61,117 nucleotides of DNA from positions 1 to 61,117 of IMG/VR virus record IMGVR_UViG_3300030330_002046; one strand, written 5' to 3'. Positions 1-61,117 of this stretch are shown here, one piece after another (positions within the stretch are counted from its first letter, which is position 1; the number at the start of each line of letters is the position of its first letter). The stretch is from a virus. Its lineage: Duplodnaviria > Caudoviricetes. A program made the position numbers and the translations under genes. The notes beneath the pieces are model-generated. The model saw nothing but the letters and a program-made list of their open reading frames with translations, was not told the DNA's origin and made no database searches.

Positions 1-92
1 GACAAGTACCCTTTAGTTATCAAAGGTCTGCCTTACATGGTGGATAAGAAAGGTGTAGGTCACAATGTTGAGGTTGATGTGTTCAAGGTAAG
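1..92. repeat. 92-nt terminal direct repeat (1-92 = 61026-61117); circular assembly overlap
   Basis: gacaagtaccc...ttcaaggtaag is identical at both ends, and one ORF reads in frame across the join. Confidence 0.95.
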
Positions 93-516
93 TAATGCTT
101 CATTCAAGTCCATTGACCGACTTGAAGGTCATCCAAAATGGTATAGAAGAAAAGAAATACCTATAAAACTAAAGAGTGGTAAAGAACTTACTTGTTGGTT
201 GTATTTCAATCCTCAAGAAGTTACGGAGCATACTGAGATGCACGAGAGTTATAGACAAGACTATCGTCTTAAGTATGGCTTACCATCATCGAATACTTAC
301 ACGAAGATAGAGCCAACGTGTACTCAGTATAATATGTGGGACGTGCCTTTAGATACTTTCCGGGACGATGAAGTTGCAGACGAGCAAGAAGAAACACACG
401 AGTGTGGGTTTTGCTTTCAAGAGTTGCAACACGATGAAACAATAGACCAATACCATTGCAGTGGTTGTGGGGATTGGTACACTAAAAACGAAGTGAAAAG
501 ATTCAACATCTTTTAG
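1..516 (+). CDS. C-terminal part of the GATase-II/gamma-glutamylcyclotransferase fusion (starts at 60441), ending in a Cys4 zinc ribbon
   Basis: Frame 1 is open from base 1; GGCT motif IDRLEGHPKWYRR; C-terminal CGFC...CSGC. Confidence 0.85.
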   Translation, partial: DKYPLVIKGLPYMVDKKGVGHNVEVDVFKVSNASFKSIDRLEGHPKWYRRKEIPIKLKSGKELTCWLYFNPQEVTEHTEMHESYRQDYRLKYGLPSSNTYTKIEPTCTQYNMWDVPLDTFRDDEVADEQEETHECGFCFQELQHDETIDQYHCSGCGDWYTKNEVKRFNIF

Positions 517-712
517 ACTCCCTATTTGAAATCTCCGATGTCTTGGGGATTGAGGGGTTACTTGCTACCGGTTAATTTAGGTGGGAGTCGGGGTTTAAAA
601 TTTAGCCCAATCATAGCCCTAAAAAGTAATCAAAGACATTGTAGGATTGGGGTTAAGTAAGTTTTTAAAATGATTTAATTACTTAACGCACATTTGCACC
701 TACTCTTATAAT

Positions 713-746
713 AAGGTAGTCCGTTCAAACGGACTGCCTTTTTTTT
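713..746 (+). terminator. Intrinsic terminator built on the 16-bp palindrome
   Basis: aaggtagtccgtt-ca-aacggactgcctt followed by a T run. Confidence 0.85.
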
Positions 747-757
747 ATGCCTAATAA

Positions 758-789
758 TTTGGTTGTAAACTAAAAATAAACTATATTTG
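758..789 (+). promoter_or_regulatory. Bacteroidota sigma70-type promoter
   Basis: TTTG at 758-761 and TATATTTG (TAnnTTTG) at 782-789, upstream of ATG 818. Confidence 0.75.
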
Positions 790-817
790 TACTATTAATT
801 AACTAAAATAAAACACA

Positions 818-1057
818 ATGGCAACACTATTAAAATCAGACGGCTCTGAATCAGAGTACAAAGACATCACATTATCAGGAATGCAAAAGGCAGTTGGTGG
901 CTACATCGAACTTGTTCATCTACCAAAAGGCAAGATGCTCGTGGTAAACGAAGATGGTTTAAACTTAAAGTTACCTTACAATCCGAGAGCGTCCCAATTA
1001 TCACAGAGACATTTAGTTGGGGACATATTATTAATGAATCAAAACGAGATAGACTAA
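818..1057 (+). CDS. DUF3846-like protein
   Basis: MQKAVGGYIELV...VVNEDGL..KLPYNPRAS...LVGD pattern. Confidence 0.7.
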   Translation: MATLLKSDGSESEYKDITLSGMQKAVGGYIELVHLPKGKMLVVNEDGLNLKLPYNPRASQLSQRHLVGDILLMNQNEID

Positions 1058-1200
1058 TGAATATAACTATAATAGCAGTGCTTTTACCTTTGTGTATCAT
1101 AGCACTATACGTTGCTTACCAAATGGTAAAGTATAATCCAAACAATCCTAACACTACAATACCTTTAGAAGATGAAGAAGATAACAGACTTGATGATTAA
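1057..1200 (+). CDS. Small membrane protein (47 aa; not in ORF track)
   Basis: TAATG coupling; MNITIIAVLLPLCIIALYVAYQMV hydrophobic helix then acidic tail. Confidence 0.55.
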   Translation: MNITIIAVLLPLCIIALYVAYQMVKYNPNNPNTTIPLEDEEDNRLDD

Positions 1201-1516
1201 AGATATTAATGCTGAGAAAGTTGCAAAACATTCTGACAGACATTACATTCAAGATTGTCAAAAGATATTAGACAATTTAGAAAACCTCGATAAGAAAACA
1301 TTTATAAACACCGGTAGAATTATGACTGCCGGACATTTACGAGATAGGTATCCGGATAAAGATTTACAAGAGGGTACTCGTTCCGTATGCAGATACTTGG
1401 GTGGCTTTTGTATAGAGTTTATAAACGAGCGAGATTTTTATTGGGATGGAAATAAAAGCCAAGACATCCGGGAAGTAGAAGATAAACTATTTAATCATAT
1501 TAAAAATTTAATTTAA
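1172..1516 (+). CDS. Hypothetical protein
   Basis: 114-aa ORF in operon orientation. Confidence 0.7.
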   Translation: MKKITDLMIKDINAEKVAKHSDRHYIQDCQKILDNLENLDKKTFINTGRIMTAGHLRDRYPDKDLQEGTRSVCRYLGGFCIEFINERDFYWDGNKSQDIREVEDKLFNHIKNLI

Positions 1517-1521
1517 GAAAA

Positions 1522-1821
1522 ATGAAAAGAGAAGTTTTTGAAAAGTACAGTGTTGAAATCGCTGAGCTATTTAGAATGGACAGAGAAGATATGTTCAAGA
1601 AATCTAAGAAAAGAGAAATTGTAGATGCAAGACATCTGCTATACTACTTATGTGCTACAAGACCAATGAGATTAAAATACATATCAACATTTATGAAAGA
1701 AAATGGATACGATATATCTCATTCATCAATCATTCATGGAATAAAATGTGTTGAAGATAAAGTGCAATCAGATAAAGACTATACTAAAATAATTAAAAAC
1801 CTAAACCTATGCGTACTTTAA
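1522..1821 (+). CDS. DnaA domain IV-like HTH DNA-binding protein
   Basis: KSKKREIVDARHLLYYLC...DISHSSIIHGIKCVE resembles Bac_DnaA_C (R.R.I..AR..AMYL...RDHTTVIH). Confidence 0.7.
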   Translation: MKREVFEKYSVEIAELFRMDREDMFKKSKKREIVDARHLLYYLCATRPMRLKYISTFMKENGYDISHSSIIHGIKCVEDKVQSDKDYTKIIKNLNLCVL

Positions 1822-2216
1822 ACGATGTATTTAATGAAGCTAAAGAGGATACGTTCTGTGCTACATTGGATACCAAATATGTTGAGGCACGCTTAGTCTT
1901 TGGAGTAAAGATAGTAAGAGATAGAGAGACCGGAGTAGTGGAGATATTCAACACTCAAAAAGGAGGGGATTTTTATCAGGAAATAGATATAGATGAGTAC
2001 GATTATTTCTTAGAAAAAAGTTGGAGGTTTGGGGTTTATAGAGTATCTTTGTCTAACTATAGTAGAAAACTTATTAACATTGAAGCATCTATAAAAGATG
2101 TTATTAATGATAAGCAAAACAAAAAACAATTAGACTCCTTACAATCAAGGAGGTTAAACATAATGAATCGTTACACTAAAATTACATCTAAATTAAATTT
2201 ATTACACAATGAGTAA
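1809..2216 (+). CDS. Hypothetical protein
   Basis: 135-aa ORF overlapping both neighbours. Confidence 0.7.
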   Translation: MRTLNDVFNEAKEDTFCATLDTKYVEARLVFGVKIVRDRETGVVEIFNTQKGGDFYQEIDIDEYDYFLEKSWRFGVYRVSLSNYSRKLINIEASIKDVINDKQNKKQLDSLQSRRLNIMNRYTKITSKLNLLHNE

Positions 2217-2796
2217 AAACAATTACACTACGTTAGCGTCCATATCTGTTAAAGATAAAGTTGAACGCAAAGGAAACTTCGATTATTTATCTTGGGCTAA
2301 TGCTTGGCATATGCTTAAGACAATCCATCCAAAAGCTCAAAGAGTTGTATACGAGTCCGTTCAAACGGAATTAAATTACTTCTCAGATGGCAGTACTGCA
2401 TATGTAAAGGTCGGTATTATCATAGATGATGTTGAGCATATTGATTACCTACCGGTAATGGATTACAGAAACAATTCTATACCATTAGAGAAGATTACAT
2501 CAATGGATGTGAATACTGCTATCCAAAGGTCTACTGCTAAGGCTATTGCGATGCACGGGTTAGGTCTATCTCTATGGACGGGTGAGGATGTACCACAGAT
2601 GGTTACAAAGAAGCCTACACCTAAGACAAAAGCCACAACGAAGATTAGTCTTGATATAGGTGATGAGAATTGGGCTAAGGTTATGAAATACATTGGTGCT
2701 AACAAGCAGTTAGGTCTGACTCAGATAGTTAAGAATCTTGAAACCAAATACAAGATGAAGGCTACTGTTAAGAAAGAGATTGAAAAAGCAATGTAA
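2209..2796 (+). CDS. Sak3/DUF1071-like single-strand annealing protein (Rad52 superfamily)
   Basis: YLSWANAW, LPVMDYRN, AKAIAMHGLGL motifs; next to an exonuclease. Confidence 0.8.
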   Translation: MSKNNYTTLASISVKDKVERKGNFDYLSWANAWHMLKTIHPKAQRVVYESVQTELNYFSDGSTAYVKVGIIIDDVEHIDYLPVMDYRNNSIPLEKITSMDVNTAIQRSTAKAIAMHGLGLSLWTGEDVPQMVTKKPTPKTKATTKISLDIGDENWAKVMKYIGANKQLGLTQIVKNLETKYKMKATVKKEIEKAM

Positions 2797-2797
2797 G

Positions 2798-3532
2798 ATG
2801 AAAGACGTAATCGAAAGACTTAAAGATGATGCTGAATATTATGGAGGGATAGGTAAAAACTATCTCTCTAATTCAGATATTGGTGCATTATTAAACAATC
2901 CAAAAGAGTTTGGGGTTACACGTAAAGACAATCAAAACTTTGCTAAAGGTAGATTGTTTCATCAGTTGATACTTGAGCCTGAAAAAGCTAAGGATGTTGT
3001 AACATTAGATGTAGCCTCAAGAAACACAAAGAAGTATAAGGACTTTGTTGCTGACAACGAGTTAGATTTTTGTCTACTTGATAAAGAGGTTGTAGAAATA
3101 AAGTCTTGGGTTGAGGCTATAAATTCTAACATGGATATGTTTGATATGATTTACGATGAGACTAACGAATATGAGGTCCCAAGCGTAAAAGAAATAAAGG
3201 GTATGATGTGGAAAGGTAAAGCAGACATTGTAGCTTCTGATTGCTTGATAGATTTAAAAACTACCGGTGACATAAAGAAGTTTGGTAAGTCAGCTTATCT
3301 TTATAACTACGATAGCCAAGCATATATTTACCAAGAGTTGTTTGGTAAGCCCTTAATATTTATCGCTATAGATAAGACGACAAAGATGCTTGGAATATTC
3401 AGACCGACTGAGGAGTTTATCAGAAGGGGTGAAGGCAAGGTAGAAAAAGCAATAGAGGTTTATAATAAATTCTTTTCTGAAGATGCTGAGCTTACTATTG
3501 ATGACTACTATATTGATATGTACATTGATTAG
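2798..3532 (+). CDS. PD-(D/E)xK exonuclease (RecE/exonuclease VIII, DUF3799-like)
   Basis: LSNSDI, GRLFHQLILEPE, KGKAD...IDLKTT, YDSQAYIY; ATG 2798 preferred over TTG 2780. Confidence 0.8.
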   Translation: MKDVIERLKDDAEYYGGIGKNYLSNSDIGALLNNPKEFGVTRKDNQNFAKGRLFHQLILEPEKAKDVVTLDVASRNTKKYKDFVADNELDFCLLDKEVVEIKSWVEAINSNMDMFDMIYDETNEYEVPSVKEIKGMMWKGKADIVASDCLIDLKTTGDIKKFGKSAYLYNYDSQAYIYQELFGKPLIFIAIDKTTKMLGIFRPTEEFIRRGEGKVEKAIEVYNKFFSEDAELTIDDYYIDMYID

Positions 3533-3621
3533 TCCGTTTGAACGGACACACACAGATGGCTTTTGTAGATGTTCCCTCAGTCTACATTAGCCTTTATAAA
3601 GAGGGATAAATATTTTTTATT

Positions 3622-3885
3622 ATGGCAAAAGAGAAAATCTTTGCAGACGGTTTCTCGTTCTCAACGAGAGAAAACCAACCTGACTTTGTAGTCGGTAGAG
3701 TATCAGTTAAAGTAGAGGATGCTATTCCATTCCTTAAAAAACACGCATCTGAAAAAGGATGGGTGAACCTAAACGTCTTGGTAGGTAGAAGTGGAAATCC
3801 TTACGTTGAGCTTGATACTTTTAAACCAAAGTCAAACACAACAGAAAAGGTTACGGAAACGGTAGAAGAAGATTTACCATTCTAA
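3622..3885 (+). CDS. Putative single-stranded DNA-binding protein
   Basis: Short beta-rich protein with acidic tail EEDLPF, following the SSAP and exonuclease genes. Confidence 0.6.
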   Translation: MAKEKIFADGFSFSTRENQPDFVVGRVSVKVEDAIPFLKKHASEKGWVNLNVLVGRSGNPYVELDTFKPKSNTTEKVTETVEEDLPF

Positions 3886-3891
3886 AACTAC

Positions 3892-3922
3892 AAAGGGGAG
3901 CGTAAAAGCTCCTCTTTTTTTT
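3892..3922 (+). terminator. Intrinsic terminator
   Basis: aaaggggagc-gtaaaa-gctcctcttt followed by a T run. Confidence 0.8.
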
Positions 3923-4080
3923 ATGTTGAAATGACGAAAAGTATAGCTCTATACTCTCTATATATATTTTACTTGTATATATTTTTTTTATTCTCTATAT
4001 TTGAATAATAAAATTAACATTTTCATCAATACTACTGAGTATGAGGATGTTAAGAAAAATTAAATAACATTAAATCAACA
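3923..4080. repeat. AT-rich element homologous to 54441-54600; candidate replication origin
   Basis: Same ordered blocks in both copies: atgtt..aatgacg, (ta)n, ataaaat.aacatt, tactga, aacattaaa.caaca. Confidence 0.55.
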
Positions 4081-4082
4081 CA

Positions 4083-6470
4083 ATGGCAACAAAAAACGTC
4101 ACGATATTTAAGAATATCAAGGAAACCTCGACTCCATTCCATAGAGAAGTTGGTGTGGTGCTAGAGAGAATCAAGGAAGGTTCTTCCAAAGAATTAGTAA
4201 AGAACATACGGCAAGAGAAGGATAAATCTTCTCGTAATGAACTGAAGAAAATGCTACCGGCTATATGTTTTTCAGGTGTATTTTCTAAGAGAAACGATAA
4301 CTCTATCAATGAGCATAGTGGAATAATATGCTTGGACTTTGATGGTTATCCTAATAAAAAAGAACTATTAGCAGATAAAGAAAGATTAACTAAGGACAAG
4401 TTTGTATACTCAGTTTTTATTAGTCCATCAGGTAATGGTTTAAAAGCATTGGTTAAGATACCACAAGATATTGATAACCATGTAAACTATTTTAACTCTC
4501 TCGATAATCATTTCAATTCAGAATACTTTGATAAGACTTGTAAGAATATAAGTAGAGTGTGTTATGAATCTTACGACCCTTTAATTTATATCAATGAGAA
4601 CTCATCTATATGGGACACAATAGAGGACATTGAATACAGAGAGGTATCTGTTTACAGAGACGCTCCAACCATACCAATAACAGATGAGAATAAGATTGTA
4701 GACATTCTTGTTACTTGGTGGACAAAGAAATACCCAATGTCTGAAGGTCAGCGTAATCAAAATACTTTTATTTTAGCTATGGCTTTTAATGATTATGGGA
4801 TAAATAAAAGTTTAGCGTCATATGTTTTAAATAATTATGCTACAAGAGATTTTCCGGTAAGTGAGATTACAAGAACTATTGATAGTGCTTATGCTAATAC
4901 TCAGAACTTTGGAACGAAGTATTATGAAGATGATGAGAGAGTAAATAATATCAAAGCAAAGTTAAGGAGAGGTGTAACAAAAAAAGAGATTCGTCATCAA
5001 TTAGCAGAGTCCAATTTAGATGGCGATACAATAGAGGCTGTTCTAACAAAAGTATCAGAGGAGAACTCTCTTAAACAATTTTGGACTAAGAATGATAAAG
5101 GTGCTATTAAAATCGTTCACATATTATTTAAGCATTTCTTAGAGGATAATGGATTCTATAAATACTGTCCGGAGGGTAGTAAGAATTACGTGTTTGTAAA
5201 GGTAACTAATAACCTTATAGACCATACATCAGAGAAAGAGATTAAGGACTTTATATTGGGTCATCTAATTGAACTCGATGACTCTACTATCTATAATTAC
5301 TTTGCAGATAATACAAGGTTATTTAGAGAGGAATTTTTAACTCTGTTAGCAACAATAGATATATACTTTATTGAGGACACAAAGGATAGTGCTTATCTAT
5401 ACTACAGAAACTGTGCAGTACACATAACAAAGGACACGATAAAAACTATTGATTACTTAGACTTGGGTGGTTATGTTTGGAAAGACCACGTGATAGATAG
5501 GAACTTTGATATATGCGATGTTGTAGATTGTGATTACAAGACATTCATAAACAACATTTGTGGTGGTGAAGATAAGAGAGTAAAATCAATGGAAAGCACA
5601 ATTGGTTTTATGCTTCACGCTCACAAAAATTTATCATACTGCCCGGCAATAATACTAAACGATGAGGTTATATCAGATAATCCTGAGGGTGGAACGGGTA
5701 AAGGTTTGTTTATGAATGCTCTATCTAAAATGAAAAAGGTTGTGACAATTGACGGAAAGTCTTTTACATTTGAGCGTTCGTTTGCGTACCAACTTGTATC
5801 AGCAGATACTCAGATACTTGTGTTCGATGACGTTAAAAAGAATTTTGATTTTGAAAGATTGTTTAGCGTTGTAACAGAGGGTCTTACTCTTGAGAAGAAG
5901 AATAAGGATGCTATCAAGATACCATTCTCTAAGTCACCTAAGATTGCAATTACAACTAACTATGCCATAAAGGGTGCAGGTAATTCATTTGCACGTAGAA
6001 AGTGGGAGTTAGAACTGCATCAGCATTACAACAAAAACTTTACTCCATTGGATGAGTTTGGTAAATTAATGTTCGGTGATTGGAGTGATAGAGATTGGTG
6101 TAGCTTTGACAACTATATGATTGGGTGTCTTCAAAAATATTTAGCAGAAGGACTTAAGCAAAGTCAATTTGTTAACTTAAAGATTAGACAACTATCAGCA
6201 GAGACTTGTCACGACTTCATCGAATGGTGTGGGCTAATAGACGGCTCATCGTCAAATGAAAAATTAATATCAAATTCAAGATTAAATAGTCAACAACTTT
6301 ACTATGACTTCATTGAAGAGTACCCGGACTATGGACCAAAAGCAAAGATGACTATATCAAGAACAAGATTCTATAAGTGGTTAAATTCATATGCTTTATA
6401 TAAGACCGGTGTTCAGCCTGAGGTTGGTAGAGATATAAACGGAAAATACATAACAATCAAAACACAATAA
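4083..6470 (+). CDS. Primase-helicase (VirE_N/BT4734-like N-terminus, PriCT, P-loop)
   Basis: LPAICFSG, GIICLDFD, FISPSGNGLK, EGQRN, Walker A GGTGKG, Walker B ILVFDD. Confidence 0.85.
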   Translation: MATKNVTIFKNIKETSTPFHREVGVVLERIKEGSSKELVKNIRQEKDKSSRNELKKMLPAICFSGVFSKRNDNSINEHSGIICLDFDGYPNKKELLADKERLTKDKFVYSVFISPSGNGLKALVKIPQDIDNHVNYFNSLDNHFNSEYFDKTCKNISRVCYESYDPLIYINENSSIWDTIEDIEYREVSVYRDAPTIPITDENKIVDILVTWWTKKYPMSEGQRNQNTFILAMAFNDYGINKSLASYVLNNYATRDFPVSEITRTIDSAYANTQNFGTKYYEDDERVNNIKAKLRRGVTKKEIRHQLAESNLDGDTIEAVLTKVSEENSLKQFWTKNDKGAIKIVHILFKHFLEDNGFYKYCPEGSKNYVFVKVTNNLIDHTSEKEIKDFILGHLIELDDSTIYNYFADNTRLFREEFLTLLATIDIYFIEDTKDSAYLYYRNCAVHITKDTIKTIDYLDLGGYVWKDHVIDRNFDICDVVDCDYKTFINNICGGEDKRVKSMESTIGFMLHAHKNLSYCPAIILNDEVISDNPEGGTGKGLFMNALSKMKKVVTIDGKSFTFERSFAYQLVSADTQILVFDDVKKNFDFERLFSVVTEGLTLEKKNKDAIKIPFSKSPKIAITTNYAIKGAGNSFARRKWELELHQHYNKNFTPLDEFGKLMFGDWSDRDWCSFDNYMIGCLQKYLAEGLKQSQFVNLKIRQLSAETCHDFIEWCGLIDGSSSNEKLISNSRLNSQQLYYDFIEEYPDYGPKAKMTISRTRFYKWLNSYALYKTGVQPEVGRDINGKYITIKTQ

Positions 6471-6471
6471 A

Positions 6472-7716
6472 ATGGCAAACAAAATAGAGTGGAGAGATTA
6501 TCAATCAGATATAATTCACAAGGCTACAACTATAATCAACAAGAGTAAGTTTGTTTACCTTGCTATGGAGGTGAGAACAGGTAAGACTCTTACGAGTTTA
6601 GGTATAGCAGAAAAGTTAGGGGTAGAGAATGTTCTATTCCTAACTAAAAAGAAAGCTATACAATCTATTAGTGATGACTATGACTTACTTTGCCCGGTAA
6701 GATTCTCTTTGTTTACAATCAACTATGAGTCAATACACAAAGCACCTAACTTAAAGTGGGACTTAATCATATGTGATGAGGCTCACGGAATGGGTGCTTT
6801 CCCTAAGCCAAGTAAAAGAGCGAAGGATGTTAGAGACTTAGTTAGGAAATGTAAACCAAAAGTTATACTGCTGTCAGGTACGCCTACGCCTGAATCTTAT
6901 AGTCAAATGTATCATCAAGTATTCTCTATACCAACTAATCCATTTGCTCAGTTTAAAAACTTTTACAGATTCTGTGATAGATATGTAAAGGTAAAAGAAC
7001 GTAAGATAAATGGTCTAATGATAAAAGATTATAGTAATGGTAAGCAATCTATATTAGATGCTATGAAGCCATACACTATAAGTCTTACTCAAAAGGAGGC
7101 AGGCTTTGTTACTGAAACTAAAGAGAATGTTTTAGAGGTTGAGCTAGAACCAAACACTTTAGATATAGCTAAGACTCTTAAAAAAGATTTAGTGGTTCAA
7201 GGTAATACAGAGGTTATACTTGCTGATACTCCCGTAAAGCTAATGATGAAACTACATCAGATATACTCCGGAACAGTAAAGTTTGAGAGTGGTAATTCTA
7301 TGGTGCTTGATTACTCAAAAGCTAAGTTTATAAAAGAACATTTTTATGGCAAGAAAATTGGAATATTTTATAAGTTTAAAGAAGAACTTAACGCTTTGAA
7401 AAAAGTTTTTGGTGATGATTTAGTTACAGAACTTAGTCCGTTTGAACGGACTAATAAAAACATAGCTCTTCAGATTGTGTCAGGTCGTGAAGGTATATCT
7501 CTTAAACAAGCTGACTGCTTAGTATATTATAATATAGATTTTAGTGCTACAAGTTATTGGCAATCAAAGGATAGGATGACTACTAAGTCAAGACTTAAGA
7601 ATAAAGTTTATTGGATATTCTCTAAAGGTGGAATTGAAAAAGACATATACAAGGCTGTCACAAAGAAGAAAGACTATACATTAAAACACTTCAAAAGAGA
7701 TTTACTATCTTTATAA
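6472..7716 (+). CDS. Superfamily 2 (SNF2-like) helicase
   Basis: RTGKT, DEAH, LSGTP, GREGISL, QSKDR motifs. Confidence 0.9.
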   Translation: MANKIEWRDYQSDIIHKATTIINKSKFVYLAMEVRTGKTLTSLGIAEKLGVENVLFLTKKKAIQSISDDYDLLCPVRFSLFTINYESIHKAPNLKWDLIICDEAHGMGAFPKPSKRAKDVRDLVRKCKPKVILLSGTPTPESYSQMYHQVFSIPTNPFAQFKNFYRFCDRYVKVKERKINGLMIKDYSNGKQSILDAMKPYTISLTQKEAGFVTETKENVLEVELEPNTLDIAKTLKKDLVVQGNTEVILADTPVKLMMKLHQIYSGTVKFESGNSMVLDYSKAKFIKEHFYGKKIGIFYKFKEELNALKKVFGDDLVTELSPFERTNKNIALQIVSGREGISLKQADCLVYYNIDFSATSYWQSKDRMTTKSRLKNKVYWIFSKGGIEKDIYKAVTKKKDYTLKHFKRDLLSL

Positions 7717-7735
7717 TAATATAAAAACAAGATTT

Positions 7736-7894
7736 ATGAAATGTACTGAATGTTCAAAAGATTTAATATGGGGAGGAGACCACACGTACGAAGATTACGG
7801 ATTAGAGGGTAATGGAATTGTAACTAATTGCTCGTGTCCTAATGAAGACTGTGATGTGGAACAAGTATTAATTTACAAAACCATTAATGACTGA
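7736..7894 (+). CDS. Small Cys-rich (zinc-finger-like) protein, 52 aa; not in ORF track
   Basis: MKCTECSKDLIWGGDH...NCSCPNEDC; fills the gap between helicase and VRR-NUC. Confidence 0.65.
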   Translation: MKCTECSKDLIWGGDHTYEDYGLEGNGIVTNCSCPNEDCDVEQVLIYKTIND

Positions 7895-8129
7895 GCAACA
7901 GATACAAGCCAAAAGAATAAAGCAGTTAGAGGCTGATGGTTACTACGTTATAAAGCTTGTTAAGACAAACAAGAATGGTATACCTGACTTGGTAGCCTTC
8001 AAGCCTGATGCTGAAATTCTATTTAGTGAAATAAAAAAACCTAATGGAAAATTATCTAAGCTACAAGAGTATAGACTAAAAGAACTAAAAAGTTATGGAT
8101 TCAAAACAGAAGTCTACAAAGGAGATTGA
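7887..8129 (+). CDS. VRR-NUC domain nuclease
   Basis: EQQIQ...GIPDL...FSEIKKPNGKLSKLQ. Confidence 0.85.
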   Translation: MTEQQIQAKRIKQLEADGYYVIKLVKTNKNGIPDLVAFKPDAEILFSEIKKPNGKLSKLQEYRLKELKSYGFKTEVYKGD

Positions 8130-8457
8130 AACTCTAAAGTTTGACATGGAATTTTTAGAAGAGATTTCTGAATATGATGACGATGTTCAAGAGGTTGTTT
8201 TAAAAACTTTACTTGAAGAAGAAGAAGACCTACCTGAGAAAAATGGATTTACTCAAAAGGTTTACGGTGTAATACAAGGAGAAGAGCCAATGTATTACGA
8301 GGTAGAATACTTCAAGCAAGAAGAAGAGAAAGCAATATACTTAGAATTTAAAGTAGTAGATGTTGATATTTTTTTAGATGGTGTTATAAATAAAACTACA
8401 TTCAAATTAAATAAATGTAATGGAAACAAAAAAAGAAAAACAAGAAAGACTGATTAA
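8095..8457 (+). CDS. Acidic hypothetical protein
   Basis: 120-aa ORF with a strongly Glu/Asp-rich core. Confidence 0.65.
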   Translation: MDSKQKSTKEIETLKFDMEFLEEISEYDDDVQEVVLKTLLEEEEDLPEKNGFTQKVYGVIQGEEPMYYEVEYFKQEEEKAIYLEFKVVDVDIFLDGVINKTTFKLNKCNGNKKRKTRKTD

Positions 8458-8935
8458 GATTATAAATAGTGTATTTGATTTAGATATAAAAAGAAATAAA
8501 AAGTCTGAGATGTATGTGTTAGCTAGAGCATCATACTGCAAGATTTTAAGAGATTTAAATTATCAATACATGGATATAGGAAATAGAATCAATAAACATC
8601 ACGCTAGTATTATCCACTCTTACAGAAACTTTTCACACTACAAACAATTCTTTCCTTCATTCATAAATTTACATAATAAAGTGTTAGCTGAGTTTGGAAG
8701 TAGAGAGGCAAAAGAGTATATGGAATCATTAGAAAAGCTTAAAGAAGAGAATGAAGCTTTGAAATCTCGTATAAAAGAATTACATTCGCACAACGCACGT
8801 CTTTCGTATCAGCTTGAAAACAAGCATTCAAAGAATAATACTCTTCATAATATGATAGACGAAAGGGTAAGACCTAACACGTTAAAAGAAGTTGAAATTA
8901 AATTAAATAGATTATTAAATGGAGTAGGCTCATAA
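8420..8935 (+). CDS. DnaA domain IV-like HTH protein with coiled coil
   Basis: YVLARASYCKILR...YMDIGNRINKHHASIIHS, then heptad repeats. Confidence 0.6.
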   Translation: METKKEKQERLIKIINSVFDLDIKRNKKSEMYVLARASYCKILRDLNYQYMDIGNRINKHHASIIHSYRNFSHYKQFFPSFINLHNKVLAEFGSREAKEYMESLEKLKEENEALKSRIKELHSHNARLSYQLENKHSKNNTLHNMIDERVRPNTLKEVEIKLNRLLNGVGS

Positions 8936-8950
8936 GACTCACCGATAAAA

Positions 8951-9142
8951 ATGTCCTGTAAAAAACCAAATGATTTTCAAAGATTGAATTACATCAATAA
9001 AATGATGGACGGTTTACACGACTCTCTAAACGACATATATGAATCTTTAGTTGACAAGGAATATTCTACAACAAGAAAGAATATATCAACATTGAAATCT
9101 AAGTTAGAAGATGTGTCTAAAACAATAGAAGATGAAGTCTGA
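8951..9142 (+). CDS. Hypothetical protein
   Basis: 63-aa helical ORF in operon orientation. Confidence 0.6.
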   Translation: MSCKKPNDFQRLNYINKMMDGLHDSLNDIYESLVDKEYSTTRKNISTLKSKLEDVSKTIEDEV

Positions 9143-9524
9143 AACTCAGGTTTGTACCGGGTGCAAAAAACCAAAGCCATTAAAAGATTATTGGACTGCG
9201 GGAATTGTAAAAGGTAAAAGGTATAAAAGAAAAAGGTGTAAGGTTTGCTACAATAAAACAAAATATAACTACAAATTTAGAATGCGTAAGTGGTTTCAGG
9301 AATACAAAGAATCACTTAAATGTAGTAGATGTGGTTACTCAAAAGAAAATAATAAAGGCTTCAGCTCTCATGCTCTGCAGTTTCATCACGTAAAAGATAA
9401 AAGTTTTGAAATATCAAATGCTATATCAAGGGGTTACGCCATGAAGAGAATAATAAATGAAATAAAAAAGTGTGTCGTACTATGTGCGAGATGTCACGCT
9501 GAACATCACGATACTCGAATATGA
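9132..9524 (+). CDS. HNH endonuclease with N-terminal zinc finger
   Basis: CTGC...CKVC; CSRCG...ALQFHH...KCVVLCARCHAEHH. Confidence 0.85.
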   Translation: MKSETQVCTGCKKPKPLKDYWTAGIVKGKRYKRKRCKVCYNKTKYNYKFRMRKWFQEYKESLKCSRCGYSKENNKGFSSHALQFHHVKDKSFEISNAISRGYAMKRIINEIKKCVVLCARCHAEHHDTRI

Positions 9525-9931
9525 GGTTTGAATTACAAGAAGATTTAAAAAGAGAGACTCAAGCTATAGAAAAGTTTGTGAATATGTTTGGAGGTAGTTT
9601 TAAAAAACTTGGTCCAAATGATATTGATTATCGTGTATTTGATTCTAAAGGAGAGCTTATAGCGTATGTTGAAGTAAAGGGTAGATTAAGACCAATAAAA
9701 GAAGCGTACCCTCTTCCTGTGGCAGCAAGAAAAGTTGTGAAGCTGTGTGATAAAAGATTAAATCCGGTGATGATATGGGCTTGTGAAGATGGAATAATAT
9801 ATGGTAAAGTTCCTGAGATGGAAGGCTCTGTAAGATGGGGTGGTAGAAAGCCACGGCTACATTCAGTTAATGATGAAGAGCTTATGATATACTATGAAAA
9901 ACAAAAAGCTTTTAAGTATGTACGATATTGA
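9521..9931 (+). CDS. PD-(D/E)xK-family nuclease-like protein
   Basis: DIDY...AYVEVKGR. Confidence 0.7.
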   Translation: MRFELQEDLKRETQAIEKFVNMFGGSFKKLGPNDIDYRVFDSKGELIAYVEVKGRLRPIKEAYPLPVAARKVVKLCDKRLNPVMIWACEDGIIYGKVPEMEGSVRWGGRKPRLHSVNDEELMIYYEKQKAFKYVRY

Positions 9932-10013
9932 AGATGAGCCTAACATAAAAGAATTTATTATTGTCTTTATTATAAACTTTATTATAATCTATGGATTGTA
10001 TAAAATATTTTAG

Positions 10014-10021
10014 TATATTTG
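10014..10021 (+). promoter_or_regulatory. TAnnTTTG promoter element driving a candidate sRNA
   Basis: TATATTTG with no downstream ORF before the terminator at 10067-10096. Confidence 0.6.
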
Positions 10022-10026
10022 AACCA

Positions 10027-10096
10027 CAATCTCTCTATGATTGTTATAAGTTTTTTGTTTGCTATGAGGAGTCCGTTTAAACGGACTCCTTTTTTT
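10027..10096 (+). ncRNA. Candidate ~70-nt trans-antisense sRNA against the leader of the gene at 60441
   Basis: 10046-10062 is the exact reverse complement of 60426-60442; ends in palindrome hairpin plus T run. Confidence 0.6.
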
Positions 10097-10105
10097 GACT
10101 AATAA

Positions 10106-10321
10106 AATGGGCGTGAGTGAGAGCAGTTAAACTCTTATAATCATAGCTACTGCAGGTAAGACTTCCGTACAAAACCTATGAGCCTATTATAAAATAACGA
10201 GAGTGTGCTGCGTGAGTGCTACATATCTAAATCCTAGCTTTAATTAATATGGGCTAGGTTGTTCTTGTACTCAGGGGAGTTAAATAAACTTGGTCGTCTA
10301 TGCGGCTCCCTTGATACTCTT
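10106..10321 (+). ncRNA. Candidate structured RNA (two multi-stem domains)
   Basis: Seven nested helices; G-U wobbles favour the + strand; gcgtgagtg occurs in both domains. Confidence 0.4.
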
Positions 10322-13300
10322 TATTCAATATCCATTAAGTCTTGTAATTCTTTTTCAACAGCTTTTAGTTCTTTTGCTCCCTCAGAATTATATAGTACAT
10401 CATACAGCTCAGGTAAATCTTCTTTCATCTGAGCCTTAGTCATAGACCTTTGCTTATTAGTCGGTTTCTTTTTACCTATAGCGTAGTCAGAGTAGTTAAA
10501 AAGTCTGAGTATCAATTCACCCGTATCCATATCTTCCTCACTAATTTTTACAGCGTTCTCTTTCATTCTTAACAACTGAGGTGCAGGTATTCTTAATAAT
10601 GTAAGGAGCTCAGAATAAAGTTGTTTTTGATAAGCAGCTTTTAACTCAGGGTCTTTTACTTGTTTTGCTCTTTGAGCTTTCTTTAGTATAGAACTAGCTA
10701 ATTCTACTATACCAACTTGCTTACCTACATCCGCAGCCCAAGGTTTATCCGTAGCATAATCAGCTATACCTTCGATAACTTCTCCAAGTATAAACAATGC
10801 GTTAAGGTTACCTAATAACACAGCTCTTAACATATCTACTTCATCCTCATCATCAAAGTCTGTTAAGAGTCCCGGAAAGCCTGAGCTTACCCATTGGAAG
10901 AAAGCAGGCATTACCATGTGGAACATAAAAAATTCTCTTAAATTATCATTAATACTTCCTTTACCTGCGTTCTTATCTTTAGCTTTAAACTTTCTATATA
11001 GGTTTCTAATAGACATTATCTCTCGTCTAAGGTATTGCTTTGGAGTTGTTTTAAAAGCATTCAAACCTCTAACTAAAGCATCACCCGTCTGAAAGAAATC
11101 TTTATCTTGAATGTCGGCAGACTGCTGAGTTGTTTTAGTAGCTTTCTCAAACTTAATTATAGCATAATCAATAGCCTCTTGCTCCGTAGCTTTAGGGTTA
11201 TTCTTTTTAAACTGTGCCTTATGGTAAGAATATAAAGGCATACCCCCAAGGTATATCGCACCTCTATCACCTGTTCTCACAAACCACATCATAGCGTTTA
11301 TAAAGTAATCTTTAGTTTCAGTAGGAACAAACTGTTTCATAGCTGAGTCAGTATAACTCTCTATTACCTTCATAATATTTTCAGCTCCTCTATCCTTCAT
11401 GTATACAGAGTTGTCTTTAATTTCATTAAAGACTTTACGCATTTCTTTTTTATTTTTTACAGCATACTCAAGGTAGTTTTTAAAACCAATATCAGAAGCA
11501 TATGTAAGAGTTGATGTCATTTGTTTTAAGAATATAACAGGAGATAATGCAACTCTTGTAGTTATAAACACATTATTCATAGCGTTTATAAATTTTGTCG
11601 CCTGAGGATTTTTACTTCCTTGATTAGCTATCTGCTTTATTCTGTCTTGTATAAAGGTGTAAAGTCGTTTCCCGTGGTTTGCCTCTATAGAATTTTTTAT
11701 GATAGGGTTTGTAAATATTTTATTTATATCTCTAATATTTTCAGCGTAAGCGGCAAAGAACTCCATGTCATTTAAGTACGTCATCAAAGCATCAGTACCA
11801 TCCATCGCCATAATTTCATTTGTGTTATTTACTCTAGCTTTAGTAGATGAACCACCTACACTTGTTTGAACAACAGAGTTTTCTCCTAATAAATCTAAAG
11901 CCTCAGGAGTAATCCCTTCTCTATATATTCTTCCTGCATAAAACTGATTCCAAGGCATATCAGTTCGGTATATCTTTTTATATACCTCATTATAATAATC
12001 ATATAAGCTTGGGAAGTATTCATTAACTTGCCAATCAGCAAACTCTTTTACTTTAGGGTCTAGCTTAGATTCTATTTCTTTTGCAACGTCCATAAAGTCT
12101 TCACCCCACATCCTTTTAAAAGTAGGTCTGTTAGCAGGGTCTTTAAATTGATTGTATAAATAGTATAGTTGGTTTTGACTGTAGGTTATGCCAAGAGACT
12201 CTATTGGTGTACTAAACATTGCATTAGAGCGAACAATTTTTTTCCAACCCTTACCATAAATTTCTTGAAACTTTTTTGTTAACACATCATTATACATAAG
12301 TCTTCTTTCTTTAAAGACTCTACTTGAAGCATCAACTTTATCTGTAACCAACTCTTGCAATTTACCCCCGAACAACTCTCCCGGCATTTTAGATATTGCA
12401 TCGATTAATCCTTGTAGGGATTCAGCAGAGTAAAAGAAATCTCTTGTACCTTCTAAAATATTATCTGCAAAAGCTTTTGCTTTTCCTTGTACAGCTTTTT
12501 TATTTTGTTCAGACGCTAATTTTCTTTTAGACTTTCTAAGCAACTCCTCTTTATTATCCTTAGACATATCTATCTTCTCACCTGTTATCTCTGAGTAAGC
12601 TAATTCAAACTGTCTATCGTACTCAGCTTTTTGAGCTTCTATAATTCTAGCTAATTCACTCTTACCTTTTTCAACTAAAGCCTGTAAGTTTTCAAGTGCA
12701 ATATCTAAAGCATCTACCTTTGATGGGTCAATGTTTTCCATCAACAAAGAGTTGTTAATATTAATCAAAGATGTTTTAGCCATAATCTCTGATATATTTT
12801 CCTCAGGATTTTCAGAAAGTTTTTCTATTTCTTTTCTTTGAACCTGCTCAGATAACTCAATTTGTTCAGCCGTAGCATCTTCAGTTAGCCTGTTCTTTAT
12901 TATAAACTGAATTAATTTAGCCGTCTCACTATCTACCTTTACACCCTTAATTCTACCTGAATAAAGCTCTTCAGTTTTAAGATTTAATATGTCTGTTATC
13001 TTGCCGTCTAAAATACTTACATTCTTGGATGTAGCGAACTCAAATACTTCATTTATTAAATTATTTATTGAAGCTCTATCAGCTCTTGTTACTTTATTAA
13101 TAAGGTCAATAACCTCAGACTTAGTATACTGAGTTGAAGGTATTGTTTTTCTTATGAATGATTTTAATATGTTTTGAGTTTCTTTTAAGTTACGTGCACC
13201 TCTAGCTCTTTCTCTTATATCTCTTTTAGCTGTTTCAACTTTAGTACGCATAGCTTGAGTTTGTCTAAGAGGATTCATCTTTTGAAACTCAGTAATCATC

Positions 13301-16300
13301 TCAGCTTGAATAGTTGATAATCCTAATCTGCGTTTTGTCTCACCCTTAAGAGTATATGTTTCAGCCTCAGCTTTATACTCAGGCTGTTTCTCTAAAAACT
13401 CAATTGTCTTATCTGTTATCTGAGCTTCAGATAGCTTGTCTTTTTTAGTGGACTTGTTCTTAGATACTAATCCATCTCTAAACTTATTAACTCTTTTGAA
13501 TAATTTCAATCCTGCTTTAGAGCCGCCTTTTATGTTTGCAAAAGACTTAGGTAAATCACCAAGACCAACGGAAAGCATTTCTTTAACATCTTTTGCTTTC
13601 ATACCTTTCTTTTGAGTAAGGTAATCAGCTATCCTTTCATCAGTAAAGTTTGCGTCTCTAGCCTCCTTTATAAATACATCAGCGTCAAATTCTTTTTTAA
13701 CCTTTTTAACTTTAGGAGCCTCAGTAATTATTTCATTTATAAGTTTGCTGTTAACACCTTTCTCTTTTAGTATTTCTCTTATACCAACCTCTGAGTATCC
13801 TGCGTTTCTTAAGTTTGTAACAACTTTTTCTACAACTTGCTTATTAGATTTACTTGCTTTTTTGAAGGCAACATCAGCCTTCATAGCTGCACGTTCTTTA
13901 GGTGTAAGCTTTATTGGTTTACCACCAAGTATATCTCTGAGTGCTGTACCTAAGAATTGGTCAAGAGTTAAATCTTGAATTTCCTTGTTTGTTAAGTCCT
14001 TGAATTGTTTGAACTGTGACTTAATGTAATCCCATAGTCCCATCAACCAATCAATCCATTTAGATTTTGTTGCTTGGTTTGTTATTGACTCACCTTTATT
14101 ACCTATGAGAATAGCCATAGCTTCTTCAACAGCTTTTACTTCATCACCATTAAATATCTCTAACTGCTCTTTATATGTGTCAGTTTCTTTAACTAATTCA
14201 GCACCTCTGTTATAAATCTTTTTACCTTTCGCACTTTGCTTTATATACTTAGTCCACACGTGACCCATCTCGTGAATGGCTGTGTTGTATAAAGCTGAAC
14301 TTGAATTGTGAACATCAGGGTTTATAAATATCTCTCCGTTAGCAGTAACACCATATATAACATCACCGTCTTTTAAATATTTCTTCACACCGTCACGCTC
14401 CATCACACTATTAAAAGTCTCTGCATCAACAACCATGTTGGTCTCAGGGAATGAGCGTTGTAAGAAGTCTATAAATCTACTGTCCGGGTTTACACCTATA
14501 GGTGTGCCAAGAAATTCTTTATTAACTAATCCTGCTTGAACAGGTATAGTTTGAACTAATCTTGCTGCATCACTTCTTGACCCTCTCTCACCGGTAATCT
14601 CTTCTGCAATACCTAAAGCCACATTATTGTATGCTGAAGGAATTAAGTCAACTATTGATATAGGTTGTTTTAATATACCAAGTACTTGTCCTTTTGGTCC
14701 AAAAGGGTAGTTAGGATGGTTTGTTCTAATTGTCTGAGGGTTTTTAACGTCAATAGATGTAACCATAAACGCACTTCTTTGAGGTACGTTTGCGAGCTCA
14801 GGCTCTGTTATTACATCTGCAATCTTTTTAATGTTAAACTTATTTATATCTTGCTGAGAAGGGTTGTCACCATACAATGCTTTCAATACAGGCTTTTTAC
14901 TTTTACCCGGCTGCTTCTTTAATACATTAAAATTACCTGTTGTTATAAGGTTTGTTATCTGAGCTACCGATGTTATACCTTTTAGTGACTGTAAGCTTTC
15001 AGTAGATAATATATCCTCAATAGATTTAGCTTTTGATTGCTTAATCATATCTTGAACATCCTGTATTTCTCCAATAAATTTAGAGTAGTTTTTAATAGTA
15101 AGACCTGATGCTTTTTTACCACGCATCGTAAGACCTGTATCAACTACTTTTTTATACTTATCCTTAAGATTTGATAGCTCTTCATTTAAAGCTTTTAGAG
15201 CGGCTATTTTATTTTTAGCAGGGAATGATGCCAAGTTGTCCTTAATAACTCTTATTAAAGCTTCATTACTCTTCATACTATCATTACCCATCTTAACAAT
15301 AACCATAGGAATATGACCGTCAGGTAAAACACCTTCAGCCCAAAGCTTGTCGAATTTAGGTTTATTGTTTTCGTATATCTTTATAGCTGAGTTTTTTTGG
15401 TTGTTAACTTTATCTTGAGTAACACTAGCCCAAGCTATATTCTCGTGACCTTTGACAGAGCTAAATCCTAAACCACCTTTTAGATTTATTATTTCATTTC
15501 CTGTAAATGGATTTGTTACCGAGTAGTTTTGGTTTACATCAGTAACATTTGGGTTGTAGTTACCCGTTGTTAATTGGTCTGATATGTTCAACATTACCGG
15601 AACATTATCAAGTGTTTTTATATCTATCTCCTTGAAGTTACCACCGGTTCTTTGATTCAAAGCCTCAATATTTATTTGAGAAGGCGTAGCTTCAGTCTCC
15701 TTAATCTCACTTACATTTATAAAGTTGTCAGCTCTTTCATTTAATGTTTCTAATATCTGAGCTTCCTTAGCATCTGTTTCTGTATTTTGAGATTCAGTAA
15801 GAGTAGTAAGAGGTTTTCTTCTAAACTCAGGAACTGATTTTTTAGCTTGTTTAATATCTGACTTCATCTCAGATTTAGCAACCCTTATATCATCCTTGTA
15901 TGTGCCAATAATATCTTTTTGTTCTTGCTTAAAATCTTCAAGCTCAGCTTTCAACTCTTCTATAGACTCAAGCTTATCATCTTTTGATAGGCTCTTATCC
16001 TTTCTTACATCAGCAATTTTAGCTTTTATTTCAGCTATACCTTCTTTGGTATTACTTTCCTCTACAGTAATTTCTTCCTGCAGTTCTTCAATCTTACCAT
16101 TATAAAACTCTTCAATTTTTTCTATATTAGATTGAACTGATTCAGGAGCTTTTTCCGTTGTAGTTATTTCATCAAGCTCTGATAAATCTATATTCTCATC
16201 TGCTTTAATTGCATCTACCTCTGTTTTTACTTCAGGTGATAACTCTTCTACATCATCTGTTGTTATTTGCTCATCAATAGAAGCTAAGTCAGTCGTTGGT

Positions 16301-18198
16301 TGTTTAGGAGTTGGGTCGTTATTAATAGTAAAATTTACGGTGTTATTAACAGGGTAGTTGCCTTCACCATCATTAGTTTTTTTTATTTGATTATCTCTTT
16401 CTTTGCTAAATTCACTTATATATTTACTAACCTCTATTGGACCCTCAACAGTTACACTTGTTAGTAATAACCCGTCTTTTGAAAACGTATTAATTTTATA
16501 TGTACCATTAGGCTGAGCCTCAGCTTTTATGTCAAAAACTTTATTGAAAATTTCTTGTCTAGGTAAATTACTTTTTAGACCTGAAATTTCTTGCATAACT
16601 TTTTCAATTAAAGTTATAGGTGTATTTGCTCTATCTATAACACCCTCTAAATATTTTCGAGCTGCTTTAGGATTAAGCTCACCGCTTTCAATCTTTTTAT
16701 TTATATCAGTAAGTAAAGACCAAGCTTGCTCTTTTTCAGCTTCATTAAACTCTGTAAATTGTTTATTAAAAACAGACTTACCTTGAGCTATCTTAGACGC
16801 TAAACCAACTGCTCTAAAACCTATAACATATTTTAAAGCATCAGCCATACCATCTTTAAAAGACTCTGCGGTAAGTTCACCCTTAGGATTTTTAAGAGTT
16901 GGAGTAGTTGCGTTAATATAACCAAATGTACCTACCTCACCACCAAAACCAAATGACTCACCTACTGCACTTAATATCCTAGAATCATTCAAACCTCTTG
17001 ACCCTAAAACACCTGTAACACCTTTTTGTGAAACACTCTTAATTCCATCTGTTTTTAAGGCTGTACCTAGTCTAGGTATTTGCCTAGCAACTTGACCTAT
17101 TAAACCTAACCCTACACCAAGACCATAACCTTGTGAAAACGCTTCAGGAGATTGAGTGAAGTCTACATTTTCTATACCCCCTAATTCTTCTACTTGGGTT
17201 TGAAAATTTTTTGCAGTTTCAAAAAAACCGAACTTAGAACCTGCTTTATCTAATTGATTAACAACTTTAGGTAGCTGTTCTTGAACTATTCTTGATGCAA
17301 CTTCAGGTTTCATTCCTCTCTTAACTAAAGCATCAACGGTGTATTTACCTGCTCCTAGGATTGGTAGTTTTGGTAAAACCTTTGATGCACCTTTAACTAT
17401 AGCACCTCCAACTCCAACCTCAGGCATAACAAAAAAGTCTAAGACTGTGCTTAAAACACCTGTAACAAATTCATTAGTATCTCCATCCTTATAATCTGTT
17501 ATATTAAACATTGGCTCTGTAGTATACTTGTCTGCTGTAGGAATTATGGGTTCATCTTTACCCGTATACACAGGACCTGAAACAGGACCGGGAGTAGCAC
17601 CACTACTAGCTATCATTCTTCCAATAAGACCTGTAAAAGAATCATCATAAGATTTCTCTAAAGTTCTTGGTATTGTTAATAAATCCTCTTCATCTGCTTC
17701 TTGAGAATAAAGCTGAGGAGTTTTTTTCCAATCCTCTAAAGAAGGAACAGAAACATCACCTGCTTCTATTGCTTTACCATAAATGCTTTGATATAATTGC
17801 TCGTCTAACTCTGTTGGCGTTAATTCTCTTTCAACAGGTTCGTCCGTTTGAACGGACTTAGATATAACCTCTAAAGCTTTTTCTTTTGTTATACCACTTT
17901 CATCAGGACTTATTGTCTCGGAAACATCCGAAGAGATAACTTCTTCCTGCTCTGTCGGTGTAACAGATTCCATAACATCCTCTTGAGAAATAGAAACGGA
18001 CTCGTCTTTTTTTTTTACACCAACAAGTGTTGAAAATTCTTCTATAGACTTTTTGTATCCTTGTTCTTTAAATAAAGCATACGAGTCATTTAAAGCGTCA
18101 GGGTTTGTGTTTATAAGATTTACATATTCATCAAAAGATTTAGTATAACCTTTCTGTTTAAATAATTCGTAAGAATCCTTTAATGCCTGCTCGTTCAT
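10321..18198 (-). CDS. Giant (2625 aa) putative internal virion/ejection protein with zincin-like domain
   Basis: Last gene of the structural block; HEMGH...EEAMA metallopeptidase-like motif; coiled coils. Confidence 0.65.
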   Translation of the reverse strand: MNEQALKDSYELFKQKGYTKSFDEYVNLINTNPDALNDSYALFKEQGYKKSIEEFSTLVGVKKKDESVSISQEDVMESVTPTEQEEVISSDVSETISPDESGITKEKALEVISKSVQTDEPVERELTPTELDEQLYQSIYGKAIEAGDVSVPSLEDWKKTPQLYSQEADEEDLLTIPRTLEKSYDDSFTGLIGRMIASSGATPGPVSGPVYTGKDEPIIPTADKYTTEPMFNITDYKDGDTNEFVTGVLSTVLDFFVMPEVGVGGAIVKGASKVLPKLPILGAGKYTVDALVKRGMKPEVASRIVQEQLPKVVNQLDKAGSKFGFFETAKNFQTQVEELGGIENVDFTQSPEAFSQGYGLGVGLGLIGQVARQIPRLGTALKTDGIKSVSQKGVTGVLGSRGLNDSRILSAVGESFGFGGEVGTFGYINATTPTLKNPKGELTAESFKDGMADALKYVIGFRAVGLASKIAQGKSVFNKQFTEFNEAEKEQAWSLLTDINKKIESGELNPKAARKYLEGVIDRANTPITLIEKVMQEISGLKSNLPRQEIFNKVFDIKAEAQPNGTYKINTFSKDGLLLTSVTVEGPIEVSKYISEFSKERDNQIKKTNDGEGNYPVNNTVNFTINNDPTPKQPTTDLASIDEQITTDDVEELSPEVKTEVDAIKADENIDLSELDEITTTEKAPESVQSNIEKIEEFYNGKIEELQEEITVEESNTKEGIAEIKAKIADVRKDKSLSKDDKLESIEELKAELEDFKQEQKDIIGTYKDDIRVAKSEMKSDIKQAKKSVPEFRRKPLTTLTESQNTETDAKEAQILETLNERADNFINVSEIKETEATPSQINIEALNQRTGGNFKEIDIKTLDNVPVMLNISDQLTTGNYNPNVTDVNQNYSVTNPFTGNEIINLKGGLGFSSVKGHENIAWASVTQDKVNNQKNSAIKIYENNKPKFDKLWAEGVLPDGHIPMVIVKMGNDSMKSNEALIRVIKDNLASFPAKNKIAALKALNEELSNLKDKYKKVVDTGLTMRGKKASGLTIKNYSKFIGEIQDVQDMIKQSKAKSIEDILSTESLQSLKGITSVAQITNLITTGNFNVLKKQPGKSKKPVLKALYGDNPSQQDINKFNIKKIADVITEPELANVPQRSAFMVTSIDVKNPQTIRTNHPNYPFGPKGQVLGILKQPISIVDLIPSAYNNVALGIAEEITGERGSRSDAARLVQTIPVQAGLVNKEFLGTPIGVNPDSRFIDFLQRSFPETNMVVDAETFNSVMERDGVKKYLKDGDVIYGVTANGEIFINPDVHNSSSALYNTAIHEMGHVWTKYIKQSAKGKKIYNRGAELVKETDTYKEQLEIFNGDEVKAVEEAMAILIGNKGESITNQATKSKWIDWLMGLWDYIKSQFKQFKDLTNKEIQDLTLDQFLGTALRDILGGKPIKLTPKERAAMKADVAFKKASKSNKQVVEKVVTNLRNAGYSEVGIREILKEKGVNSKLINEIITEAPKVKKVKKEFDADVFIKEARDANFTDERIADYLTQKKGMKAKDVKEMLSVGLGDLPKSFANIKGGSKAGLKLFKRVNKFRDGLVSKNKSTKKDKLSEAQITDKTIEFLEKQPEYKAEAETYTLKGETKRRLGLSTIQAEMITEFQKMNPLRQTQAMRTKVETAKRDIRERARGARNLKETQNILKSFIRKTIPSTQYTKSEVIDLINKVTRADRASINNLINEVFEFATSKNVSILDGKITDILNLKTEELYSGRIKGVKVDSETAKLIQFIIKNRLTEDATAEQIELSEQVQRKEIEKLSENPEENISEIMAKTSLININNSLLMENIDPSKVDALDIALENLQALVEKGKSELARIIEAQKAEYDRQFELAYSEITGEKIDMSKDNKEELLRKSKRKLASEQNKKAVQGKAKAFADNILEGTRDFFYSAESLQGLIDAISKMPGELFGGKLQELVTDKVDASSRVFKERRLMYNDVLTKKFQEIYGKGWKKIVRSNAMFSTPIESLGITYSQNQLYYLYNQFKDPANRPTFKRMWGEDFMDVAKEIESKLDPKVKEFADWQVNEYFPSLYDYYNEVYKKIYRTDMPWNQFYAGRIYREGITPEALDLLGENSVVQTSVGGSSTKARVNNTNEIMAMDGTDALMTYLNDMEFFAAYAENIRDINKIFTNPIIKNSIEANHGKRLYTFIQDRIKQIANQGSKNPQATKFINAMNNVFITTRVALSPVIFLKQMTSTLTYASDIGFKNYLEYAVKNKKEMRKVFNEIKDNSVYMKDRGAENIMKVIESYTDSAMKQFVPTETKDYFINAMMWFVRTGDRGAIYLGGMPLYSYHKAQFKKNNPKATEQEAIDYAIIKFEKATKTTQQSADIQDKDFFQTGDALVRGLNAFKTTPKQYLRREIMSIRNLYRKFKAKDKNAGKGSINDNLREFFMFHMVMPAFFQWVSSGFPGLLTDFDDEDEVDMLRAVLLGNLNALFILGEVIEGIADYATDKPWAADVGKQVGIVELASSILKKAQRAKQVKDPELKAAYQKQLYSELLTLLRIPAPQLLRMKENAVKISEEDMDTGELILRLFNYSDYAIGKKKPTNKQRSMTKAQMKEDLPELYDVLYNSEGAKELKAVEKELQDLMDIE

Positions 18199-18207
18199 AT
18201 CTTAATT

Positions 18208-20010
18208 TTAATAACTTGATGTATCTATTGATGTTGTATTGTCAGTATCTTTTTGCTTACTCTTAGGTAGTTTACCTGATTTAGATATTCTAGCAATAGT
18301 CTCAGTAGGAGTGTTAAGGTTTATAAAGCTATGTATTAATTCATTTGCATTAGGGTTACTTAAAGGTATAGTTATAGTTTTTTCGCCATCAGGGCTAGTG
18401 ATTTTAATCTCATCTGAACCCATACCTGTTTCGTCAAATTTAAATAATAAATCACCATAAGCTAGTTCTAATTCCTCTTTAACCTTTTCTTCATTGTTAA
18501 TATCTGCAGGGTTTAAATTATATTTATTGTCAACATAAGAACTAAAGTCTTTTAAAACTGTATTCTTACTTTTATCTTCCGTTTTTACTCTAGTATCTAA
18601 CAATTTATTATTAAGCTTAAGCTTATCCTCATAATACTTAAGCTCTATATCTAACTTTTCTTGTTCAGTTTTAGCCTTAGCCATATCAGACTTATGTCTT
18701 TCATCACGCACTTCTATTATAGACTCTAAATTACCGATAGATATATCCATCTGCTCTAGCTCTTTTGGATTCTTTTTAGCTAAATGATTAATTAATTGCT
18801 TTAGCTTTTTATTATCTAAACCAAGACGCTCTAACTCTAATGGAGTTTTTTGAGCTACAATTTCTATTCTTTGTTTATCTCCTTCAACTTTTGTTTCAAG
18901 CTCCTCGAACTTCAAGTCTCTAGTTCTATTATAATAATTAATTTCATTTCTTAACTGTTCATTAGCTAAGTCTTGTGCCTCTCTAACATTCTCCTCTGCT
19001 CTTGCTGTCTCAGTAACACCAATCTTAGAATCAATAGCACTTCTTAATATAGTAGCCGCTTCTTCTTCTTGCTTTTTAGTAAGTAATGGTTGGGTTGCAC
19101 CACTGTTAGGATTTGTAGGGTCAGGGACTAGATATATAACACCTTCTTCAGGCTTATCAGGCAACTCGTTTCTATCTAGTTCAACAAACTTATAGTCAAC
19201 ATTAGCTCTATCAGTTAGTATACTAGCCGCATTATGAGTGTTAACTAATTCTCTTTGAACTAAATCGTTAGTGGCTTTTATAAAGTTCTCATTTTTCTTT
19301 AAATCATCTATGTCTTTAACATTCCCTTCCATAAGTATCTTCTTATACTCATTAGTATATGAAGAACTTATGGTATCAGCAAACTTGTTAACGTCATACT
19401 TATCTATCTTTCTTTCTACAGTGTTTTTCAAAGTAAATATTGACTTTCTGTCATTCATGTCTGTAGACATAACAAGATTACCTGAGCCATCATCAACCAT
19501 CTTAGCAACTGACATCTGACCTGTAAGAGGGTCTATATATATACTTGAGTTGGCAGGGTCACCAAAGGCTTGTATTTTTTCGTTTTGATAAATTTCTTCT
19601 GCTGATGCTAAGCCTGAGTTAGCTCTTTCTAAACTAGCTGCATAACTTTCATTAAATCTTTTTGATACATCAAACATATCCTCAGTACCCTGCTTAAGAT
19701 TTGCACGCATAGACATATATTGTCTCAGAGGTAGCTGACCTGATTTAAGTTTTTTATCTAAATCAAGCATATATGCAGATGCATCAGAAGCAAATCTTGC
19801 CATCCTTTCATTAGCACCATCGTGCTGACCTTGAGGAGCATCATTAAAAGTACGTATATAATCACGTGATTCCTCGTCAAGCTTTATCTTTAAATCCTCA
19901 CGTCTTTTTTGTTCAGCTAATAATTTTTCAGAAAGATTGCTACTTATTTCACCCCAATTAACAGGTTGAACAACCGGTCTTTCACTTTGCTTATAATATG
20001 ACTTAGCCAT
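18208..20010 (-). CDS. Putative internal virion/ejection protein
   Basis: Helical, coiled-coil rich; podovirus gene order. Confidence 0.55.
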   Translation of the reverse strand: MAKSYYKQSERPVVQPVNWGEISSNLSEKLLAEQKRREDLKIKLDEESRDYIRTFNDAPQGQHDGANERMARFASDASAYMLDLDKKLKSGQLPLRQYMSMRANLKQGTEDMFDVSKRFNESYAASLERANSGLASAEEIYQNEKIQAFGDPANSSIYIDPLTGQMSVAKMVDDGSGNLVMSTDMNDRKSIFTLKNTVERKIDKYDVNKFADTISSSYTNEYKKILMEGNVKDIDDLKKNENFIKATNDLVQRELVNTHNAASILTDRANVDYKFVELDRNELPDKPEEGVIYLVPDPTNPNSGATQPLLTKKQEEEAATILRSAIDSKIGVTETARAEENVREAQDLANEQLRNEINYYNRTRDLKFEELETKVEGDKQRIEIVAQKTPLELERLGLDNKKLKQLINHLAKKNPKELEQMDISIGNLESIIEVRDERHKSDMAKAKTEQEKLDIELKYYEDKLKLNNKLLDTRVKTEDKSKNTVLKDFSSYVDNKYNLNPADINNEEKVKEELELAYGDLLFKFDETGMGSDEIKITSPDGEKTITIPLSNPNANELIHSFINLNTPTETIARISKSGKLPKSKQKDTDNTTSIDTSSY

Positions 20011-20015
20011 TAATT

Positions 20016-20813
20016 TTACTTTATAGGACCATATAGCCCGTTATACATTAAAGCATCTTGCATTTGAAAATACTGTGGTGTTTGATTCGCAGGCAAGAAC
20101 ATATTCTGAGACTGAAAAGGAGACTGAAAGTTTCCTTGTATAGGTAATTGCATTGACTGAGGCACAATTGGTTGCTGAGGAAGTGAAGTTGGAACCGGAA
20201 GACTAGCAGGTGAAGAAACAGGGTCTAATGTAACAGCTTGTACATCACGATTGGTATCTACCTCACTGTTTGGACCGTAAAGCTCTGATGCTTGAAACGC
20301 TGCCATACCCATATTAGATAACCCTGCAAGACCTTGAGAAACAGCTTGATTAGATAAGTTCTGTGCTTGGGCAGCAGCTATACCTGCTCCCTCAGCCTGT
20401 GCTAAGTTAAGTTCTCTTCTAGCATCAGACAAATTTCGATTCTCTGTAGCAACCGCTGTCTCTAATGCTTGTTGGTCAGCTATTTGTTGAGCCGTAATAT
20501 CTTGTTCAGCTTTTAGATTTTGTGCAAGAACTCTACCTGCTGTAGCAGATGCTAATCTATCAGATTCAGCACCAATCTCCATACCTTGAGCAGCTACCTG
20601 AGCAAGCCTTTCTCTCTGTATCTCGTAAGGTTGCTTAGCTATACTAAGCTCTTCTGCATAATTTTTATCAAGCTCTTTTGCTGCATCTGCAAACGCTTTA
20701 TCTGCAGAAGCTTGAGCATCTTGTGCTAACTTGCTTTGTTTTGACGCTTGAGCAAAACTAGCTCCTGTACCTATAGCACTAATTGCTAAAGCTATTCCTG
20801 TTGCTACACCCAT
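20016..20813 (-). CDS. Putative internal virion (pilot-like) protein
   Basis: Gly/Ala hydrophobic N-terminus, Ala/Gln-rich helices. Confidence 0.6.
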   Translation of the reverse strand: MGVATGIALAISAIGTGASFAQASKQSKLAQDAQASADKAFADAAKELDKNYAEELSIAKQPYEIQRERLAQVAAQGMEIGAESDRLASATAGRVLAQNLKAEQDITAQQIADQQALETAVATENRNLSDARRELNLAQAEGAGIAAAQAQNLSNQAVSQGLAGLSNMGMAAFQASELYGPNSEVDTNRDVQAVTLDPVSSPASLPVPTSLPQQPIVPQSMQLPIQGNFQSPFQSQNMFLPANQTPQYFQMQDALMYNGLYGPIK

Positions 20814-20814
20814 A

Positions 20815-21225
20815 TTATAATACTTTAATCATTTCTTTATTATACGAATCACCCTGAGTATAACCTAAGCACTCATAAGTTTTTATAAGACCATCGTGCT
20901 TTATCAGAGCATATGTAAAACCTTTACCCATACCCTTAGCCATATTTGTTAGGCTATCTATGAGTAACTCTATAGCTTCTTTTCTGTTTGGTTTTACTCT
21001 ATATTGTTTATTAGATATAATCCAATCTACCCACGCTACTTTAGAGTTTGTGTTATATAAAAAACCTGCACAAACAGGTGTGTCACCATCATAAACTATA
21101 ATACCACCTTCACCATCTTGAGGTAAGAACTCACGCATCGGTGATTCCCATCCCCAATCTTTCCACCATCCGACAAGTATATTGTCGTAGTCCTCGTATT
21201 TTAATGGTATTATATTGAATTTCAT
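20815..21225 (-). CDS. GNAT-fold protein (position of T7 gp13-like genes)
   Basis: VCAGFLY...WIISNKQYR...LIKTYECLGY; lies between tail and ejection genes. Confidence 0.6.
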   Translation of the reverse strand: MKFNIIPLKYEDYDNILVGWWKDWGWESPMREFLPQDGEGGIIVYDGDTPVCAGFLYNTNSKVAWVDWIISNKQYRVKPNRKEAIELLIDSLTNMAKGMGKGFTYALIKHDGLIKTYECLGYTQGDSYNKEMIKVL

Positions 21226-21232
21226 TTATCAG

Positions 21233-21240
21233 CAAAGATA
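21233..21240 (-). promoter_or_regulatory. TAnnTTTG promoter element
   Basis: TATCTTTG just upstream of ATG 21225. Confidence 0.55.
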
Positions 21241-21246
21241 CTAAAT

Positions 21247-22059
21247 TTAAGGATAACTTTTAATTACGTCAGACTCTATAGAAAATAACTCACTTGCAGT
21301 AGTTACTACTGATGGTAAACTCAAAGTTATTTCAGCATAGTGACCTGATACCCCTGTAGATTCTGCTGCTGAATTTTTAGCTGCAAATATAAAGTCATTA
21401 GCAACCGGTGCATTACCCGAACCAACCGTAGTATCTATAACTACAGTTGTTGTCTCTGCTACTTGGTCTGTTGTGATAGACGTTATCCTACCTCCGTATG
21501 TAGCGAATGTATCACCTGATGACGCAAAGTATATGTAGTCATTTATATTTACAGAGCTACTAATATCTATATTAATATTAAAAACTATTGATGTAGCGTT
21601 AGCGGGACCTGAAACACTCGTGCATTCACCTATACCTCTAACACTTCTTGATTTATAATCAGACGCTGAAAGAGACGGTCCTGAAGAATCTACACCGTCA
21701 TTACGTAGATAGGCAAAGTATTGACCTTCTTTATTTTCAAAAGACCCACTATTAACGGTACTGCTCTGAGAGCCTATATCAGTACTTAAGTCAACAGCCC
21801 AAGCGTGAGTAGATTCTAAACTTATAGTTTTAAACACCTTATTCTCTAATGGTTGTTGATTTATAATAGTAGTTATTTCTGACCCTGTAACAACTCCATA
21901 AAATGTATTACGAGCAATATTAGTATTATGTCTATATAGCTGACCTTTATTGAAACTATATAAATAGTTATTCATTCCTATCATAAAGTCAGGGTAAAAA
22001 CTATAAAAAGATGGAAAACCCTTAGAGCTTTCGCTATATGTTAATGTGTAATTTGCCAT
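21247..22059 (-). CDS. Putative tail structural protein
   Basis: TLTYSE..KGFPSFYSF.PD.M..MNN.LYSF..GQLYRHN; resembles the C-terminal part of tail nozzle proteins. Confidence 0.55.
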   Translation of the reverse strand: MANYTLTYSESSKGFPSFYSFYPDFMIGMNNYLYSFNKGQLYRHNTNIARNTFYGVVTGSEITTIINQQPLENKVFKTISLESTHAWAVDLSTDIGSQSSTVNSGSFENKEGQYFAYLRNDGVDSSGPSLSASDYKSRSVRGIGECTSVSGPANATSIVFNINIDISSSVNINDYIYFASSGDTFATYGGRITSITTDQVAETTTVVIDTTVGSGNAPVANDFIFAAKNSAAESTGVSGHYAEITLSLPSVVTTASELFSIESDVIKSYP

Positions 22060-22060
22060 T

Positions 22061-23080
22061 TTAACAAGATTGTATTTCTGTTACTAATCCTCCTTGAACT
22101 CTAAAACTCCCATATTGCGTTGTTATACCTTCTAAAGATGTGCCTACAGCTCTATAATAACCATCACCCGTAGTTATACTAGCAACGGAATTATTAAATA
22201 TAAAGTCACCCACAGCTAAAACCCCACTTGTCTGAGACCTTACAGGTCCTATATATCTTGATACACCCATCACACTTGAGCAAGCACTAGAATGAGAGCT
22301 TTTACTCCCACTTGTGCTAATTAAAGTTAATGGCTGAGGACAACTTACTGATAATATAGGTCCAACACCAACGGTTGACGAGCCACAAGGTAGAATAAAT
22401 TCAATATCTAAATAATCATTTGCAACGGTATTTTTAGGTATATATCTTATAAGGTTACCCGCACTATATGAAGCAAAACCTGTAGCTAATTTATTAGTAG
22501 TAAGTAGACCACCGGCGTTACCCACTTGCTCCCATAATCCTGATACACTATTAAAGTGTAGTTTTGGAACATTAATTAATGCAGTGTTCCAATTAGAACA
22601 ATTTGATGTACCACCACTAGACTGAGTCCAAAAATAAGATAGAACAGTAGGGAGCGGTGCTTGATAAAGGTTAACACTAGCAAGAGCAGCAGAACTTGCA
22701 AAACCATTGTATTTAACACTATTAAATTGTAAATCTACACCAATAGGTTTAGTAGACACACCTCTTATCTCAACCTTTATAGCACCTATATCGCTACCAA
22801 AAGAAACAGAGCCTCTAAGCGTAGCAGGTCCTGTAAAATCAGAAGGAGGAGAAAAAAGAACTTCGTCAGAACAACTAGTTGTGCAAGATTCGCAATTATT
22901 AGAAACATCACCCATCAATATTTGTCCTGATGAATTAGGAGTAGATAACTGCTGTCTAATAACAACACCATCACTATAGTAACCGGATGGAGCTAATGTA
23001 GTCATCTCTTCATCAGTGTAAACTGCTGATGCACTTGATAAATTTGATGCGTTTATATAAAATGTATTAAAAGTTCCCAT
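22061..23080 (-). CDS. Putative tail/virion structural protein (Ser/Thr/Gly-rich)
   Basis: LAPSGYYSDG motif; beta-rich; tail block. Confidence 0.5.
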   Translation of the reverse strand: MGTFNTFYINASNLSSASAVYTDEEMTTLAPSGYYSDGVVIRQQLSTPNSSGQILMGDVSNNCESCTTSCSDEVLFSPPSDFTGPATLRGSVSFGSDIGAIKVEIRGVSTKPIGVDLQFNSVKYNGFASSAALASVNLYQAPLPTVLSYFWTQSSGGTSNCSNWNTALINVPKLHFNSVSGLWEQVGNAGGLLTTNKLATGFASYSAGNLIRYIPKNTVANDYLDIEFILPCGSSTVGVGPILSVSCPQPLTLISTSGSKSSHSSACSSVMGVSRYIGPVRSQTSGVLAVGDFIFNNSVASITTGDGYYRAVGTSLEGITTQYGSFRVQGGLVTEIQSC

Positions 23081-23089
23081 AATTTATTA

Positions 23090-26000
23090 TTAAGTACAAT
23101 CACATTCAACAATTTGTATTTGAATACCGCTCGTTGCAGGTGTTACAACAGGAGTCGTTTGAGAGCAAATATCTATAGTATTCTTACCTGAACTTAATGA
23201 TGTGCTTTGAGTAGCACCATTTGTATCCGTATAAGAAATTGATACTGTTTCAGTTCCACCATTTTGTATTCTGTATTTAACATTTGTCTGAGCACAAGCA
23301 CATTCACAACAAACATCTTGAAGAACAGTATCACTACAAAGGAATTTGGATGGGTTCGCTCTAAGGTCCCAAACTAAATATAAATAGTCATAACTACCTG
23401 TTGGTACAGTAAAGTTTGCAATAGTTGTATTACCCGATACTGAAGGTGTAAACCTATTTGAAGCTCCACCTGACTTTATAGCTGCTAATAAAGCATTTAT
23501 TTGAGTAGTTGTGTTATTATATAAAGTATTAGTAGCAAGCATTAAAAATTTATCCCCTGAGCTTATATTATATGAATCAGTACTATATTTTATAGCTCTC
23601 ATAATTAAATCCTGACCTTTTATAGGTATACTACCTTCACCTTGAATGCCATCAAATACTTGATAATAAGACCTTTTTAAATAATCTGATGAGTATTCAA
23701 ATGAAACAGGAACTTCAGGAGAGCCCACATAAATAGTTCCATCAGTATATCTCCAATTATGGTGTATACTACTAAAAGTATCTTGAGGGCTAGTTAAAAC
23801 AATATCAACAACACTCAAAGGATTACCAAGAACACACTTAGTTGTTAAGTTAAAATCAGCAGTACCGTTACTAGCTGTAACAGTTACCGTATATTTATTT
23901 ACATTTCTTTTATTTTTATTAAAAGTAACACTACCAAGACCACTAATTGCTTGATTTATAACGGTTGACCCATCCCAATTAACTTCTATGTCTACAGGTG
24001 CAGAAGTAGGAACTTCAAATTGTATACTTACATCACCTATACCTGACTGAGTCTCAACGCAAAAACTAGATACTGCGTTACTTTTTAAAATAAATGATTG
24101 TTTTTGACCGCAAGGTATACATTTCTCTGTAGTAGGAAGTTCAATATTATTATTAGATAATACATACTCATTCATGTACGGGTCGTAAGCACCTAACTTT
24201 TGAGTGTTAAAATTATCTTTAAATAAATCTCTAAACCAACTTCTCATGCCTGCATCAGATATAACAATTAGCTGCTCAGAAGAACCTGAAGCTCCTTTTA
24301 GCTGTATTAAAGCACCTCTCTTAGCATCAGCAAAAAACTTATCGTAACCATAAGCTACAAAACTTTCAGTATTATGGCTTATTCCGTACTCTTCAATTCT
24401 AGCTACTTGCTTACCTAAAACCTCAGGGACAGATGTTAAAACATCACCACCTGCTGCGTCAGATAATAAATTCTTACCTGAGAGCACATAAGATATTTTA
24501 TCTTCTTGAAGTGCTAATACATCAGTTTCTCTTGCGTATATTTTATTTAAAGCACCAAAAGAATCTTCTAATGACTTAAAGTTTGCTAACCCTAAGTTAA
24601 ACTCATTAAGTCTATTTAAGTTAGTCTCATCATTGTATATACCACTGTAAGTAATATCACTATCTCTATGAACTTCCTTGTAATCTTGTTCAGAAATAGT
24701 TGTTACTCTATTTCCAAGCTGCATAGACTTTCCTTTTATAGAATCTCTTATGGTAAAACTTTCAACACCATTACCAAAAGTAAAGCAGTTTGCAAACCTT
24801 AAATGAAGTATTGCAGGTTGAGAAGATGATTGGTCTTGGTCTTGAGCATCAGCAAAATTACCTCCATCAAGATGGTATCCCGTAGATGTGTCAATAGGGT
24901 ATGTATCTTGACCCTCATACCATACATCAGGTAAAGACTCTGAAGGCTCAGTTTCAAATGCTATAACACTACCACTTCTAAAAATTTCAAAAGTAGCTTT
25001 AATTTTTGCATCACCCCCACTACCCGAACAAGATTGCATTCCTGTCATAATAAATTTAATCTCATCAGTAGTTGCGTCTCTAGCCCATTGGTATCTGTTA
25101 GTAGTGAAAGAAGCTCCATCTATAAAGTCATTTATTTGAGATTGAGTTGTAAGGTTTCCTGATATATATTCATTATTAACACTCGAAGGTGTTCTTTCTC
25201 CCGAATCAATAATATCACCTATGTTTTGACCATTCCACCAAGCAATTATATCAGGATATTCAACAGGTGATATAAATTCTCTTACTAATTTGTAACTTCT
25301 GTATTCACAACCAAAAGGTCTTCTATTTCTATAAAAATCAAAATTAATATTTATCCTTGTACCTGCAGGAATATTTTGTTGTGTAAAGTTACCTGAGTCA
25401 TCTTCTGTAGAAAATCCTTTATACTGAAGAGAAACTCTTTGACCACCTGAGTTTTCTTCTGCCGATTGCATTCCCGGCAATATATCAGTTCCATTAGTTT
25501 TTGAAGTTGAAAAGTTATTAGCAAGCATTTTCATATAAACACCTGCAGGAGATTCTACACCTGTCAAAAAGTTTTCACTTTGAGACTTTTTTTCTAAAAC
25601 AGTAGCCTTAACTAATCTATTTAAAGCATCTAAAGAATCTTTTTTGACTATTAAAACATCACCTTCCTCAACCTTTTGAATATTTTCACCTTCTAAAAGA
25701 AAATAAGTGTGACCATCAGAAGTATCTGTATAATAGAACCTAGAATATATTGTCTCATACTTTTCACCATCAGGTTTAATTACAAACTTATATCTTTTAG
25801 CAAAGCTAGGTGCTAACTGAGTAGTTGGTATAGTAACCTTTATTTTATTCTGACTAACACTATTTTCACTTGGTATTTTAACGGTATTATCTTGACTTGT
25901 TAAAGCTGTTGTAGCTCTATTAAATTCATCCATATACACAATACCAACCTGATAGCCTCTATTACTATGTAAGCTTTCAGGAACAGCTATTTTTTGAAAT

Positions 26001-27730
26001 GCAGCTTCTGCTGCAGTTATATCATAGTACTCATAAATAGTATTTGACGCACTTGGACTTGATGTGTCTGAAGTGTAAGACATAGCTAAAATACTAATTA
26101 CAATAGTTGTATTGTTTTCAACTGTAACTGTTATAGGTTGGTCTGTGCCTGTAATACCACTTTTATATTTATAGTATGGAATACCGTTAATATCAGATAG
26201 GTCATTTTTTAATAAACAATTAAAATTATCAGTAAAACTAGTACCACTACAAAAATTGTTAGCGACAGTTTCTATTTCACTAGATAAACCTATTGCTGAT
26301 TGAAACTGATTACTTTCTATAAGCTCCTCTATAGAATCATAATCTTTACTTAAGGTAAAACTAAATCCCATAGCAATATTTTCATTTGTCTGCGTAGGTT
26401 TGGGAGTAGGATTTCCATTAAAAATATTATGGCTTACATTAAAAGAAAAGCTTAATGTAGAGCCACTAACTAAATCATTATTTATATCTTCTAAATCTAC
26501 CTTAAAAGTACCTTTTGATGTTACATTGCCAAATAAAGAATATGTTTTATTTATAGGTGTTTCAGGATTTAATAATGTTGTTGAAATAGTTCTTTCTTCA
26601 AGCTCTGTAAAATAATCAATATTAACTCCATCTCCATTTCTAGTTAAATCATATCCATCAACATAATTACCATACATTAATCGGTTACCCATTAATGTTT
26701 GAGTTTTAGCTTTTAATGGAACATTATCATATAATCTTAATATCTCACCTGATGATAAAACTGTAAATATTTTGTTATCAGTAAATGTGTAGTTGTAAAC
26801 TGTACTATCTAAGTAATTAAATTTAGTTTTATTTATTTTTTCAACAACTCTTATTTGAGGTGAGTCTGACTCTTTTACTAATATTTCTATATTTTTAACT
26901 CTACTTTCTCCTGAATTAAACTCAACATTTACAGTTGTAAATGTATTTGTCATACCCTCATTTAAATTAGTTTCAACAGATAAATTAAAAATATTTGGGC
27001 TAAATACAGGGTTACTAAATACAGATGTAGCAGAATACTCGTTATCATCATATTGATACCTATAACCAAAACAAATAAATCTTTCTTCTAAATAAGGATT
27101 TGATTCATTAGTTTTAACACCTGTTACTATTGGTGCTTGAGAAGGTGGCTTAACTATTACTTCTATATCCTGAGATGGAAAACCATCATTAGCACTAAGG
27201 CTAGTTGGGTATGGATAGTTTTTATTTACATTTATTTTTCTTGGAGGGTTATAGTTGTCTGTAAAAAATAATAAATCACCAACCATGTTAACCTCAGTAA
27301 TTAAATATTGAGGGTTAAAATTTAATGTTGTGTTAGTAGGGTCATTTTCATTCTTAAAGCTAACTATGTGATACTCAGTACTCTGAGTTCCTACATTATA
27401 TGAAACAATTAAATCAGCTTTGCCTGTGGATACAGAAGGTTGATTACTGTCATGTATAAACCAATATATTGTTTCATTAGCACCATCTTCAAAAGCTCCT
27501 ATACATTTTGCATTGTCACTTAAATTATATTCAGTTGCACCAAAAACACCTAAGTTTATTGTTGTTAAAACCTCATTACCTTTTGTTGATTCAACAGAAC
27601 CAACTTCAGATTCTTCGGTAGAACCAAGACGAACATTCATTGCATCTACATATTCACCGTTAGGTATAAGTCTTTCATCGAGAGACTTATTCATTCTCCC
27701 TTTTATAAAATGCCTTTTACTTTTCGCCAT
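23090..27730 (-). CDS. Tail stabilisation/nozzle (muzzle-like) protein
   Basis: FIKGRMNKSLDERLIPNGEYVDAMNVR N-terminus, LLFFTDNYNPPRKIN, YGISHNTESF. Confidence 0.7.
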   Translation of the reverse strand: MAKSKRHFIKGRMNKSLDERLIPNGEYVDAMNVRLGSTEESEVGSVESTKGNEVLTTINLGVFGATEYNLSDNAKCIGAFEDGANETIYWFIHDSNQPSVSTGKADLIVSYNVGTQSTEYHIVSFKNENDPTNTTLNFNPQYLITEVNMVGDLLFFTDNYNPPRKINVNKNYPYPTSLSANDGFPSQDIEVIVKPPSQAPIVTGVKTNESNPYLEERFICFGYRYQYDDNEYSATSVFSNPVFSPNIFNLSVETNLNEGMTNTFTTVNVEFNSGESRVKNIEILVKESDSPQIRVVEKINKTKFNYLDSTVYNYTFTDNKIFTVLSSGEILRLYDNVPLKAKTQTLMGNRLMYGNYVDGYDLTRNGDGVNIDYFTELEERTISTTLLNPETPINKTYSLFGNVTSKGTFKVDLEDINNDLVSGSTLSFSFNVSHNIFNGNPTPKPTQTNENIAMGFSFTLSKDYDSIEELIESNQFQSAIGLSSEIETVANNFCSGTSFTDNFNCLLKNDLSDINGIPYYKYKSGITGTDQPITVTVENNTTIVISILAMSYTSDTSSPSASNTIYEYYDITAAEAAFQKIAVPESLHSNRGYQVGIVYMDEFNRATTALTSQDNTVKIPSENSVSQNKIKVTIPTTQLAPSFAKRYKFVIKPDGEKYETIYSRFYYTDTSDGHTYFLLEGENIQKVEEGDVLIVKKDSLDALNRLVKATVLEKKSQSENFLTGVESPAGVYMKMLANNFSTSKTNGTDILPGMQSAEENSGGQRVSLQYKGFSTEDDSGNFTQQNIPAGTRININFDFYRNRRPFGCEYRSYKLVREFISPVEYPDIIAWWNGQNIGDIIDSGERTPSSVNNEYISGNLTTQSQINDFIDGASFTTNRYQWARDATTDEIKFIMTGMQSCSGSGGDAKIKATFEIFRSGSVIAFETEPSESLPDVWYEGQDTYPIDTSTGYHLDGGNFADAQDQDQSSSQPAILHLRFANCFTFGNGVESFTIRDSIKGKSMQLGNRVTTISEQDYKEVHRDSDITYSGIYNDETNLNRLNEFNLGLANFKSLEDSFGALNKIYARETDVLALQEDKISYVLSGKNLLSDAAGGDVLTSVPEVLGKQVARIEEYGISHNTESFVAYGYDKFFADAKRGALIQLKGASGSSEQLIVISDAGMRSWFRDLFKDNFNTQKLGAYDPYMNEYVLSNNNIELPTTEKCIPCGQKQSFILKSNAVSSFCVETQSGIGDVSIQFEVPTSAPVDIEVNWDGSTVINQAISGLGSVTFNKNKRNVNKYTVTVTASNGTADFNLTTKCVLGNPLSVVDIVLTSPQDTFSSIHHNWRYTDGTIYVGSPEVPVSFEYSSDYLKRSYYQVFDGIQGEGSIPIKGQDLIMRAIKYSTDSYNISSGDKFLMLATNTLYNNTTTQINALLAAIKSGGASNRFTPSVSGNTTIANFTVPTGSYDYLYLVWDLRANPSKFLCSDTVLQDVCCECACAQTNVKYRIQNGGTETVSISYTDTNGATQSTSLSSGKNTIDICSQTTPVVTPATSGIQIQIVECDCT

Positions 27731-27731
27731 A

Positions 27732-28655
27732 TTACTTTATCCACTTAGATTGACCACGTAGATTCATAAGCAATCTACCCGGATGAATATTACTCATTCT
27801 AATTTTTGCATTTCTTAACAACGCAGATTTTCTTCTTTGTGCTCTTCTAACAACATATTCTTGAACACCAAGTTTACTATTTAATAAAGCGTATTCAACA
27901 TAAGCATATATGTAATCTTCAAATAGTTTATTTACAGAAACTAATGAGTCATCCCCACTTTCCATACCATCAGAAACATACTCTAAAACTACAAGTTCAC
28001 CTGCCATTGTAGAATCAAAATTAATAACGCCTGAGCGTTTATCTATTTTAAATGTAGGGTTACAGTTGGCAGTCTCTGAATTTAATCCGTAACGAGCTCC
28101 TACGGTATAATCAAAATACCATTTTCCATCACAACAATATCCTTCTTTATTGTCAAAAGGACTTTTATCATTTAAGTATATACTTTTTTTACTTCCTGTA
28201 ATTCTGTCAATATCTAATTGTGAATATTCAGGACTTAAAGCGTTTCCGTTTTCATCAAAAAGTATGTCATAATTATTGTCTTGTAAATAACCTTTTGCTG
28301 AAGTTAAGTTAATATTTTCAGTTAATGGCTGCAATAAACCATTCTTGTTTAAAGAAACTCTAACCCAATTAACATAATCAGCCGGTAAAATAAATCTGCA
28401 AGTATCATTAACTTGAAGCTCTAAAGCTTTTATTTCTTTAAAAGCATCATAGTTTAATTCTTGGATACCTCTTTTAGCATGAAATAATATTTTAAACCTT
28501 TCTTCATTATTTACTAATGAGTGGTTTCCTTGATACATAAGCATAAAATTATTTACAATATCTTTTAAGCTAACGTATTGGTAAGAACCCCAATTTTTAT
28601 CTTTAGGGCTGTTACCGTCATTTTCGTAATATTGATACTCAGTTAAATATGCCAT
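27732..28655 (-). CDS. Putative tail ring/adaptor protein
   Basis: ILPADYVNWVRVS motif; position after capsid genes. Confidence 0.55.
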   Translation of the reverse strand: MAYLTEYQYYENDGNSPKDKNWGSYQYVSLKDIVNNFMLMYQGNHSLVNNEERFKILFHAKRGIQELNYDAFKEIKALELQVNDTCRFILPADYVNWVRVSLNKNGLLQPLTENINLTSAKGYLQDNNYDILFDENGNALSPEYSQLDIDRITGSKKSIYLNDKSPFDNKEGYCCDGKWYFDYTVGARYGLNSETANCNPTFKIDKRSGVINFDSTMAGELVVLEYVSDGMESGDDSLVSVNKLFEDYIYAYVEYALLNSKLGVQEYVVRRAQRRKSALLRNAKIRMSNIHPGRLLMNLRGQSKWIK

Positions 28656-29416
28656 TATTTTTTACTAGTTTTTTTCTGTGTATTTTGTAGATTACCTTTC
28701 ATTTCTTCATTGTTTGCAAAAGACATAACCATAGGTTCTCTAATTTCTAATCCTGCGTACTTTAATATATTATTAACTAAATCATTAAAGTAATCTTTTG
28801 GCAATTCAAAGTCTTGGTAATCAGTTGCTGATGCGTTAAATATAGGAGCCTGACCTATTAAAGTACTGTTATAAGTCCAAACAGGGTCTTTAGGGTATCT
28901 TACATATCTACAAAGAACGTCTGTAGCACCATTAATTGTGTTAGGATAAACGCCTAATTGGTCTCCTGTAACAACATATATTGGAAAAGACTTGCTAGGT
29001 TTTGTAATTGAAGATGAGTTTAAAACATCTAACTTTCCACTATCAACTTTTTCAGCTTCATTTAAAAATACATTATTTGAATAACAACTTATACTATTTA
29101 TATAATAAAAATCAGAACCTGTTGTTGCTGCTGAAGGCATATAATAAAAGTTTTGATTAGCACTAACTTGAGTTAAATTTATATTAACTAAAAACAAATC
29201 TATTACTTCACGTATATTTTTAGTAATATTAGCATAATCTGTCCCGGACCTTCTTACATTTTCTAAATTTATCTGAGTGTTATATTGGTAAAACAAGTTT
29301 TCAAATATTTCTAGTTGAGCTTGTTTAGCGTACAAGTTAAAATCAGACGGTGAAAGATATCCGTAGTTGTTTTTATTTAAAGCGGCAAGAACCGTACTTC
29401 TTACTGAATCTATCAT
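28655..29416 (-). CDS. Putative tail ring/adaptor protein
   Basis: FNLYAKQAQLEIF, YVRYPKDP, ELPKDYFNDLV. Confidence 0.55.
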   Translation of the reverse strand: MIDSVRSTVLAALNKNNYGYLSPSDFNLYAKQAQLEIFENLFYQYNTQINLENVRRSGTDYANITKNIREVIDLFLVNINLTQVSANQNFYYMPSAATTGSDFYYINSISCYSNNVFLNEAEKVDSGKLDVLNSSSITKPSKSFPIYVVTGDQLGVYPNTINGATDVLCRYVRYPKDPVWTYNSTLIGQAPIFNASATDYQDFELPKDYFNDLVNNILKYAGLEIREPMVMSFANNEEMKGNLQNTQKKTSKK

Positions 29417-29431
29417 TTTTAAATATTTTTA

Positions 29432-29439
29432 CAAATATA
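29432..29439 (-). promoter_or_regulatory. TAnnTTTG promoter element
   Basis: TATATTTG upstream of ATG 29416, right after a terminator. Confidence 0.6.
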
Positions 29440-29442
29440 CGC

Positions 29443-29473
29443 AAAAAAAAAGAGCCCTATAAAAGAGCTCTTT
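29443..29473 (-). terminator. Intrinsic terminator
   Basis: aaaagagc...gctctttt inverted repeat with A run on + strand. Confidence 0.6.
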
Positions 29474-29491
29474 ATATATAGTATTAATCTA

Positions 29492-30070
29492 TTAACTCAA
29501 TCTATAAAACAACATTCCTATATCTGAAGTAGGAGTAAATTCTGTTTTTTTAGTATATGAACCTCTTAAAGATTCATCTACAATATCAATAAATTTATTA
29601 GCCATTTTTTCATTATTTGCTGCTCCTACAGTTAAAACATTATCAGATTTTCTATAATAAAATATTCTATATTCATTTTCTGTTGAATCATCACTAGCAA
29701 CCATTAGCCTTATATAAGACCCATGGGCAGAAGAATTACTAACTTCAAAATATTCAATGTTCTCAGGCTCAAGATAAATAGTCATTGTTTCAGAAGGTCT
29801 TACTATTACATATTTATCACCTGTTGAAAATCCTGAAGCGTTAGTTTCAAATGTTATTGTATTTTCGTCAACTACAGTATCTACAACAAATAATTTAACA
29901 TTTGTGTTTGTAACAGGAATATATTTATATATTAAATCACCTGCTTGAACACCTTGAGTTGCAAAACTAGCTGAACTATCTATTAATTGAGTTGCACTAT
30001 CACTAGTAGCTGCTTTGGAAGAACCTAAGCTTGCTACAATTTTTGGCATTTTAATTTTTATAACTGACAT
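29492..30070 (-). CDS. Hypothetical virion protein
   Basis: LIDSSASF...GVQAGDLIY, similar to LTDADGDF...RVKVGDIIY in 50561-51040. Confidence 0.55.
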   Translation of the reverse strand: MSVIKIKMPKIVASLGSSKAATSDSATQLIDSSASFATQGVQAGDLIYKYIPVTNTNVKLFVVDTVVDENTITFETNASGFSTGDKYVIVRPSETMTIYLEPENIEYFEVSNSSAHGSYIRLMVASDDSTENEYRIFYYRKSDNVLTVGAANNEKMANKFIDIVDESLRGSYTKKTEFTPTSDIGMLFYRLS

Positions 30071-30080
30071 ATTTTTTTAT

Positions 30081-30374
30081 TTAAAAATCTATTTCCACCA
30101 CAGTAGGTGCGTTAGGTATTTCAAAAATATTATTTGTAAGAGAAGAAGTTTTTGCTTCATATATAGTGTCTATCAATTGTTGTGCTTCCTTAACTCCACC
30201 TTCAAGCTTTACAATAAAAGGAGTTTCTCCTAAATAAACAAGTTTGTTTGAAATGGTCACATCAATTTCAGTGCTTCCCATTGCAGTAATGATTGCAAAA
30301 TTTACATTTGAAACATTTAAAAGTTTAGGACCTAATATTTCGTCATCAACATTTAATTTTAAAAACTTAGTCAT
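30081..30374 (-). CDS. Hypothetical protein
   Basis: 97-aa ORF; TATCTTTG element at 30404-30411 upstream. Confidence 0.65.
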   Translation of the reverse strand: MTKFLKLNVDDEILGPKLLNVSNVNFAIITAMGSTEIDVTISNKLVYLGETPFIVKLEGGVKEAQQLIDTIYEAKTSSLTNNIFEIPNAPTVVEIDF

Positions 30375-30414
30375 AAGAAAATTTTCTTAGTTTAATATAA
30401 GCACAAAGATAATA

Positions 30415-30440
30415 AAAAAAAAGGAAGCATTTCTGCTTCC
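30415..30440 (-). terminator. Intrinsic terminator
   Basis: ggaagca-tttc-tgcttcc with A run on + strand. Confidence 0.7.
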
Positions 30441-30445
30441 ATTTT

Positions 30446-31195
30446 TTACTTGGTTTCAAGTATTTTATCTAAATATGATAGAGTTTCTAACCCCTCATCA
30501 CTTTGAAGATATGAGCTTATTGAGTGAACAGGGTCATCGCCAAATGGTATTACTAACATTCGTTTCTTATTAGTTGGTGTGTTAAAATACACCTCACTTT
30601 TATTCTTTCTAAATGTAAGAATACTCTTATCAATAAATGTTTTAACCTTAGCGTCCATACTTAATGAAGCATCCTTAGCTAATGCCATAAAGCCTTTAGG
30701 GTCATCCTTTGCAAATATTAATATATCTCTTCTTAATTCTGAAGATGTTATAGTGCTTGGGTCTGTACCAAAAGCTACTTTTGTTATAGCTTCAATTTGC
30801 TCTATATCTAGCTCTCTAGCCATTATTAAAGCATCTACCTCTAAGTTTAGGTCTTCAACAATATCAGCAGCATCTTTAGCTTTATCTACCCTAACATATA
30901 TTTTATCAAGTGCAGGGTGACATTCTAAAAACTTTTGTAAAGCTTGATTTTCTTTTTTTACGTGTAAAAATCCGTCTATAAATTCTACAGGCTCTAATAT
31001 TACATTACCGTCCTGCTCGTCAACGAATGGTGAGTTTTGATTCCTTGCATACCTTAGCTCTCTGTTCTGACCTGTATCATTATCAAACCAAAGCAAAGGT
31101 TGTCTTTTAGTACTTTTAGACTGTATTATAAGAGATAGCGGAGTAGCTTCTCTTTTAAGTTTGTAGGTTACATCTACAAGTGTATTTTTTTTCAT
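30446..31195 (-). CDS. Hypothetical protein downstream of major capsid gene
   Basis: 249-aa ORF. Confidence 0.7.
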   Translation of the reverse strand: MKKNTLVDVTYKLKREATPLSLIIQSKSTKRQPLLWFDNDTGQNRELRYARNQNSPFVDEQDGNVILEPVEFIDGFLHVKKENQALQKFLECHPALDKIYVRVDKAKDAADIVEDLNLEVDALIMARELDIEQIEAITKVAFGTDPSTITSSELRRDILIFAKDDPKGFMALAKDASLSMDAKVKTFIDKSILTFRKNKSEVYFNTPTNKKRMLVIPFGDDPVHSISSYLQSDEGLETLSYLDKILETK

Positions 31196-31227
31196 TTGAG
31201 TAAAATTTAATTTAATTTAAAAAAAGT

Positions 31228-31257
31228 AAAGAGAGTCCGTTTAAACGGACCCTCTTT
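31228..31257 (-). terminator. Terminator-like hairpin after the capsid gene, built on the 16-bp palindrome
   Basis: aaagagagtccgtt-ta-aacggaccctcttt. Confidence 0.7.
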
Positions 31258-31268
31258 TATTTATCATC

Positions 31269-32666
31269 TTATTGCTCGAATAAGAAGAAGTTGTTTGCAC
31301 CCATAGTACAACAAGCTCTCTCAGATAGGAAGTGAACTTCCATAGCATCTAAGTCAGAGTTCATAGCACCACCGGCAGAACCTATCATCCACGTCTTGTA
31401 ACGTCTGTCTTCAGTTTCTGAAGCTCGGTAACGTACGTGTAAGAATGGACGCTTAGCGTTTTTACCTAACACTTGGTCATACACAGTAGTAGAACCTGCA
31501 GGTACTAATAATCCATTGATACGCCCTGAACCTGAATTAGTACTCATGTTACCTCTCATTGTAGGGTCATTTAGGTATTTCCAATCAGACTTGTAGAAGT
31601 CATAACCTCTACGGAATCCTGAGAATCCTAAGTTAAGTGCCATATCTCGGTCATTGTCAAATAGACCGTAAGATGTACCACCATCACCATAAGAGTTTTG
31701 AGCAGCTAACATATCGTCAATGTCAAAAGAGAACTGACGGTCAACGAAAAGAACATTCTCTTCGATAGCTCCTTGCTTATCTAAACGCTGAACAATAGTG
31801 TCAAAGTTTGTTAATGAAGAAGGGTTAGCACCTGACCATAAGTTACCTCTAGTTCCAACAACATGGAATATACCGTCTGTACCATCAGCTAAGGCAGCAT
31901 TAGTTGTGTTAGCCATAGGAACTGCTTCTAACATAGCTGTTTCTAGGTAGTCGTCAAAACGTAAACGAGTTTCGTGCTCTGACTTTAAGTACCATAGGTA
32001 ACCTGTTGCACCATTCTCAGTAGTTACTTCAACCCAACCAATTTGAGCCATATCAGAACCTGATACTGCGTACTTATCTTTAATGATAATTGGCTTACAC
32101 TCAAAAATGTTGTCTTCAGCTTCTAAAGAACCTGACATACCCGAAGTACCTTTTCCAAACTCAGAACCGTAAACAAATACACTTAAAGTATCATTAGAAG
32201 CAAATGTTTGACCGGTTGATTCATAGTAAGCAACATCAAATGTTTTAGCACCTGAAGCAACAGCAGTTACAATAGCTTTGTTACCACCTGCACCATCGTT
32301 GTCATAGATGTAAACAGTTTGACCTACACGTATAGCTTGCTCACCATTTGCTGCTACAGCAGCATCTGAAATAGTAATTTGAGCTGTAGGTTGACCTGCA
32401 GCTTGGTCTGAACCACAATCAACGTATTTTGTATGTAAACGACCTTGCTCAGCCCACTTAATAAGGTCTGAGTTAGAAGGCATCTCTGCACCTACCATAC
32501 GTAAGAAAGAAGAAACTGAACGATTTCCGTAACGCTCAAATTCTTTCTCATAGGTGTCAGGCAAATATTGACTTAAAAAGTCAAAGTTAGTAATATAATT
32601 ACTAGCCAACGCTGTTTGCGTTGAACTTGGAGTTAAATTAAACCCCGGACTTGCTAATACTGACAT
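31269..32666 (-). CDS. Major capsid protein
   Basis: 465 aa; IKWAEQGRLH, FLSERACCTMGANNF; follows the scaffold-like gene and precedes a terminator. Confidence 0.8.
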   Translation of the reverse strand: MSVLASPGFNLTPSSTQTALASNYITNFDFLSQYLPDTYEKEFERYGNRSVSSFLRMVGAEMPSNSDLIKWAEQGRLHTKYVDCGSDQAAGQPTAQITISDAAVAANGEQAIRVGQTVYIYDNDGAGGNKAIVTAVASGAKTFDVAYYESTGQTFASNDTLSVFVYGSEFGKGTSGMSGSLEAEDNIFECKPIIIKDKYAVSGSDMAQIGWVEVTTENGATGYLWYLKSEHETRLRFDDYLETAMLEAVPMANTTNAALADGTDGIFHVVGTRGNLWSGANPSSLTNFDTIVQRLDKQGAIEENVLFVDRQFSFDIDDMLAAQNSYGDGGTSYGLFDNDRDMALNLGFSGFRRGYDFYKSDWKYLNDPTMRGNMSTNSGSGRINGLLVPAGSTTVYDQVLGKNAKRPFLHVRYRASETEDRRYKTWMIGSAGGAMNSDLDAMEVHFLSERACCTMGANNFFLFEQ

Positions 32667-32691
32667 AATTTGTCTTTTTAAATATTAAAAA

Positions 32692-33804
32692 TTATTTTCT
32701 ACTTCTAATCTTTAAACCACGACCTGAGTCATTATTTAAAGACCTATATGTTGTTCCTGATTTAGGAGTCGATGCAGGAGCATTACGAGTAGTCATATTA
32801 ATATTTTTAGTCTTTCTCATAACATCTTCTGTTGCACTTGACCGACCTTGCTCATAAAAAAACTGAGCAAACTTTTCAGGATTCATTGCAACCGCTAGAG
32901 CTCTATGGTATCCTACAGCGTCATTCATCAAGCCGTTTTCATCTAAGTATTTATTTACAAAATTCATAGGTGAAAGCTGAGCTTTCTTAATTTCTTCTGC
33001 ACTACCGGGATTAAAAGTAATTTTGTCTTCTCCAATACTGAACTCAAAACCTTTGAACTCTTGGTTAAAAACTTCATCTGTCTTCTTGGTAAACCATTCA
33101 GACTTTCTTTTAGTTTCCTCTTGCTGTGTAGCAGCATCATTTATATATTGCTTGTATGCTTCAAACTCTTTCTTCTCAGCATCCGACATACCGCTATCTC
33201 TTGACTCAAGAGGTTGCTTATACATATCTTTTTGCTGATTGAAATAGCTTTTAGCTTTTGCAATCATTTTTTTCTTTGCTAACTTCTTTTTTCTAATTTC
33301 TGATTCTTCATCAATATCATTATCGAAAGAATAATCTTCCATAAGCATATCAATATCTTCATCATCTAAACCTTCTTCAGTAGCTTTTAAATATTCTTTT
33401 AGCAAAGCATCAGGATTCATATCATCAAAATTACGTTGTAACTTAACATAATCTTCGATACCTCTTCCTGTTTCTTTTTTGTACTTAAAATAAGCAGCTA
33501 CATCCTCAGGTAATTCATCTTGAGTTTCTCTCTCAGCAAACAAATCATCTATAGATGTAATCTCCTTATTATATCTATTTCTAATATGTGAAAGAACTTG
33601 CTCTTCTGTGAGCTCTATTTCTTGAGGTTCTTCTTGAACCTCTTCTTTTACTTCTGACTCAACAACAGGAGCTTCTTCATTTGAAACTTCTTCCTTAGGT
33701 GAATCATCATTTAAACTTTCTTCGTGCTTTTTTAAAAGCTCCTCTTCAACTTGTTGAACTGATTTTTCTTCAACTTGTCCGAGGTCTCTAACTTTAATTT
33801 CCAT
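32692..33804 (-). CDS. Putative capsid scaffolding protein
   Basis: Acidic helical protein directly upstream of the capsid gene; TAACTTTG element at 33824-33831. Confidence 0.65.
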   Translation of the reverse strand: MEIKVRDLGQVEEKSVQQVEEELLKKHEESLNDDSPKEEVSNEEAPVVESEVKEEVQEEPQEIELTEEQVLSHIRNRYNKEITSIDDLFAERETQDELPEDVAAYFKYKKETGRGIEDYVKLQRNFDDMNPDALLKEYLKATEEGLDDEDIDMLMEDYSFDNDIDEESEIRKKKLAKKKMIAKAKSYFNQQKDMYKQPLESRDSGMSDAEKKEFEAYKQYINDAATQQEETKRKSEWFTKKTDEVFNQEFKGFEFSIGEDKITFNPGSAEEIKKAQLSPMNFVNKYLDENGLMNDAVGYHRALAVAMNPEKFAQFFYEQGRSSATEDVMRKTKNINMTTRNAPASTPKSGTTYRSLNNDSGRGLKIRSRK

Positions 33805-33843
33805 TTGATTTAATTTAGTTATGCAAAGTTAAACAAAATTTAT

Positions 33844-34098
33844 TTATCTTTTAGACGTGTATTTTTTAGTAACCTTACCCGCCTTAGTGTTAGGTACAAA
33901 CTGCTTTTTACCTCCACTTCTTTTCTTTTTCTTAGCAGTCGCAGCTCTTTCAGCTTTTGACATACTTCTAGCTTTTGCTAGTGGTAGACATCTGTCAGGA
34001 TTCTTTTTATTTTTACTAGTACCACAAGCTCCTTTTATAGAGCCATCAGTTCCAATACGAACCCATTTTTCTTCTCTCCATTTTTTTAATTCGCCCAT
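33844..34098 (-). CDS. Small basic protein
   Basis: LKKWREEKWV...CG...RCLPLAKA; Lys/Arg-rich. Confidence 0.7.
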   Translation of the reverse strand: MGELKKWREEKWVRIGTDGSIKGACGTSKNKKNPDRCLPLAKARSMSKAERAATAKKKKRSGGKKQFVPNTKAGKVTKKYTSKR

Positions 34099-34100
34099 AA

Positions 34101-34286
34101 TTATTTTAAAAGACCTGCTTGTTTATATGCTTTCTTTAAAGACTTTTTAGGCAGTTCATTTATATGATAAACATACACACTATTTTTTGTATGATTTTTA
34201 CCTGACATAAGTTTGCCTTTGCCATCTTTATGAGTCAATCCTTTATAGATTGTTCCATCTTTTTTAAAGTGAGGTACTCCTTTCAT
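34101..34286 (-). CDS. Small basic protein
   Basis: HFKKDGT.YKG.THK...LMSGKNH. Confidence 0.65.
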   Translation of the reverse strand: MKGVPHFKKDGTIYKGLTHKDGKGKLMSGKNHTKNSVYVYHINELPKKSLKKAYKQAGLLK

Positions 34287-34287
34287 A

Positions 34288-34449
34288 TTAATAAGATTTT
34301 TTTTCTTTTCCGTAACCCGGGTTATTTCTTAAACTTCCACTCATTTGATTTGCAAAAGAGTTAGCTTGAGCTTTACCTGTTGCACTGTAAGGAAATTTTT
34401 TTGTTTTCATCTTATTAGTTACCGGACATTTGTACTTAACTGTAGGCAT
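34288..34449 (-). CDS. Small basic protein (53 aa; not in ORF track)
   Basis: MPTVKYKCPVTNKMKTKKFPYSATGKAQA...; tightly packed with neighbours. Confidence 0.6.
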   Translation of the reverse strand: MPTVKYKCPVTNKMKTKKFPYSATGKAQANSFANQMSGSLRNNPGYGKEKKSY

Positions 34450-34552
34450 TTTTTTTCTTTTTTCTTAGTTTAACGAAATCTGACTTGGTAATTTTATCGT
34501 AAGGCTTAGTAAGCTTAGCAATTTTCTTTTGTCTATTAGTAAGTTTACTCAT
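34436..34552 (-). CDS. Small basic protein (38 aa; not in ORF track)
   Basis: MSKLTNRQKKIAKLTKPYDKITKSDFVKLRKKKKNAYS; TAATG coupling. Confidence 0.55.
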   Translation of the reverse strand: MSKLTNRQKKIAKLTKPYDKITKSDFVKLRKKKKNAYS

Positions 34553-34707
34553 TATTTTTTGGATTTTTTAGCGTAGTTAGGGTCTTTACAATATTTACTT
34601 GCAGCCATATTTGCATATGCTGAAGGGTATTTATCGAATGTTCTTTTAGCCCAAGCTATTCCCGCAGGGCATATCTTATTTCCTTTTGTTCTTCCTTTAG
34701 TAGCCAT
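34552..34707 (-). CDS. Small basic protein (51 aa; not in ORF track)
   Basis: MATKGRTKGNKICPAGIAWAKRTFDKYPSAYANMAASKYCK...; TAATG coupled to the portal stop. Confidence 0.65.
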   Translation of the reverse strand: MATKGRTKGNKICPAGIAWAKRTFDKYPSAYANMAASKYCKDPNYAKKSKK

Positions 34708-37142
34708 TATCGTGGGTTAAATTCTGAAAAATCAAATCCATCTAAAGAATCTTCATTTGACTCAAAGTTCTTAGGAGGTAGATTGTTTTTTCTTTGGTTT
34801 ATTAATTGACTCTGCTGAGTATTTTGCTGACTAATTCTTTCGCTTTTAGCCTTTTCTCTTTTACTCTCTCTTTGGCTTAATGCTTGCTCATCAATACCTC
34901 TTAGTTGCATATTAAGCTGAAACTCTTTATCCATAAGTTGAGTTTTAAGCATAGCCTCGTTTTTCATCTTTTCAATTTCAAAAGCAATCTCTGCTTGTTT
35001 AAGCTGCATCTTAGCTTGCGACTCAGCTTGAACTTTTTGCATGGCTGTTTTTGCTGCCAATTCTTGAGACTTTAATTGTTGCTGAGCTGTTATAGCTTGC
35101 TTTTGCATAGCCATCTTTTCATCTCTTTCTTGCTTTTTAATTCTCTTAACCTTAAGTAATTGATTAGCAAGTTTAATATTTCTAAGTTCTCTTATATCAA
35201 TAGCATCCTCTAAATTAATATCCTGTTTAGATAATGCCATCTGTATATTCTGTTCTAGCTGAGCTCTTTCTTCTTCATCAGGAGAAACTTCTATAAATAT
35301 ACCAAAGTCATATAAATATAAATCTTTTATATCTTTTAATATAGATACATTGTATTTACCTATTTGATTTATAAACTCATCTTTAAAATCAGCATACTCT
35401 AAAATATCAGAAACTCTGTAAGTCAAAGCTTCAGCAATACTTCTATATATGTATAAGCTACCATCAAGAATGTGTCTTGTAGCAGTATTTGAATTAAGTG
35501 CTGCTAACTTCTGAATACCTACTAAAGAGTTAGGGTCAGGAGTTGAACCATCTCTAGCCTCATTAAGACCGGTTACGGCTCTAATCATACCTAAGTAATG
35601 ATTGTAGTTGTTAATAAGCATATTTGCTTTACTTGCACCTGAGTTTGATGTTAATTGTTGAATAGGAATTTTACCTTGATTGTATTCACCATCTTGAGTA
35701 TAGCTTCTACCAATTACACTACCTGTTTGGAAATACAAACGTAGTGCATCTTCAGGATTATAAGAACCACCTGTACCTAAATCAACTTCATTTAATCCGT
35801 CAGCATCTATATATACACCATCAGGTACTGTTCTAGCAATAACCTGTTGAAGCTTTAAGTGTGTTATCTGTATTAAGTCTGCAAAAGGAATCATACGTCT
35901 TACTAAAGACTCAATATTACCTTTATACATACGAGGAGCTACTGCAACATAATTAGGAATAGCGTGTTGACTTGCTGATTTAGGTCTTACCATATTCTCA
36001 GCCATATCCCACTTAAGTATTATGTTAGTACCCATAACCATAACACCCTCATACCAAACATCAATAGTTTTTTCCATCTTCTCAAAGTTGCCCTCTTCCA
36101 TCATTTCCGTAGGAGGATTGAATTGGTCATCTTTTTCTATCATCTTAGAATTACCATTATCATATACTTTTTTCTTATAAACCATCTTCTTAGTTGTTTT
36201 ATAATTAAAGTACATAACAGTAGCTGTATCTTTATAAAAGATATCGTTCTGTTGAAACTGAGCTGTATTATAATAATTGTACCAACTTTGAGAGTATTTA
36301 GATATTTTTTCTAAATCTTCATTAGTTAATGTTGGGTCTATTTTTTTTAATTCTACAATAGGGAGTGTTTTTACCTCACCCCAATAAAAACAATCTTTAA
36401 AATGAGGGTCTTCAGTATAGCTATATACAACATTTGCAGGGTCAACATAATCAACTTTAACTCCCGCTCCCGGTAAAAATTCATGCTTTGCAATACCTAA
36501 ACCTAAAACTGTTAGGTCATAGTCAAATCTTTTTCTAAGGTCTGAATATTTATTATCTGCTAAAAGAGTGTTAATAGCTTCTTCTTCAGCTATCTCTATA
36601 GCAGGTTTATAATTAAGGTTCATGTATAATGAAAGCTCTTCATCATTTTCAGGTAAATCATCGGGGTCCATAGTAAATGGATTTACACCGGAATTTTCTT
36701 TTATAGTGGTAAGAATATCCTTAGCTACCATTTGACCTTGTATCATATCTTGATACTTACTTCTTTTTGATTGAGACATAGCGTCTTCAGCGTATGCACT
36801 AACCTTAAACATTCGGTCCTGCATACCATTAACAACAATATCAACAAACTTTGGTAAAATAGGAACAGGAGTCCAATCAAGGTTTAAATAAGAAAGGTCA
36901 CCATCTACTGCAAGCTCATTTTTATACTTGCCAATTGATTGCTCTCCACGAGCATATAATCGTAACCTATGAAAATCTCTAAATTGGTCGTAATACCTAC
37001 AAGAACCACCATCTCTTTTAAACCACTCATATTGAATAGCCTGACCTATCTGAAGCCCAAATTCTTTTGTAGCTTTTTCAGAATCAGAAACAAATTGACT
37101 TGGAAATCCTGAAGGTGATATGTTAACATTTACCTCTTCCAT
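34707..37142 (-). CDS. Portal protein
   Basis: 811 aa directly after terminase; PILPKFVDIVVNGM, TGLNEARDG, C-terminal coiled-coil barrel. Confidence 0.8.
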   Translation of the reverse strand: MEEVNVNISPSGFPSQFVSDSEKATKEFGLQIGQAIQYEWFKRDGGSCRYYDQFRDFHRLRLYARGEQSIGKYKNELAVDGDLSYLNLDWTPVPILPKFVDIVVNGMQDRMFKVSAYAEDAMSQSKRSKYQDMIQGQMVAKDILTTIKENSGVNPFTMDPDDLPENDEELSLYMNLNYKPAIEIAEEEAINTLLADNKYSDLRKRFDYDLTVLGLGIAKHEFLPGAGVKVDYVDPANVVYSYTEDPHFKDCFYWGEVKTLPIVELKKIDPTLTNEDLEKISKYSQSWYNYYNTAQFQQNDIFYKDTATVMYFNYKTTKKMVYKKKVYDNGNSKMIEKDDQFNPPTEMMEEGNFEKMEKTIDVWYEGVMVMGTNIILKWDMAENMVRPKSASQHAIPNYVAVAPRMYKGNIESLVRRMIPFADLIQITHLKLQQVIARTVPDGVYIDADGLNEVDLGTGGSYNPEDALRLYFQTGSVIGRSYTQDGEYNQGKIPIQQLTSNSGASKANMLINNYNHYLGMIRAVTGLNEARDGSTPDPNSLVGIQKLAALNSNTATRHILDGSLYIYRSIAEALTYRVSDILEYADFKDEFINQIGKYNVSILKDIKDLYLYDFGIFIEVSPDEEERAQLEQNIQMALSKQDINLEDAIDIRELRNIKLANQLLKVKRIKKQERDEKMAMQKQAITAQQQLKSQELAAKTAMQKVQAESQAKMQLKQAEIAFEIEKMKNEAMLKTQLMDKEFQLNMQLRGIDEQALSQRESKREKAKSERISQQNTQQSQLINQRKNNLPPKNFESNEDSLDGFDFSEFNPR

Positions 37143-37145
37143 TTA

Positions 37146-39389
37146 TTATATTAATTCACTTATTGAACCTTTGTTGTTGTATCTTGCAAAGGTAACACTT
37201 ATTTTTGACTGTTTTTGTTCGGGTTGATATAACTGCTTCTGATTAGCCATAATAGCTAAACCTGAACTAATAGACGCATCAAACTTTGTTCTATTTGTAA
37301 TATCAAATTTTGCCCAATCTTCTAGCGTTCTCATAAATGGCATACTACCCATATCATCAGGGTCTCTATATGTACCACTTAAATCAATGCCTACATATTT
37401 TTCTATGTAAGACTCTATAGCTGCAGCGTGTGCTTGTTTTACATCTTCAGATGAGTTAGGTATACCACCTAACTCTTTTTCTGTCTTAGAAAGCTTGTTA
37501 TACACCTTGTCAGGTCTATTCATAGAGTAACCCCTATAACCTCTATTTTTAAAATGATAAAGTAATCTAGGTTTGTTGTTCTCACAAAGAAGAGGCATTC
37601 CGTAAAACACGCAAGCCATAAGAACATCTTCAAAAAATATTTCTGCCGTCTGAGGTCTTGCTATATATTCTAAGAAAAACTCATTACTAGGAGCTTCATC
37701 CATATTAAATTTTGTAAGACCGTGAAGAGCACCATTAGAACCTTTACCTCCTACAGTACCTGATATATCATAAGAGTCACAACCAAAAGAACCTATATGT
37801 TCATTTGCCGGGTACTTCATACCTCTTTTAGAAATAAACTTGTTTTGTAAATTTTTATTTGGCATCCAACTAATTAAAAACCTACCCCTCTTATCAGGAC
37901 TAAAAACAACTTCAGTATCTTTTTGTCCATTCTTCCAATGAAAAGAACCTCTTGTAACATGACGTTCCAATATTAAAGAGTCATTGTAATCTATTTGTTG
38001 GTATATTTTTGTTAAGTTAAATAATGCTTGTTTACTTTCATCTCTAAATGCGTGAGACTCTGTTCTAGGAAATTGTCTATAAAATTCATTCAAAGCATCA
38101 GCATCGTTTTTTAACGACTCTACTTCAGCTTCCCAATAGTCAACAGCACCATTATCAATCATTTCATTATCAACACCTAACAAAGGTTTAGATGGTTTCT
38201 TAAATACAGGCATTCCATATCTATCTATAAATCCTTCCATATTCCATTCCATAGGAATAAACAAGGCATACATACCACTTTTAGTTTGACCATTAGAGTT
38301 TCTTTCTAAAACATTTGAATCTTCGTATAGCTTTTTAAAATTACTACCACCCTTACTTAATGCGTTAGATGTAGAACCCATCATACATTTACCTATAATC
38401 TTACTACCTAGTCTTAAACAAGTTTTAGTAACCCTCCAATTGTTTAATATATTGTTAGGCTTTATCCACTTACCACTCTCATCGTGAACTAATAATAAAA
38501 GTTTTTCACCATCATAAGAGTTGTCATCTGTGTTTTTCCAATCTATTGTAGTATCAAGACCTTCAAGCTCTTCCGATTCATTTTCATACATATTCTTTTT
38601 TGTAATCTTAGATGCAGGAATCCTAAAAGCTAATTCAGTTTTAGGTTTATCCATACCATCCATAATAGGTTTAAAAAAGAAAGGTAGCCTACTATTTATA
38701 GGTACTACTTTATCTGTAAACATTTTCTTAGCATCACTACCTGTTTTAGATAATATACCTACTCTTGAGTCACGTGCTAATGTACCTGTATTTACCGCTT
38801 CTGATGAACCCATAAAAGAAAAACCTGAACGTCTTATTTTTAAGTAGGTCATTCCAAAAGACCTTTTATCAGCTTTACAAGCTTCCCAAAAAATAAAAAA
38901 TATTCTATTAGCTTCACGGTAGTCAGGATAACCAACGTCAATTGAAGTCCATTGAAGATACATATAATGAGAGCCGGTTATATAAACAGGGTCGCCACAG
39001 TTCATAAACCAATAACCATCTTCTCTTCTATCAAATTCATTTTCAACATAATCAACCCACCTATCTTTAAACGAAGACGGCATCTCATTCCATTGAAATA
39101 TTGAATTTATTTTACTAAGTTCTTTTGGATAAATTTTTCTTTCCCAATACTGCTCTTTTCTTATATCACTACGTTTATAAACATTTTTGGGTTTTAATGG
39201 TAGCCCTATCTTTAAACCTGATATTTCTACAATTTCACCTACTTGACCGGTTTTAGATATGTTAACAAAGTCATACTCCTGATTATATCCATACAGCCAA
39301 CTCTTATTATTATTTTTTTTAGTAAGAGGTCTATTCGGTATATATTCAGGTATTACTCTATAAAGTTTATTTTGACCTTCGTTCTGCAA
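37146..39389 (-). CDS. Terminase large subunit
   Basis: LKIRRSGFS (Walker A variant), LLVHDESGK (Walker B), MMGST, nuclease GCDSYD, CENN, FDASISSG. Confidence 0.9.
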   Translation of the reverse strand: MQNEGQNKLYRVIPEYIPNRPLTKKNNNKSWLYGYNQEYDFVNISKTGQVGEIVEISGLKIGLPLKPKNVYKRSDIRKEQYWERKIYPKELSKINSIFQWNEMPSSFKDRWVDYVENEFDRREDGYWFMNCGDPVYITGSHYMYLQWTSIDVGYPDYREANRIFFIFWEACKADKRSFGMTYLKIRRSGFSFMGSSEAVNTGTLARDSRVGILSKTGSDAKKMFTDKVVPINSRLPFFFKPIMDGMDKPKTELAFRIPASKITKKNMYENESEELEGLDTTIDWKNTDDNSYDGEKLLLLVHDESGKWIKPNNILNNWRVTKTCLRLGSKIIGKCMMGSTSNALSKGGSNFKKLYEDSNVLERNSNGQTKSGMYALFIPMEWNMEGFIDRYGMPVFKKPSKPLLGVDNEMIDNGAVDYWEAEVESLKNDADALNEFYRQFPRTESHAFRDESKQALFNLTKIYQQIDYNDSLILERHVTRGSFHWKNGQKDTEVVFSPDKRGRFLISWMPNKNLQNKFISKRGMKYPANEHIGSFGCDSYDISGTVGGKGSNGALHGLTKFNMDEAPSNEFFLEYIARPQTAEIFFEDVLMACVFYGMPLLCENNKPRLLYHFKNRGYRGYSMNRPDKVYNKLSKTEKELGGIPNSSEDVKQAHAAAIESYIEKYVGIDLSGTYRDPDDMGSMPFMRTLEDWAKFDITNRTKFDASISSGLAIMANQKQLYQPEQKQSKISVTFARYNNKGSISELI

Positions 39390-39651
39390 ATCCTTGTTTA
39401 GTATCAGTTTTGTTTCGACCTTTTGATTCTATTAAAAGATTTTCTTCTTCTAAATCAATACGCTTTAATATTTCAAAAGCATCAAATATTGCAAGCTTTT
39501 TTGTTGCTGCAGCATTTTTTAATCTATCTGCTGCTAATTCATCTTCAGGGTCAGGTTTTATAATTTCTTCCTTAGCAACTTTTATAAGTTGAGATACAGC
39601 TCTACGACCTGCTTTTATTATTTCTTCTTTTAATTCTTTAGATGAACTCAT
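39367..39651 (-). CDS. Possible terminase small subunit
   Basis: 94-aa helical protein overlapping the TerL start; positional only. Confidence 0.4.
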   Translation of the reverse strand: MSSSKELKEEIIKAGRRAVSQLIKVAKEEIIKPDPEDELAADRLKNAAATKKLAIFDAFEILKRIDLEEENLLIESKGRNKTDTKQGFAERRSK

Positions 39652-40214
39652 GACATTTTAATTGTTATATTACTGTCATACATTCTATATAAAACTTGAC
39701 CATCTACATAAAACTCGTATTCACTATCAGGTTGAAATATTACTGTATCACCTGACTTTATTCCTTGAGATTTTAAATAATCATTAGGATAAACTATTTC
39801 TCCTGTCAAAGGCTCATACCTACCACTTTTAGAAAGAAAGCTTTCTTTTTTTTCTATAGGTTTTACAAAACAATACTTATCAAAAGTAATCCAATCATTA
39901 TCTTTTTTGTATAAAAAAAATTGACCTTCATCTATAAAAAATAAATTATCCTTAAAGTAACTTTTACCACTTTGTCTTCTTCCTTTCATATCATTATAAA
40001 ATTTAAAAACATTGTGATGAACTAAAAGAATATCTCCTTTACTAATAGGTCCTGAATAATTTATTGGAGTTTCTACTACAACAGCTTCTCTGTTAGAAAA
40101 CTTATGGTCTTCTTCAGAAGTACTTACAACAAACTCAATACCACCTATTGACTTTGTGTTTGTATACCTTTTACCTTGTAAAGGCTCTACTATAAAACTA
40201 TATGGAGATTTCAT
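39648..40214 (-). CDS. Tandem GroES-like co-chaperonin domain protein
   Basis: Two repeats of FIV.P...(A/G).VV...I..GD.(L/V)(L/I) with mobile-loop-like segments. Confidence 0.6.
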   Translation of the reverse strand: MKSPYSFIVEPLQGKRYTNTKSIGGIEFVVSTSEEDHKFSNREAVVVETPINYSGPISKGDILLVHHNVFKFYNDMKGRRQSGKSYFKDNLFFIDEGQFFLYKKDNDWITFDKYCFVKPIEKKESFLSKSGRYEPLTGEIVYPNDYLKSQGIKSGDTVIFQPDSEYEFYVDGQVLYRMYDSNITIKMS

Positions 40215-40342
40215 TACGACTCAGAATCTTCAGAATTTTCTTCTTCTTCTTCTAAGTCTACAATCCAAGAGTCAAAGGTGTTGTCTCTTGCCTCATCAGC
40301 TCTTTTAAGTTCTTTAAGAGCTTCATTTTGGTCTTTACTCAT
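40214..40342 (-). CDS. Small acidic protein (42 aa; not in ORF track)
   Basis: MSKDQNEALKELKRADEARDNTFDSWIVDLEEEEENSEDSES; TAATG coupling. Confidence 0.55.
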   Translation of the reverse strand: MSKDQNEALKELKRADEARDNTFDSWIVDLEEEEENSEDSES

Positions 40343-40343
40343 T

Positions 40344-40565
40344 TTAAAAATTTATATTATATTCTATTGAAATTGGTATGTTATGATTGAACTCCTTCCA
40401 AAGAACAATCTCATCATTTTTTATAATCCATATTCTTACAGAAGAATCATGCTCTTGTCGTATTAAATGAATTTTATAGTTTCCATTTAAAATAGTTTGA
40501 CCTACAATGTAGTGCATAGCACTTCCTTTGTAATCAGCACCTATTGATATTTTTCTAATATCCAC
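40344..40565 (-). CDS. Hypothetical protein
   Basis: IRKISIGADYKGSAMHYIVGQ; 73 aa. Confidence 0.7.
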   Translation of the reverse strand: MDIRKISIGADYKGSAMHYIVGQTILNGNYKIHLIRQEHDSSVRIWIIKNDEIVLWKEFNHNIPISIEYNINF

Positions 40566-41563
40566 TAATTTATTTTAATTATTTGTATAGCCGCTGAAGG
40601 AACTCCACTGAAACCTGTAGTTCCTGTAGGTCTGTTAACTAAAGCTGTTCTAAATTGACCCGGATTAGGAGCATTGCTATAAATACTACCCGACCAATAA
40701 AACTGAAGATTAGTATTTTCAGCAATATTATAAAATGGATATTCTTGTATTAATGTTTGTGCAGGGTCAAAATCAGTTGCGTCAAAAAATACAGTATTTT
40801 GAACAGTATTAAAAGCTTGAGTTCCATCTTTTTCTACTGTAAAATAATAATCTATATGACGGTCTGATGCAGATGTCTGAATAGAACCACAATTTATAGC
40901 TACTCTAACTGAATAACTTCCGGCAGTTAAAATGTTAATAGTTCCGTTTGCTTCTAAATCAATATCAGTATTTGTAATTGCAGAACCAAAGCTAACTTGA
41001 GTTTTTGTACTAGCTGCAGTTAATTCTTGGTCAGAAAAATTTTGTGTGTCAAGAACAAGTGTTGGTGTTGGTACTATTAAATCTTTAACACCTTGTAAAG
41101 TAAAATGTTGATTTGGAACTTGTGGACTAGCTACATCAGTTGCAAATATTTTATCTGTTAATGCAGGAGCTTGAAGTCCTGTTACAGGTAATATTGCATT
41201 TTTAACGCCATCAATAGTAAAAGTTCGGTCTGCAATTCTTGGATTAGCTTCTGATGGATTAGCAGCAAATAATCTATCTGATAATGTAGCTGACCCTGCT
41301 GTTGTTTGAGGTATTATTGTATCCCTAACACCTTCAAGTGTAAAATTTCTATTTGGTGTACGTGGATTACCTGAATCATTACTTCCAAATACTTTATCTG
41401 TAAGTGCCGGTGTTTCTGTTGTTGTTTCAGGCAGTATTGTATTTTTAACGCTTTCTACTGTAAAATTTTTAGTTGCGTTAGTTGGATTACCATTAGCATC
41501 TGAACCTATAAGTTTATCTGTAAGGGCAGGAGTGGCTGTTGTATATGAACTAATCTTAGGCAT
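40565..41563 (-). CDS. Putative fibre/structural protein with four ~40-aa repeats
   Basis: PALTDK......NFT.EGV...I.P four times, then a beta-sandwich C-terminus; TATCTTTG at 41585-41592. Confidence 0.55.
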   Translation of the reverse strand: MPKISSYTTATPALTDKLIGSDANGNPTNATKNFTVESVKNTILPETTTETPALTDKVFGSNDSGNPRTPNRNFTLEGVRDTIIPQTTAGSATLSDRLFAANPSEANPRIADRTFTIDGVKNAILPVTGLQAPALTDKIFATDVASPQVPNQHFTLQGVKDLIVPTPTLVLDTQNFSDQELTAASTKTQVSFGSAITNTDIDLEANGTINILTAGSYSVRVAINCGSIQTSASDRHIDYYFTVEKDGTQAFNTVQNTVFFDATDFDPAQTLIQEYPFYNIAENTNLQFYWSGSIYSNAPNPGQFRTALVNRPTGTTGFSGVPSAAIQIIKIN

Positions 41564-41597
41564 AGGTTTCTTTTTTTGTTATTGCAAAGATAATAAA

Positions 41598-41987
41598 TTA
41601 TTTTTTAGACGAACCTCCAAAGAAAAAGTCAATAATAGTATTAACCTTACTTGACATAGCACCAAACACTGTAGATATAAAACCTATCTCATAGTCTGAC
41701 AACTCCAAAGTATTCATTACAAAATACTTAAACATAAAGTAAGAAATAAAAAAATAAGCACAAGTAAATATTATAGCTAATAGTTTTTGTATAATACTAT
41801 CATCACTAAACATTGTTCTAGCACTTTTTCTATCCTCTACCTCTAATCTAAAAATTTCTTGCTCGTGTTCTTTTCCTAGTTGCTCTAATTTATTTTTAAG
41901 AGCTAATCTTTCTTCATCAGTTGTTACAACCTCATCTATAATAGTTGAAGCTTGACCAACTAATTTACTTATTATATTTTTAAACAT
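41598..41987 (-). CDS. Putative holin
   Basis: Two hydrophobic helices, ends FFFGGSSKK, adjacent to endolysin; ATG 41987 preferred. Confidence 0.6.
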   Translation of the reverse strand: MFKNIISKLVGQASTIIDEVVTTDEERLALKNKLEQLGKEHEQEIFRLEVEDRKSARTMFSDDSIIQKLLAIIFTCAYFFISYFMFKYFVMNTLELSDYEIGFISTVFGAMSSKVNTIIDFFFGGSSKK

Positions 41988-42429
41988 ATTTATATTTTGT
42001 TTTTCCTTTTTCGTTTTTATACGCTTCAAGGATTTCTTTTCTATTTTCCTTTGACTTTAATGATATATGAATCCAAGCGTAATCAAATTCATTTATCATT
42101 TGGTCAAACTCTATACCTGAATCTATAACCCAATCATAAATAACTTTGTTATTCATTTTTCCTTCCTTCCAAAATTGGAGGTCCAAAGCCTCACCTTTGC
42201 AATGTTGCGAGCGACTACTTCCCCCGATAGCTTTATTAAGTTTTGGGCTGCGATAACCACTACTAATACGAATAGGACCAATAGCGTCCCGCATAGGTTG
42301 TATGAGATTATCAATAACCCTTTGCATATTTTCCAAGTGTTCATCAGACATTTCATTGCTAATATCTAATCTTTTTGCTGTATTACTGTGCTCTATTTCA
42401 GCACGAGTAAAGTTTTTACTTAACTTCAT
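41980..42429 (-). CDS. Peptidase M15 family endolysin
   Basis: SSGYRSPKLNKAIGGSSRSQHCKGEALD...WIHIS. Confidence 0.9.
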   Translation of the reverse strand: MKLSKNFTRAEIEHSNTAKRLDISNEMSDEHLENMQRVIDNLIQPMRDAIGPIRISSGYRSPKLNKAIGGSSRSQHCKGEALDLQFWKEGKMNNKVIYDWVIDSGIEFDQMINEFDYAWIHISLKSKENRKEILEAYKNEKGKTKYKYV

Positions 42430-42439
42430 TTTTATTTAT

Positions 42440-42775
42440 TTAAAATGCTTCCATAACTATTTCATCTATAGAGTTTTGAACTTCACTCTTAGTAGCTTCC
42501 ATAGTCATCATTATATTTGCTTGAAATCTTTTTACCTCTTCATTGTTATTAAATATAACAATAGTAGGCACAACTACTATTTTATATTCTTTAGACCACC
42601 TTGAATCTGCAGCTATATCTACTCTTTGTGTTTCACAGTCTGTAAGTTTAGACAACCAAGCTACTTCGTTAGCCTTATTAAAACTTGCATTAAACTCAAC
42701 AGCTACCATACCATCAGGAAAGTCTTGTGAATAGCTTAAAAAAGGTGTTAAAAAAAGTATTAATAATATTCTCAT
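42440..42775 (-). CDS. Exported thioredoxin-fold protein lacking CXXC
   Basis: Signal peptide ending SYS-Q; VEFNASFN in place of V.F.A.WC; YKIVVVPTIVIFNNNEEVKRF. Confidence 0.7.
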   Translation of the reverse strand: MRILLILFLTPFLSYSQDFPDGMVAVEFNASFNKANEVAWLSKLTDCETQRVDIAADSRWSKEYKIVVVPTIVIFNNNEEVKRFQANIMMTMEATKSEVQNSIDEIVMEAF

Positions 42776-42779
42776 ATTA

Positions 42780-43064
42780 CTATTTTAAGTTATCAATCTT
42801 AGTTTCCATTCTTAACATATGGTCTTTTATTTCTTTAACATCTTCTTGAGTAGTCATGATAGTTTGTCGGATAAGTTGGTCTTTCATGTCATACTCCATA
42901 CGAGTAATCTCAGGGTCAGGAGGTAATGGTAACTCTTTAGCGTCTGCTATATCGTTTTGAAGTGTAAACCACATACCTACTAATGTAAATATAAGTGCAG
43001 CAATACCTGCTAATGTTTTTAAACTTATATTAAAAGACGTTTCTTCGCTTAATTCTTTTGCCAT
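42780..43064 (-). CDS. Single-pass membrane protein with coiled coil
   Basis: LAGIAALIFTLVGMWFTL then heptads. Confidence 0.65.
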   Translation of the reverse strand: MAKELSEETSFNISLKTLAGIAALIFTLVGMWFTLQNDIADAKELPLPPDPEITRMEYDMKDQLIRQTIMTTQEDVKEIKDHMLRMETKIDNLK

Positions 43065-43066
43065 TT

Positions 43067-44164
43067 TTAAAATATTACATAATTAAGTCCAACACTAAAG
43101 TTGTGCCATTTTCTATTCCAATACTTATTATATCTTCCTTCTACAAATATACCTAAACTTTTATTAAACTTATAACCATAAATTAAACCTAAAGAATAGT
43201 CAATCCATTGACCATTATTATATTTATGATATGAATATAAATTATCAGTATCTACGTGGTATGGCATAATGTTTCCCCAAGTATGAAACCAAAAGTCTTT
43301 TGTAAAATGGTAATAGTCTAAACCTAAAACAAAAGAATACTCAACAATATTTGATAAAGAGTTTCTTTGTTTTTCTACATAATTATTTATAACTTGAGGT
43401 ATAACAACCTCTTCCCATACTTCTTGACTGTTAGCTACAAGCTCTCCGTCAGGTGAAAAATATTCTCCCCCTAGGGTTATGTTGTATCCTTCTTGAAGTG
43501 CAAGGTATGTATAATGTAAAGTTCCATTATCAAGTACCCAATCTTCAAGAGGGTCAAATCCGTAAGGTTCGGCAAGTCTTTGCACTAAACCCCCGTTAAA
43601 CGAAAGCTTGCCATCCCTTACTTTTAATCTAAATCTTTCAGACGCTTCAAAGTATTTTATATCAGCAAACCCATCTTCTAAATATTCTATTTTACTAACC
43701 CACTTGTCAGCAACGTATCTAACAAAATGATGTTGATTAGTATAGTTTATTCCTAGTCTTCTTACAAAATCAGCCTCAAACAAATATTCAAAACCATCTA
43801 CTCTACCAATAGTTGCGGCATCAGAATAAGAATTTTCTGTACCATTATAAAAAGTAAGAGCTCTATTTTCATAACCAAATCTTTTTATCTTTCTTATACC
43901 TACAGAAAAAGTATAATCAAAAGGCGTTTCTATTGTTTGCTCTTGCAAAGAACCTGTAGTTACAGACCATATTTGATTATCACCTAATGACGTTCCACCA
44001 TTAACTGCGGCATAAATAGTAGAATATTTAAATATTTTATGCAAGCTTTGAGCGTTGCAACTACTAGATACAAGCGTAAATAATATTGTATACGCTATAG
44101 CCATTCCTAGCCAAAAAAACATATAAGCTATAGCAGGTGTAACTTTTTTTAATACTCTTCTCAT
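43067..44164 (-). CDS. Putative outer-membrane beta-barrel protein
   Basis: N-terminal hydrophobic signal; alternating aromatic beta strands; C-terminal NFSVGLNYVIF beta-signal. Confidence 0.6.
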   Translation of the reverse strand: MRRVLKKVTPAIAYMFFWLGMAIAYTILFTLVSSSCNAQSLHKIFKYSTIYAAVNGGTSLGDNQIWSVTTGSLQEQTIETPFDYTFSVGIRKIKRFGYENRALTFYNGTENSYSDAATIGRVDGFEYLFEADFVRRLGINYTNQHHFVRYVADKWVSKIEYLEDGFADIKYFEASERFRLKVRDGKLSFNGGLVQRLAEPYGFDPLEDWVLDNGTLHYTYLALQEGYNITLGGEYFSPDGELVANSQEVWEEVVIPQVINNYVEKQRNSLSNIVEYSFVLGLDYYHFTKDFWFHTWGNIMPYHVDTDNLYSYHKYNNGQWIDYSLGLIYGYKFNKSLGIFVEGRYNKYWNRKWHNFSVGLNYVIF

Positions 44165-46329
44165 TTCTTTAATACTTTTGTGGTACTTGTATTACCATCA
44201 TATGTTACACTAAAATTATACACACCTGCAGGTAGCAAGCTTACATCTAATTGATTTAAACCTTTTGTAGTATGATTTTCTTTAACTTTTATTACAAGTC
44301 TACCTGACACATCATATACTTCTATATCTACAGGACCATTTGTTAGTATATTTAAAACGTCACCCATAGGGTTAGGATACATAACTATATTATGTCCTCT
44401 AAGTAAGTCTCTTGTATCTAAAGGACTATCGTCTGAACAACTCCAATATAACTGCTGACATTTTTCATCCCAATTTGTATTACAACAATAAGGGTCTACC
44501 ATAATAACCCAAGCATAACAAGTATCATTTAACCAATAAGGGTCACCCGGCTCTCCTACACAACCTGCATCATATAAACATTCAGATTCTGTATTAGCAA
44601 AAACATTATAATTATATGCACTTGCATCCATACAACCCTCTACTATTAATTCGCACTCATCTTCTGCATTAGCTAATGAGTCATAATTAAATGCCGTACT
44701 ATCCATACAGCCATAAATAAATGGTATACAACTAAAGTCTTCTGTATTAGCTTCTTCATTATAATTAAAAGCTTCAGGGTCTGTACAGCCTAACACTGTA
44801 ATAAAACAAGAACCATTATCAACATTAGCTATAGGGTCATAGTTGTCAGCTAAGGTATCCATACAACCAAAATATAAACAAGACCCATCTTCTGTATTAG
44901 CAGCAAAGTTATAGTTCCATGCTATTTCATCCATACAACCAACAACTACTGCTACACAACTACCGTTGTCTACATTAGCAAGTGAGTCATAGTTAAATGC
45001 GAAGGATGAAGTACAACCTTCTACTATTTCAATACAAGACCCATCATCTGTGTTTGCTAAAGAATCATAATTAAGAGATTGTTCATCTAAACAACCATAA
45101 ACTGTAGGTATACAATAATCACCACAAAAAGGCATTGCTTCATATATAGTCCAAAAAGGTGGACCATATGGTTGAAGTGCTCCTTGTCCATTAAAAGAAA
45201 ATGGAAACACACCACCCTGTAGCGTTACATTATCATTTGAGTTTATAAGTCTAAATGAATTGTGCATAGTTTGAAAACTAGCCTCTTGAATAGGCTGTTG
45301 AGGTCCCACCACTTGAAAGTAAAACACTTTTATTGGTTGGTCTGTATGCAATTGGAGAGTAAATTCTTTTTGATATAATCCGGGCTCAACACTAAACTCA
45401 CCTATTATATCATTACCTTGAGAAATACCTATATAAGAACTACCCCAACCATCACCACCATCATCTTCTAATACTAAAGTATATTCACACTGAGGTATTA
45501 TTTCATTTAACGTAGCTTCAGGATTGTAATTAAAAGAATTAGGATTTATACATCCTAAAGTATGTAATGTTTCACAGCTACCATTATCTATATTAGCATT
45601 AGGATTAAACTCAATATAATCTGCATCTAAACAACCCGGTATAGCCTCAACGCCACAAGCAGGTATCCATAAAGGTCCTGAATAAGCAACACTTCCAAAA
45701 TTAGCTGTGTCTAAGTCAAAAAATACATCAGGACCATTACCACAAGGGTAGTCACCATATATGATAAGGTCTCCATCAGAACCACCATTATACAAAGAGC
45801 CTGCAAGCCCATCACCATATGTGTCGCTAAGAATAATTTCAACACCCGTTTCAGGTACGCAAATATCATATACAATAGTTTGGTTTGATTGATTATAATT
45901 AAATGTTCCTGCAGGAATATTTTCTATATATTCACCATTAGATATATCAGTTACAATAAGACCTGTTTCACTAGGAAATTGGTCTAAAGTAAGTGATATT
46001 TTAATTAATGAAAACCCTGAAGAACATTCAGAAACAACACAGCTACCATCATCTAAGGTAGCCCAAGGATTAAAGTTTGGTGATTCTATATCTGTACAGC
46101 CAAGTACTGCAGATTCGTCTATTGGAATCTCACAGTCTCCTGCGTCATAACCAAACTCTTCACAATTAAAATCTATAGGAGTGCCGTTCCATGTATAAGA
46201 ACCGTCATCACAAAACCCATCACCTATCCAACTTTGCGGTGAAGGTGTTCCAAAACAATCTATAATAGTATCTTGAGAATAAGAAATACCTGCTATCAGC
46301 AGGCATATAAATAATAGTACTTTTTTCAT
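44161..46329 (-). CDS. T9SS type A CTD cargo protein with ~10 Cys-rich GCxD..A.NY...A..DDGSC repeats
   Basis: Signal peptide; C-terminus MYPNP...IEVYDVSGRLV...LDVSLLPAGVY...TTKVLKK. Confidence 0.85.
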   Translation of the reverse strand: MKKVLLFICLLIAGISYSQDTIIDCFGTPSPQSWIGDGFCDDGSYTWNGTPIDFNCEEFGYDAGDCEIPIDESAVLGCTDIESPNFNPWATLDDGSCVVSECSSGFSLIKISLTLDQFPSETGLIVTDISNGEYIENIPAGTFNYNQSNQTIVYDICVPETGVEIILSDTYGDGLAGSLYNGGSDGDLIIYGDYPCGNGPDVFFDLDTANFGSVAYSGPLWIPACGVEAIPGCLDADYIEFNPNANIDNGSCETLHTLGCINPNSFNYNPEATLNEIIPQCEYTLVLEDDGGDGWGSSYIGISQGNDIIGEFSVEPGLYQKEFTLQLHTDQPIKVFYFQVVGPQQPIQEASFQTMHNSFRLINSNDNVTLQGGVFPFSFNGQGALQPYGPPFWTIYEAMPFCGDYCIPTVYGCLDEQSLNYDSLANTDDGSCIEIVEGCTSSFAFNYDSLANVDNGSCVAVVVGCMDEIAWNYNFAANTEDGSCLYFGCMDTLADNYDPIANVDNGSCFITVLGCTDPEAFNYNEEANTEDFSCIPFIYGCMDSTAFNYDSLANAEDECELIVEGCMDASAYNYNVFANTESECLYDAGCVGEPGDPYWLNDTCYAWVIMVDPYCCNTNWDEKCQQLYWSCSDDSPLDTRDLLRGHNIVMYPNPMGDVLNILTNGPVDIEVYDVSGRLVIKVKENHTTKGLNQLDVSLLPAGVYNFSVTYDGNTSTTKVLKK

Positions 46330-46330
46330 T

Positions 46331-46645
46331 TTACCATTTAACTTTATCAGCCCAATAGGCTGCTGAACATCTTCCTTTTTTAATGTTTTTTGCGTGTCTT
46401 GCTTTAAATGATTTTCTTTTAGCTTTCATTCTAGCACTTTCACCTTTTCTAGGTGCACCTGCTGTGCCTGAAACTGTACCTACTTTTTTACCTTGCTGAC
46501 CAAAACGTATAGTCTTTAACTTACCTTTACAGTTTGTTACAACAACGTGTGACTTTGTTTTATGGCTAGGAGTTCTTTTTGGCTTGTTTAAGCCACTAAC
46601 TCCTGCACGTTTTAGTGCAGCACTCTTTTGTTTTTTACTTATCAT
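46331..46645 (-). CDS. Small basic protein
   Basis: KTIRFGQQG...RKSFKARH...SAAYWADKVKW. Confidence 0.7.
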   Translation of the reverse strand: MISKKQKSAALKRAGVSGLNKPKRTPSHKTKSHVVVTNCKGKLKTIRFGQQGKKVGTVSGTAGAPRKGESARMKAKRKSFKARHAKNIKKGRCSAAYWADKVKW

Positions 46646-46704
46646 CCTTAACTATTTTATAGATTATTTTACAAGGAGGAAATGTTGCAGTTGTTATCCA
46701 CATA

Positions 46705-47064
46705 CTATAATTCTTCTTCAGGTATGTTTGCGTTAATAAAAGCAATTGCTTCTTTATTTGTCATTAAGGTGTTATTAGGACTACTAAGACCCGAACCTAA
46801 CGATATTAGAGCAGAGACCTCTGAAGATGTCCAACTTGCTTCTAACTCCATAACATAATAATTTACACTATCAACAGTAACTGTTACTACAGCTCCAAAA
46901 AGAGATTTATTGATTTCACCTAATTCTCTAAATGTAGGTGTAGTTTTACCTGTCTCAACACCTTCATCATCAAACACAGGGATTCCATATTTATTTACTA
47001 ACTCTGTTGGAATTGAGCCTTCATAGGTTGACTCATTTAAACTGATGTATACATTTCCTCTCAT
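46705..47064 (-). CDS. Hypothetical protein
   Basis: 119-aa ORF. Confidence 0.65.
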   Translation of the reverse strand: MRGNVYISLNESTYEGSIPTELVNKYGIPVFDDEGVETGKTTPTFRELGEINKSLFGAVVTVTVDSVNYYVMELEASWTSSEVSALISLGSGLSSPNNTLMTNKEAIAFINANIPEEEL

Positions 47065-47066
47065 AA

Positions 47067-47420
47067 TTATCCTCTTGAAATTTTAACCACATCTCTGTCA
47101 TTCCATAATTGACCTGCTACTCTAGGGTCTGATGTTGGTAAAGAAGAGCCTGATGCAGTTGAACTTATACTATCTGCAACAACATCATCATCTGATGTGT
47201 TTTGAACAGACTTTAAAAGTATATGACAAAAAGCTCTTAGTGTTTCAGCAGTAATAGACTTTTCTCCTGTAGTTTCAAAAAGCTCTTCTACCATATCAAG
47301 AAGCTCTGCTCTTGTTCTTTTTTCATCTGAATCTACTACAACCTTAGTAAGAGTTTGTTGTCTTACTCTAGTTTTGTATGCGTTTCTTGTTGACGAATTT
47401 GTGTAATCTCCTTTTGCCAT
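47067..47420 (-). CDS. Hypothetical virion protein
   Basis: Ends LPTSDPRVAGQLWND...KIS, a fibre-associated type motif. Confidence 0.55.
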   Translation of the reverse strand: MAKGDYTNSSTRNAYKTRVRQQTLTKVVVDSDEKRTRAELLDMVEELFETTGEKSITAETLRAFCHILLKSVQNTSDDDVVADSISSTASGSSLPTSDPRVAGQLWNDRDVVKISRG

Positions 47421-47431
47421 TTTATCTATTT

Positions 47432-50400
47432 TTAATTTCCATAATCTGATGAGAAGTCATCACTAAATGATGAACCAACTGTATGCGTATCTAAACCTGC
47501 TAGATAATTTTGTTCTATTTCATCTGAACTTAAAAGTCTGTTATAAAGACGAACATCATCTATTAGCTGTTTATAATATCTTGTTGAAGTGTTATCAACA
47601 CCTATTTTAGGTTGAGCTGTATTTAAAGTTACAACAGAAGGTGAAGTCGGTATAGCTGCTAAATCTCCATTAATGTATAAACTTGAAACACCACTTGGAG
47701 TTCTTACAAGAGCAACATGATACCATTGTCCTTTAACAAATGTTGTAAGTGAATCTATTGTTACACCCGAAACATAAGCACGTATTTTATTTGAGTCAAA
47801 TGTTACTATCCCAACATTACCTGCTGCAGTAACATCGTTGTTACCATCAAAAACCCATATAACATTAACAGTATCACCTGTATTTATAAACTCAGCTTTA
47901 ACCCAAGCTTCTAATGTGAAAGGACCATCTCCTATATTTAAACTAGTAGATTGAGCTACATCAGCATAACCTGTTCCGTCTAAATTAAATGAATGCTCTC
48001 TAAGTCTTAAAGAGTTATTAAAACTATCCTTACCTTTATTTTTTGGGTCTTGTATAATACTTGCACCTGAAGGATGAGAATTAGTAGCTCTTATATAAGG
48101 TTTTAATATATTTGTACTAGCATCAGTGCTAGTCATGTGAGCACCCGCAATAATTACTTCAGTTAATTCATTATCAGAGTGTCTAAAGTCTACTGCGTAG
48201 TAATGGGCATTAGAAGACGTACTAAAGTGTTGAAAAAATTGCCACTCATTTGTAACAACAGGAAGATTTCCACTATTAAAATTCGTATAATAAACATTTA
48301 AAGCTACCTTACCTGAGCCACTAACTGTTTTAGCCCAAATACCTTTAGCTTTACCTGTTGCAATTACATTCAAATTGTTGCCCGAAAAAATAGCACAATA
48401 CTGTGAGCTAGGCTGTGATGCGGTTAATTTCCAAGCTTGACTGACTCCCGGAGGTAAATCATTTATATATTCAGTACGAGTTATTCCGGAAGCTGTCCAT
48501 ACTGCATTACTTATATCTTCATTATGAAGAATTAAATTTTCAGCATTATAAGTGTAGTCCATCATACCTAATTGAGGTATCGTAGACTGACCATTATTAT
48601 ATACCGCACCATTAATTTCAGTATCTCTATCAACAACATTTTGAATTTCAATATCTTCTATTAAAGCTTGGGTTGTTGGACCAAAAGTAAAATTATAATC
48701 TCCTGAACCTGATTCTATAATAACTTCATTAACTATTTCGTTTGTAGCACCTGATGTAGGAGTAAGTGAAATTTCAGTATTATCAGTTTTAAATTCTATT
48801 GAGCCACCTGCATTAATAGTATATTTAAATGAAATTAAATATTTTTCTCCTACATCTAGTGATGTTGCAGTAGACTTTTTCTTAGCTATTCTAAATTCAT
48901 TATTTACAGTATCAGGCAGTGTAGAAATTAAGTTTGAACTAATAAATAAACCATATCTATTTTGATGATTTTCAAAAGTGTTTGTATAGTCTGAATTTAC
49001 TAATGATAATTCTTCATTATAACCACTGTTAATAGCAAGACTTCCGCTACCTTCATTTAATGGAAAATATCCTCGTAAATTATTTGGTAATATATTAGTA
49101 GTAGGATTGTCTAAAACAAGATGATTAGGATTTTGATAATCATATAAGGCATCTTCAGCAGTCCAAGCTGCATTATAAACTTGTACATCTGCAATCTTAC
49201 CATCAAAATGTTTTGCGTTAGCTGCATTAGTACTTCCTGTAGCTCCTATTGCAAAACCAACACCAAACCTGTATGGAGATATAGTTGTTGACTCTTGACC
49301 GGGTTCACCATCTAAATATACAGTCATATTACCATCAACAATAACAGCTACAACTCTTTGCCAAACTAAATCCCTAATATTTTTAATAGGCTTTATGTTC
49401 ACATAACTATTTGTAGTGTCATATTTATTGACTACAAGCTTAGTTCCTTTTATAGATATTCCAAACCTATTATCAGTATCTATTCCATTATTAAATATAG
49501 ATTGTTCTTGAGTTACATCATTAGTGTTAAACCAAGCAGCTACAGTCCAACTTCCTGAAGCAATATCTATTGGAAAACTTGATGTATTATAGAGTTGGTC
49601 GTTTACACCATCAAAATCAAGTGCTTTACCTGTAAAAGGAGTTGCAGGATTTTTTATTGGACCTATATCACTGTACGTTAATTCTTTTATTGAAATGTCA
49701 CTAATATTAATAGAACCAACACCTGTATTCTTAGATTTTATTCTTGCAGAAGTATTACCTGTACATTGAGCAGTAAAAGTAAATTCATCTGTTCCATTAA
49801 AATTAAAAGATTCTGAGTTTACGCCAAGGAACATACTAAAATCACCTGAGGTATAGCTTGAAAACTTTACAGTCATTCTATAAATCTTACCTATAGTAAG
49901 TATGTTATTTGTAAGAGTGCTTCCTGTACCGTCATTGGTAGCTACACCATTTGATACACTCCAACCACCATTAGCATTCCACGTTCCATCATTTAATTCA
50001 GAGCCAACATTTTCAGTTAAACCTCTTGAAGCATCAGGCACAACCTGAGTTATTTCTTTTACTGACACATTACTAACTGAAAAAGTTTGAGTAGCATTAT
50101 TATTTTGAATAACTACAGAGTGCTCATCAGAAGTAGCGGTCATAATCCTTTTATAAGTACCAACAGAAGAAAAACTTTGTTGAATAGTTCCCGAAAAACT
50201 ACCAACATTTTTACTTCCAAATCCAAAGTTTAAAGTACTGTTGCTTATACTATCTATTGTAATAGTTAACTCATACTGAGCACCAACTTTTGTTTTTAAG
50301 TTTTGTAATCCTCTTCTATATTGAGCTCCTGAACCATCATAACTAAGAGTTCCGTTAGATATACTATAACCTTGAGACCCATTATAAATCCAATTACCTT

Positions 50401-50557
50401 CACTAGAAAAATCGCCATTAGTAACTAGCTCTTTATCTTGTTTTTCAGTTCTTTCAAAAGGAAGCCAAAATCTTAGATTTTCAAGTACAACTTGAGACAC
50501 AACAGTTGCTACTGCAGATGTTGCACTTAATATTATATTACCTATAATATTTAACAT
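47432..50557 (-). CDS. LamG/concanavalin A-like domain tail fibre/spike protein
   Basis: ALDFDGVND...FDGKIADVQVYN and FTLEAWVK...WYHVALVR...IDDVRLYNRLLS. Confidence 0.8.
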   Translation of the reverse strand: MLNIIGNIILSATSAVATVVSQVVLENLRFWLPFERTEKQDKELVTNGDFSSEGNWIYNGSQGYSISNGTLSYDGSGAQYRRGLQNLKTKVGAQYELTITIDSISNSTLNFGFGSKNVGSFSGTIQQSFSSVGTYKRIMTATSDEHSVVIQNNNATQTFSVSNVSVKEITQVVPDASRGLTENVGSELNDGTWNANGGWSVSNGVATNDGTGSTLTNNILTIGKIYRMTVKFSSYTSGDFSMFLGVNSESFNFNGTDEFTFTAQCTGNTSARIKSKNTGVGSINISDISIKELTYSDIGPIKNPATPFTGKALDFDGVNDQLYNTSSFPIDIASGSWTVAAWFNTNDVTQEQSIFNNGIDTDNRFGISIKGTKLVVNKYDTTNSYVNIKPIKNIRDLVWQRVVAVIVDGNMTVYLDGEPGQESTTISPYRFGVGFAIGATGSTNAANAKHFDGKIADVQVYNAAWTAEDALYDYQNPNHLVLDNPTTNILPNNLRGYFPLNEGSGSLAINSGYNEELSLVNSDYTNTFENHQNRYGLFISSNLISTLPDTVNNEFRIAKKKSTATSLDVGEKYLISFKYTINAGGSIEFKTDNTEISLTPTSGATNEIVNEVIIESGSGDYNFTFGPTTQALIEDIEIQNVVDRDTEINGAVYNNGQSTIPQLGMMDYTYNAENLILHNEDISNAVWTASGITRTEYINDLPPGVSQAWKLTASQPSSQYCAIFSGNNLNVIATGKAKGIWAKTVSGSGKVALNVYYTNFNSGNLPVVTNEWQFFQHFSTSSNAHYYAVDFRHSDNELTEVIIAGAHMTSTDASTNILKPYIRATNSHPSGASIIQDPKNKGKDSFNNSLRLREHSFNLDGTGYADVAQSTSLNIGDGPFTLEAWVKAEFINTGDTVNVIWVFDGNNDVTAAGNVGIVTFDSNKIRAYVSGVTIDSLTTFVKGQWYHVALVRTPSGVSSLYINGDLAAIPTSPSVVTLNTAQPKIGVDNTSTRYYKQLIDDVRLYNRLLSSDEIEQNYLAGLDTHTVGSSFSDDFSSDYGN

Positions 50558-50560
50558 AAC

Positions 50561-51040
50561 TTACCAAAGAGCTACTAGGTTAGTAGCAGTAGTGTCAGTT
50601 GAATTTATTCTTTTTATATCATTTATAGGAACAAATAAACCTGTAGGCACACCACTTAAAACAACAGTATCACCACTTATAGTAGTAACTGATATATCTC
50701 CTGTTCCACCACAATACAATGCACAACCCATTGGAGGATTATCAACTGTTGAGTATATAACATATGTATATGAACTAGGTACAGTTGAAGTTACACTAAG
50801 AACGGTAGCACTATCTACTGCAGTAACTTTTACAGCTCTTGGTGCTGCTCCATCAGCGTATATAATATCACCAACCTTTACACGTTTATTTATAAAGTCA
50901 CCATCTGCGTCAGTTAACTTGTTTACAGCTCCTGAATCTGATATTCCTGACTGAGCAACAGCAGCCGGGTTAGGTATATCTACAGTGTTGCTTGGTATAA
51001 CCTTAAGTAATCTGCTTGCTTGTAATTTTTGAGTAGCCAT
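50561..51040 (-). CDS. Putative virion structural (spike-base-like) protein
   Basis: ALYCGGTGDISV...GVPTG.FVPI...RI.ST.TTATNLVALW. Confidence 0.55.
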   Translation of the reverse strand: MATQKLQASRLLKVIPSNTVDIPNPAAVAQSGISDSGAVNKLTDADGDFINKRVKVGDIIYADGAAPRAVKVTAVDSATVLSVTSTVPSSYTYVIYSTVDNPPMGCALYCGGTGDISVTTISGDTVVLSGVPTGLFVPINDIKRINSTDTTATNLVALW

Positions 51041-51201
51041 TATTTATTTTGTTTATATGGAAAAATTCTGTTTAGTGTATCTTTTCTTTGACCGCAACCA
51101 CAATCTTTACCTGTAGCTTTAGACACTTTGTCAACAACTTTTTTAATACCTGTTGATTTAGTAAATTTTTCTATTGTGTCTCCGAGTCCTTTTGATTTCA
51201 T
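51040..51201 (-). CDS. Small protein (53 aa; not in ORF track)
   Basis: MKSKGLGDTIEKFTKSTGIKKVV...DCGCGQRKDTLNRIFPY; TAATG coupling. Confidence 0.7.
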   Translation of the reverse strand: MKSKGLGDTIEKFTKSTGIKKVVDKVSKATGKDCGCGQRKDTLNRIFPYKQNK

Positions 51202-51215
51202 ATTATAAATTTTTA

Positions 51216-51245
51216 CAAAGATAACTAAAAAAAATTATAACTTTG
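51216..51245. promoter_or_regulatory. Back-to-back divergent TAnnTTTG promoters
   Basis: TATCTTTG on - (51216-51223) and TAACTTTG on + (51238-51245). Confidence 0.65.
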
Positions 51246-51264
51246 TAATCATAAATCTAATCAA

Positions 51265-51699
51265 ATGAATAACGACTATCTTAAATATTGGAGAGTCATC
51301 CGATATTTTATCAAAGCTAAATATGGTTTATCACAAGCTGAACTAGATGTAATATTGTTTCTAAAGTCAGAAGGATATTTTGACAAAGCAAAGTTTGAAG
51401 AGTTTAACGAGCTACTTAGTTGGAATGAAAACAGGTTTGATAAACTACTAAGAGATGGATGGGTAGAAGTCTTTAGAAAAAGATGTGGACCTACACGTGC
51501 AATATATGTGTTGTCCTATAAAGCTAAAAGGGTGTGCACCTCTATATATAAAAAACTAAGTGGAGAAGAAATCCCCACTAGCCTATCAGCAAACCCTATG
51601 TTTGCTAAGAATGTCAAGTACACCGACAAGGTGTACCGAAATTTTATAAAAGAAATGAACGCTTCTATAAGACAACAACGACATCGTTCTCACGAATAA
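51265..51699 (+). CDS. Putative winged-helix (MarR-like) regulator
   Basis: YGLSQAELDVILFL...FDKLLRDGWVE...IYVLSYKAK; lone + strand gene with its own promoter. Confidence 0.55.
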   Translation: MNNDYLKYWRVIRYFIKAKYGLSQAELDVILFLKSEGYFDKAKFEEFNELLSWNENRFDKLLRDGWVEVFRKRCGPTRAIYVLSYKAKRVCTSIYKKLSGEEIPTSLSANPMFAKNVKYTDKVYRNFIKEMNASIRQQRHRSHE

Positions 51700-51922
51700 T
51701 CGTATACTGCACGTCTTCTATAAACATAGAATAACCTGCTCGTGTGTCGTAATATATTACATCACCTTCATTTATTTTTGTTACCTCAGTACCGGGTTTA
51801 ACAACAGTACCTTTTTTATATCTTATCTTATCAACGTCATCTCCTGAAAGTAAAATACCTGATTGTGTTTTTACCTCTTCTTTAATTTCATTGATTACAA
51901 TATATTTTCCTATTGGTTTCAT
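51665..51922 (-). CDS. groES: Co-chaperonin GroES
   Basis: MKPIGKYIVI...KTQSGILL...GTVVKPG...EGDVIYY...IIRENDVVVVL. Confidence 0.9.
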   Translation of the reverse strand: MKPIGKYIVINEIKEEVKTQSGILLSGDDVDKIRYKKGTVVKPGTEVTKINEGDVIYYDTRAGYSMFIEDVQYTIIRENDVVVVL

Positions 51923-52152
51923 TTTATTTCTATTTTATTTTGAGTTTCAATCCAAACCTTAGCACCACAAGATAAAGGTTTATTTGGACGGTAAATTACC
52001 TTAGCAGCCTCTAAACCGTCTTGCCCGTATATAATAGCTTCGTGAGCATAGTCGTTTGTCTTATAGGTCTTGCAAGTAAGAACAGGTTCGTTTTCCTTTT
52101 TTTTTGAGTTAGACTTAATTATATGTTGATTAACATGAATAATTGTTTTCAT
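51919..52152 (-). CDS. Hypothetical protein
   Basis: IIHVNQH...KPLSCGAKVWIET; ATGA coupling to groES. Confidence 0.7.
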   Translation of the reverse strand: MKTIIHVNQHIIKSNSKKKENEPVLTCKTYKTNDYAHEAIIYGQDGLEAAKVIYRPNKPLSCGAKVWIETQNKIEIK

Positions 52153-52809
52153 TTAGTATCCTGTTAAAAGTTTTAATACATCGTCTATAGCTTTGTTTCT
52201 ATGGTTGTCTTCTAGTATAACTTTAAACACATAGTCGCTACCTTTTATTTTATGAACATCGTCAATGGCTGAGTTAAGCTCTGTAGATAAATCAATCTGC
52301 TGATTGTCTCCACAGAATATCATTATAGAGTCTTTACCTAACCTACCTAAAGCCATTCTTAGCTGTGCCTTAGTTAAGTTTTGAAACTCATCTACTATAA
52401 CTACAGCACCGTCAAATGTTCTGCCTCGAAAGTGGGCAAGAGAGACTAGCTCAATTTCCTCTTGCTCCACCATCTTGGCTATCTTATCAGGTTTGTTGTA
52501 TACCTTACGCATATTAGACATGATAGGTACAAGCCAAGGTTCTAGTTTTTCTTTTTCAGTACCGGGCAGAAACCCATTATCTTCAGTCGCAACAGTTGGT
52601 CTTGTAATAATTATCTTGTTATACTGCCTTTTAAAGAACATATCTAAAGCCACTTGAACAGCAAGCAATGTTTTACCTGACCCTGCCTTACCTACAACAA
52701 AGCTATATGGATGCTTTATCATTTGCTCCTTAGCTCTTTTTTGTTCCTCAGACAAGGATATGTTAAACTTCACACTACCCTTTGGTGGCTTCTTAGATTT
52801 ATTTTCCAT
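52153..52809 (-). CDS. phoH: PhoH-family ATPase
   Basis: GKAGSGKT, IIITRP, GFLPG, FRGRTF, VDEFQN, GDNQQID. Confidence 0.92.
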   Translation of the reverse strand: MENKSKKPPKGSVKFNISLSEEQKRAKEQMIKHPYSFVVGKAGSGKTLLAVQVALDMFFKRQYNKIIITRPTVATEDNGFLPGTEKEKLEPWLVPIMSNMRKVYNKPDKIAKMVEQEEIELVSLAHFRGRTFDGAVVIVDEFQNLTKAQLRMALGRLGKDSIMIFCGDNQQIDLSTELNSAIDDVHKIKGSDYVFKVILEDNHRNKAIDDVLKLLTGY

Positions 52810-54388
52810 TACTTCTCATCATGGTAATAATAGCATTAGTGCTAAGTAGTGTAACAGCAACTGACACAGCATTTTGAAGAGCGTTCTTAGTAACTTTCAT
52901 TGGGTCAATAATACCCATCTTCATCATATTACCATACTTATCATTTTTTACATCATAACCCCAACCCTTTGAAAAGTCATCAGAGTATATTGAGTTGTAA
53001 TTTAATCCTGCATTTTCAAGTATTGTTACAATAGGTGATAGTAAAGATACTTTAAGTATCTCATATGCACACTTCTTCTCATCAGACCAATTATCTTTTA
53101 CAACTAATTTACGTGATATGTTTTCAAGAGCTACTCCTCCTCCCGGAAGTATACCCTCAACAGTAGCAGAACGAACAGCACATACAGCATCATCAATACG
53201 GTCATACAGTTCTTTTTGCTCTAGGTCAGTTTTACCTCCTGCATATATAACACCTACACCTCCTGTCAAAGAAGCTATACGTGATAGTATAAACTCACGG
53301 TCAGCTTTTTTATCAGTTATATCATGTGCATCACGAAGCTCAGATACTCGCTTATCAATATCATCTTTAGATACTACACTCTCATCTTTAATAATAATAG
53401 ATGAATCTTTACCTACTATAATTTTTTTAGCCTTACCTAAATCTTTAGGTAGTATCAGACTAAGGTCGTCACCTGTCTTTTCAGAAAAATATGTAGCACC
53501 AACAGATAGTGCAATATCATTCATCAACTCATGTTGCTTGTAACCAAAACTCGGTGGTGATATAACACATATCTTCAAACCGTTCTTCATAACATTAGCA
53601 GCAAGAGTGTTTAACACGTTAGAAGATGCGTTAGCTATAATCAATAACTTTTCACCCTTATTAATAATTGGTTTTAAAACATTCTCAATCTGTAATACAT
53701 TTGTTATCTCAGCATCACTAACAAGAATATTTACATCCTCATAAATACACTCGTCCTTTTTGTGATTATTAATAAATAAATTACTAGAATAACCACGGTC
53801 AACCTTAATACCGTTAGTAACCTCAAAATATGTTTCAGAAGACTGAGAGTTCTCAACCGTAACTATTCCATCTGTACCAACTGAATTATATACTTTAGAT
53901 ATTATATTACCTATATAGGAATCATTGTTGGCAGAAATAGTAGCAACATCCTCAAGTTTATTATTATCAACAGGCTTACTCATCTTCTTAAGATTTTCCA
54001 CTACAACCTTTGTAGCTTCAACTAGCTCTCTAAGAACTAATGTCTTATTCATACCCGACTTTATCATCTCATTACCCGCAAGAGATAAAGCTTGCGATAA
54101 CACGATTGCAGTAGTAGTACCATCACCGGCATTAGTCGCTGTCTTTTCCGAAGCTTCCTTTACAATACGTACTGCAAGATTTTCCACAGAGTCAAGCAAG
54201 CTAATAGACTTAGCAACTGTAACACCATCTTTAGTAACGGTGATTCCATGAGTATGATTTTCTGATTCAATTAGCACTGTGTTACCTCTAGGACCGAGAG
54301 TGCTCTTTACTGCGTTAGTAATTTTTTCTAATCCGCTGAAAAGTTTTTTTCTACCCTCATCAGCAAAGTGTAATTCTTTTGGATTCAT
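52799..54388 (-). CDS. groEL: Chaperonin GroEL-like
   Basis: TLGPRG, TKDGVTVAK, AGDGTTTA, ILPGGG, GIIDPMKV. Confidence 0.95.
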   Translation of the reverse strand: MNPKELHFADEGRKKLFSGLEKITNAVKSTLGPRGNTVLIESENHTHGITVTKDGVTVAKSISLLDSVENLAVRIVKEASEKTATNAGDGTTTAIVLSQALSLAGNEMIKSGMNKTLVLRELVEATKVVVENLKKMSKPVDNNKLEDVATISANNDSYIGNIISKVYNSVGTDGIVTVENSQSSETYFEVTNGIKVDRGYSSNLFINNHKKDECIYEDVNILVSDAEITNVLQIENVLKPIINKGEKLLIIANASSNVLNTLAANVMKNGLKICVISPPSFGYKQHELMNDIALSVGATYFSEKTGDDLSLILPKDLGKAKKIIVGKDSSIIIKDESVVSKDDIDKRVSELRDAHDITDKKADREFILSRIASLTGGVGVIYAGGKTDLEQKELYDRIDDAVCAVRSATVEGILPGGGVALENISRKLVVKDNWSDEKKCAYEILKVSLLSPIVTILENAGLNYNSIYSDDFSKGWGYDVKNDKYGNMMKMGIIDPMKVTKNALQNAVSVAVTLLSTNAIITMMRSNGK

Positions 54389-54410
54389 TGTATATTAAAT
54401 TTGATTTACG

Positions 54411-54418
54411 CAAAGATA
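54411..54418 (-). promoter_or_regulatory. TAnnTTTG promoter for groEL-phoH-groES
   Basis: TATCTTTG upstream of ATG 54388. Confidence 0.65.
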
Positions 54419-54440
54419 GTATATTTTATTTTATTCCAAA

Positions 54441-54600
54441 ATGTTAGAATGACGCTTTTTTCCTCTCCTACTATATATATATATATTATCCCTTTATATA
54501 TTTTTTTATTTACTCTAAAATAGAAATAAAATCAACATTATTAACATTAGTACTGATAATCAATTAGTTAGACTAAAAAAAACAACATTAAAACAACATA
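54441..54600. repeat. Second copy of the AT-rich origin-like element (see 3923-4080)
   Basis: Same ordered blocks, same orientation. Confidence 0.55.
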
Positions 54601-54628
54601 GTATATGTCAATAATAAACATATAAAAC

Positions 54629-54656
54629 AAAAAAAGAGGGATTAACCCTCTTCTTT
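54629..54656 (-). terminator. Intrinsic terminator, possibly bidirectional
   Basis: aagaggg-attaa-ccctctt flanked by A-rich and T-rich runs. Confidence 0.6.
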
Positions 54657-54703
54657 GAAGTGAACGTCACTACCCATTCACTCCTCATCAAACACAATGA
54701 ACC

Positions 54704-54856
54704 TTAAATATCGTCAATGTAATTTTTATAATGCACACTAATAAGTCCTAAGTATAAAATAAACTCAGAGTAATTATACTGCTCATCAGAACTAAAATAA
54801 GCAAAGCCTAAACAAAAACCTATCTTAATTCTATTTTGTATTTCTATTTCATACAC
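54704..54856 (-). CDS. Small hypothetical protein (50 aa, GTG start; not in ORF track)
   Basis: MYEIEIQNRIKIGFCLGFAYFSSDEQYNYSEFILYLGLISVHYKNYIDDI; followed by a terminator. Confidence 0.45.
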   Translation of the reverse strand: MYEIEIQNRIKIGFCLGFAYFSSDEQYNYSEFILYLGLISVHYKNYIDDI

Positions 54857-55310
54857 GGGGTAAAGGTATAAAAAAAATTAGATATATAGAACTAAAAGGT
54901 TATGTGTTGCGTGCAGCGTGCCGGTCGCCCTCAGAAAACCGATTTTGTGCTGAGGGGTGGGGGTTCGTTTTCGCTCGGTGCAATCGGATTTTTTGCCGTT
55001 TTACTGCCGTAAGTCTACAAGCCTTGCAGTACGTTTGGTGCAGTGTTTCGCATTCACGTTTGTAAGGCTCATATTAACCATGATTAACTGCTTTGTCCGT
55101 TCAAACGGACTGCATTCCCTTGTAAACAAAGGCTCTCAGAGATTCGAGATGCAGAGAGAGGATGCACAGCCCCTCCCCGACCATCACCACACCAAACTTT
55201 TCTTGGGGATTTGTCCCGTCTACATCTCAAGTATATACTGAGATTAGACAAAAGATGTAAAAAAAATGAAAATAAATGCGTTTAGCTATTGTATTGTACT
55301 AGAATTAAAC

Positions 55311-55318
55311 TATATTTG
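55311..55318 (+). promoter_or_regulatory. Early-operon promoter
   Basis: TATATTTG with TTG at the -33 position; degenerate palindrome gtccgagaaacgtac just downstream. Confidence 0.7.
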
Positions 55319-55380
55319 TAAAGTGAGTCCGAGAAACGTACTCCGATAATTTAACTTAAATAACTAAAAATCAAGTAATT

Positions 55381-55995
55381 ATGAGACAAATTAATCCAAT
55401 TTTCGAAGAATTGTTAGGAAACAATTGTAATGAGTTCAATGGTGCATTGACGTTAGTAACTGAGTTACAAGACTCAGAGAAGAAGACGTTTGATAAGCAA
55501 ATCAAATTGGCTCACAAGATTTACAAAACATTCGAGTATTTCAAATCAGCCGAATGTAAGCAACAGATGGATTACATTGGTGTAGTGATGACTACCGAAG
55601 AATTCCACAAGCAAATATTCGGATACAACAAATCATTCTTTTACGACATGGTTAAAGTTGGTAAGCTACGTGATGAGTCTAATGACACTATCACTAAGTA
55701 CAAGCGAGAATGTACGAAGTTAGAAAACCAAAACGATAAGACTGCTTCGAGAAGCATCAAGAATCTACTCAAGTACGCTAAGGCAGTTGAGACTGATGGC
55801 GATGATGCTGAGGTTGAATCTACATCTACTACTCTGATGACGTTCGCTATCAAAGGCGATATATTCGATGATGGCAAAGGCGTTTCTATGCGTTTGACTG
55901 CTGACGGACAGATTCATATCAGTGGCGATGAGGATAAGATTCCTCCAATGGTTACTGCATCGTTTAATGAGATGAGAACATCACTAAATTCATAG
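55381..55995 (+). CDS. Hypothetical early protein
   Basis: 204-aa first gene of the + arm. Confidence 0.8.
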   Translation: MRQINPIFEELLGNNCNEFNGALTLVTELQDSEKKTFDKQIKLAHKIYKTFEYFKSAECKQQMDYIGVVMTTEEFHKQIFGYNKSFFYDMVKVGKLRDESNDTITKYKRECTKLENQNDKTASRSIKNLLKYAKAVETDGDDAEVESTSTTLMTFAIKGDIFDDGKGVSMRLTADGQIHISGDEDKIPPMVTASFNEMRTSLNS

Positions 55996-56062
55996 GTTAA
56001 CTGACGAGTCTTCAATAGACGAAACTTGAGTCCGTTTAAACGGACGGACTTGAGTCTTAACC
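55995..56062 (+). ncRNA. Type I hammerhead ribozyme HHR1 (cleavage after C56056)
   Basis: GGTTAA CTGACGA GTCT-tcaat-AGAC GAAA CTTGAGTCC...GGACTTGAG TC TTAACC. Confidence 0.93.
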
Positions 56063-56080
56063 AATAAAAAACAAATAGTT

Positions 56081-56263
56081 ATGACAATTACAATTCAAAA
56101 CGCAAACGGAATCAAATTATGCTCATTCGATGTATGTGCTGAGTACGGATACGAGCAATTCATCCTTGACAATTCTCTTCAGGGTTGTAAGGTAATCAAT
56201 GGAAATCATGAGATTGACATGATATACCCAAATTCAGATGAAATTATAATACAATTAGCTTAA
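56081..56263 (+). CDS. Small hypothetical protein
   Basis: 60 aa; ATG 24 nt after the HHR1 cut site. Confidence 0.65.
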   Translation: MTITIQNANGIKLCSFDVCAEYGYEQFILDNSLQGCKVINGNHEIDMIYPNSDEIIIQLA

Positions 56264-56309
56264 TAAATTAACCATGTCCGTTTAAACGGACTACAAAAAC
56301 CAAATAGTT

Positions 56310-57272
56310 ATGATACAAGGAATTAATTATGCCGTTGAGAACAACCCTAACAGAGGGAGAATGTTACAATACCATGAGGCGAGTAGAATCGGTCTACCAT
56401 TCAGAAAGCTAAACCATACAACACATGAGCGTGATTTGACTCATTTACCGAGAAATACACGTGATTTGACTACCTTTACTAATGATGATGGTGCATTTCA
56501 GTCAAAGTTTGCGATAGGCTTTGAGATTGAGAAGAATAGCTTTCATCGTGGAGCAGTCAAAGAATATCCATTATTCAGTCATTTCGAGTACGATTCATCA
56601 TGTGGAGTTGAAGCAGTGACTAACTTGCTACCATTAGTGGACAAGTCAGTTTGGCGTAACAAGGTGCTTGGTATGTTCTCTGAAGCAAGTAAGATTATTG
56701 AAGATAGATACTCACCATCAAATCAAAGATGTGGAGGTCACATTACTCTTTCTTGTGTGGGTATGAGTGGACAAGACTTGGCTGATAAGCTAAGACCATA
56801 TGCAGGTATTATCTACGCTCTATGGCGATTCAGATTACGCAATTCATATTGCTATGGGAACTTGATGATGAATACAAGTGATTATCATCGTGATTGGGTT
56901 GGACATACGTCAAGCAGTAAGTATCACGTATGTAAGATTATGGACGATAGAATTGAGTTCCGTCTACCTAACCGAGTGGAGTCAGTTAGAAGCATTAATC
57001 TTCGCTATAGGCTTATGTATGAGTTGATGAATTACGCTATCAACAAGCCAAACGGCACGTACGCAGGATTCATCAAGAAGATTAAATCTATACTCTTGTA
57101 TATGTACGATGGCAATGAAGCTAAAGTTGATGAGATTGTTACTCTATCAAAGGCATTCAGAAAGATGCTGATGAGTGGTAAGATTAACGCTGAGGTTGTG
57201 CAGTGGGTTGACCAATACAATAGGCTTACATCACACTACACTACGAGCTTACGCAGAGCTACTGAGAGATGA
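56310..57272 (+). CDS. Putative amidoligase (glutamine-synthetase-fold COOH-NH2 ligase, Amidoligase_2-like)
   Basis: IGFEIE, DSS...VEAVT, CGGHI, RIEFR in the expected order. Confidence 0.7.
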   Translation: MIQGINYAVENNPNRGRMLQYHEASRIGLPFRKLNHTTHERDLTHLPRNTRDLTTFTNDDGAFQSKFAIGFEIEKNSFHRGAVKEYPLFSHFEYDSSCGVEAVTNLLPLVDKSVWRNKVLGMFSEASKIIEDRYSPSNQRCGGHITLSCVGMSGQDLADKLRPYAGIIYALWRFRLRNSYCYGNLMMNTSDYHRDWVGHTSSSKYHVCKIMDDRIEFRLPNRVESVRSINLRYRLMYELMNYAINKPNGTYAGFIKKIKSILLYMYDGNEAKVDEIVTLSKAFRKMLMSGKINAEVVQWVDQYNRLTSHYTTSLRRATER

Positions 57273-57277
57273 TTTAT

Positions 57278-57305
57278 GGGTGTCCGTTCAAACGGACGGA
57301 TGCCC
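57278..57305 (+). other. Palindrome-containing hairpin just upstream of HHR2
   Basis: gggtgtcc-gttcaaacggac-ggatgccc. Confidence 0.75.
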
Positions 57306-57309
57306 TCTC

Positions 57310-57360
57310 TCCGTCCACAAGTGAGTGCTTGTGCTGATGAGACCAAAAGGTCGAAACGGA
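57310..57360 (+). ncRNA. Type III hammerhead ribozyme HHR2 (cleavage after C57315)
   Basis: TCCG TC CACAAGT-gagt-GCTTGTG CTGATGA GACC-aaaa-GGTC GAAA CGGA. Confidence 0.93.
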
Positions 57361-57379
57361 AACTTAAAACCAAATTATT

Positions 57380-57529
57380 ATGAAAAAGTTTAATTATTGG
57401 GCAGTCTTTGTATTGCTATTAGCAAGTGCGATAGGTACGATTTACGCTTTCGCAGTGAGTGGAAGTCTTGTATGGATATTATTAATATTCAGCAGTATTT
57501 ACGCAATTAATTTACACTTAAACCAATAG
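57380..57529 (+). CDS. Small membrane protein (49 aa; not in ORF track)
   Basis: MKKFNYWAVFVLLLASAIGTIYAFAVSGSLVWILLIFSSIYAINLHLNQ; typical aaattattATG leader. Confidence 0.6.
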   Translation: MKKFNYWAVFVLLLASAIGTIYAFAVSGSLVWILLIFSSIYAINLHLNQ

Positions 57530-57534
57530 AAACT

Positions 57535-57672
57535 ATGGAAGCAAAAGCAATAGTAATCGAGGGTAAGTTGGTAAGGATTGATGCCTGTGGAAATTTCTAC
57601 AGGCTCAATGGACTTGGCAAGTGGACTCAGATAAAACCAATGGAATTGTATGAGTTGATAACGCAAGGTTAA
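57535..57672 (+). CDS. Small protein (45 aa; not in ORF track)
   Basis: MEAKAIVIEGKLVRIDACGNFYRLNGLGKWTQIKPMELYELITQG; stop TAA lies in HHR3 stem I. Confidence 0.6.
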   Translation: MEAKAIVIEGKLVRIDACGNFYRLNGLGKWTQIKPMELYELITQG

Positions 57673-57730
57673 CTGATGAGAGTTTATTACTCGAAACATT
57701 AGTCCGTTCAGACGGACTGATGTCTTAATC
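57667..57730 (+). ncRNA. Type I hammerhead ribozyme HHR3 (cleavage after C57724)
   Basis: GGTTAA CTGATGA GAGT-ttatt-ACTC GAAA CATTAGTCCGTT-ca-GACGGACTGATG TC TTAATC. Confidence 0.93.
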
Positions 57731-57743
57731 AAAATTTAATATT

Positions 57744-57941
57744 ATGGAAACAATACAACAAGAGTACCTAAAGAAATTAGTAAACGCTACAGAGACTTAC
57801 ATAAAGAAGTTGGAAGAAGTTCAAGATGACGCACACTTTTATCAGGTAAAGGTAGAGGGTAGACATATCGTTCTTGACATCGCAGACGTAGTTGTTCACC
57901 TACACATGAAGTTAAAGAAGTATAAGGATTTGGTAGATTAA
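57744..57941 (+). CDS. Small hypothetical protein
   Basis: 65 aa; ATG 19 nt after the HHR3 cut site. Confidence 0.7.
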   Translation: METIQQEYLKKLVNATETYIKKLEEVQDDAHFYQVKVEGRHIVLDIADVVVHLHMKLKKYKDLVD

Positions 57942-57960
57942 AATATTATTCTTATCTTTG
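57929..57960 (+). promoter_or_regulatory. Internal Bacteroidota-type promoter
   Basis: TTTG at 57929-57932 and TATCTTTG at 57953-57960. Confidence 0.65.
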
Positions 57961-57992
57961 TCTAAATTTAGTTCAATTAAAACAAAAAAGCT

Positions 57993-58271
57993 ATGCTACA
58001 TTTAAGAGGTCAGTACAGACTGACAAACAAGAAGTACAAAATCAACAAGAAGTTTGATATTACTATCGGTTATGCATCTCCGAACAGAATAACAAAGTCT
58101 TTCGTTAACAGATGCAAGGAGGGAATGGCTGATGACATTGGTCAAGAGATTACTGAATGGTTACTTGATAACTTTTGGGTTAAAGAGTACGAGGAGATAA
58201 GAGAGTTAAGTAAATGCTCTCCTGATGTTGATGACATTAAAATAACAGTTCATGCAAATAAAATCAAATAA
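57993..58271 (+). CDS. Hypothetical protein
   Basis: 92-aa ORF. Confidence 0.65.
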   Translation: MLHLRGQYRLTNKKYKINKKFDITIGYASPNRITKSFVNRCKEGMADDIGQEITEWLLDNFWVKEYEEIRELSKCSPDVDDIKITVHANKIK

Positions 58272-58290
58272 CCAATTAAATTAAATTATT

Positions 58291-58467
58291 ATGAAAGAAC
58301 AAATCTATATGTTAGTTGAATTCAACGGAGAAAATGTACTCCCAAGATTTAGTGTAAGAGAAACTTTTAAAACTTTTGAAGAAGCGAAAGACAAGCTAAA
58401 TATGTTAAACCAAGAAGCTAAAGAAAATGGTTGGACACGAAATTATATTTTAACTAAATCATTATAA
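58291..58467 (+). CDS. Small protein (58 aa; not in ORF track)
   Basis: MKEQIYMLVEFNGENVLPRFSVRETFKTFEEAK...; shared leader taaccaattaaattaaattattATG. Confidence 0.65.
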   Translation: MKEQIYMLVEFNGENVLPRFSVRETFKTFEEAKDKLNMLNQEAKENGWTRNYILTKSL

Positions 58468-58475
58468 AATCAAAT

Positions 58476-58514
58476 ACTTGTGTCCGTTCAAACGGACGGA
58501 CATAAGTTTTAACC
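58476..58514 (+). other. Hammerhead remnant (stem III and 3-prime stem I only)
   Basis: acttgtgtcc...ggacataagt-t-ttaacc; no CTGANGA or stem II upstream. Confidence 0.7.
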
Positions 58515-58537
58515 AATTAAATTAAAATCAAATAATT

Positions 58538-58849
58538 ATGAGTAAGCTAGAAAAAAGTTTTCAGAAAGTACGTTACGTAGGTTGGGAGAGTTCAATGTCT
58601 CCTACGATAGAGCGTGAGAAAAAGACAATGCAATACCATGTTGGTTGGAACAAGGAGTCTAATCGTGGTTGGTTTGAAATCTACGATGTTGAGAGTGGTG
58701 GTGAGGACTACTACGCAGAGGGTGGGCTTGAGTTCACCGGCAAGGTCTTAGATGGATACGATGGTGTGTTTTCCTTAGACGATGAGGTTATTAAGTGCGT
58801 CAAGGGTTGGGGTGCTGATACAAAGGACATGGAAGGAATATTAAGTTAG
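58538..58849 (+). CDS. Hypothetical protein
   Basis: 103 aa; stop TAG overlaps HHR4. Confidence 0.75.
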   Translation: MSKLEKSFQKVRYVGWESSMSPTIEREKKTMQYHVGWNKESNRGWFEIYDVESGGEDYYAEGGLEFTGKVLDGYDGVFSLDDEVIKCVKGWGADTKDMEGILS

Positions 58850-58912
58850 GTTAACTGATGAGGATTAAGTATCCGAAACTTGAGTCCGTTGTAACGGACT
58901 CGAGTCTTAACC
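58849..58912 (+). ncRNA. Type I hammerhead ribozyme HHR4 (cleavage after C58906)
   Basis: GGTTAA CTGATGA GGAT-taagt-ATCC GAAA CTTGAGTCCGTT-gt-AACGGACTCGAG TC TTAACC. Confidence 0.95.
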
Positions 58913-58928
58913 AATTAAATTAAATATT

Positions 58929-59090
58929 ATGGGACAAATGAAAGAATTATTTATCTCGATGCAAGAGGGACTCATGCAAGGGATAGCAATCACGAATGCT
59001 CAGCGTGAGCGTCAGTTGGATGACGAGCATCAGATGAGCGTATCAAAAAAAGTAAAATCAAAAAACAAAACCAATGAAAGCAAACAATAA
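58929..59090 (+). CDS. Small protein (53 aa; not in ORF track)
   Basis: MGQMKELFISMQEGLMQG...; ATG 22 nt after the HHR4 cut site. Confidence 0.55.
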   Translation: MGQMKELFISMQEGLMQGIAITNAQRERQLDDEHQMSVSKKVKSKNKTNESKQ

Positions 59091-59334
59091 AATCATAGCA
59101 GAGTTTATGGGCGACAAGCCTAAAGAATTATTATACACAACATTGTACATAGATTATAGTTCGTCTTGGGACTTGCTTATGCCGGTCGTCCAAAAGATAG
59201 GCGATGAATACTACAACACACCATTTGATGAGACATACTCAAAACTTACAGAGCAATACGAAAACATTTGGACATTGGAAGATACGTACAATGCAGTTGT
59301 AGAGTTTATCAAAGAGCAAAACGAGATAGGTTAA
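59074..59334 (+). CDS. Hypothetical phage protein
   Basis: NKIIAEFMG...YSSSWDLLMPVVQKI...YNAVVEFIK; stop in HHR5 stem I. Confidence 0.75.
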   Translation: MKANNKIIAEFMGDKPKELLYTTLYIDYSSSWDLLMPVVQKIGDEYYNTPFDETYSKLTEQYENIWTLEDTYNAVVEFIKEQNEIG

Positions 59335-59392
59335 CTGATGAGGACTGAGTGTCCGAAACATTAGTCCGTTACAACGGACTGATGTCTTAACC
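59329..59392 (+). ncRNA. Type I hammerhead ribozyme HHR5 (cleavage after C59386)
   Basis: GGTTAA CTGATGA GGAC-tgagt-GTCC GAAA CATTAGTCCGTT-ac-AACGGACTGATG TC TTAACC. Confidence 0.95.
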
Positions 59393-59408
59393 AATTAAAT
59401 TTAATACT

Positions 59409-59792
59409 ATGGGATATTATAGTGAAGTGTACATAGCAGTACCAAAAAAAGCTGAAGCTGAAATGGACAAGGCAATGAATAGTAATAACTTACTTACTAA
59501 GCCTCAGTTTGAAACAAGTCCATCATTTAAAAAGTATGACCACATACAAAAGTGGTCAGAGTATAAAGATAATCAGAGAATTGAAACGTCAAGAGAACTT
59601 GTAATATACGAGGGATTTTGGCTCAAGTGGTATCCTGAGTACAAAGACGTTCAAGCAGTCACAAGCGTGGTTGAAAACCACGAAGATGATGGAGCGTGTA
59701 TCGTGTGCGTAGGCGAAGATGGTGCAGTCCATTCTAACACCGGAGAGTACGATGATGTATTCAATGTTTATGTAAAAGTAGAATTAACTTAA
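59409..59792 (+). CDS. Hypothetical phage protein
   Basis: MGYYSEV...WLKWYPEYKDV...VGED; ATG 22 nt after the HHR5 cut site. Confidence 0.75.
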   Translation: MGYYSEVYIAVPKKAEAEMDKAMNSNNLLTKPQFETSPSFKKYDHIQKWSEYKDNQRIETSRELVIYEGFWLKWYPEYKDVQAVTSVVENHEDDGACIVCVGEDGAVHSNTGEYDDVFNVYVKVELT

Positions 59793-59803
59793 ATTAAAAT
59801 CAG

Positions 59804-60325
59804 ATGAGTATAATTAATAACAAAAAAGATAGCGAAGACTATATTAAAAATCATACAACAACAGAATCTAAAATTATGGAAAACAAGACAATTGAATGGG
59901 GGTGGGAAAAAAGTCAGCCCTCAAACATGAGAAGCAAAGAACATCAAGCGTTCTTAATCAAGGAGTACAACAAGAATAGACCGGAGCATCTGCAAGTTAA
60001 AGATATGGCAGAGTTGAACAGAGCCTTGTTAGATACTGAGGTTAAGTATCTTGGTATGCGTAGCGTAACTATTACAGAGCGTAGAGTATACCATAAGGTT
60101 GGTAAGGTTACCATAGAGTTGCCTAAAGACTTACCATTAGACCAAACTGATGAGTGGTTGGAGAAGAATACTCAGAAGTGGGAACAAGAGTTGGACAATC
60201 AGTTTAATACTGCTAAGCTTGAGTTTGGAACCGGTGTTTTAGAATGTGATGGTATGTCATATGAAAGTGCAGACAGAGAGACAAGATACGATGTCAACGG
60301 AGAAAGCTTCGGAGGTCACGTCTAA
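59804..60325 (+). CDS. Hypothetical protein (start uncertain)
   Basis: 173-aa ORF; second plausible ATG at 59876. Confidence 0.7.
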   Translation: MSIINNKKDSEDYIKNHTTTESKIMENKTIEWGWEKSQPSNMRSKEHQAFLIKEYNKNRPEHLQVKDMAELNRALLDTEVKYLGMRSVTITERRVYHKVGKVTIELPKDLPLDQTDEWLEKNTQKWEQELDNQFNTAKLEFGTGVLECDGMSYESADRETRYDVNGESFGGHV

Positions 60326-60341
60326 AAAAAAGTACAATAAA

Positions 60342-60374
60342 ATTTGGTAGTGTCTAAATTTTGTTGTATATTTG
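60342..60374 (+). promoter_or_regulatory. Promoter of the GATase-GGCT gene
   Basis: TTTG near 60342-60345 and TATATTTG at 60367-60374. Confidence 0.7.
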
Positions 60375-60440
60375 TACAAATCAAATACAATTAATCAGAG
60401 GTCAGTCCGTTCAGACGGACTCCTCGCAAACAAAAAACTT

Positions 60441-61117
60441 ATGTGCGTAATTATTATTAAGCAAAAGCAAAAGATGATGTCAAGAGAGATTGCAAAGACA
60501 TCAGCAAGAATCAATCCTCATGGATTGGGTATCGTGTGGTTAGATACATTCGAGGTAACCTACCACAAATCAAAAGACTACAATGTCTTATTAACAGAGC
60601 GACCATTCATTGCTCACTTTAGATATGCTACTGTAGGTGCTATCAACAAGGACAATACACACCCATTTCAGTGTGGTAAAAACAAAGATGAATGGCTAAT
60701 GATGAATGGTACAATACATGGTATGGGTAATGCTCAGATGTGTGACTCAAAAGTATTGGCTATTGCTTTAGGTCAGATGCCACGACAAACTTGGAAGAAA
60801 GAGTTGTCTAAGTATGAGTGCCGGTTTGTTGCAGTCAATACTCGGAATCGTTCGTTCCAAATATTCAACAAGCATCTTTACACATACAAGGACGGCATTT
60901 GGTATTCAAAAGCCAATGTGCTTCAAGAGAATCTTGTAGCAGTGTATGGTACACTAAAGAAAGGATACTCTAACTACAACACCTACCTACGTAATGCAAA
61001 GTATGTAGGTAGTGGAGTTACTAAGGACAAGTACCCTTTAGTTATCAAAGGTCTGCCTTACATGGTGGATAAGAAAGGTGTAGGTCACAATGTTGAGGTT
61101 GATGTGTTCAAGGTAAG
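60441..61117 (+). CDS. Class II (Ntn) glutamine amidotransferase fused to gamma-glutamylcyclotransferase; continues across the join to 516 (366 aa total); not in ORF track
   Basis: MC start, NPHGLG, IAHFRYATVG, NTHPF, MNGTI, CDS; then GGCT motif VAVYGTLKKGYSNY. Confidence 0.88.
   Translation, partial: MCVIIIKQKQKMMSREIAKTSARINPHGLGIVWLDTFEVTYHKSKDYNVLLTERPFIAHFRYATVGAINKDNTHPFQCGKNKDEWLMMNGTIHGMGNAQMCDSKVLAIALGQMPRQTWKKELSKYECRFVAVNTRNRSFQIFNKHLYTYKDGIWYSKANVLQENLVAVYGTLKKGYSNYNTYLRNAKYVGSGVTKDKYPLVIKGLPYMVDKKGVGHNVEVDVFKV

Follow-up and report, generated by a model that had tools for sequence, protein, structure and literature searches.

A 16-bp palindrome reused on ribozymes, terminators and leaders and inside genes of a marine phage takes lineage-specific forms among its relatives

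Palindrome copies in the phage genome

The window analysed here, a stretch of 61,117 nucleotides, is the genome of a marine phage assembled as circular; this phage is one member of a large family of ~60-kb marine phages. The 61-kb genome contains 13 exact copies of GTCCGTTNNAACGGAC and 16 copies at no more than one mismatch, compared with means of 0.00 and 0.03, respectively, in shuffled genomes; a search of the window with two mismatches yielded zero further copies. The record ends share only a 92 bp overlap, so no copy was counted twice. The copies occupy the stem III tips of four type I hammerhead ribozymes, three terminators, leaders, and the Sak, helicase and giant genes. The copies and ribozymes are as follows.

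719..734, + strand: copy with centre CA, capping the intrinsic terminator that follows the GATase-GGACT gene; 12-pair stem 713-740, then a T run
2355..2370, + strand: one-mismatch copy (last base A) inside the gene for the Sak single-strand annealing protein
3532..3547, + strand: copy overlapping the PDDEXK exonuclease stop codon
7436..7451, + strand: copy within the gene for the SNF2/ResIII helicase, at codons SPFERT
10071..10086, no strand assigned: copy at a terminator tip where the + and - gene blocks converge; 11-pair stem 10066-10091, then a T run
17842..17857, - strand: copy inside the 2625-aa giant gene, SVQTD; the sense (-) strand reads CA
31235..31250, - strand: copy capping a - strand terminator that follows a virion structural (capsid-like) gene; 13-pair stem 31257-31228
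55095..55110, + strand: copy in the G+C-rich non-coding region separating the divergent gene blocks
55995..56062, + strand: type I hammerhead with palindrome 56030-56045 in stem III; Hammerhead_1 33.5 bits
56276..56291, + strand: copy separating the stop of a 60-aa ORF from the start of a 320-aa gene
57282..57297, + strand: copy in a hairpin directly 5' of the putative type III hammerhead
57310..57360, + strand: putative type III hammerhead (Hammerhead_3 18 bits, core, fold), predicted cleavage after C57315
57667..57730, + strand: type I hammerhead (core, fold) with one-mismatch palindrome 57702-57717 at the stem III tip
58482..58497, + strand: copy in a leader that by inspection resembles the 3' half of a hammerhead cassette, without the upstream catalytic core
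58849..58912, + strand: type I hammerhead (z -5.5) with palindrome 58884-58899 (centre GT) at the stem III tip
59329..59392, + strand: type I hammerhead (core, fold) with palindrome 59364-59379 (centre AC) at the stem III tip
60405..60420, + strand: one-mismatch copy capping a hairpin in the 5' leader, 20 nt upstream of the GATase-GGACT gene start

A preliminary description of the sequence had noted this reuse and proposed a motif count against shuffled sequence. Its coordinates are correct, as are the residues SPFERT and SVQTD given for the helicase and giant-protein copies, but its total of 15 overlooked the copy at 2355 in the Sak gene, which brings the number to 16. It had also regarded the centre as free; the centres CA, TG, TA, GT and AC do occur in the window, but family-wide the centre is TYRA, with T7 in 250, Y8 in 257, R9 in 252 and A10 in 246 of 266 copies. 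The two A-to-G variants (57702 and 60405), to which U-G pairing had been ascribed, change position 10, a part of the predicted 4-nt loop. Copies in unlike contexts (the Sak, helicase and giant genes and the terminators) have only the 16-mer in common. Three of the 16 window copies, and 39 of 123 classed copies across genomes, lie within ORFs of at least 120 aa.

Hammerhead ribozymes and terminators

The core CTGAYGAG..CGAAAC..GTC and a predicted three-way (three-stem) fold, with z from -3.1 to -5.5, are present at all four type I loci (palindromes at 56030, 57702, 58884 and 59364), confirming that the palindrome caps stem III in each of them. At the Rfam gathering score, zero matches were obtained; in E-value mode one type I locus reached 33.5 bits with Hammerhead_1 (gathering score, 34), and two gave weak matches to RAGATH-1-hammerhead. 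The Hammerhead_1 model handles a long stem III badly. The putative type III hammerhead, missing from the preliminary list, has the core and the fold and scores 18 bits with RF00008 (gathering score, 48.5); a scan of 21 genomes of relatives revealed homologous copies in 10. The four type I hammerheads and the putative type III hammerhead each lie ~20-45 nt upstream of a start codon. Long flank similarity (GGTTAACTGAYGAG .. GTCTTAACCAATTAAATT) is common to the four type I cassettes, indicating that they are duplicates of one another. In the hammerhead at 55995..56062 an extra GGAC permits a register-shifted 14-pair stem.

In palindrome-free relatives the hammerheads and the hairpins preceding them are retained, but their tips or stem III sequences are unrelated; the 16-mer is thus an added tip rather than a structural necessity.

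The features of intrinsic terminators, a G+C-rich stem-loop and a T run at a gene end, were found at 719 and 10071 on the + strand and at 31235 on the - strand, each with its stem, as had been described. Another terminator in the window, 3892-3917, is built on a different hairpin. The terminator at 719 is followed by a promoter-like box recognised by eye, a sigma-70 scan being uninformative for this host type.

Lineage-specific palindromes in related phages

In the relatives each lineage has its own 16-mer (GTCTG.., GTGTC.., GTCTC.., GTTCAC.. and others) at orthologous sites, namely, the same helicase codons, the exonuclease stop, the GATase leader, hammerhead stem III, the pre-type III hairpin and terminators. 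The occurrence of such lineage-own 16-mers at orthologous sites across a marine phage family is new here. At the helicase site, 21 of 70 non-redundant loci bear a perfect palindrome of their own type and none bears a foreign type. The length of the site is identical with and without the palindrome, which therefore arose by substitution rather than insertion. Loss of the in-gene copies from relatives would have counted against the preliminary proposal; the comparison instead favours it, the helicase site carrying the lineage types.

Other sites behave similarly. A perfect copy of its own type is found in L130 at the position equivalent to the Sak-gene copy, and relatives have their own palindrome at, or immediately 3' of, the PDDEXK exonuclease stop. 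The hairpin preceding the type III hammerhead is likewise present in relatives and tipped with their own palindromes, and the orthologous GATase leader hairpin has a lineage-specific tip in L130, L134, L166, L169, L153 and L163. The diverged giant gene of G002 also contains a palindrome copy, but in a different context.

Whole genomes contain 4-19 copies each, distributed over both gene blocks; family-wide copy counts are not phylogenetically independent. Within genomes, 234 copies are perfect, 17 have one arm changed, and a single one is a true compensated variant. This near-identity within each genome suggests that the base sequence is read, and not pairing alone. The single-arm mismatches comprise 6 sense-strand G.U, 3 A.C and 3 other pairs, a weak G.U enrichment. 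In G011, tandem sense-strand G.U pairs occur in three copies. The types of close relatives differ by single base-pair steps.

Candidate binding proteins

Three HTH proteins had been named as candidate binders, but their families do not follow the palindrome: those at 1522 and 8420 (DnaA_C-like family) occur in 14/14 palindrome-bearing and 6/6 palindrome-free genomes, and that at 51265 in 12/14 and 6/6. No reader gene tracking the palindrome was found among the gene families of these 14 palindrome-bearing and 6 palindrome-free genomes, and no protein family of the + block tracks palindrome type. The best presence/absence association, confounded by phylogeny, is that of the first early gene (204 aa, HTH-like; 12/14 bearing vs 1/6 free), and a tail-fibre-like family follows the palindrome equally well. 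The recognition-helix region of the 204-aa protein is strongly diverged between two GTCCG-type genomes.

Pfam was run on 57 ORFs of the window, 20 other called ORFs being left out; the scanned ORFs include no ParB, KorB or repressor family, no integrase, and neither a RAYT/HUH nor a transposase family. Among the proteins encoded by the phage are Sak, a PDDEXK exonuclease, and VRR-NUC and HNH nucleases. A scan of bacterial genomes for the 16-mer gave, among the matches listed, scattered single ones.

Strand bias and a possible RNA tag

On the mRNA strand the centre reads CA in 54 copies and TG in 18 (29:8 in intergenic copies, 25:10 inside ORFs of at least 120 aa). Both gene blocks, which run in opposite directions, show the bias; at convergent junctions the two readings balance (3:4). 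When G.U pairs are allowed, the flanks of intergenic copies extend the helix further on the sense strand in 21 copies vs 8 (p=0.024). The centre bias, and the position of intergenic copies on sense-strand helices containing G.U pairs, do not support the earlier preference for a DNA site over an RNA element.

The reading we favour, with a chance of being correct that falls somewhat short of even, is that the 16-mer serves as an RNA stem-loop tag, specific to each lineage and recognised by a putative co-evolving factor. Such a tag would have a stem of 5-6 bp, GUCCG(U)/(A)CGGAC in this phage, closed by a U-Y-R-A centre. The phage family would write it onto transcripts, the intergenic copies capping hairpins that exist anyway (type I stem III, the pre-type III hairpin, intrinsic terminators and the 5'-leader hairpin) and a few fixed copies sitting within genes. 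Because it sits on terminator, hammerhead and leader hairpins, the tag would come to lie at 3' ends arising from termination or self-cleavage and at some 5' ends. Uniform arms within each genome, differences between lineages and joint switching, in which the in-gene sites take part, suggest a sequence-specific trans-acting factor that may have co-evolved with the tag; that the arms are read for sequence had been proposed before, and this comparison of sequences supports it. A phage protein would be the reader; bound to the mRNA hairpin, it may govern the stability, processing or use of tagged transcripts. Several observations count against an RNA tag: the sense-strand helix extension is absent from in-gene copies (5 vs 12), for which an RNA role is doubtful, the G.U enrichment among single-arm mismatches is weak, and three of the window copies have an additional GGAC or GGAT that favours a register-shifted helix in which the canonical loop is lost.

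In a bolder form, which we consider unlikely, phages mark their own transcripts or genome with a lineage barcode hairpin, carried by self-cleaving ribozymes, terminators, leaders and even codons and recognised by a fast co-evolving reader. If so, it would represent a self-recognition system, an RNA counterpart of stoperators, by which a phage distinguishes its own messages from host messages and from those of its competitors, and switches of barcode type would act like immunity-group changes.

Alternative explanations

A possible but rather doubtful alternative is a duplex-DNA site of a homodimeric phage protein, a global operator or roadblock similar to mycobacteriophage stoperators or the KorB operators of plasmids, located where a palindrome is tolerated: at the tips of hairpins, where genes adjoin and in a few permissive codons. 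The 16-mer is two-fold symmetric throughout, T7/A10 and Y8/R9 included, and positions 3-6 and 11-14 covary; symmetry of the whole 16-mer is explained more simply by a DNA dimer site, with a flexible Y-R step at its centre, than by an RNA loop. The same explanation is favoured by the 5-N6-5 layout of some lineages (e.g. GTGTC-N6-GACAC in G004/L166), the hybrid half-site copies of G008 (GTCTC with GACAC), the retention of a specific sequence with compensated variants nearly absent, the lack of extended helices around in-gene copies, the spacing of roughly 7 kb between late-block copies in G004 and G012, and the HTH-like first early gene found mostly in palindrome-bearing genomes. Stoperators, as described, offer a precedent for 20-30 lineage-specific, transcription-oriented sites per genome (PMC6550527). 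However, a symmetric dimer site predicts no 3:1 sense-strand centre bias in both blocks, and the centres of intergenic copies coincide exactly with those of RNA hairpins whose flanks contain G.U pairs on the sense strand; moreover, ParB, KorB and repressor families are absent from the 57 scanned ORFs, and HTH families track neither palindrome presence nor type. A role in prophage silencing is unlikely, since the scanned ORFs lack an integrase. In a variant of this explanation, replication proteins read a hairpin in the lagging-strand template; the strand bias would agree with this too, provided that the divergent junction is where replication starts.

It is improbable that the palindrome is a REP-like selfish or gene-converted repeat without a dedicated reader, its copies homogenised by ectopic conversion or template switching with the help of the phage Sak and exonuclease, surviving only where neutral and serving, like PeSLs, as junctions for cassette shuffling. 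The copies do seem to lie wherever tolerated (existing hairpin tips, gene ends and a few codons), are absent from many relatives, and occur as subtype mixtures in G011 and G003; on the primase tree, presence and type are intermixed, with at least 13 changes for the label 'none', although some 'none' loci are short. The recombination and nuclease genes listed above are encoded by the phage itself, and copies and repeated leaders delimit a cassette of the 60-aa ORF plus a copy that the window and G001 possess and G002 lacks. Against this, the helicase site arose by substitution, a 16-bp repeat provides scant homology for conversion, and flanks differ among the in-gene copies. The near-perfect uniformity of up to 19 copies demands strong homogenisation or selection, no RAYT/HUH or transposase family was found in the scanned ORFs, and the listed bacterial matches are scattered single hits.

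CRISPR repeat hairpins, with a stem of 5-7 bp and a loop of 4-6 nt, resemble the palindrome in geometry. A decoy or mimic of such a host element in the style of RNA anti-CRISPRs, or of the site of some other host factor, its type following the host strain, is nevertheless very improbable: the element has only 16 nt and 13-19 copies, including fixed in-gene and ribozyme positions, and single base-pair steps separate the types of close relatives, even if the tail-fibre-like family that tracks palindrome presence hints at a host effect and solitary repeat mimics have been described in phages (PMC10651486). An ordinary stable hairpin duplicated with regulatory cassettes, free of sequence-specific recognition, would account for the four hammerhead cassettes with their long shared flanks, but is just as hard to credit and already contradicted by the comparative data, since unrelated contexts share only the 16-mer, orthologous sites switch to the type of their own lineage, stems do not drift by compensated changes within genomes, and the terminator at 3892-3917 uses a different hairpin.

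Comparison with known systems

REP elements are short species-specific palindromes present in many copies after genes, which can act as terminators or 3'-end stabilisers. The palindrome resembles REP/BIME elements as a short, multi-copy and lineage-specific sequence, and differs from them in its perfect 16-nt copies in a 61-kb phage, at orthologous positions and in codons that were substituted rather than interrupted by insertion; unlike REP/RAYT systems, some copies are intragenic and a RAYT-like gene is absent from the scanned ORFs. Dedicated proteins reading a defined short stem-loop are exemplified by lambda N with boxB and by SLBP with the histone mRNA 3' stem-loop, the latter being a 16-nt element (6-bp stem, 4-nt loop) that marks 3' ends. 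The palindrome is also 16 nt long and lies on hairpins at which transcript 3' ends would arise; however, in these systems a transcript set contains one or two sites and the reader is known, whereas here there are 13-19 copies, rapid lineage turnover and a reader that is only putative. Unlike in ParB-parS and KorB-OB, no ParB-like domain was found among the 57 Pfam-scanned ORFs of the window.

In the temperate Cluster A mycobacteriophages (L5, Bxb1), a monomeric immunity repressor binds stoperators, asymmetric DNA sites of 13 bp that occur in tens of copies genome-wide, mostly outside promoters and oriented with transcription, and whose consensus varies with lineage and reader (PMC6550527). Judged by that account, the sites described here are similar in being numerous, lineage-specific and transcription-oriented (4-19 per genome; centre 54:18). 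They differ as 16-bp palindromes located on RNA hairpin tips and inside genes, where the evidence leans towards RNA, and in that neither repressor nor integrase was found in the scanned ORFs and no family co-varies with type.

The PeSLs of T4-type phages are repeated promoter-early stem-loop cassettes among small early genes, where genes are gained and lost (PMC2839356). The one cassette indel bounded by palindrome copies in the window may be comparable; in contrast to the palindrome, PeSLs as presented there are promoter-plus-terminator units, non-uniform at the base level and located outside ribozymes and coding sequence, and that account describes no lineage-wide switching. In polycistronic RNAs of phages and prophages, multiple hammerheads flank genes and cleave the RNAs (PMC3088659). 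Several hammerheads lie between genes in this phage too, and the lineage-specific stem III tip that they share represents an extra layer relative to the operons described there.

A palindrome reused throughout the genome

The 16-mer GTCCGTTNNAACGGAC occurs in the window in 13 exact copies, and in 16 when up to one mismatch is allowed, against 0.00 and 0.03 copies, respectively, in shuffled sequence, which bears out the genome-wide reuse of one 16-bp palindrome proposed in the preliminary description. Four copies lie at the tip of stem III in type I hammerhead ribozymes, three form terminator tips, one tips a leader hairpin 20 nt upstream of a start codon, and further copies are located at stop codons or past them. 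Three lie inside genes: the helicase and giant-protein coding sequences contain the copies previously reported, and the Sak gene holds another.

Features of the window
~54.9 kb to 10.0 kb, across the record end, + strand: + block
10.3 to 54.4 kb, - strand: - block
60441-61117 joined to 1-516, across the record ends: glutamine amidotransferase fused to a gamma-glutamyl cyclotransferase-like domain
56310-57272: 320-aa gene, neighbour of the amidotransferase fusion, without a family match
57310-57360: fifth hammerhead, type III, directly 3' of the 57282 palindrome hairpin, with the next start codon ~20 nt downstream
52799-54388: GroEL-like chaperonin
39648-40214: GroES-like chaperonin
52153-52809: PhoH-like ATPase

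The copies at 56030-56049, 57282-57301 and 58482-58501 each have an additional GGAC or GGAT directly after them; for the two of them that were folded (56030 and 57282) the predicted RNA prefers a register-shifted, longer helix in which the canonical loop is lost. A segment comprising a 60-aa ORF, one copy and a repeated leader (56063-56309) is shared by the window and the relative G001 and is missing from the relative G002, where the 320-aa gene comes immediately after the hammerhead; the difference reads as a cassette indel between repeated junctions. Early-region breakpoints between the window and these two genomes lie close to copies, which means little because the region is so dense in them.

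Lineage-specific versions in related phages

A primase-helicase search of IMG/VR yielded at least 249 related stretches, from which 80 loci were kept. In two genomes with 94-98% identity to the window there are 15 and 13 copies, most of them in the same places, with changed centres and unchanged arms. Among more distant relatives, every lineage has its own repeated 16-bp palindrome, and this is the key result of the comparison.

Lineage palindromes
GTCTGTTNNAACAGAC
GTGTCTTNNAAGACAC (commonest)
GTGTCC..GGACAC
GTCTCT..AGAGAC
GTGTGT..ACACAC
ATCCGTTATAACGGAT
GTTCAC-N4-GTGAAC
GTACGGTCAACCGTAC
CTCCCAC..GTGGGAG

These versions occupy the sites equivalent to those in the window, namely hammerhead stem III tips, the hairpin preceding the type III hammerhead, the amidotransferase leader, terminators, the exonuclease stop and the same six codons of the helicase gene, encoding SPFERT, GLFQQT, SVFKDT, SVFNDT, SLFEET or SVFEHT according to the lineage palindrome. 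Of 70 non-redundant loci compared at the helicase site, 21 contain a perfect palindrome matching their own type, and foreign types do not occur there; six further perfect copies are found in loci too short for typing. The palindrome is missing there in 17 typed loci, and in 26 untyped ones the codons are LDEFNxT-like and equal in length. The 22 whole genomes contain 4 to 19 typed palindromes, distributed over both gene blocks, apart from six genomes with none. Palindrome types and absences are interleaved on the primase tree, so turnover must be fast, although part of the 'none' class consists of short loci. The repeat in the window is more than a reused hairpin: it belongs to a set of lineage-specific tags that spans the family.

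In 76 sequences, 234 copies perfectly match the local type, 17 are changed in one arm and one is a true compensated variant; one additional compensated variant was found in locus L137. Sequence, beyond pairing, is conserved within genomes. Across lineages, positions 3-6 and 11-14 covary, and positions 1, 2, 15 and 16 (GT..AC) and 7-10 (T-Y-R-A) are nearly constant. The freely varying centre envisaged earlier is therefore not a property of the family, whose centre is constrained (T7 in 250, Y8 in 257, R9 in 252 and A10 in 246 of 266 copies).

G016 has a cluster of AGGAC/AGGTC-type palindromes with ~45-70 bp spacing at ~43.2-44.0 kb (window-aligned), in contrast to the dispersed tags of other genomes. 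All eight copies in G003, of the L129 lineage, have the centre TTATAA or near variants instead of Y-R, and their outermost pair is A-T in four, G-C in one, G.T in two and A.C in one; on these sequences G003 looks like a type switch caught midway.

Hammerheads and other RNA hairpins

The palindrome was earlier placed on stem III of all four type I hammerheads, and their clear cores and predicted folds agree with this, while Rfam at the gathering score gave no match in the window (best type I hammerhead, 33.5 bits versus 34). Units of a hairpin followed by a type III hammerhead, with the palindrome or without it, were found in 10 of the 21 relative genomes that were scanned. In the palindrome-free G018 there are four type I hammerheads, whose four stem III sequences are unrelated; G013, G015 and G020, also palindrome-free, have a type III hammerhead after ordinary GGGGAC-type hairpins. 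Within the window, the terminator at 3892-3917 is without the palindrome. The palindrome would thus be a tip added onto RNA elements that palindrome-free relatives keep anyway.

RNA tag or DNA site

The reading we favour, tentatively, is an RNA stem-loop tag with a co-evolving putative reader, that is, a factor recognising the 16-mer. On the sense strand the centre is CA more often than TG, 54:18 (intergenic 29:8, genic 25:10), counts that ignore shared ancestry; the two blocks, though oppositely oriented, share this bias, and at convergent junctions the two centres are balanced. With G.U pairs allowed, intergenic flanking helices are longer on the sense strand (21 versus 8, p=0.024, ignoring shared ancestry), and copies in G011 contain tandem G.U pairs on that strand. 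All three observations were counted for RNA and against a site on DNA. The few single-mismatch copies comprise six G.U, three A.C and three other mismatches.

A site for a dimeric DNA-binding protein ranks second and is rather unlikely. It would suit the complete dyad symmetry, centre included, the 5-N6-5 layout of some lineages, the hybrid half-site copies of G008, the in-gene copies that have no helix extension, and the shifted RNA register of the GGAC/GGAT copies, which removes the canonical loop. Were replication to begin at the divergent junction, the strand bias would equally fit a lagging-strand template.

A homogenised REP-like repeat without any reader comes third, ahead of the minor alternatives, and seems improbable. 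As a check for a host repeat, one 16-mer was compared with genome contigs and gave at least 120 matches, which were scattered singles with a few genomes matched several times, and no Flavobacteriia repeat family was among the matches listed. Also among these, one Chloroflexota MAG and one Microcoleus genome have the same 16-mer on several contigs each, probably as unrelated repeats of their own.

An N4-like or crAss-like hairpin promoter was rejected, since the giant 2625-aa protein is without a recognisable domain or a sequence match in Pfam, PHROG or PDB, and terminator and convergent copies cannot serve as promoters. Mimicry of the tRNA T-loop, suggested by the sense-strand loop UUCRAA, was discarded because the loop has 6 nt, not 7, and about one third of copies have UUUGAA or UUUAAA instead.

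Search for the reader

No reader was found by gene presence or absence, or by type agreement, in relatives. The helix-turn-helix genes earlier proposed as binders occur in genomes with and without palindromes. The 204-aa first early gene is present in 12 of 14 palindrome-bearing and one of six palindrome-free genomes; in its product, a helix-turn-helix-like stretch contains an invariant Gly and a conserved Ser, and the recognition-helix region does not track palindrome type. Its AlphaFold model is good (pLDDT 86), but matched no PDB fold with E below 0.3, and what the Atlas returned was limited to unnamed viral clusters and partition-protein leads at chance level. The 204-aa, 114-aa and 320-aa genes and the amidotransferase-cyclotransferase early gene co-occur in palindrome-bearing genomes and are also present in palindrome-free G013. 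A GGH motif in the 320-aa protein is, we presume, reminiscent of amidoligases. Nearest-neighbour agreement with palindrome type singled out none of 11 + block families. A repeat-rich, tail-fibre-like 332-aa family tracks palindrome presence as well as the 204-aa gene does.

Relation to known systems

REP elements are among the nearest known systems, and the tag is not a member of them. To our knowledge, cis sites that are both multi-copy and lineage-specific and that co-evolve with a reader occur in very few phage systems; the same logic would now extend to an abundant, uncultured marine phage family. The fusion of the tag to hammerheads and terminators offers a concrete route into the processing and control of phage polycistronic RNA, and the tag is a possible reason for sequence-level conservation of ribozyme stem III tips. 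The lineages themselves provide a natural set of matched and mismatched tags with which to look for the reader. Other viruses could be searched for similar tags by the comparative pattern seen here, in which orthologous sites switch in concert and tag-free relatives retain the hairpins. Stoperators (PMC6550527), PeSL cassettes (PMC2839356) and phage operon hammerheads (PMC3088659) are also close, and the tag belongs to none of them. No description of this element turned up in full-text searches of the literature.

Genome content and host

The window, 61,117 bp long with ~33% G+C, is a complete phage record, and its ends share 92 bp inside a gene, which indicates a circular assembly. The + block encodes small early genes, the amidotransferase-cyclotransferase fusion, a DnaA_C-like HTH protein, Sak, a PDDEXK exonuclease, the primase-helicase, an SNF2-type helicase, VRR-NUC, and HNH and PDDEXK nucleases. 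Portal, large terminase, virion proteins, lysis genes, GroES/GroEL, PhoH and the giant protein are encoded by the - block, and a tRNA scan of the window found none. DNA sequencing runs containing the window sequence are marine. A host in the Bacteroidota is probable, because a type IX secretion sorting domain occurs in one virion protein and the closest named relatives, distantly similar, are phages of Flavobacterium, Tenacibaculum and Polaribacter (Flavobacteriia).

Within the non-coding gap between the divergent blocks is a G+C-rich island (54895-55250; up to 50% versus the genome mean of 33%) that holds one palindrome copy, has no Rfam match and folds somewhat better than shuffles (z -2.4). 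Such an island is found at the corresponding region in most relatives and may be a structured non-coding RNA or a replication origin.

Follow-up and report, generated by a model that had tools for sequence, protein, structure and literature searches.

Two gene arms converging on a terminator

The window analyzed here, by which we mean the whole stretch of DNA at its full length of 61,117 nt, contains the circularly assembled 61,025-nt genome of a phage (bases 1–92 are the same as bases 61026–61117). The phage is uncultured and known from metagenomes only, and the sequencing runs containing most of the window are labelled as marine metagenomes. A Bacteroidota-type host is suggested by the A-rich stretches, not Shine-Dalgarno sequences, that precede the gene starts and by well-placed intergenic boxes matching TAnnTTTG. 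The genes are arranged in two arms:

About 55381 across the ends to 10013, + strand: plus arm, with a primase-like protein, an SNF2-type helicase, a PDDEXK nuclease and the GATase-GGCT protein
54388 down to 10321, − strand: minus arm, with terminase, portal, virion proteins, a GroEL-like chaperonin and a 2625-aa ORF
9894–10013, + strand: last gene of the plus arm, a 39-aa hydrophobic small protein whose stop codon abuts the octamer TATATTTG

The plus arm is the replication/early gene arm. Because its genes end at 10013 and a minus-strand ORF occupies 10321–18198, the segment at 10014–10096 (locus A) is the exact convergence point of the arms. IMG/VR contains many related phages of ~60 kb; in 30 of the 80 returned loci we read the region 3′ of the PDDEXK gene, where homologues of the small ORF with the sequence ...KEFI...LY... 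precede the terminator.

Several other features of the minus arm and its borders were recorded. The 2625-aa ORF (10321–18198, − strand) has no PHROG match and contains one copy, at 17842, of the palindrome family described below. The phage-encoded GroEL-like chaperonin (52799–54388, − strand) matches phrog_5725 with E = 9e-135. Diverged tandem repeats of 120 nt and ~75–78 nt lie at 41128–41490 and 44587–45098, inside minus-strand structural genes. Between the divergent arms, a G+C-rich non-coding stretch (~54400–55300) with one family palindrome (55095) could serve as a control region or form a structured RNA; an Rfam E-value scan of this stretch from 54500 onward returned no match.

Locus A had been proposed to encode a trans-acting antisense RNA that covers the start codon of the GATase-GGCT gene. 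It contains the following elements:

10014–10021, + strand: octamer TATATTTG, resembling a −7 box of the Bacteroidota type
10026–10044, + strand: hairpin 1 of the RNA fold, with a 6-bp stem and a 7-nt loop
10046–10062, + strand: T-rich 17-nt stretch, the exact reverse complement of 60426–60442, predicted to be unpaired
10066–10096, + strand: intrinsic terminator of the plus arm, with an 11-pair stem (10066–10091, 6 G-C), a 4-nt loop and a run of seven T (10090–10096)

Locus A is first of all the terminator of a + strand operon. The terminator recognized in the original prediction has the features of an intrinsic (Rho-independent) one: its hairpin, with a stem built on the family palindrome, has an energy of −17.8 kcal/mol, it ranks among the three strongest + strand terminator-like sites in 1–20000, and the orthologous position is a terminator in relatives. 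When folded as a 72-nt RNA, the locus gives hairpin 10026–10044, 21 unpaired nucleotides (10045–10065) and the terminator hairpin, with a minimum free energy (MFE) of −22.7 kcal/mol (z = −5.47; 0 of 200 shuffles folded as well). Positions 10045–10065 are unpaired between the two hairpins in both the MFE and the centroid folds, and the seed would thus be exposed as had been supposed. The statement that no ORF intervenes holds for long frames, as no + strand ORF of at least 30 aa starts within 10014–10258, but not for short ones, since an ATG frame of 21 codons occupies 10037–10102. A peptide from locus A was considered and rejected: the ATG of this frame is lost in G004 and G005, the two closest relatives. 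Searching the whole window against Rfam at gathering scores yielded no matches, and a search with E up to 10 gave, at locus A, nothing beyond noise caused by the terminator (for example MicC, 20.6 bits with a threshold of 90). Locus A belongs to no described RNA family.

The octamer is present on the + strand where it had been described. Counts of the loose motif TAnnTTTG (48 and 46 copies, with ~42 and ~41 expected) are near expectation, and the loose motif is therefore uninformative. The exact octamer has seven + strand copies in the window, four of which (782, 3996, 55311 and 60367) are intergenic, lie ahead of + strand genes and have TTG or TTTG 19–20 nt upstream; two of these four sit just after terminators. 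At 10014 the box is an exact copy, but TTG is found only 15 nt upstream, and no −33 element stands at its normal distance. G001, G002, G004 and G005 all retain the octamer in the corresponding position, the first two despite diverged flanks. A weak promoter at 10014 is plausible but unproven. A promoter of its own is also unnecessary for the RNA, because transcripts of the operon, which end at the locus A terminator, contain the antisense stretch within their 3′ UTR. Contigs of a metatranscriptome run (X19) and of a possible RNA run (X20) were placed on genes several hundred bases upstream of locus A, and none of them reached the locus itself.

An inverted match to the start of the GATase-GGCT gene

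The site matched by locus A, locus B (60404–60442), is the 5′ untranslated region of a + strand gene with its own promoter-like box at 60367. The Pfam families GATase_4 and GGACT match the two halves of the encoded GATase-GGCT protein. The elements of this region are:

60367–60374, + strand: −7 box of the GATase-GGCT promoter, preceded by TTTG at a distance of 20 nt and retained in each of the 10 relatives shown
60398–60425, + strand: leader hairpin, with an outer GAGG/CCTC stem, a TC bulge and then the family palindrome
60426–60443, + strand: A-rich translation initiation region and ATG, the proposed target site
60483–60492, + strand: 10-nt block complementary to hairpin 1, evaluated in the 10-mer test

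We confirmed that 10046–10062 is the exact reverse complement of 60426–60442, that is, of the last 15 nt of the GATase leader and the A and T of the ATG at 60441, and that the two loci are separated by 10.6 kb on the 61,025-nt circle. The alignment comprises 17 identical positions, a 3-nt gap (TAT, 10063–10065), 11 identical positions (GAGGAGTCCGT), loops differing at two positions and an identical ACGGACT. The claimed continuation of the duplex past the gap, through GAGGAGTCCGT and the hairpin, is therefore borne out, and we counted ~37–38 possible pairs where ~39 bp had been quoted. Its specificity is another matter: the hairpin is a member of a palindrome family, GTCCGT-N4-ACGGAC, with 15 sites in the window, and both loci (10071 and 60405) match the family core. 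Accordingly, ~22 of the quoted ~39 pairs come from the family element. The sites, with the roles assigned to them, are:

719, 10071, 31235: terminator stem
56276, 60405: mRNA leader hairpin
56030, 57702, 58884, 59364: stem III of four type I hammerhead ribozymes
3532, 7436, 17842, 55095, 57282, 58482: the other sites

Pairing of the palindrome bases between the two RNAs requires that they leave stable intramolecular hairpins of −17.8 and −10.9 kcal/mol. That more than half of the quoted duplex lies in these hairpins of a 15-copy family argues against an antisense function.

By itself the 17-mer is at chance level in an AT-rich genome. The window holds exactly two zero-mismatch copies of the word, and allowing up to 3 mismatches gives four matches with 1.13 expected, a number reached in 1 of 100 shuffles. 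Distant inverted exact 17-mers numbered 0.84 per genome on average in order-3 Markov genomes, and the real genome has two once the palindrome family is masked. The word was found in 46 stretches of IMG/VR. Pure chance in AT-rich, low-complexity sequence thus has some arguments in its favor: a distant inverted 17-mer turned up in 51 of the 100 simulated genomes, and 45 of the 46 IMG/VR stretches are unrelated to the phage, the related one being the target site of G005. Against chance stand the surroundings of the word. The 17-mer adjoins the family palindrome at both loci in matching orientation, and the outer stem is common to both. Furthermore, a second block, 10027–10036 in hairpin 1, is the reverse complement of 60483–60492 inside the GATase coding region and collinear with the first; a match of its length was reached by 63 of 20,000 shuffles and 73 of 24,244 genomic windows (p ~0.003). 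A sliding duplex scan missed the main site, owing to its settings (40-nt windows, step 8, long interior loops allowed), and served only to draw attention to this 10-mer, which was tested separately. Three collinear blocks of 10, 17 and 11+7 nt share one common orientation. Because the 17-mer abuts the palindrome at both loci and the collinear 10-mer matches, the composite is non-random; we take it, on the sequence, to be true homology beyond chance, and consider pure coincidence scarcely credible.

Homology could also have another source. Locus A might not be a copy of the GATase leader but what is left of the leader module (a palindrome with an A-rich leader) from a minus-strand gene since lost. 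A palindrome followed by an A/T-rich leader and an ATG does recur on both arms, for example at 31235 (− strand), 56276 and 58482. However, no minus-strand ATG or ORF follows locus A, an intact minus-strand gene starting there is absent from all relatives, and the 17-nt identity together with the collinear 10-mer points specifically to the GATase 5′ end. We regard a vestige of this kind as very improbable.

The explanation that we consider best, and in which we place about as much belief as doubt, is that locus A is a terminator carrying a young inverted-duplication insert, with any regulatory effect incidental or absent. The terminator closes the + strand (replication/early) arm where the convergent 2625-aa gene meets it. 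In the clade formed by the window and two near-identical IMG/VR genomes, an insertion of ~50 nt appears to separate the terminator stem from the last stop codon. The insert is most simply read as a copy, in inverted orientation and with an internal deletion, of the GATase-GGCT transcript's first ~90 nt. It would span an arm of the leader hairpin, the A-rich leader with the start codon, and part of codons 15–17, and would be joined exactly at the palindrome common to both loci. A template or strand switch between two copies of the palindrome may have created the junction; this is the simplest route because the palindrome reads the same on both strands and has 15 copies in the genome. Any transcript ending at the terminator, whether an operon 3′ UTR or a ~70-nt RNA from the TATATTTG box, would expose the antisense stretch and could pair with the GATase start.

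Predicted pairing and its divergence among relatives

In the competing reading, the pairing is under selection. Locus A would produce a trans antisense RNA, whether as a primary transcript of ~70 nt started at the TATATTTG box or as the replication operon's 3′ UTR. This RNA would have been born through inverted duplication of its target, and its 17-nt stretch would bind the initiation region of GATase-GGCT together with the start codon and block ribosome loading. We consider such a regulator possible but doubtful. In its favor, the seed is unpaired between two hairpins in the predicted fold, and the octamer is identical to four well-placed + strand promoters and conserved in relatives, although the −33 element missing at its usual spacing weakens the latter point. 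The GATase-GGCT start region was also the best predicted target among all 124 ORF starts of the window, at −26.0 kcal/mol with the outer stem included in the query (next best −18.7; mean −9.9, sd 3.0). This ranking in the window is circular, because the site was found by its complementarity. The GATase start ranked second of 126 in G004 (−21.0, with −21.1 for the best) and first of 114 in G005 (−20.0, with −18.7 for the next). The 17-nt perfect duplex alone contributes −19.1 kcal/mol, and the second collinear 10-nt block could permit pairing at two sites. Provided that an RNA ending at 10096 accumulates, it could credibly base-pair, in physical terms, with the initiation region, which is A-rich and single-stranded.

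Some properties of the insert are awkward for the view that it is a by-product of duplication. A 5′ hairpin, 21 predicted unpaired nucleotides and a terminator give it the look of a working base-pairing RNA, the homology stops exactly at the start codon, and the full heteroduplex is favored by ~28 kcal/mol over the two separate folds.

To evaluate conservation, we compared eight whole relative contigs; the window itself is denoted G000. The closest genomes, G004 and G005, are near-identical to the window (the flanking protein is 99% identical) and have the same insert at locus A, but their seed region differs at its 5′ end. The partner of the leader is present in three of the eight GATase-bearing genomes, with longest exact matches of 17 nt (G000), 14 nt (G004) and 12 nt (G005). 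In the five other GATase-bearing genomes there is no partner; words of 11–14 nt occur at unrelated places or as direct repeats. The covariation expected of a regulator and its target was thus not found: complementarity is confined to three of eight genomes, and shrinks from 17 to 14 to 12 nt within the clade. Divergence between the window and its two closest relatives was distributed as follows:

44-nt body of locus A, G000 versus G004 or G005: 7/44 columns
17-mer, G000 versus G004 or G005: 3/17 columns (target 0–1/18)
Upstream gene, G000 versus G004 and G005: 7/373 and 6/373 columns
32 nt with the octamer, G000 versus G004 or G005: 0/32 columns
Terminator, G000 versus G004 or G005: 1/31 columns
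Target 5′ UTR, G000 versus G004 and G005: 1/63 and 0/63 columns

The body of locus A is the fastest-changing stretch in its surroundings, changing ~8 times faster than the neighboring gene, while the target is unchanged. We see no sign of selection keeping the pairing. These differences (7/44 in the body, 3/17 in the 17-mer) reveal no visible constraint, as expected of a by-product, and together with the absence of pairing from five of the eight GATase-bearing genomes they are the main objection to an antisense function. On the other side, the residual perfect matches of 12–14 nt in G004 and G005 would still be enough for a seed. In two of the three genomes, moreover, the T run at locus A is as long as the leader's A run, at 6/6 in the window and 7/7 in G004, and the change in G004 is possibly compensatory; G005, at 7/6, is a counter-example, and the runs are homopolymers. 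The trans-sRNA interpretation is therefore supported in part, by the anatomy and the top predicted target, and fails on conservation of the pairing: locus A has the structure of a base-pairing sRNA but not the conservation of one.

More distant relatives differ in this segment. In L017–L020 (including G003), the terminator directly follows the small ORF and there is no insert, which agrees with a terminator that acquired its insert in the window's clade alone. In L013–L016 (including G001 and G002; ~80–83% protein identity), TATATTTG and the terminator are kept around a body of 50–75 nt that is unrelated to that of the window. Retention of the octamer in G001 and G002 despite unrelated bodies resembles a small transcription unit rather than junk, and speaks against a mere by-product. 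It raises the possibility of a real small RNA, a conserved promoter-plus-terminator module with another job, such as pairing with host mRNA or acting as a decoy, for which the GATase match would be incidental. In support, G002 keeps the module and yet has no GATase gene at all. Against it, relatives of the G003 type lack the module, and neither the G001 nor the G002 body has an outstanding predicted target among the ORF starts of its own genome (best scores −27.6, mean −15.2, sd 3.8 for G001; −24.0, mean −14.8, sd 3.6 for G002). A 13-nt match of the G002 body was rejected as a target, as it lies inside a coding region. We judge another job for the RNA improbable.

The leader hairpin at locus B is conserved more widely than its putative partner. 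The comparison comprised 10 valid rows, with L139 left out, and the hairpin structure is kept in all of them, the inner stem being swapped to each genome's own palindrome. L003–L010 and L140, whose proteins are 68–78% identical to that of the window, conserve the leader at 60385–60443 (TTAATCAGAGG, palindrome, CCTC, A-rich stretch, ATG) along with its promoter. The outer stem carries compensatory changes in these relatives, and the hairpin itself is therefore probably functional. Since it is kept in relatives without a partner RNA, its role would be independent of any such partner, in agreement with a terminator whose insert is a duplication by-product.

Known regulatory RNAs and the genome-specific palindrome

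Small RNAs derived from 3′ UTRs carry their seed just upstream of the operon's own terminator and require no separate promoter. The seed of locus A occupies the same position, just 5′ of a shared operon terminator. The c4 RNA is cut from, or forms the end of, an operon transcript, and an RNA from locus A may be alike. In c4, as at locus A, the complementary sequences are repeats within one genome.

The phage RNAs P1/P7 c4, P22 sar and lambda OOP are likewise described as repressing a gene of their own phage by base pairing (PMC12197685). According to the same source, OOP overlaps its target in cis, whereas locus A lies 10.6 kb from its target, and the three RNAs act on immunity or lysogeny targets of temperate phages, whereas the putative target of locus A is a metabolic or modification enzyme gene. 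We found no homology between locus A and c4, sar or OOP.

Closer in mechanism is GibS of Bacteroides, which is reported to repress with a long single-stranded seed at start-codon regions, and thus lends some support to an antisense function (PMC7366714). As described there, GibS pairs at start codons without Hfq, with targets that have no Shine-Dalgarno sequence, and GibS and other trans sRNAs of Bacteroides thetaiotaomicron share with locus A an AT-rich sequence, a long single-stranded seed and an intrinsic terminator (PMC7366714). In contrast, GibS is presented as conserved across species and experimentally validated (PMC7366714), whereas the predicted pairing of locus A is confined to three near-identical phage genomes. 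GibS and locus A are related neither in sequence nor in Rfam.

Our search of the phage sRNA literature, which was not exhaustive, returned no trans antisense regulator for such phages. If it acts in this way, locus A would, to our knowledge, be the first such case in this phage group.

The full form of the antisense account is that a lytic marine phage made a trans antisense RNA by inverted copying of the 5′ end of its own gene into the 3′ end of its replication operon, by way of the shared palindrome, such that expression of the replication operon would shut off GATase-GGCT translation. We hold this to be unlikely. If an antisense function is true, the locus would be a phage regulatory RNA arising from duplication of its target, the birth of an sRNA caught in the act, and start-codon occlusion by long seeds, known from Bacteroides, would be extended to phages of the same host group. 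If the insert is a by-product, as we think more likely, it serves as a warning for AT-rich phage genomes with repeated palindromes, in which a complementarity of "~39 bp" can turn out to be largely a shared hairpin family with a word of chance length added.

The palindrome and the hammerhead array may outrank locus A in interest. The 16-nt palindrome is genome-specific, and all copies change at once. The window has 15 palindromes of type GTCCGT-N4-ACGGAC and none of the two other types found in relatives, and the window's own type has 12 sites in G004 and 13 in G005. G001 (the same as L141–L143) has 15 of type GTCTGT-N4-ACAGAC and none of the others, and G006, G009 and G010 have 10, 16 and 13 of type GTGTCT-N4-AGACAC. 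Many sites are orthologous, even within the helicase gene, where the protein changes along with the palindrome (VTELSPFERTNKNIA versus VTELSLFQQTNKHIA). This switching in all copies points to a co-evolving, sequence-specific factor that would recognize the palindrome in DNA or the hairpin in RNA. The 17-bp repeat of Cluster O mycobacteriophages is likewise described as a short palindrome in many copies per phage genome, mostly intergenic (PMC4351075). In the window, by contrast, the palindrome has further roles as terminator stem, leader hairpin and hammerhead stem III, and it switches sequence as a whole between related genomes.

The hammerheads are located between small + strand genes and have the core CTGATGAG ... 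CGAAAC ... GTC. Four are of type I and one is type III-like:

About 55995–56065: hammerhead
About 57305–57362: hammerhead
About 57667–57730: hammerhead
About 58849–58913: hammerhead
About 59329–59393: hammerhead

A decayed copy at ~58445–58512 has lost the core. All score below the Rfam gathering thresholds, the best being 33.5 bits against 34 for Hammerhead_1 and 30.1 against 56.3 for the RAGATH-1 hammerhead. After cleavage, the upstream mRNA would carry a family hairpin at its 3′ end. Hammerhead arrays flanking phage genes have already been reported (PMC3088659).

Searches for further relatives of the junction added little. The GenBank phage collection contained no relative for 9000–12000, and only one weak match, in the GGCT gene. 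A 20-mer taken just 3′ of the terminator had no match in the bacterial and archaeal genomes scanned; a metagenome scan with it yielded a single identical copy (L162) and four matches in unrelated contexts, hence no further variant of locus A. Just beyond the terminator lies an element of ~85 nt (10108–10192), differing in 1–3 of 85 columns from G004 and G005. It has no Rfam match, no tRNA or tmRNA, no bacterial genome match and no strong fold (z = −1.7 and −1.1). The element is nearly identical in phage contigs with unrelated flanks; in L159–L161, L163, L177, L178 and L180 it lies between a gene ending in an SSB-like ...DDGLPF tail and another gene.

What the first reader, a model, noticed from the sequence alone, without database searches (positions are those of the whole stretch)
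55995..59392. Five hammerhead ribozymes punctuate the early operon
Seen: five intact cores (CUGANGA...GAAA...GUC) in 3.4 kb, all on the coding strand and all at gene junctions (55995, 57310, 57667, 58849, 59329). Stem II covaries fully among the type I copies (GUCU/AGAC, GAGU/ACUC, GGAU/AUCC, GGAC/GUCC) around a U-nnn-U loop, which indicates selection on structure. Type I cuts fall 24, 19, 22 and 22 nt before the next ATG and leave nearly the same leader (UUAACCAAUUAAAUU...UAUG). Established: hammerheads leave 5-prime OH and 2,3-cyclic phosphate ends, and hammerheads have been reported in phage and metagenomic DNA. Inference: the phage cuts its early polycistron into 1-3-gene units (1259, 409, 1182 and 480 nt) without host RNases, analogous to RNase III processing of T7 early mRNA.
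Basis: partly seen in the sequence, partly recalled or inferred. Interest (0 to 1): 0.95.

Follow-up and report, generated by a model that had tools for sequence, protein, structure and literature searches.

The report
Hammerhead ribozymes punctuating a phage operon
Five self-cutting hammerhead RNAs sit between the small genes of one operon of an uncultured phage that probably infects Flavobacterium-like bacteria; they most likely chop one long message into pieces, an arrangement already described for other phages whose purpose is still untested.

Summary
Five complete hammerhead cores lie at 55995-59392, all on the + strand and all between ORFs (5 found, 0.06 expected). Four are type I and one is type III.

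Rfam reports none at its curated cut-offs. My two covariance models find 66 such ribozymes in the window plus 80 related phage loci, all on the operon strand. About 99% of base-pair cells are paired, and most pairs show compensatory changes.

Both topologies cut just 3' of a strong hairpin. In the type I copies this is the genome's own reiterated palindrome, built into stem III. Type I copies start in the upstream stop codon and leave a 19-24 nt leader.

Perreault et al. 2011 (PMC3088659) described clustered hammerheads flanking prophage genes and proposed it. No RNA data were available, so cleavage is inferred.

Corrections: the units hold 2, 2, 4 and 2 ORFs, not 1-3. An internal promoter candidate exists. 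Only two of the four leaders match the quoted string.

This scan has noted similar operons in many other phages. Verdict: a new member of a known kind.

The parts
55995..56062 (+). Type I hammerhead 1. Starts on the last base of the upstream stop codon (ORF 55381-55995). Predicted cut 56056/56057, 24 nt before the ATG at 56081. Stem III holds the 16-nt palindrome plus a 4-nt extension.
   Evidence: R1 74.6 bits; Rfam Hammerhead_1 33.5 bits against gathering score 34, with stem III misaligned
57278..57305 (+). Palindrome-based hairpin that ends 4 nt before the type III ribozyme. After the cut, the upstream RNA would end 10 nt past this hairpin.
   Evidence: fold in a +-40 nt context; the same arrangement in relatives
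57310..57360 (+). Type III hammerhead. Stem III is open (5 bp), stem I is 6 bp with a 6-nt loop, and stem II is 4 bp with an AAAA loop. Predicted cut 57315/57316. The ribozyme stays on the 5' end of the downstream RNA, and the ATG at 57380 lies 64 nt after the cut.
   Evidence: R2 78.2 bits; Rfam Hammerhead_3 18 bits against gathering score 48.5
57667..57730 (+). Type I hammerhead 3. The upstream stop codon TAA lies inside the 5' strand of stem I. Predicted cut 57724/57725, 19 nt before the ATG at 57744. Stem I has one G.U pair, which is A-U in two close relatives.
   Evidence: R1 87.0 bits
58849..58912 (+). Type I hammerhead 4. Predicted cut 58906/58907, 22 nt before the ATG at 58929. Absent from the two closest relatives, together with the genes upstream of it.
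   Evidence: R1 89.8 bits
59329..59392 (+). Type I hammerhead 5. The stop codon TAA lies inside the 5' strand of stem I. Predicted cut 59386/59387, 22 nt before the ATG at 59409.
   Evidence: R1 90.2 bits; Rfam RAGATH-1-hammerhead 30.1 bits against gathering score 56.3
58476..58541 (+). Junction module without a catalytic core: palindrome hairpin plus the same leader before the ATG at 58538. It resembles the 3' half of a type I module.
   Evidence: 81.8% identity to the stem III and leader part of the first hammerhead of L021; R1 only 18.5 bits
56267..56312 (+). Second junction without a core: palindrome followed by a short A-rich leader before the ATG at 56310.
55289..55318 (+). Candidate Bacteroidota-type promoter (TTG, spacer, TAnnTTTG) upstream of the first ORF of the operon. 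The consensus is recalled, not tested.
57930..57960 (+). Candidate internal promoter of the same type, inside the 57725-58906 fragment. If it is active, not all downstream RNA starts at a ribozyme cut.

Best explanation
These are five functional cis-cleaving hammerhead ribozymes, four type I and one type III. They are built into the intercistronic junctions of one + strand operon of small genes that runs into the replication genes of a ~61-kb phage, probably of Flavobacteriia.

The operon is transcribed as a long RNA, and each ribozyme cuts itself out of continuity.

- A type I copy begins in the stop codon of the upstream gene and cuts at its own 3' end. The upstream RNA then ends in the ribozyme, whose stem III is a long, stable hairpin, with a 2',3'-cyclic phosphate. 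The downstream RNA starts with a 5'-OH and a uniform A/U-rich leader of 19-24 nt. The 6-bp A/U-rich stem I should let the products part.
- The type III copy cuts 10 nt after a separate strong hairpin and stays on the 5' end of the downstream RNA.

In both designs the selected outcome appears to be the same: a hairpin-capped 3' end upstream and a defined 5' end downstream. This would fix the stability and translation of each piece without needing a host RNase.

Shown here: the motifs, their folds, covariation, strand and junction placement, and the hairpin-then-cut rule. Inferred: transcription as one RNA, cleavage in vivo, and the effect on stability and translation.
For: Core and chance. There are 5 sense-strand cores against 0.06 expected, and none on the other strand. 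All five carry the consensus core, a G-C pair at 10.1/11.1, an A-U pair at 15.1/16.1 and a GUC cut triplet.

Fold. The three-way junction is the minimum-energy fold for 4 of 5 copies in isolation.

Family.
- Model R1 (type I) gives 20 full-length hits of 40.6-91 bits in the window plus 80 primase-linked loci (1.49 Mb, both strands), all on the + strand.
- Model R2 (type III) gives 46 hits of 49.5-78.2 bits, all on the + strand.

Covariation.
- Type I: 99.0% of 400 cells are paired, 18 of 21 pairs have changes on both sides, and structures slid by 1-3 columns pair at 40.2% or less.
- Type III, on a MAFFT alignment not fitted to the structure: 98.8% of 345 cells are paired, 11 of 15 pairs have changes on both sides, and slid structures pair at 45.3% or less.
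- Orthologue check: the G.U pair in stem I at 57667 is A-U in two relatives.

Placement.
- Type I starts -6 to 0 nt from the upstream stop in 15 of 20 cases, and the cut-to-ATG distance is 19-24 nt in 13 of 20.
- For type III the cut-to-ATG distance is 62-74 nt in 36 of 46, and the stop-to-ribozyme gap is 21-54 nt in 41 of 46.

Hairpin rule.
- The 40 nt before type III copies fold to a mean of -15.0 kcal/mol (n=46; 43 of 46 at -9.4 or lower), against -4.6 for 920 random 40-mers from the same loci.
- In the window and three relatives, type I stem III carries the genome's own reiterated palindrome.

Operon. No + strand terminator-like site lies in 54000-61117, and a promoter candidate lies at 55289-55318.

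Precedent (PMC3088659, passages read).
- Clustered prophage hammerheads cleaved in vitro at all sites in three tested arrangements.
- A halovirus hammerhead lies 13 nt before a start codon, with a mapped 5' end within 3 nt of the cut.
Against: - There is no experimental or RNA-read evidence for transcription or cleavage of this sequence.
- Rfam reports nothing at its gathering scores. The best scores are 33.5 against 34, 30.1 against 56.3 and 18 against 48.5.
- Stem I of the type I copies is weak. With 20 or 40 nt of flank on each side, the full hammerhead is the minimum-energy fold in only 5 of 10 folds. Stem III of the type I copies persists in 8 of 8.
- I found no evident loop-loop tertiary contact for the type I copies, so their rate at cellular Mg2+ is uncertain.
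- A promoter candidate at 57930-57960 could supply independent 5' ends.
- Of 43 relatives with at least 8 kb upstream of the primase gene, 18 have no hammerhead by these models. The nearest GenBank relative has none in the stretch searched. The device is therefore dispensable.
- The alignment used for the type I pair counts was fitted to the model, which leans towards the structure.
Confidence: 0.7

Rival explanations
1. Cleavage is a decay or timing switch and does not produce stable units. The ribozymes, slow or conditionally active, would cut the early message to trigger its degradation or to uncouple downstream genes. This would shut off early genes as infection proceeds. Terminating ribosomes on the upstream stop codon, which overlaps stem I, would modulate folding.
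For: Type I copies begin inside or on the stop codon, so a terminating ribosome would cover stem I and part of the core (inference). Stem I is marginal in context folds. Perreault et al. raise regulated cleavage for phage hammerheads (PMC3088659, Discussion passage).
Against: The rule of a strong hairpin immediately 5' of the cut, in both topologies, looks designed to protect the upstream 3' end. That is not what a signal to destroy the RNA would look like. The leaders left on downstream genes are uniform and look like the leaders of junctions without ribozymes.
Confidence: 0.15
2. The repeated junction module (ribozyme or hairpin plus leader) matters mainly at the DNA level. It would act as a recombination site that shuffles small gene cassettes among phages. 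The ribozymes would be passengers of that module.
For: The two closest relatives lack hammerhead 4 and the 2-3 genes before it. In L021 the break lies in the repeated leader: window 58265 joins 58913. Junctions without a core carry the same hairpin and leader. The number of hammerheads per relative ranges from 0 to 5.
Against: Compensatory changes in all three helices, with an invariant core across 66 copies, show selection on the RNA fold. DNA identity alone would not produce that pattern. All copies are on the sense strand. Cassette exchange can be a by-product of any repeated junction.
Confidence: 0.1
3. Fragments bounded by two type I copies circularise. The 5' end left by one cut can pair with the stem I strand of the ribozyme at the same fragment's 3' end. 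This would rebuild a hammerhead across the ends, allowing self-ligation or ligation by a host RNA ligase and giving circular mRNAs of 1182 and 480 nt.
For: Stem I is the same 6-bp helix in all four type I copies, with one G.U variant.
Against: The constancy of stem I has simpler causes. Its 5' strand doubles as the upstream stop codon, and its 3' strand is part of a leader that also occurs without ribozymes. Only 2 of 4 fragments qualify. Perreault et al. looked for circular or spliced products of clustered phage hammerheads and detected none (PMC3088659, passage). A 6-bp A/U-rich helix holds ends poorly.
Confidence: 0.05

Closest known systems
Clustered hammerhead ribozymes flanking genes in prophages (Perreault et al. 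2011, PLoS Comput Biol, PMC3088659)
   Same: Several hammerheads of mixed types lie close together on the sense strand, flanking single genes or short gene blocks of phage origin. The same proposed role applies: processing of long phage transcripts. Three such arrangements cleaved in vitro (passages read).
   Different: - Here there are five in 3.4 kb in a non-integrated ~61-kb phage of a Flavobacteriia-linked clade.
- A consistent hairpin-then-cut architecture is shared by type I and type III.
- Type I copies overlap the upstream stop codon.
- Stem III is built from the genome's own reiterated palindrome.
- Nothing has been tested experimentally.
- I could not see that paper's supplementary alignments, so I cannot say whether any of these sequences are already in them.
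Rfam hammerhead families RF00163 (type I), RF00008 (type III) and RF03152 (RAGATH-1 hammerhead)
   Same: The catalytic core and three-helix junction are the same. RAGATH-1 also has a short stem I and a long stem III hairpin (alignment).
   Different: All five fall below the curated cut-offs: 33.5 against 34 with stem III misaligned, 18 against 48.5, and 30.1 and 25 against 56.3. Six related loci that hold 20 of my model hits also give no hammerhead at gathering scores. The upstream hairpin of RAGATH-1 is not evident.
Halovirus HF1/HF2 hammerhead 'HHphage' (described in PMC3088659)
   Same: This hammerhead lies just upstream (13 nt) of a start codon in an early polycistronic transcript. Its mapped 5' end lies within 3 nt of the cut (passage).
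   Different: It is a single, variant-core, salt-dependent ribozyme in an archaeal virus. Here there are five consensus-core copies in a bacterial phage.
RNase III processing of the phage T7 early transcript (recalled, no call)
   Same: A polycistronic early RNA is cut at intercistronic hairpins. The hairpins are left at the 3' ends and stabilise the pieces.
   Different: In T7 the cutter is a host protein enzyme that leaves 5'-phosphate and 3'-OH ends. Here the RNA would cut itself, leaving 5'-OH and 2',3'-cyclic phosphate ends.

Membership tests
Hammerhead ribozyme (class) | Conserved core C3-U4-G5-A6-N7-G8-A9 and G12-A13-A14, an A15.1-U16.1 pair, and H17 at the cut site | tested here: met
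   5 of 5 window copies. The definition of the core follows the methods passage of PMC3088659.
Hammerhead ribozyme (class) | Three helices around the core, with pairs adjacent to the core intact (10.1-11.1, 1.1-2.1, 15.1-16.1) | tested here: met
   5 of 5 by reading. The minimum-energy fold shows all three helices in 4 of 5 copies. The 57667 copy needs a G.U pair in stem I.
Hammerhead ribozyme (class) | Helices supported by compensatory change while the core stays fixed | tested here: met
   Type I: 18 of 21 pairs, 99.0% paired. Type III: 11 of 15 pairs, 98.8% paired. Slid controls pair at 45.3% or less.
Hammerhead ribozyme (class) | Tertiary contact between stems I and II that gives fast cleavage at cellular Mg2+ | tested here: inconclusive
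   Type III: loop I (mostly UGAGUG or UGUGUG) and loop II (mostly AAAA or GAAA) stay similar while the stems covary. This suggests a contact. Type I: loop II keeps a U at both ends, but I found no partner.
Hammerhead ribozyme (class) | Site-specific self-cleavage that gives 5'-OH and 2',3'-cyclic phosphate ends | not testable with these tools
   No RNA run holding the sequence was listed. No bench assay was possible.
Rfam RF00163 / RF00008 / RF03152 | Score at or above the family's gathering threshold | tested here: not met
   0 matches at gathering scores. Best scores are 33.5/34, 18/48.5 and 30.1/56.3. I read this as a limit of the models with these long stem III hairpins.
Clustered phage hammerheads that process polycistronic RNA (Perreault 2011) | Several sense-strand hammerheads flanking genes within one transcription unit | tested here: met
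   5 in 3.4 kb, all on the + strand and between ORFs. There is no + strand terminator-like site. The single transcription unit itself is inferred.

The most novel reading that the evidence does not exclude
This phage clade has evolved a standard junction cassette. Two unrelated hammerhead topologies were recruited to cut immediately 3' of the same genome-specific hairpin. The hairpin's sequence is kept uniform within each genome because a phage factor reads it. Pieces bounded by two type I copies, which share one stem I, rebuild a hammerhead across their own ends and become circular, translatable mRNAs.
Probability: 0.07. Interest if true: 0.85.

Novelty: new member of a known kind. Interest (0 to 1): 0.45.

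Why it matters
What bacterial and phage hammerheads are for is still open. A 2019 review calls most genomic ribozymes functional orphans (PMC6765202, passages read).

This clade offers an unusually clean comparative set:
- 66 ribozymes of two topologies, all at gene junctions of one operon;
- a shared hairpin-then-cut design, which points to the RNA ends as the selected product;
- junctions in the same genome that carry the same hairpin and leader without a ribozyme, a built-in comparison.

Rfam's curated cut-offs miss all of them, so routine annotation will not show such operons.

A cultured, more distant relative also scores. Flavobacterium phage vB_FspP_elemoF_6-3D (NC_055853.1) has a type III hit at the head of its small-gene operon. 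A direct test in a phage-host pair may therefore be possible.

Tried and rejected
- Rfam at gathering scores on the whole window gave no match. I therefore built my own models.
- A blastn search of 55300-60300 against deposited phages gave no match.
- RNA evidence: no RNA holder was listed. One run of unknown kind held 0.21 of the sampled words. I did not use read laying, because contigs cannot show RNA ends.
- Other ribozyme classes at the junctions of relatives that lack hammerheads: Rfam at gathering scores on six such loci gave only one DUF805b RNA hit.
- PHROGs and Pfam on the small ORFs between the ribozymes gave no family. The cargo genes remain unknown. The 320-aa ORF that another note calls an amidoligase has no Pfam hit at E up to 1.
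- Lower R1 hits, at 31.7 bits or less (45 of 65), are partial matches to the palindrome hairpin on either strand. I do not count them as ribozymes. The hit at 7405-7461 lies inside the helicase gene and has neither a proper core nor a stem II.
- One of the 20 type I hits (L023 738-803) lacks the cut triplet and the 3' strand of stem I as aligned. It is probably a remnant.
- The type I-like hit in the cultured elemoF phage has a broken stem II.
- A split, trans-acting reading of the two junctions without a core (a lead from earlier notes) is rejected for this window. Their hairpin is closed on itself and leaves no free strand to pair with a catalytic strand (reading).
- Literature: a search for 'hammerhead', 'ribozyme' and 'Flavobacterium phage' found 0 papers. 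Searches found no paper on this clade.

Full report
**What the window is.** The window is a complete virus record of 61117 bases with a 92-base direct terminal repeat. Base skew and the ORF lists show + strand genes at 1-10000 and 54500-61117, and - strand structural genes between them. The + strand block runs from small ORFs of no known family into a primase and an SNF2-type helicase.

A T9SS sorting domain in one phage protein points to a Bacteroidota host. Of 38 deposited phages that match the primase, 21 are Flavobacterium phages, so a Flavobacteriia host is probable. 'Early operon' is an inference from gene content and layout.

**The observation.** The core pattern occurs five times. All five are on the + strand, against 0.06 expected. 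Read directly, four copies are type I: stem I is open and stems II and III are closed. They lie at 55995-56062, 57667-57730, 58849-58912 and 59329-59392. One copy is type III, at 57310-57360.

Every copy has the consensus core, a G-C pair at 10.1/11.1, an A-U pair at 15.1/16.1 and a GUC cut triplet. In isolation, four fold into the three-way junction as the minimum-energy structure. The copy at 57667 forms stems II and III only.

Three details need correction:
- The ORF list puts 2, 2, 4 and 2 ORFs in the four fragments.
- Only two of the four leaders match the quoted string.
- A Bacteroidota-type promoter candidate lies inside the third fragment, at 57930-57960 (the consensus is recalled).

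**Why Rfam is silent.** Rfam finds nothing at its gathering scores. With relaxed thresholds:
- copy 1 scores 33.5 bits against a cut-off of 34, with stem III misaligned;
- two copies score 30.1 and 25 bits against RAGATH-1 hammerhead (cut-off 56.3);
- the type III copy scores 18 bits against 48.5.

Six related loci that hold 20 of my model hits also give no hammerhead at gathering scores. I read this as a limit of the models with these long stem III hairpins.

**Relatives and covariation.** A pattern scan of IMG/VR found three close relatives with 4, 4 and 2 hammerheads. The primase protein found 249 related stretches. The best 80, at 73-100% identity, were kept with up to 10 kb upstream.

| Model | Built from | Strong hits in window + 80 loci (1.49 Mb, both strands) | Strand |
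|---|---|---|---|
| R1 (type I) | 9 sequences | 20 full-length, 40.6-91 bits | all + |
| R2 (type III) | 25 sequences aligned by MAFFT | 46, 49.5-78.2 bits | all + |

The other 45 R1 hits, at 31.7 bits or less, are partial matches to the palindrome hairpin.

Pair counts:
- Type I: 99.0% of 400 cells are paired, and 18 of 21 pairs have changes on both sides. Structures slid by 1-3 columns pair at 19.6-40.2%. That alignment was fitted to the model, which favours the structure.
- Type III, on the unfitted MAFFT alignment: 98.8% of 345 cells are paired, and 11 of 15 pairs have changes on both sides. Slid structures pair at 29.1-45.3%.
- The G.U pair in stem I of the 57667 copy is A-U in two close relatives.

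These results show selection on the hammerhead fold.

**Anatomy of the junctions.**

*Type I.* These copies start -6 to 0 nt from the upstream stop in 15 of 20 cases. In the window, two stop codons end on the first base of stem I and two lie inside it. The cut falls 19-24 nt before the next ATG in 13 of 20.

*Type III.* These copies sit 21-54 nt after the upstream stop in 41 of 46 cases. Their cut is 62-74 nt before the next ATG in 36 of 46. The ORF calls used ATG starts and a 30-aa minimum, so some misses are artefacts.

*Hairpin before type III.* The gap before type III copies is filled by a strong hairpin. The 40 nt upstream fold to a mean of -15.0 kcal/mol (43 of 46 at -9.4 or lower), against -4.6 for 920 random 40-mers.

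*Hairpin in type I.* In the window's type I copies the equivalent hairpin is stem III itself. It contains a 16-nt palindrome that occurs 16 times in the genome, counting one copy with a single mismatch. That count includes three terminators with T-runs and two junctions without a ribozyme.

*Genome-specific hairpins.* Relatives have their own reiterated hairpin, with a different arm sequence in different lineages and many copies per genome. In the window and three relatives (L022, L023, L062), type I stem III uses the genome's own version.

Both topologies therefore cut within a few nucleotides 3' of a strong hairpin. It suggests that the product ends are what selection acts on.

**Mechanism proposed.** A host-type promoter candidate lies at 55289-55318, and there is no + strand terminator-like site up to the end of the window. 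One long RNA is therefore likely.

Each ribozyme would cut during or after transcription. The upstream piece keeps a hairpin-capped end with a cyclic phosphate. The downstream piece starts with a 5'-OH. After a type I cut it carries a short uniform leader. After the type III cut it carries the folded ribozyme.

The chemistry of the ends is established knowledge for hammerheads. The effects on stability and translation are inference. Similar leaders also precede genes without ribozymes, so the leader has a role of its own.

**Evidence against, and limits.**
- No RNA data exist for this sequence.
- Stem I is weak. With 20 or 40 nt of flank, the complete hammerhead is the minimum-energy fold in 5 of 10 folds, though type I stem III holds in 8 of 8.
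- I found no tertiary contact for the type I copies.
- The device is dispensable. Of 43 relatives with at least 8 kb upstream, 25 have at least one hammerhead and 18 have none. Counts per locus run from 0 to 5, and some hits lie close to the 10-kb limit, so counts are lower bounds.
- The nearest GenBank relative (77.7% primase identity) has none in the 20.8 kb searched.

**Cassettes.** The two closest relatives lack hammerhead 4 together with the two or three genes before it. In L021 the join falls in the repeated leader. The repeated junction thus also marks points of gene gain and loss. This fits a DNA-level side effect and does not explain the covariation.

**Comparison with what is known.** Perreault et al. 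2011 (PMC3088659; passages read) reported the following:
- Multiple hammerheads flank genes or short gene blocks in prophages.
- This implies processing of long phage transcripts.
- Three such arrangements cleaved in vitro.
- Circular or spliced products were sought and not detected.
- A halovirus hammerhead lies 13 nt before a start codon.

A 2019 review (PMC6765202; passages read) still lists the function as unproven. My searches found no paper on this clade. Supplements were closed.

This scan has already noted similar ribozyme-punctuated phage operons in many genomes. The finding is therefore a well-supported new member of a known kind, with a clear architectural rule and a possible cultured test system.

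Noticed in passing
relatives: for example L051:3777-3827, L059:5688-5738, L062:3849-3899, L097:1938-1988: 15 of 46 type III hammerheads in relatives have A.A (8) or U.U (7) in place of the G-C pair at 10.1/11.1. All other helices pair. 6 of the 7 U.U copies cut after GUA. Two more copies have an extra U after A9, one has G.U, and one (L064:3467) has C in place of U4. The 2011 screen rejected hits with a mispair at 10.1/11.1, so such variants may be under-reported. I did not test whether they are active or whether the link to the cut-site base only reflects lineage.
   Followed up: partly
window 719-60420 (16 sites); L021-L097: One 16-nt palindrome occurs 16 times in the window, one copy with a single mismatch. 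It appears in ribozyme stems, in three terminators, in leaders and inside two coding regions. Relatives carry a different reiterated hairpin per lineage, with up to 13 copies in 22 kb. Uniformity within a genome and difference between genomes suggest a co-evolving reader or gene conversion.
   Followed up: partly
L101 (NC_055853.1) 16030-16137: The annotated + strand 'gp66' of Flavobacterium phage elemoF overlaps a - strand type I hammerhead-like element at 16045-16102 (40.4 bits), which lies between two - strand genes. The small ORF may be spurious. The element's stem II is broken.
   Followed up: partly
window 60441-61115 continuing at 93-516: An ORF that runs across the assembly join carries GATase class II and gamma-glutamyl cyclotransferase-like (GGACT) domains. 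The nearest GenBank relative annotates a gamma-glutamyl cyclotransferase at the matching place.
   Followed up: no
window 57290-57316: With the upstream hairpin truncated, its 3' arm pairs with the stem III strand and cut site of the type III ribozyme (+-20 nt fold). With the whole hairpin present, the ribozyme folds. This could act as a folding switch or could be incidental.
   Followed up: no
L029:5317-5349: A DUF805b RNA (RF02914, 39.8 bits, above its gathering score) lies in the same operon region of a relative that has no hammerheads.
   Followed up: no
window 52799-54388 (-): The phage encodes a GroEL-type chaperonin (Cpn60_TCP1, E 2.6e-59). The relatives MW202828.1 and elemoF do so too.
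   Followed up: no

Follow-up and report, generated by a model that had tools for sequence, protein, structure and literature searches.

The early region of an uncultured marine phage contains five hammerhead motifs, which are located in an array of small early genes with shuffling cassettes. They probably serve as modules for mRNA processing between cistrons and would cut a long message into pieces of about gene size. The window, i.e., the whole stretch of 61,117 nucleotides that was analyzed, is the complete 61-kb genome of this phage, whose host probably belongs to the Bacteroidota. The early block on the + strand opens with small genes of unassigned function that form an array, and the five motifs lie between these genes, four of them being type I hammerheads on the + strand and one a probable type III hammerhead. 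The features are listed in Table 1. Along the array, the predicted cuts are in the order hammerhead 1, type III motif, and hammerheads 2, 3, and 4. In a blastn search with positions 55900-60400 against 50,697 phage records no match was found.

Between positions 54300 and 61117 no terminator-like site was found on the + strand, and all four sites that were found are on the - strand. A read-through transcript is therefore likely, as far as can be predicted from the terminators. In addition, a promoter-like motif of the host type is present at 57929-57960, which suggests that some of the genes may also be transcribed separately.

Table 1. Hammerhead motifs, associated elements, and predicted fragments in the early-gene array. 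R1 denotes the covariance model described in the text.
Feature	Position	Strand	Predicted cut	R1 score	Description
Type I hammerhead 1	55995-56062	+	after C56056	53.7 bits, E 1.2e-12	stem II GUCU/AGAC; proximal stem III ACUUGA/UUGAGU
Palindromic hairpin GTCCGTTCAAACGGAC	57282-57297	+			directly 3' of a 320-aa ORF, shortly before the type III hammerhead
Type III hammerhead, probable	~57310-57360	+	after C57315		read by eye
Type I hammerhead 2	57667-57730	+	after C57724	55.2 bits, E 4.4e-13	stem II GAGU/ACUC; proximal stem III ACAUUA/UGAUGU
Predicted fragment, 1182 nt	57725-58906	+			ORFs of 65, 92, 58, and 103 aa; promoter-like motif; decayed copy; hammerhead 3 at the 3' end
Leader copy TAACCAATTAAATTAAATTATTATG without ribozyme	58269-58293	+			at a gene start; repeat match and alignment
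Decayed hammerhead	58452-58515	+			aligns over its full length with the live copies
Type I hammerhead 3	58849-58912	+	after C58906	58.4 bits, E 5.5e-14	stem II GGAU/AUCC; proximal stem III ACUUGA/UCGAGU
Predicted fragment, 480 nt	58907-59386	+			ORFs of 53 and 86 aa; hammerhead 4 at the 3' end
Type I hammerhead 4	59329-59392	+	after C59386	56.2 bits, E 2.2e-13	stem II GGAC/GUCC; proximal stem III ACAUUA/UGAUGU

The Hammerhead Motifs

The type I copies have the order GGUUAA-CUGA(U/C)GA-stem II-GAA-stem III-C, followed by UUAACC. Stem I is open and comprises 6 bp, stem II comprises 4 bp and a 5-nt loop, and stem III is closed and comprises 12-14 bp. At hammerhead 2 the sequence UUAAUC replaces UUAACC, which results in one G.U pair in stem I. 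The criteria for the core were C3-U-G-A-N-G-A9, G12-A-A14, an A15.1-U16.1 pair, and an H17 that is not G, and the catalytic core was whole in all four copies (CUGAUGA, or CUGACGA at 55995, GAA, A...U, and C17). The initial annotation had stated that stem I, GGUUAA with UUAACC or UUAAUC, is common to all type I copies and that stems II and III vary, and the sequence bears this out. Constant are stem I and also the distal hairpin of stem III, GUCCGU-N4-ACGGAC, and the variable parts are stem II and the proximal part of stem III. The palindromic distal hairpin recurs throughout the genome.

The core pattern CTGAYGA-N8-20-GAAAC was found six times in the window versus 0.15 times expected, and none of 100 shuffles reached six. 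Five of the six matches are located on the + strand within 56001-59359. The core-like match at 23686-23707 was rejected as a chance match, because it is inside a gene on the - strand and has no helices. Next to the pattern, a covariance model was used, R1, which was built solely from 70 other, unrelated phage hammerheads. It matched all four type I copies with 53.7-58.4 bits (E 1.2e-12 to 5.5e-14), versus an E value of 0.37 for the match ranked after them, and all 15 modelled pairs were aligned in the window copies. With Rfam at gathering thresholds nothing was found in the window. At E ≤ 1, RF00163 gave a single type I match (55995-56041, 33.5 bits versus a cut-off of 34), in which the long stem III was misaligned. 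This threshold is a poor test, because the consensus stem III of the family has 4 bp without a loop, versus 28-32 nt for stem III of the phage copies. One further match in this mode was a weak and irrelevant sRNA.

Covariation was analyzed with the 70 phage type I copies, which, like the sequences of the identity comparison described below, had been picked by a finder that demands pairing, so that the percentage of paired cells is inflated: 349 cells were changed on both sides versus 85.5 after shuffling (reached in 0 of 500 shuffles), 13 of the 15 pairs changed on both sides, all three helices contributed, and the score was 0.879 versus 0.163 for the shuffled alignments. Judged by their sequences, the four type I motifs are genuine hammerheads. 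When they were folded in a context of ±60 nt, stem I had a probability of 0.00-0.06 at three sites and of 0.45 at the fourth, and, therefore, activity would depend on co-transcriptional folding.

The type III motif has an open stem III (UCCGU/ACGGA), a stem I hairpin (CACAAG-UGAGUG-CUUGUG), the core CUGAUGA, and a stem II (GACC-AAAA-GGUC) that is followed by GAA. Rfam RF00008 gave 18 bits for it versus a cut-off of 48.5, and its core string of 30 nt is identical in two close relatives of the phage, G001 and G002. The decayed copy has lost the core, with CUAAAUCA instead of CUGAUGA and AAU instead of GAA, and it keeps the stem III hairpin, UUAACC, and the leader. An ORF of 58 aa now terminates within it, and R1 at E ≤ 1 did not match it. 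The type III copy and the decayed copy interrupt the series of type I hammerheads.

Gene Borders and the Leader Module

At hammerhead 1, the first G of stem I is part of the TAG that terminates the upstream ORF of 204 aa, and the next ATG is 24 nt past the cut. At hammerheads 2 and 4, a TAA inside stem I is the stop codon of the upstream ORFs of 45 aa and 86 aa, respectively, and at hammerhead 4 the next ATG follows 22 nt past the cut. In total, two of the four upstream ORFs end with the TAA inside stem I and two with a TAG overlapping its first G. The stops are at -2 or +3, and the ATGs are 19-24 nt past the cut. An unbiased phage sample with 102 type I copies and 31 successive pairs, among the matches listed, gave a similar picture. 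The upstream ORF ended between -28 and +18 of the stem I start for 94 of the 102 copies (77 within -9 to +7), and a downstream ORF started within 80 nt for 93 of them (56 of these 19-28 nt past the cut). Placement between cistrons is the rule for the phage type I family, and the four window copies fit it.

The leader UAACC-AAUUAAAUU recurs at gene starts, irrespective of the presence or absence of a ribozyme. The sequence TAACCAATWWAA has five exact matches in the window, which are all within 56058-59399, and two of them (58269 and 58510) have no live ribozyme. The units at 58849 and 59329 have not only stem I and the leader in common, but also the first two codons. Stem I is probably identical because its 3' strand represents the first six bases of this repeated leader module. 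The initial annotation had mentioned that the identical stem I could also reflect duplication plus constraint from the stop codon and the leader. The part on duplication with leader constraint is favored, as the leader repeats and the gains and losses of cassettes between strains end in it, but the stop codon explains little. As the main cause of GGUUAA it was rejected, because the TAA is used by two of the four upstream ORFs and, across the family, free covariation is seen for four of the six pairs of stem I.

At least 127 stretches of viral contigs, which vary widely in size, carry the element in its GGUUAA form. GGUUAA as a universal stem I of phages was rejected, since 14 of 92 type I copies that were obtained without that constraint, among the matches listed, have it. 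The mean identity within versus between phage arrays was 0.74-0.78 versus 0.48 for stem I, 0.63 versus 0.53 for stem II, 0.63 versus 0.47 for stem III, and 0.47 versus 0.37 for the next 12 bases of the leader. Stem I is thus more uniform within arrays than the other parts, and, therefore, the leader explains the uniformity only partly. Recombination may act as a homogenizing force.

Comparison of Three Strains

The window was compared with G001 and G002, and the three strains are about 90-97% identical. The regions 56085-56297 and 57990-58911 are absent in G001, which has an insert of 405 nt at 57665. In G002, the region 58266-58912 is absent and 59406-59865 is replaced. All in all, four deletions or replacements and two insertions were found in the three strains, the joints have overlaps of 9-24 nt, and the break points are repeated leaders or ribozyme edges. 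Hammerhead 3 and its cassette are missing from both relatives. Four orthologous hammerhead sites have intact cores in all three strains. At the site orthologous to hammerhead 2, the window has GGUUAA/UUAAUC versus GAUUAA/UUAAUC in both relatives. Read from the sequences, this is a compensatory change that restores pairing in the relatives, indicating selection on pairing in cis.

All 20 sequencing runs listed for 55900-59800 are of DNA or of unspecified type. DNA contigs of four runs were compared with 55000-61117, and short identical contigs represented the phage itself. Other strains had contigs that departed at 57665, 57697, 57946, 59433, and 59792, but these were not counted as cassette variants, as the sides of all six joints had only 23-34 letters and 85% likeness.

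Predicted Fragments and the Pairing of Their Ends

The initial annotation had proposed that fragments released by two successive type I cuts can re-form a hammerhead from their own two ends, and that circular mRNAs may result. Its description of the fragments of 1182 nt and 480 nt was correct, i.e., they begin with UUAA(U/C)C and end with GGUUAA, core, stem II, stem III, and GUC>p. It is also true that their ends could re-form a hammerhead, because the 6-bp stem is common to the copies: the ends are complementary, and the nearest-neighbor fold rebuilds the three-way junction. With ViennaRNA the rebuilt hammerhead was in the minimum-energy structure of both fragments, and the terminal pair of stem I had a probability of about 0.6, compared to 0.89-0.95 for the remaining five pairs. 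However, the pairing of the ends is not special, as 6 of 20 interior shuffles gave an equal or higher end-pairing probability (mean 0.57), in an energy model that has almost no cost for closing a loop of 480-1182 nt. No sign of selection for re-pairing of the ends was seen.

The other two of the four inter-ribozyme fragments (56057-57315 and 57316-57724) are unable to rebuild a hammerhead, because the type III copy intervenes and their ends are incompatible. In the unbiased sample, 19 of the 31 successive type I pairs were fully cross-compatible and 12 were mismatched (3-5 of 6 pairs). The isolated 6-bp duplex of stem I has -4.1 kcal/mol, or -1.5 kcal/mol with the G.U pair, which makes joining in trans implausible. 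In the minimum-energy fold of each predicted circle the hammerhead junction is intact, and no alternative rod-like fold was seen. Thus, a predicted circle should re-cut itself. The fragments are filled with ORFs, the cassette bodies are unrelated, and the repeats are limited to ribozyme and leader. A comparison of RNA ligase families with the 74 ORFs of the phage yielded no match.

It is very unlikely that the 5'-OH end UUAA(U/C)C of a fragment docks on its own 3' GGUUAA and that the reverse reaction or a host ligase of the RtcB type seals it, so that coding circles, or re-joined cassettes in trans, are formed. The complementary ends, the rebuilt hammerheads, the cross-compatible pairs, and the high uniformity of stem I within arrays would fit such a reaction, and type I retrozyme monomers of like geometry were circularized by RtcB to 30-80% in vitro (PMC7229834). 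However, the self-circularization of retrozymes by the hammerhead is only 1-3% (PMC7229834), and the mismatched pairs, the two fragments that cannot rebuild a hammerhead, and the lack of a phage RNA ligase match argue against it. The copy at 58849 is absent in both relatives, and, therefore, the boundaries of both fragments named in the initial annotation are absent there. In addition, ribosomes would compete with stem I, given the positions of the stop and start codons. Perreault et al. 2011 had already proposed that tandem phage hammerheads give rise to circular or spliced products, and they sought these and found none, with the data not shown (PMC3088659). A search of the literature, supplements aside, revealed no paper describing circular RNAs that come from hammerhead arrays of phages or prophages.

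The same low probability was given to the broader proposal that stem I is kept uniform within the array so that any 5'-OH leader would dock on any ribozyme 3' end, and that an RtcB-type ligase or the reverse reaction would re-join them to exonuclease-resistant circular or re-assorted early mRNAs. The sole pointers to such docking are the 19 cross-compatible pairs and stem I as the most homogeneous part within arrays. Circular mRNAs would be notable if true, because we know of no natural protein-coding ribozyme circles in bacteria. The geometry is possible, but circular mRNAs and trans-ligation are unsupported, there is no positive evidence for them here, and nothing lifts circular mRNAs above a published, undetected speculation.

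Discussion

We regard mRNA processing between cistrons as the probable role of the hammerheads. A long early transcript would be synthesized, and each ribozyme would fold and cut during synthesis. A type I ribozyme would stay at the 3' end of the upstream piece as a stable structure that includes a stem III of 12 bp and ends with a 2',3'-cyclic phosphate, and the downstream piece would start with a 5'-OH and the short, A/U-rich, unstructured leader UUAACCAAUUAAAUU..., with the AUG 19-24 nt further. The type III ribozyme would represent the reverse case, i.e., it would remain at the 5' end of the downstream fragment and form a structured cap there. In this way neighboring cistrons would be uncoupled in stability and translation. 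The cassettes would be gained and lost by DNA recombination at the leader module.

The strain differences, the likeness of the units at 58849 and 59329, and the occurrence of the GGUUAA element in many viral contigs are also consistent with hammerhead-plus-leader units that act mainly at the DNA level, as short homologies for the exchange of early-gene cassettes between phages, with RNA cleavage being secondary. This is unlikely as the main role, because homology of DNA alone demands neither perfectly kept catalytic cores nor helices that covary for pairing, and the leader without a ribozyme at 58269 is an equally good break point. It is compatible with mRNA processing and does not replace it. 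That the motifs are relics of a selfish element, inactive or neutral and of no use to the phage, is extremely unlikely: one copy has clearly decayed and one is dispensable, as it is absent from both relatives, but the four orthologous sites have intact cores in three strains, the compensatory change in stem I restores pairing, and the position relative to stop and start codons is precise across the 102 family members.

What bacterial and phage hammerheads do biologically is still regarded as an open question (PMC6765202). The genome is a clean natural example, with four type I hammerheads and one probable type III hammerhead, each placed exactly with a stop codon on one side and a short leader on the other. 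In addition, it has one decayed copy, and whole cassettes differ in two sister strains. It would be a convenient system for the effect of ribozyme processing on early gene expression of phages, if the phage or a relative were cultured.

A comparison with known systems shows several similarities. In the early mRNA of the phages T7 and T3, RNase III sites are hairpins between genes at which the polycistronic transcript is cut and a stabilizing 3' hairpin is left. In contrast, in the array the RNA itself would cut, 5'-OH and cyclic phosphate ends would be generated, and no host nuclease would be needed. T4-type phages reportedly have mobile regulatory cassettes termed PeSL (promoter-early stem-loop), which are said to have been described by Arbiol et al. 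in 2010. Like these, the element of the array is repeated, intergenic, and located beside small accessory genes in a plastic region, and break points between strains coincide with it, but the repeated unit consists of ribozyme and leader instead of promoter and stem-loop.

Viroid and retrozyme circles are non-coding and have a compact self-paired fold that disfavors the active ribozyme. The predicted fragments, in contrast, are filled with ORFs, and the fold of each predicted circle keeps the junction. Retrozymes and viroid-like circular RNAs resemble the array in the tandem type I hammerheads and in the predicted 5'-OH and 2',3'-cyclic phosphate ends that an open stem I could place next to each other (PMC7229834). 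In retrozymes, the units are non-coding tandem repeats of about 170-400 nt that are identical to each other, and they were detected as circles and are sealed mainly by tRNA ligase (Cervera and de la Pena 2020, PMC7229834). Unlike these, the units of the array are unrelated coding cassettes of 409-1259 nt that have only stem I, core, and leader in common, and they are no tandem repeats of one unit, as the bodies differ and the type III and decayed copies interrupt them; ends that a re-formed ribozyme could place next to each other are found in two of the four inter-ribozyme fragments.

The closest similarity is to the clustered hammerheads of phages and prophages of Perreault et al. 2011, which have the same layout and for which tandem constructs of 2 kb were cleaved at all sites in vitro (PMC3088659). 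In both cases, closely set hammerheads are found on either side of single small genes or of a few adjacent genes that are not conserved, and the role proposed there, the processing of long phage transcripts to gene-length mRNAs (PMC3088659), is also the one favored here. Compared to the 2011 arrays, and stated for the window alone, all hammerheads but one are of type I, stem I has a uniform length of 6 bp, stem II has 13 nt, the palindromic distal stem III is found genome-wide, and the phage is of a marine lineage with probably a Bacteroidota host.

Organisation of the phage genome and its hammerhead ribozymes

The window covers an IMG/VR virus record in full (61,117 bp). The record carries direct terminal repeats, has a G+C content of 33.5% and was found in marine DNA metagenomes only. 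Gene content was derived by ORF calling, and 74 ORFs were compared with Pfam and PHROGs; no match to an RNA ligase family was obtained among them. A Bacteroidota host is suggested by a protein of the structural block that has a type IX secretion sorting domain. Within the first 5 kb of the early block, 14 small ORFs form an array without a single family match (0/14) in Pfam or PHROGs. A GATase domain and GGACT profile positions 1-62 are located in ORF 60372-61115, which is open at the end of the record, and GGACT positions 49-116 are located in its first ORF (37-516); the two look like a single gene spanning the record ends or the terminal repeat. No significant family match was found for the 2625-aa ORF at 10321-18198 (-). 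By analogy with crAss-like phages, it could be a virion RNA polymerase; the crAss-type muzzle domain protein is encoded at 21247-22059.

The initial description of the type I hammerheads, copies with a common stem I and varying stems II and III, agrees with our analysis. The 5' strand of stem I is GGUUAA in all four copies and its 3' strand is UUAACC in three and UUAAUC in one. The sequences of stem II are GUCU, GAGU, GGAU and GGAC, and the proximal stem III is likewise variable. The core pattern was found six times in the window, versus 0.15 expected, and none of 100 shuffles reached this number. With Rfam at curated thresholds none of the four copies was detected, and at E<=1 one was retrieved, with 33.5 bits where the cut-off is 34 and with its long stem III wrongly aligned. 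A covariance model built here from 70 type I hammerheads on other phage contigs retrieved exactly the four sites, with 53.7-58.4 bits and E values of 1.2e-12 to 5.5e-14; the next-best match had an E value of 0.37. A probable type III copy had an Rfam score of only 18 bits, and its matched 30-nt core string is identical in two sister strains. One further copy is regarded as decayed because it can be aligned over its full length with the live copies, yet has lost the core. It retains stem III, UUAACC and the leader, its catalytic core is mutated, and the stop codon of a 58-aa ORF now lies inside it.

Coordinates of features in the window; G001 and G002 are two sister-strain records
Feature	Position	Strand	Remarks
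Type I hammerhead	55995-56062	+	predicted cut after C56056
Type I hammerhead	57667-57730	+	predicted cut after C57724
Type I hammerhead	58849-58912	+	predicted cut after C58906
Type I hammerhead	59329-59392	+	predicted cut after C59386
Probable type III hammerhead	~57310-57360	+	predicted cut after C57315; read from sequence
Decayed hammerhead	~58452-58515	+	full-length alignment, core lost
Structural block	10321-54388	-	portal, large terminase, crAss-type muzzle C-terminal domain, type IX secretion sorting domain protein
Early block	from ~55080, across the record end, to 9931	+	Sak annealing protein, exonuclease, primase-helicase, SNF2 helicase, VRR-NUC, HNH
Cassette difference	57990-58911		missing in G001
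Cassette difference	58266-58912		missing in G002
Cassette difference	56085-56297		missing in G001
Cassette difference	at 57665		405-nt insert in G001
Cassette difference	59406-59865		replaced in G002
GTCCGT-N4-ACGGAC hairpins	719, 2355, 3532, 7436, 10071, 17842, 31235, 55095, 56030, 56276, 57282, 57702, 58482, 58884, 59364, 60405
Promoter-like match	758-789	+	sensible intergenic position
Promoter-like match	57929-57960	+	sensible intergenic position; within the 1182-nt fragment
Promoter-like match	60343-60374	+	sensible intergenic position
Promoter-like match	54411-54440	-	sensible intergenic position

The palindromic hairpin GTCCGT-N4-ACGGAC is present 16 times in the window, versus 0 expected from 100 shuffles. 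Each of the four type I hammerheads uses it as distal stem III, T-run terminators at 719, 10071 and 31235 have it as their stem, and it stands alone in front of genes at 56276 and 60405; some of the copies are intragenic. The hairpin could bind a phage or host factor, or it could be a stabiliser hairpin that spreads. In the type I hammerheads of other phages it is rare (only 10/110 among the matches listed). When the window was scored with the Bacteroidota promoter consensus TTTG-N17-21-TAnnTTTG, seven matches were found versus 3.2 expected.

The hammerhead family in viral contigs

At least 127 viral-contig stretches contain the pattern GGTTAA-CTGAYGA-N8-20-GAAAC. To avoid the bias of the GGTTAA seed, a second scan was performed with CTGATGAG-N11-CGAAAC. 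Among the matches listed it yielded 126 distinct ones, i.e., 92 of type I, 14 of type III, 14 with an unpaired stem II segment and six of neither type. Stem I was diverse across the 92 type I copies listed, with GGUUAA in only 14, and the comparison indicates that its pairing is conserved and its sequence is not. Covariation was seen in all three helices of the 70-copy alignment (349 cells changed on both sides versus 85.5 after shuffling, a value reached by 0/500 shuffles), with the caveat that the finder had pre-selected paired sequences.

Among the 102 copies listed with enough flanking sequence, the upstream ORF ended at -28 to +18 of the stem I start in 94 (-9 to +7 in 77), and the downstream ORF started at most 80 nt from the cut in 93 (19-28 nt in 56). 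The type I copies of the window conform to this spacing: the upstream ORF stops at -2 (TAG) or +3 (TAA), and the next ATG follows 19-24 nt after the cut. Judged by its position, the type I hammerhead is an intercistronic element here.

In the alignment of 70 phage copies, the 6-bp stem I is closed by a near-invariant G-C pair, preceded immediately by a near-invariant A and followed immediately by 'AA'. Stem II comprises 13 nt in 103 of the 110 phage copies listed, and a loop pattern of U.A.U is shared. These features suggest that loop II makes a conserved tertiary contact with the end of stem I in the phage subfamily.

Cassette turnover in sister strains

G001 and G002 are ~90-97% identical to the window across the hammerhead region. 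Each contains four ribozymes, orthologous to 55995, to the type III copy, to 57667 and to 59329; the 58849 copy was found in neither and its cassette was likewise missing. Whole small-gene cassettes vary among these three ~90-97% identical strains. The break points map to the repeated leader (TAACCAATTAAATT..., CAAATAGTTATG) or to ribozyme edges. Five exact leader matches were found, all within 56058-59399, and two of the five belong to gene starts without a live ribozyme. The 57667 orthologue has GAUUAA/UUAAUC in both relatives versus GGUUAA/UUAAUC in the window, which is a change restoring a Watson-Crick pair in cis. Taken together, the sister-strain and leader comparisons argue that the stem I 3' strand belongs to the repeated leader module, that cassettes are gained and lost at this module, and that local pairing is under selection.

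Possible circular mRNAs

The initial annotation had proposed that fragments between successive type I cuts can re-form a hammerhead from their own ends, which may give circular mRNAs or trans-ligation between cassettes. The five predicted cuts delimit four internal fragments (56057-57315, 57316-57724, 57725-58906 and 58907-59386), and only the last two have such ends. For both, the geometry was confirmed: the minimum free energy structure (ViennaRNA) contained the rebuilt three-way junction, with stem I pair probabilities of ~0.6 at the terminal pair and 0.89-0.95 at the remaining five. However, this fold is non-specific; when the ends were fixed and the interior was shuffled, the mean probability was still 0.57, and 6/20 shuffles equalled or exceeded the native value. 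In addition, loops of 480-1182 nt close at almost no cost in the energy model. The stem I duplex by itself has only -4.1 kcal/mol, or -1.5 kcal/mol in the 1182-nt fragment with its G.U pair, and trans-ligation is implausible because this duplex is so weak. A circle should also cut itself again, since its predicted fold retains an intact hammerhead and no alternative compact structure.

Among the matches listed from the second, unbiased scan, 19/31 successive type I pairs were fully cross-compatible, but 12/31 were mismatched with only 3-5 of six pairs, and several arrays (groups L141, L166 and L173) have wholly different stems I. Mean stem I identity was 0.74-0.78 within arrays versus 0.48 between them, and this excess is the sole observation that keeps the circle idea alive, but it is equally expected under recent local duplication or recombination at the element. 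The respective values were 0.63 versus 0.53 for stem II, 0.63 versus 0.47 for stem III and 0.47 versus 0.37 for the next 12 leader bases. The retrozyme monomers that had served as the model self-ligate to only 1-3% and rely on RtcB, which circularises 30-80% (PMC7229834). In the literature searched on phage hammerhead arrays no report of circles was found. Circular mRNAs are thus possible but unsupported, and we consider them very improbable.

Proposed role

The best explanation, and in our view a likely one, is that ribozymes punctuate an early polycistronic message inside a shuffling cassette array. Transcription probably reads through the early + strand block. No terminator-like site was found on the + strand in 54300-61117, although the host-type promoter-like motif at 57929-57960 suggests some internal transcription starts. 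A type I ribozyme would fold during transcription and cut directly downstream of itself. The upstream mRNA would retain a very stable 3' structure, and the downstream mRNA would begin with a 5'-OH and an unstructured leader of 19-24 nt. This leader is devoid of a Shine-Dalgarno-like purine run, as suits a Bacteroidota host. At the type III copy, it is the downstream RNA that would retain the ribozyme, at its 5' end. All of this is inferred: cleavage, the polycistronic precursor and the effects on stability and translation.

Comparison with known systems

The overall arrangement was already published in 2011 for prophages. Perreault et al. 2011 (PMC3088659) describe prophage arrays that resemble that of the window, with a matching intercistronic layout, and 2-kb tandem constructs that cleave in vitro. 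More recent reviews (PMC6765202, PMC6155905) continue to treat the role of bacterial hammerheads as an open question. Distinctive for the present phage are the uniform stem I linked to a repeated leader, the distal stem III made of a genome-wide palindromic hairpin, and the decayed copy and strain-specific cassettes, which record turnover.
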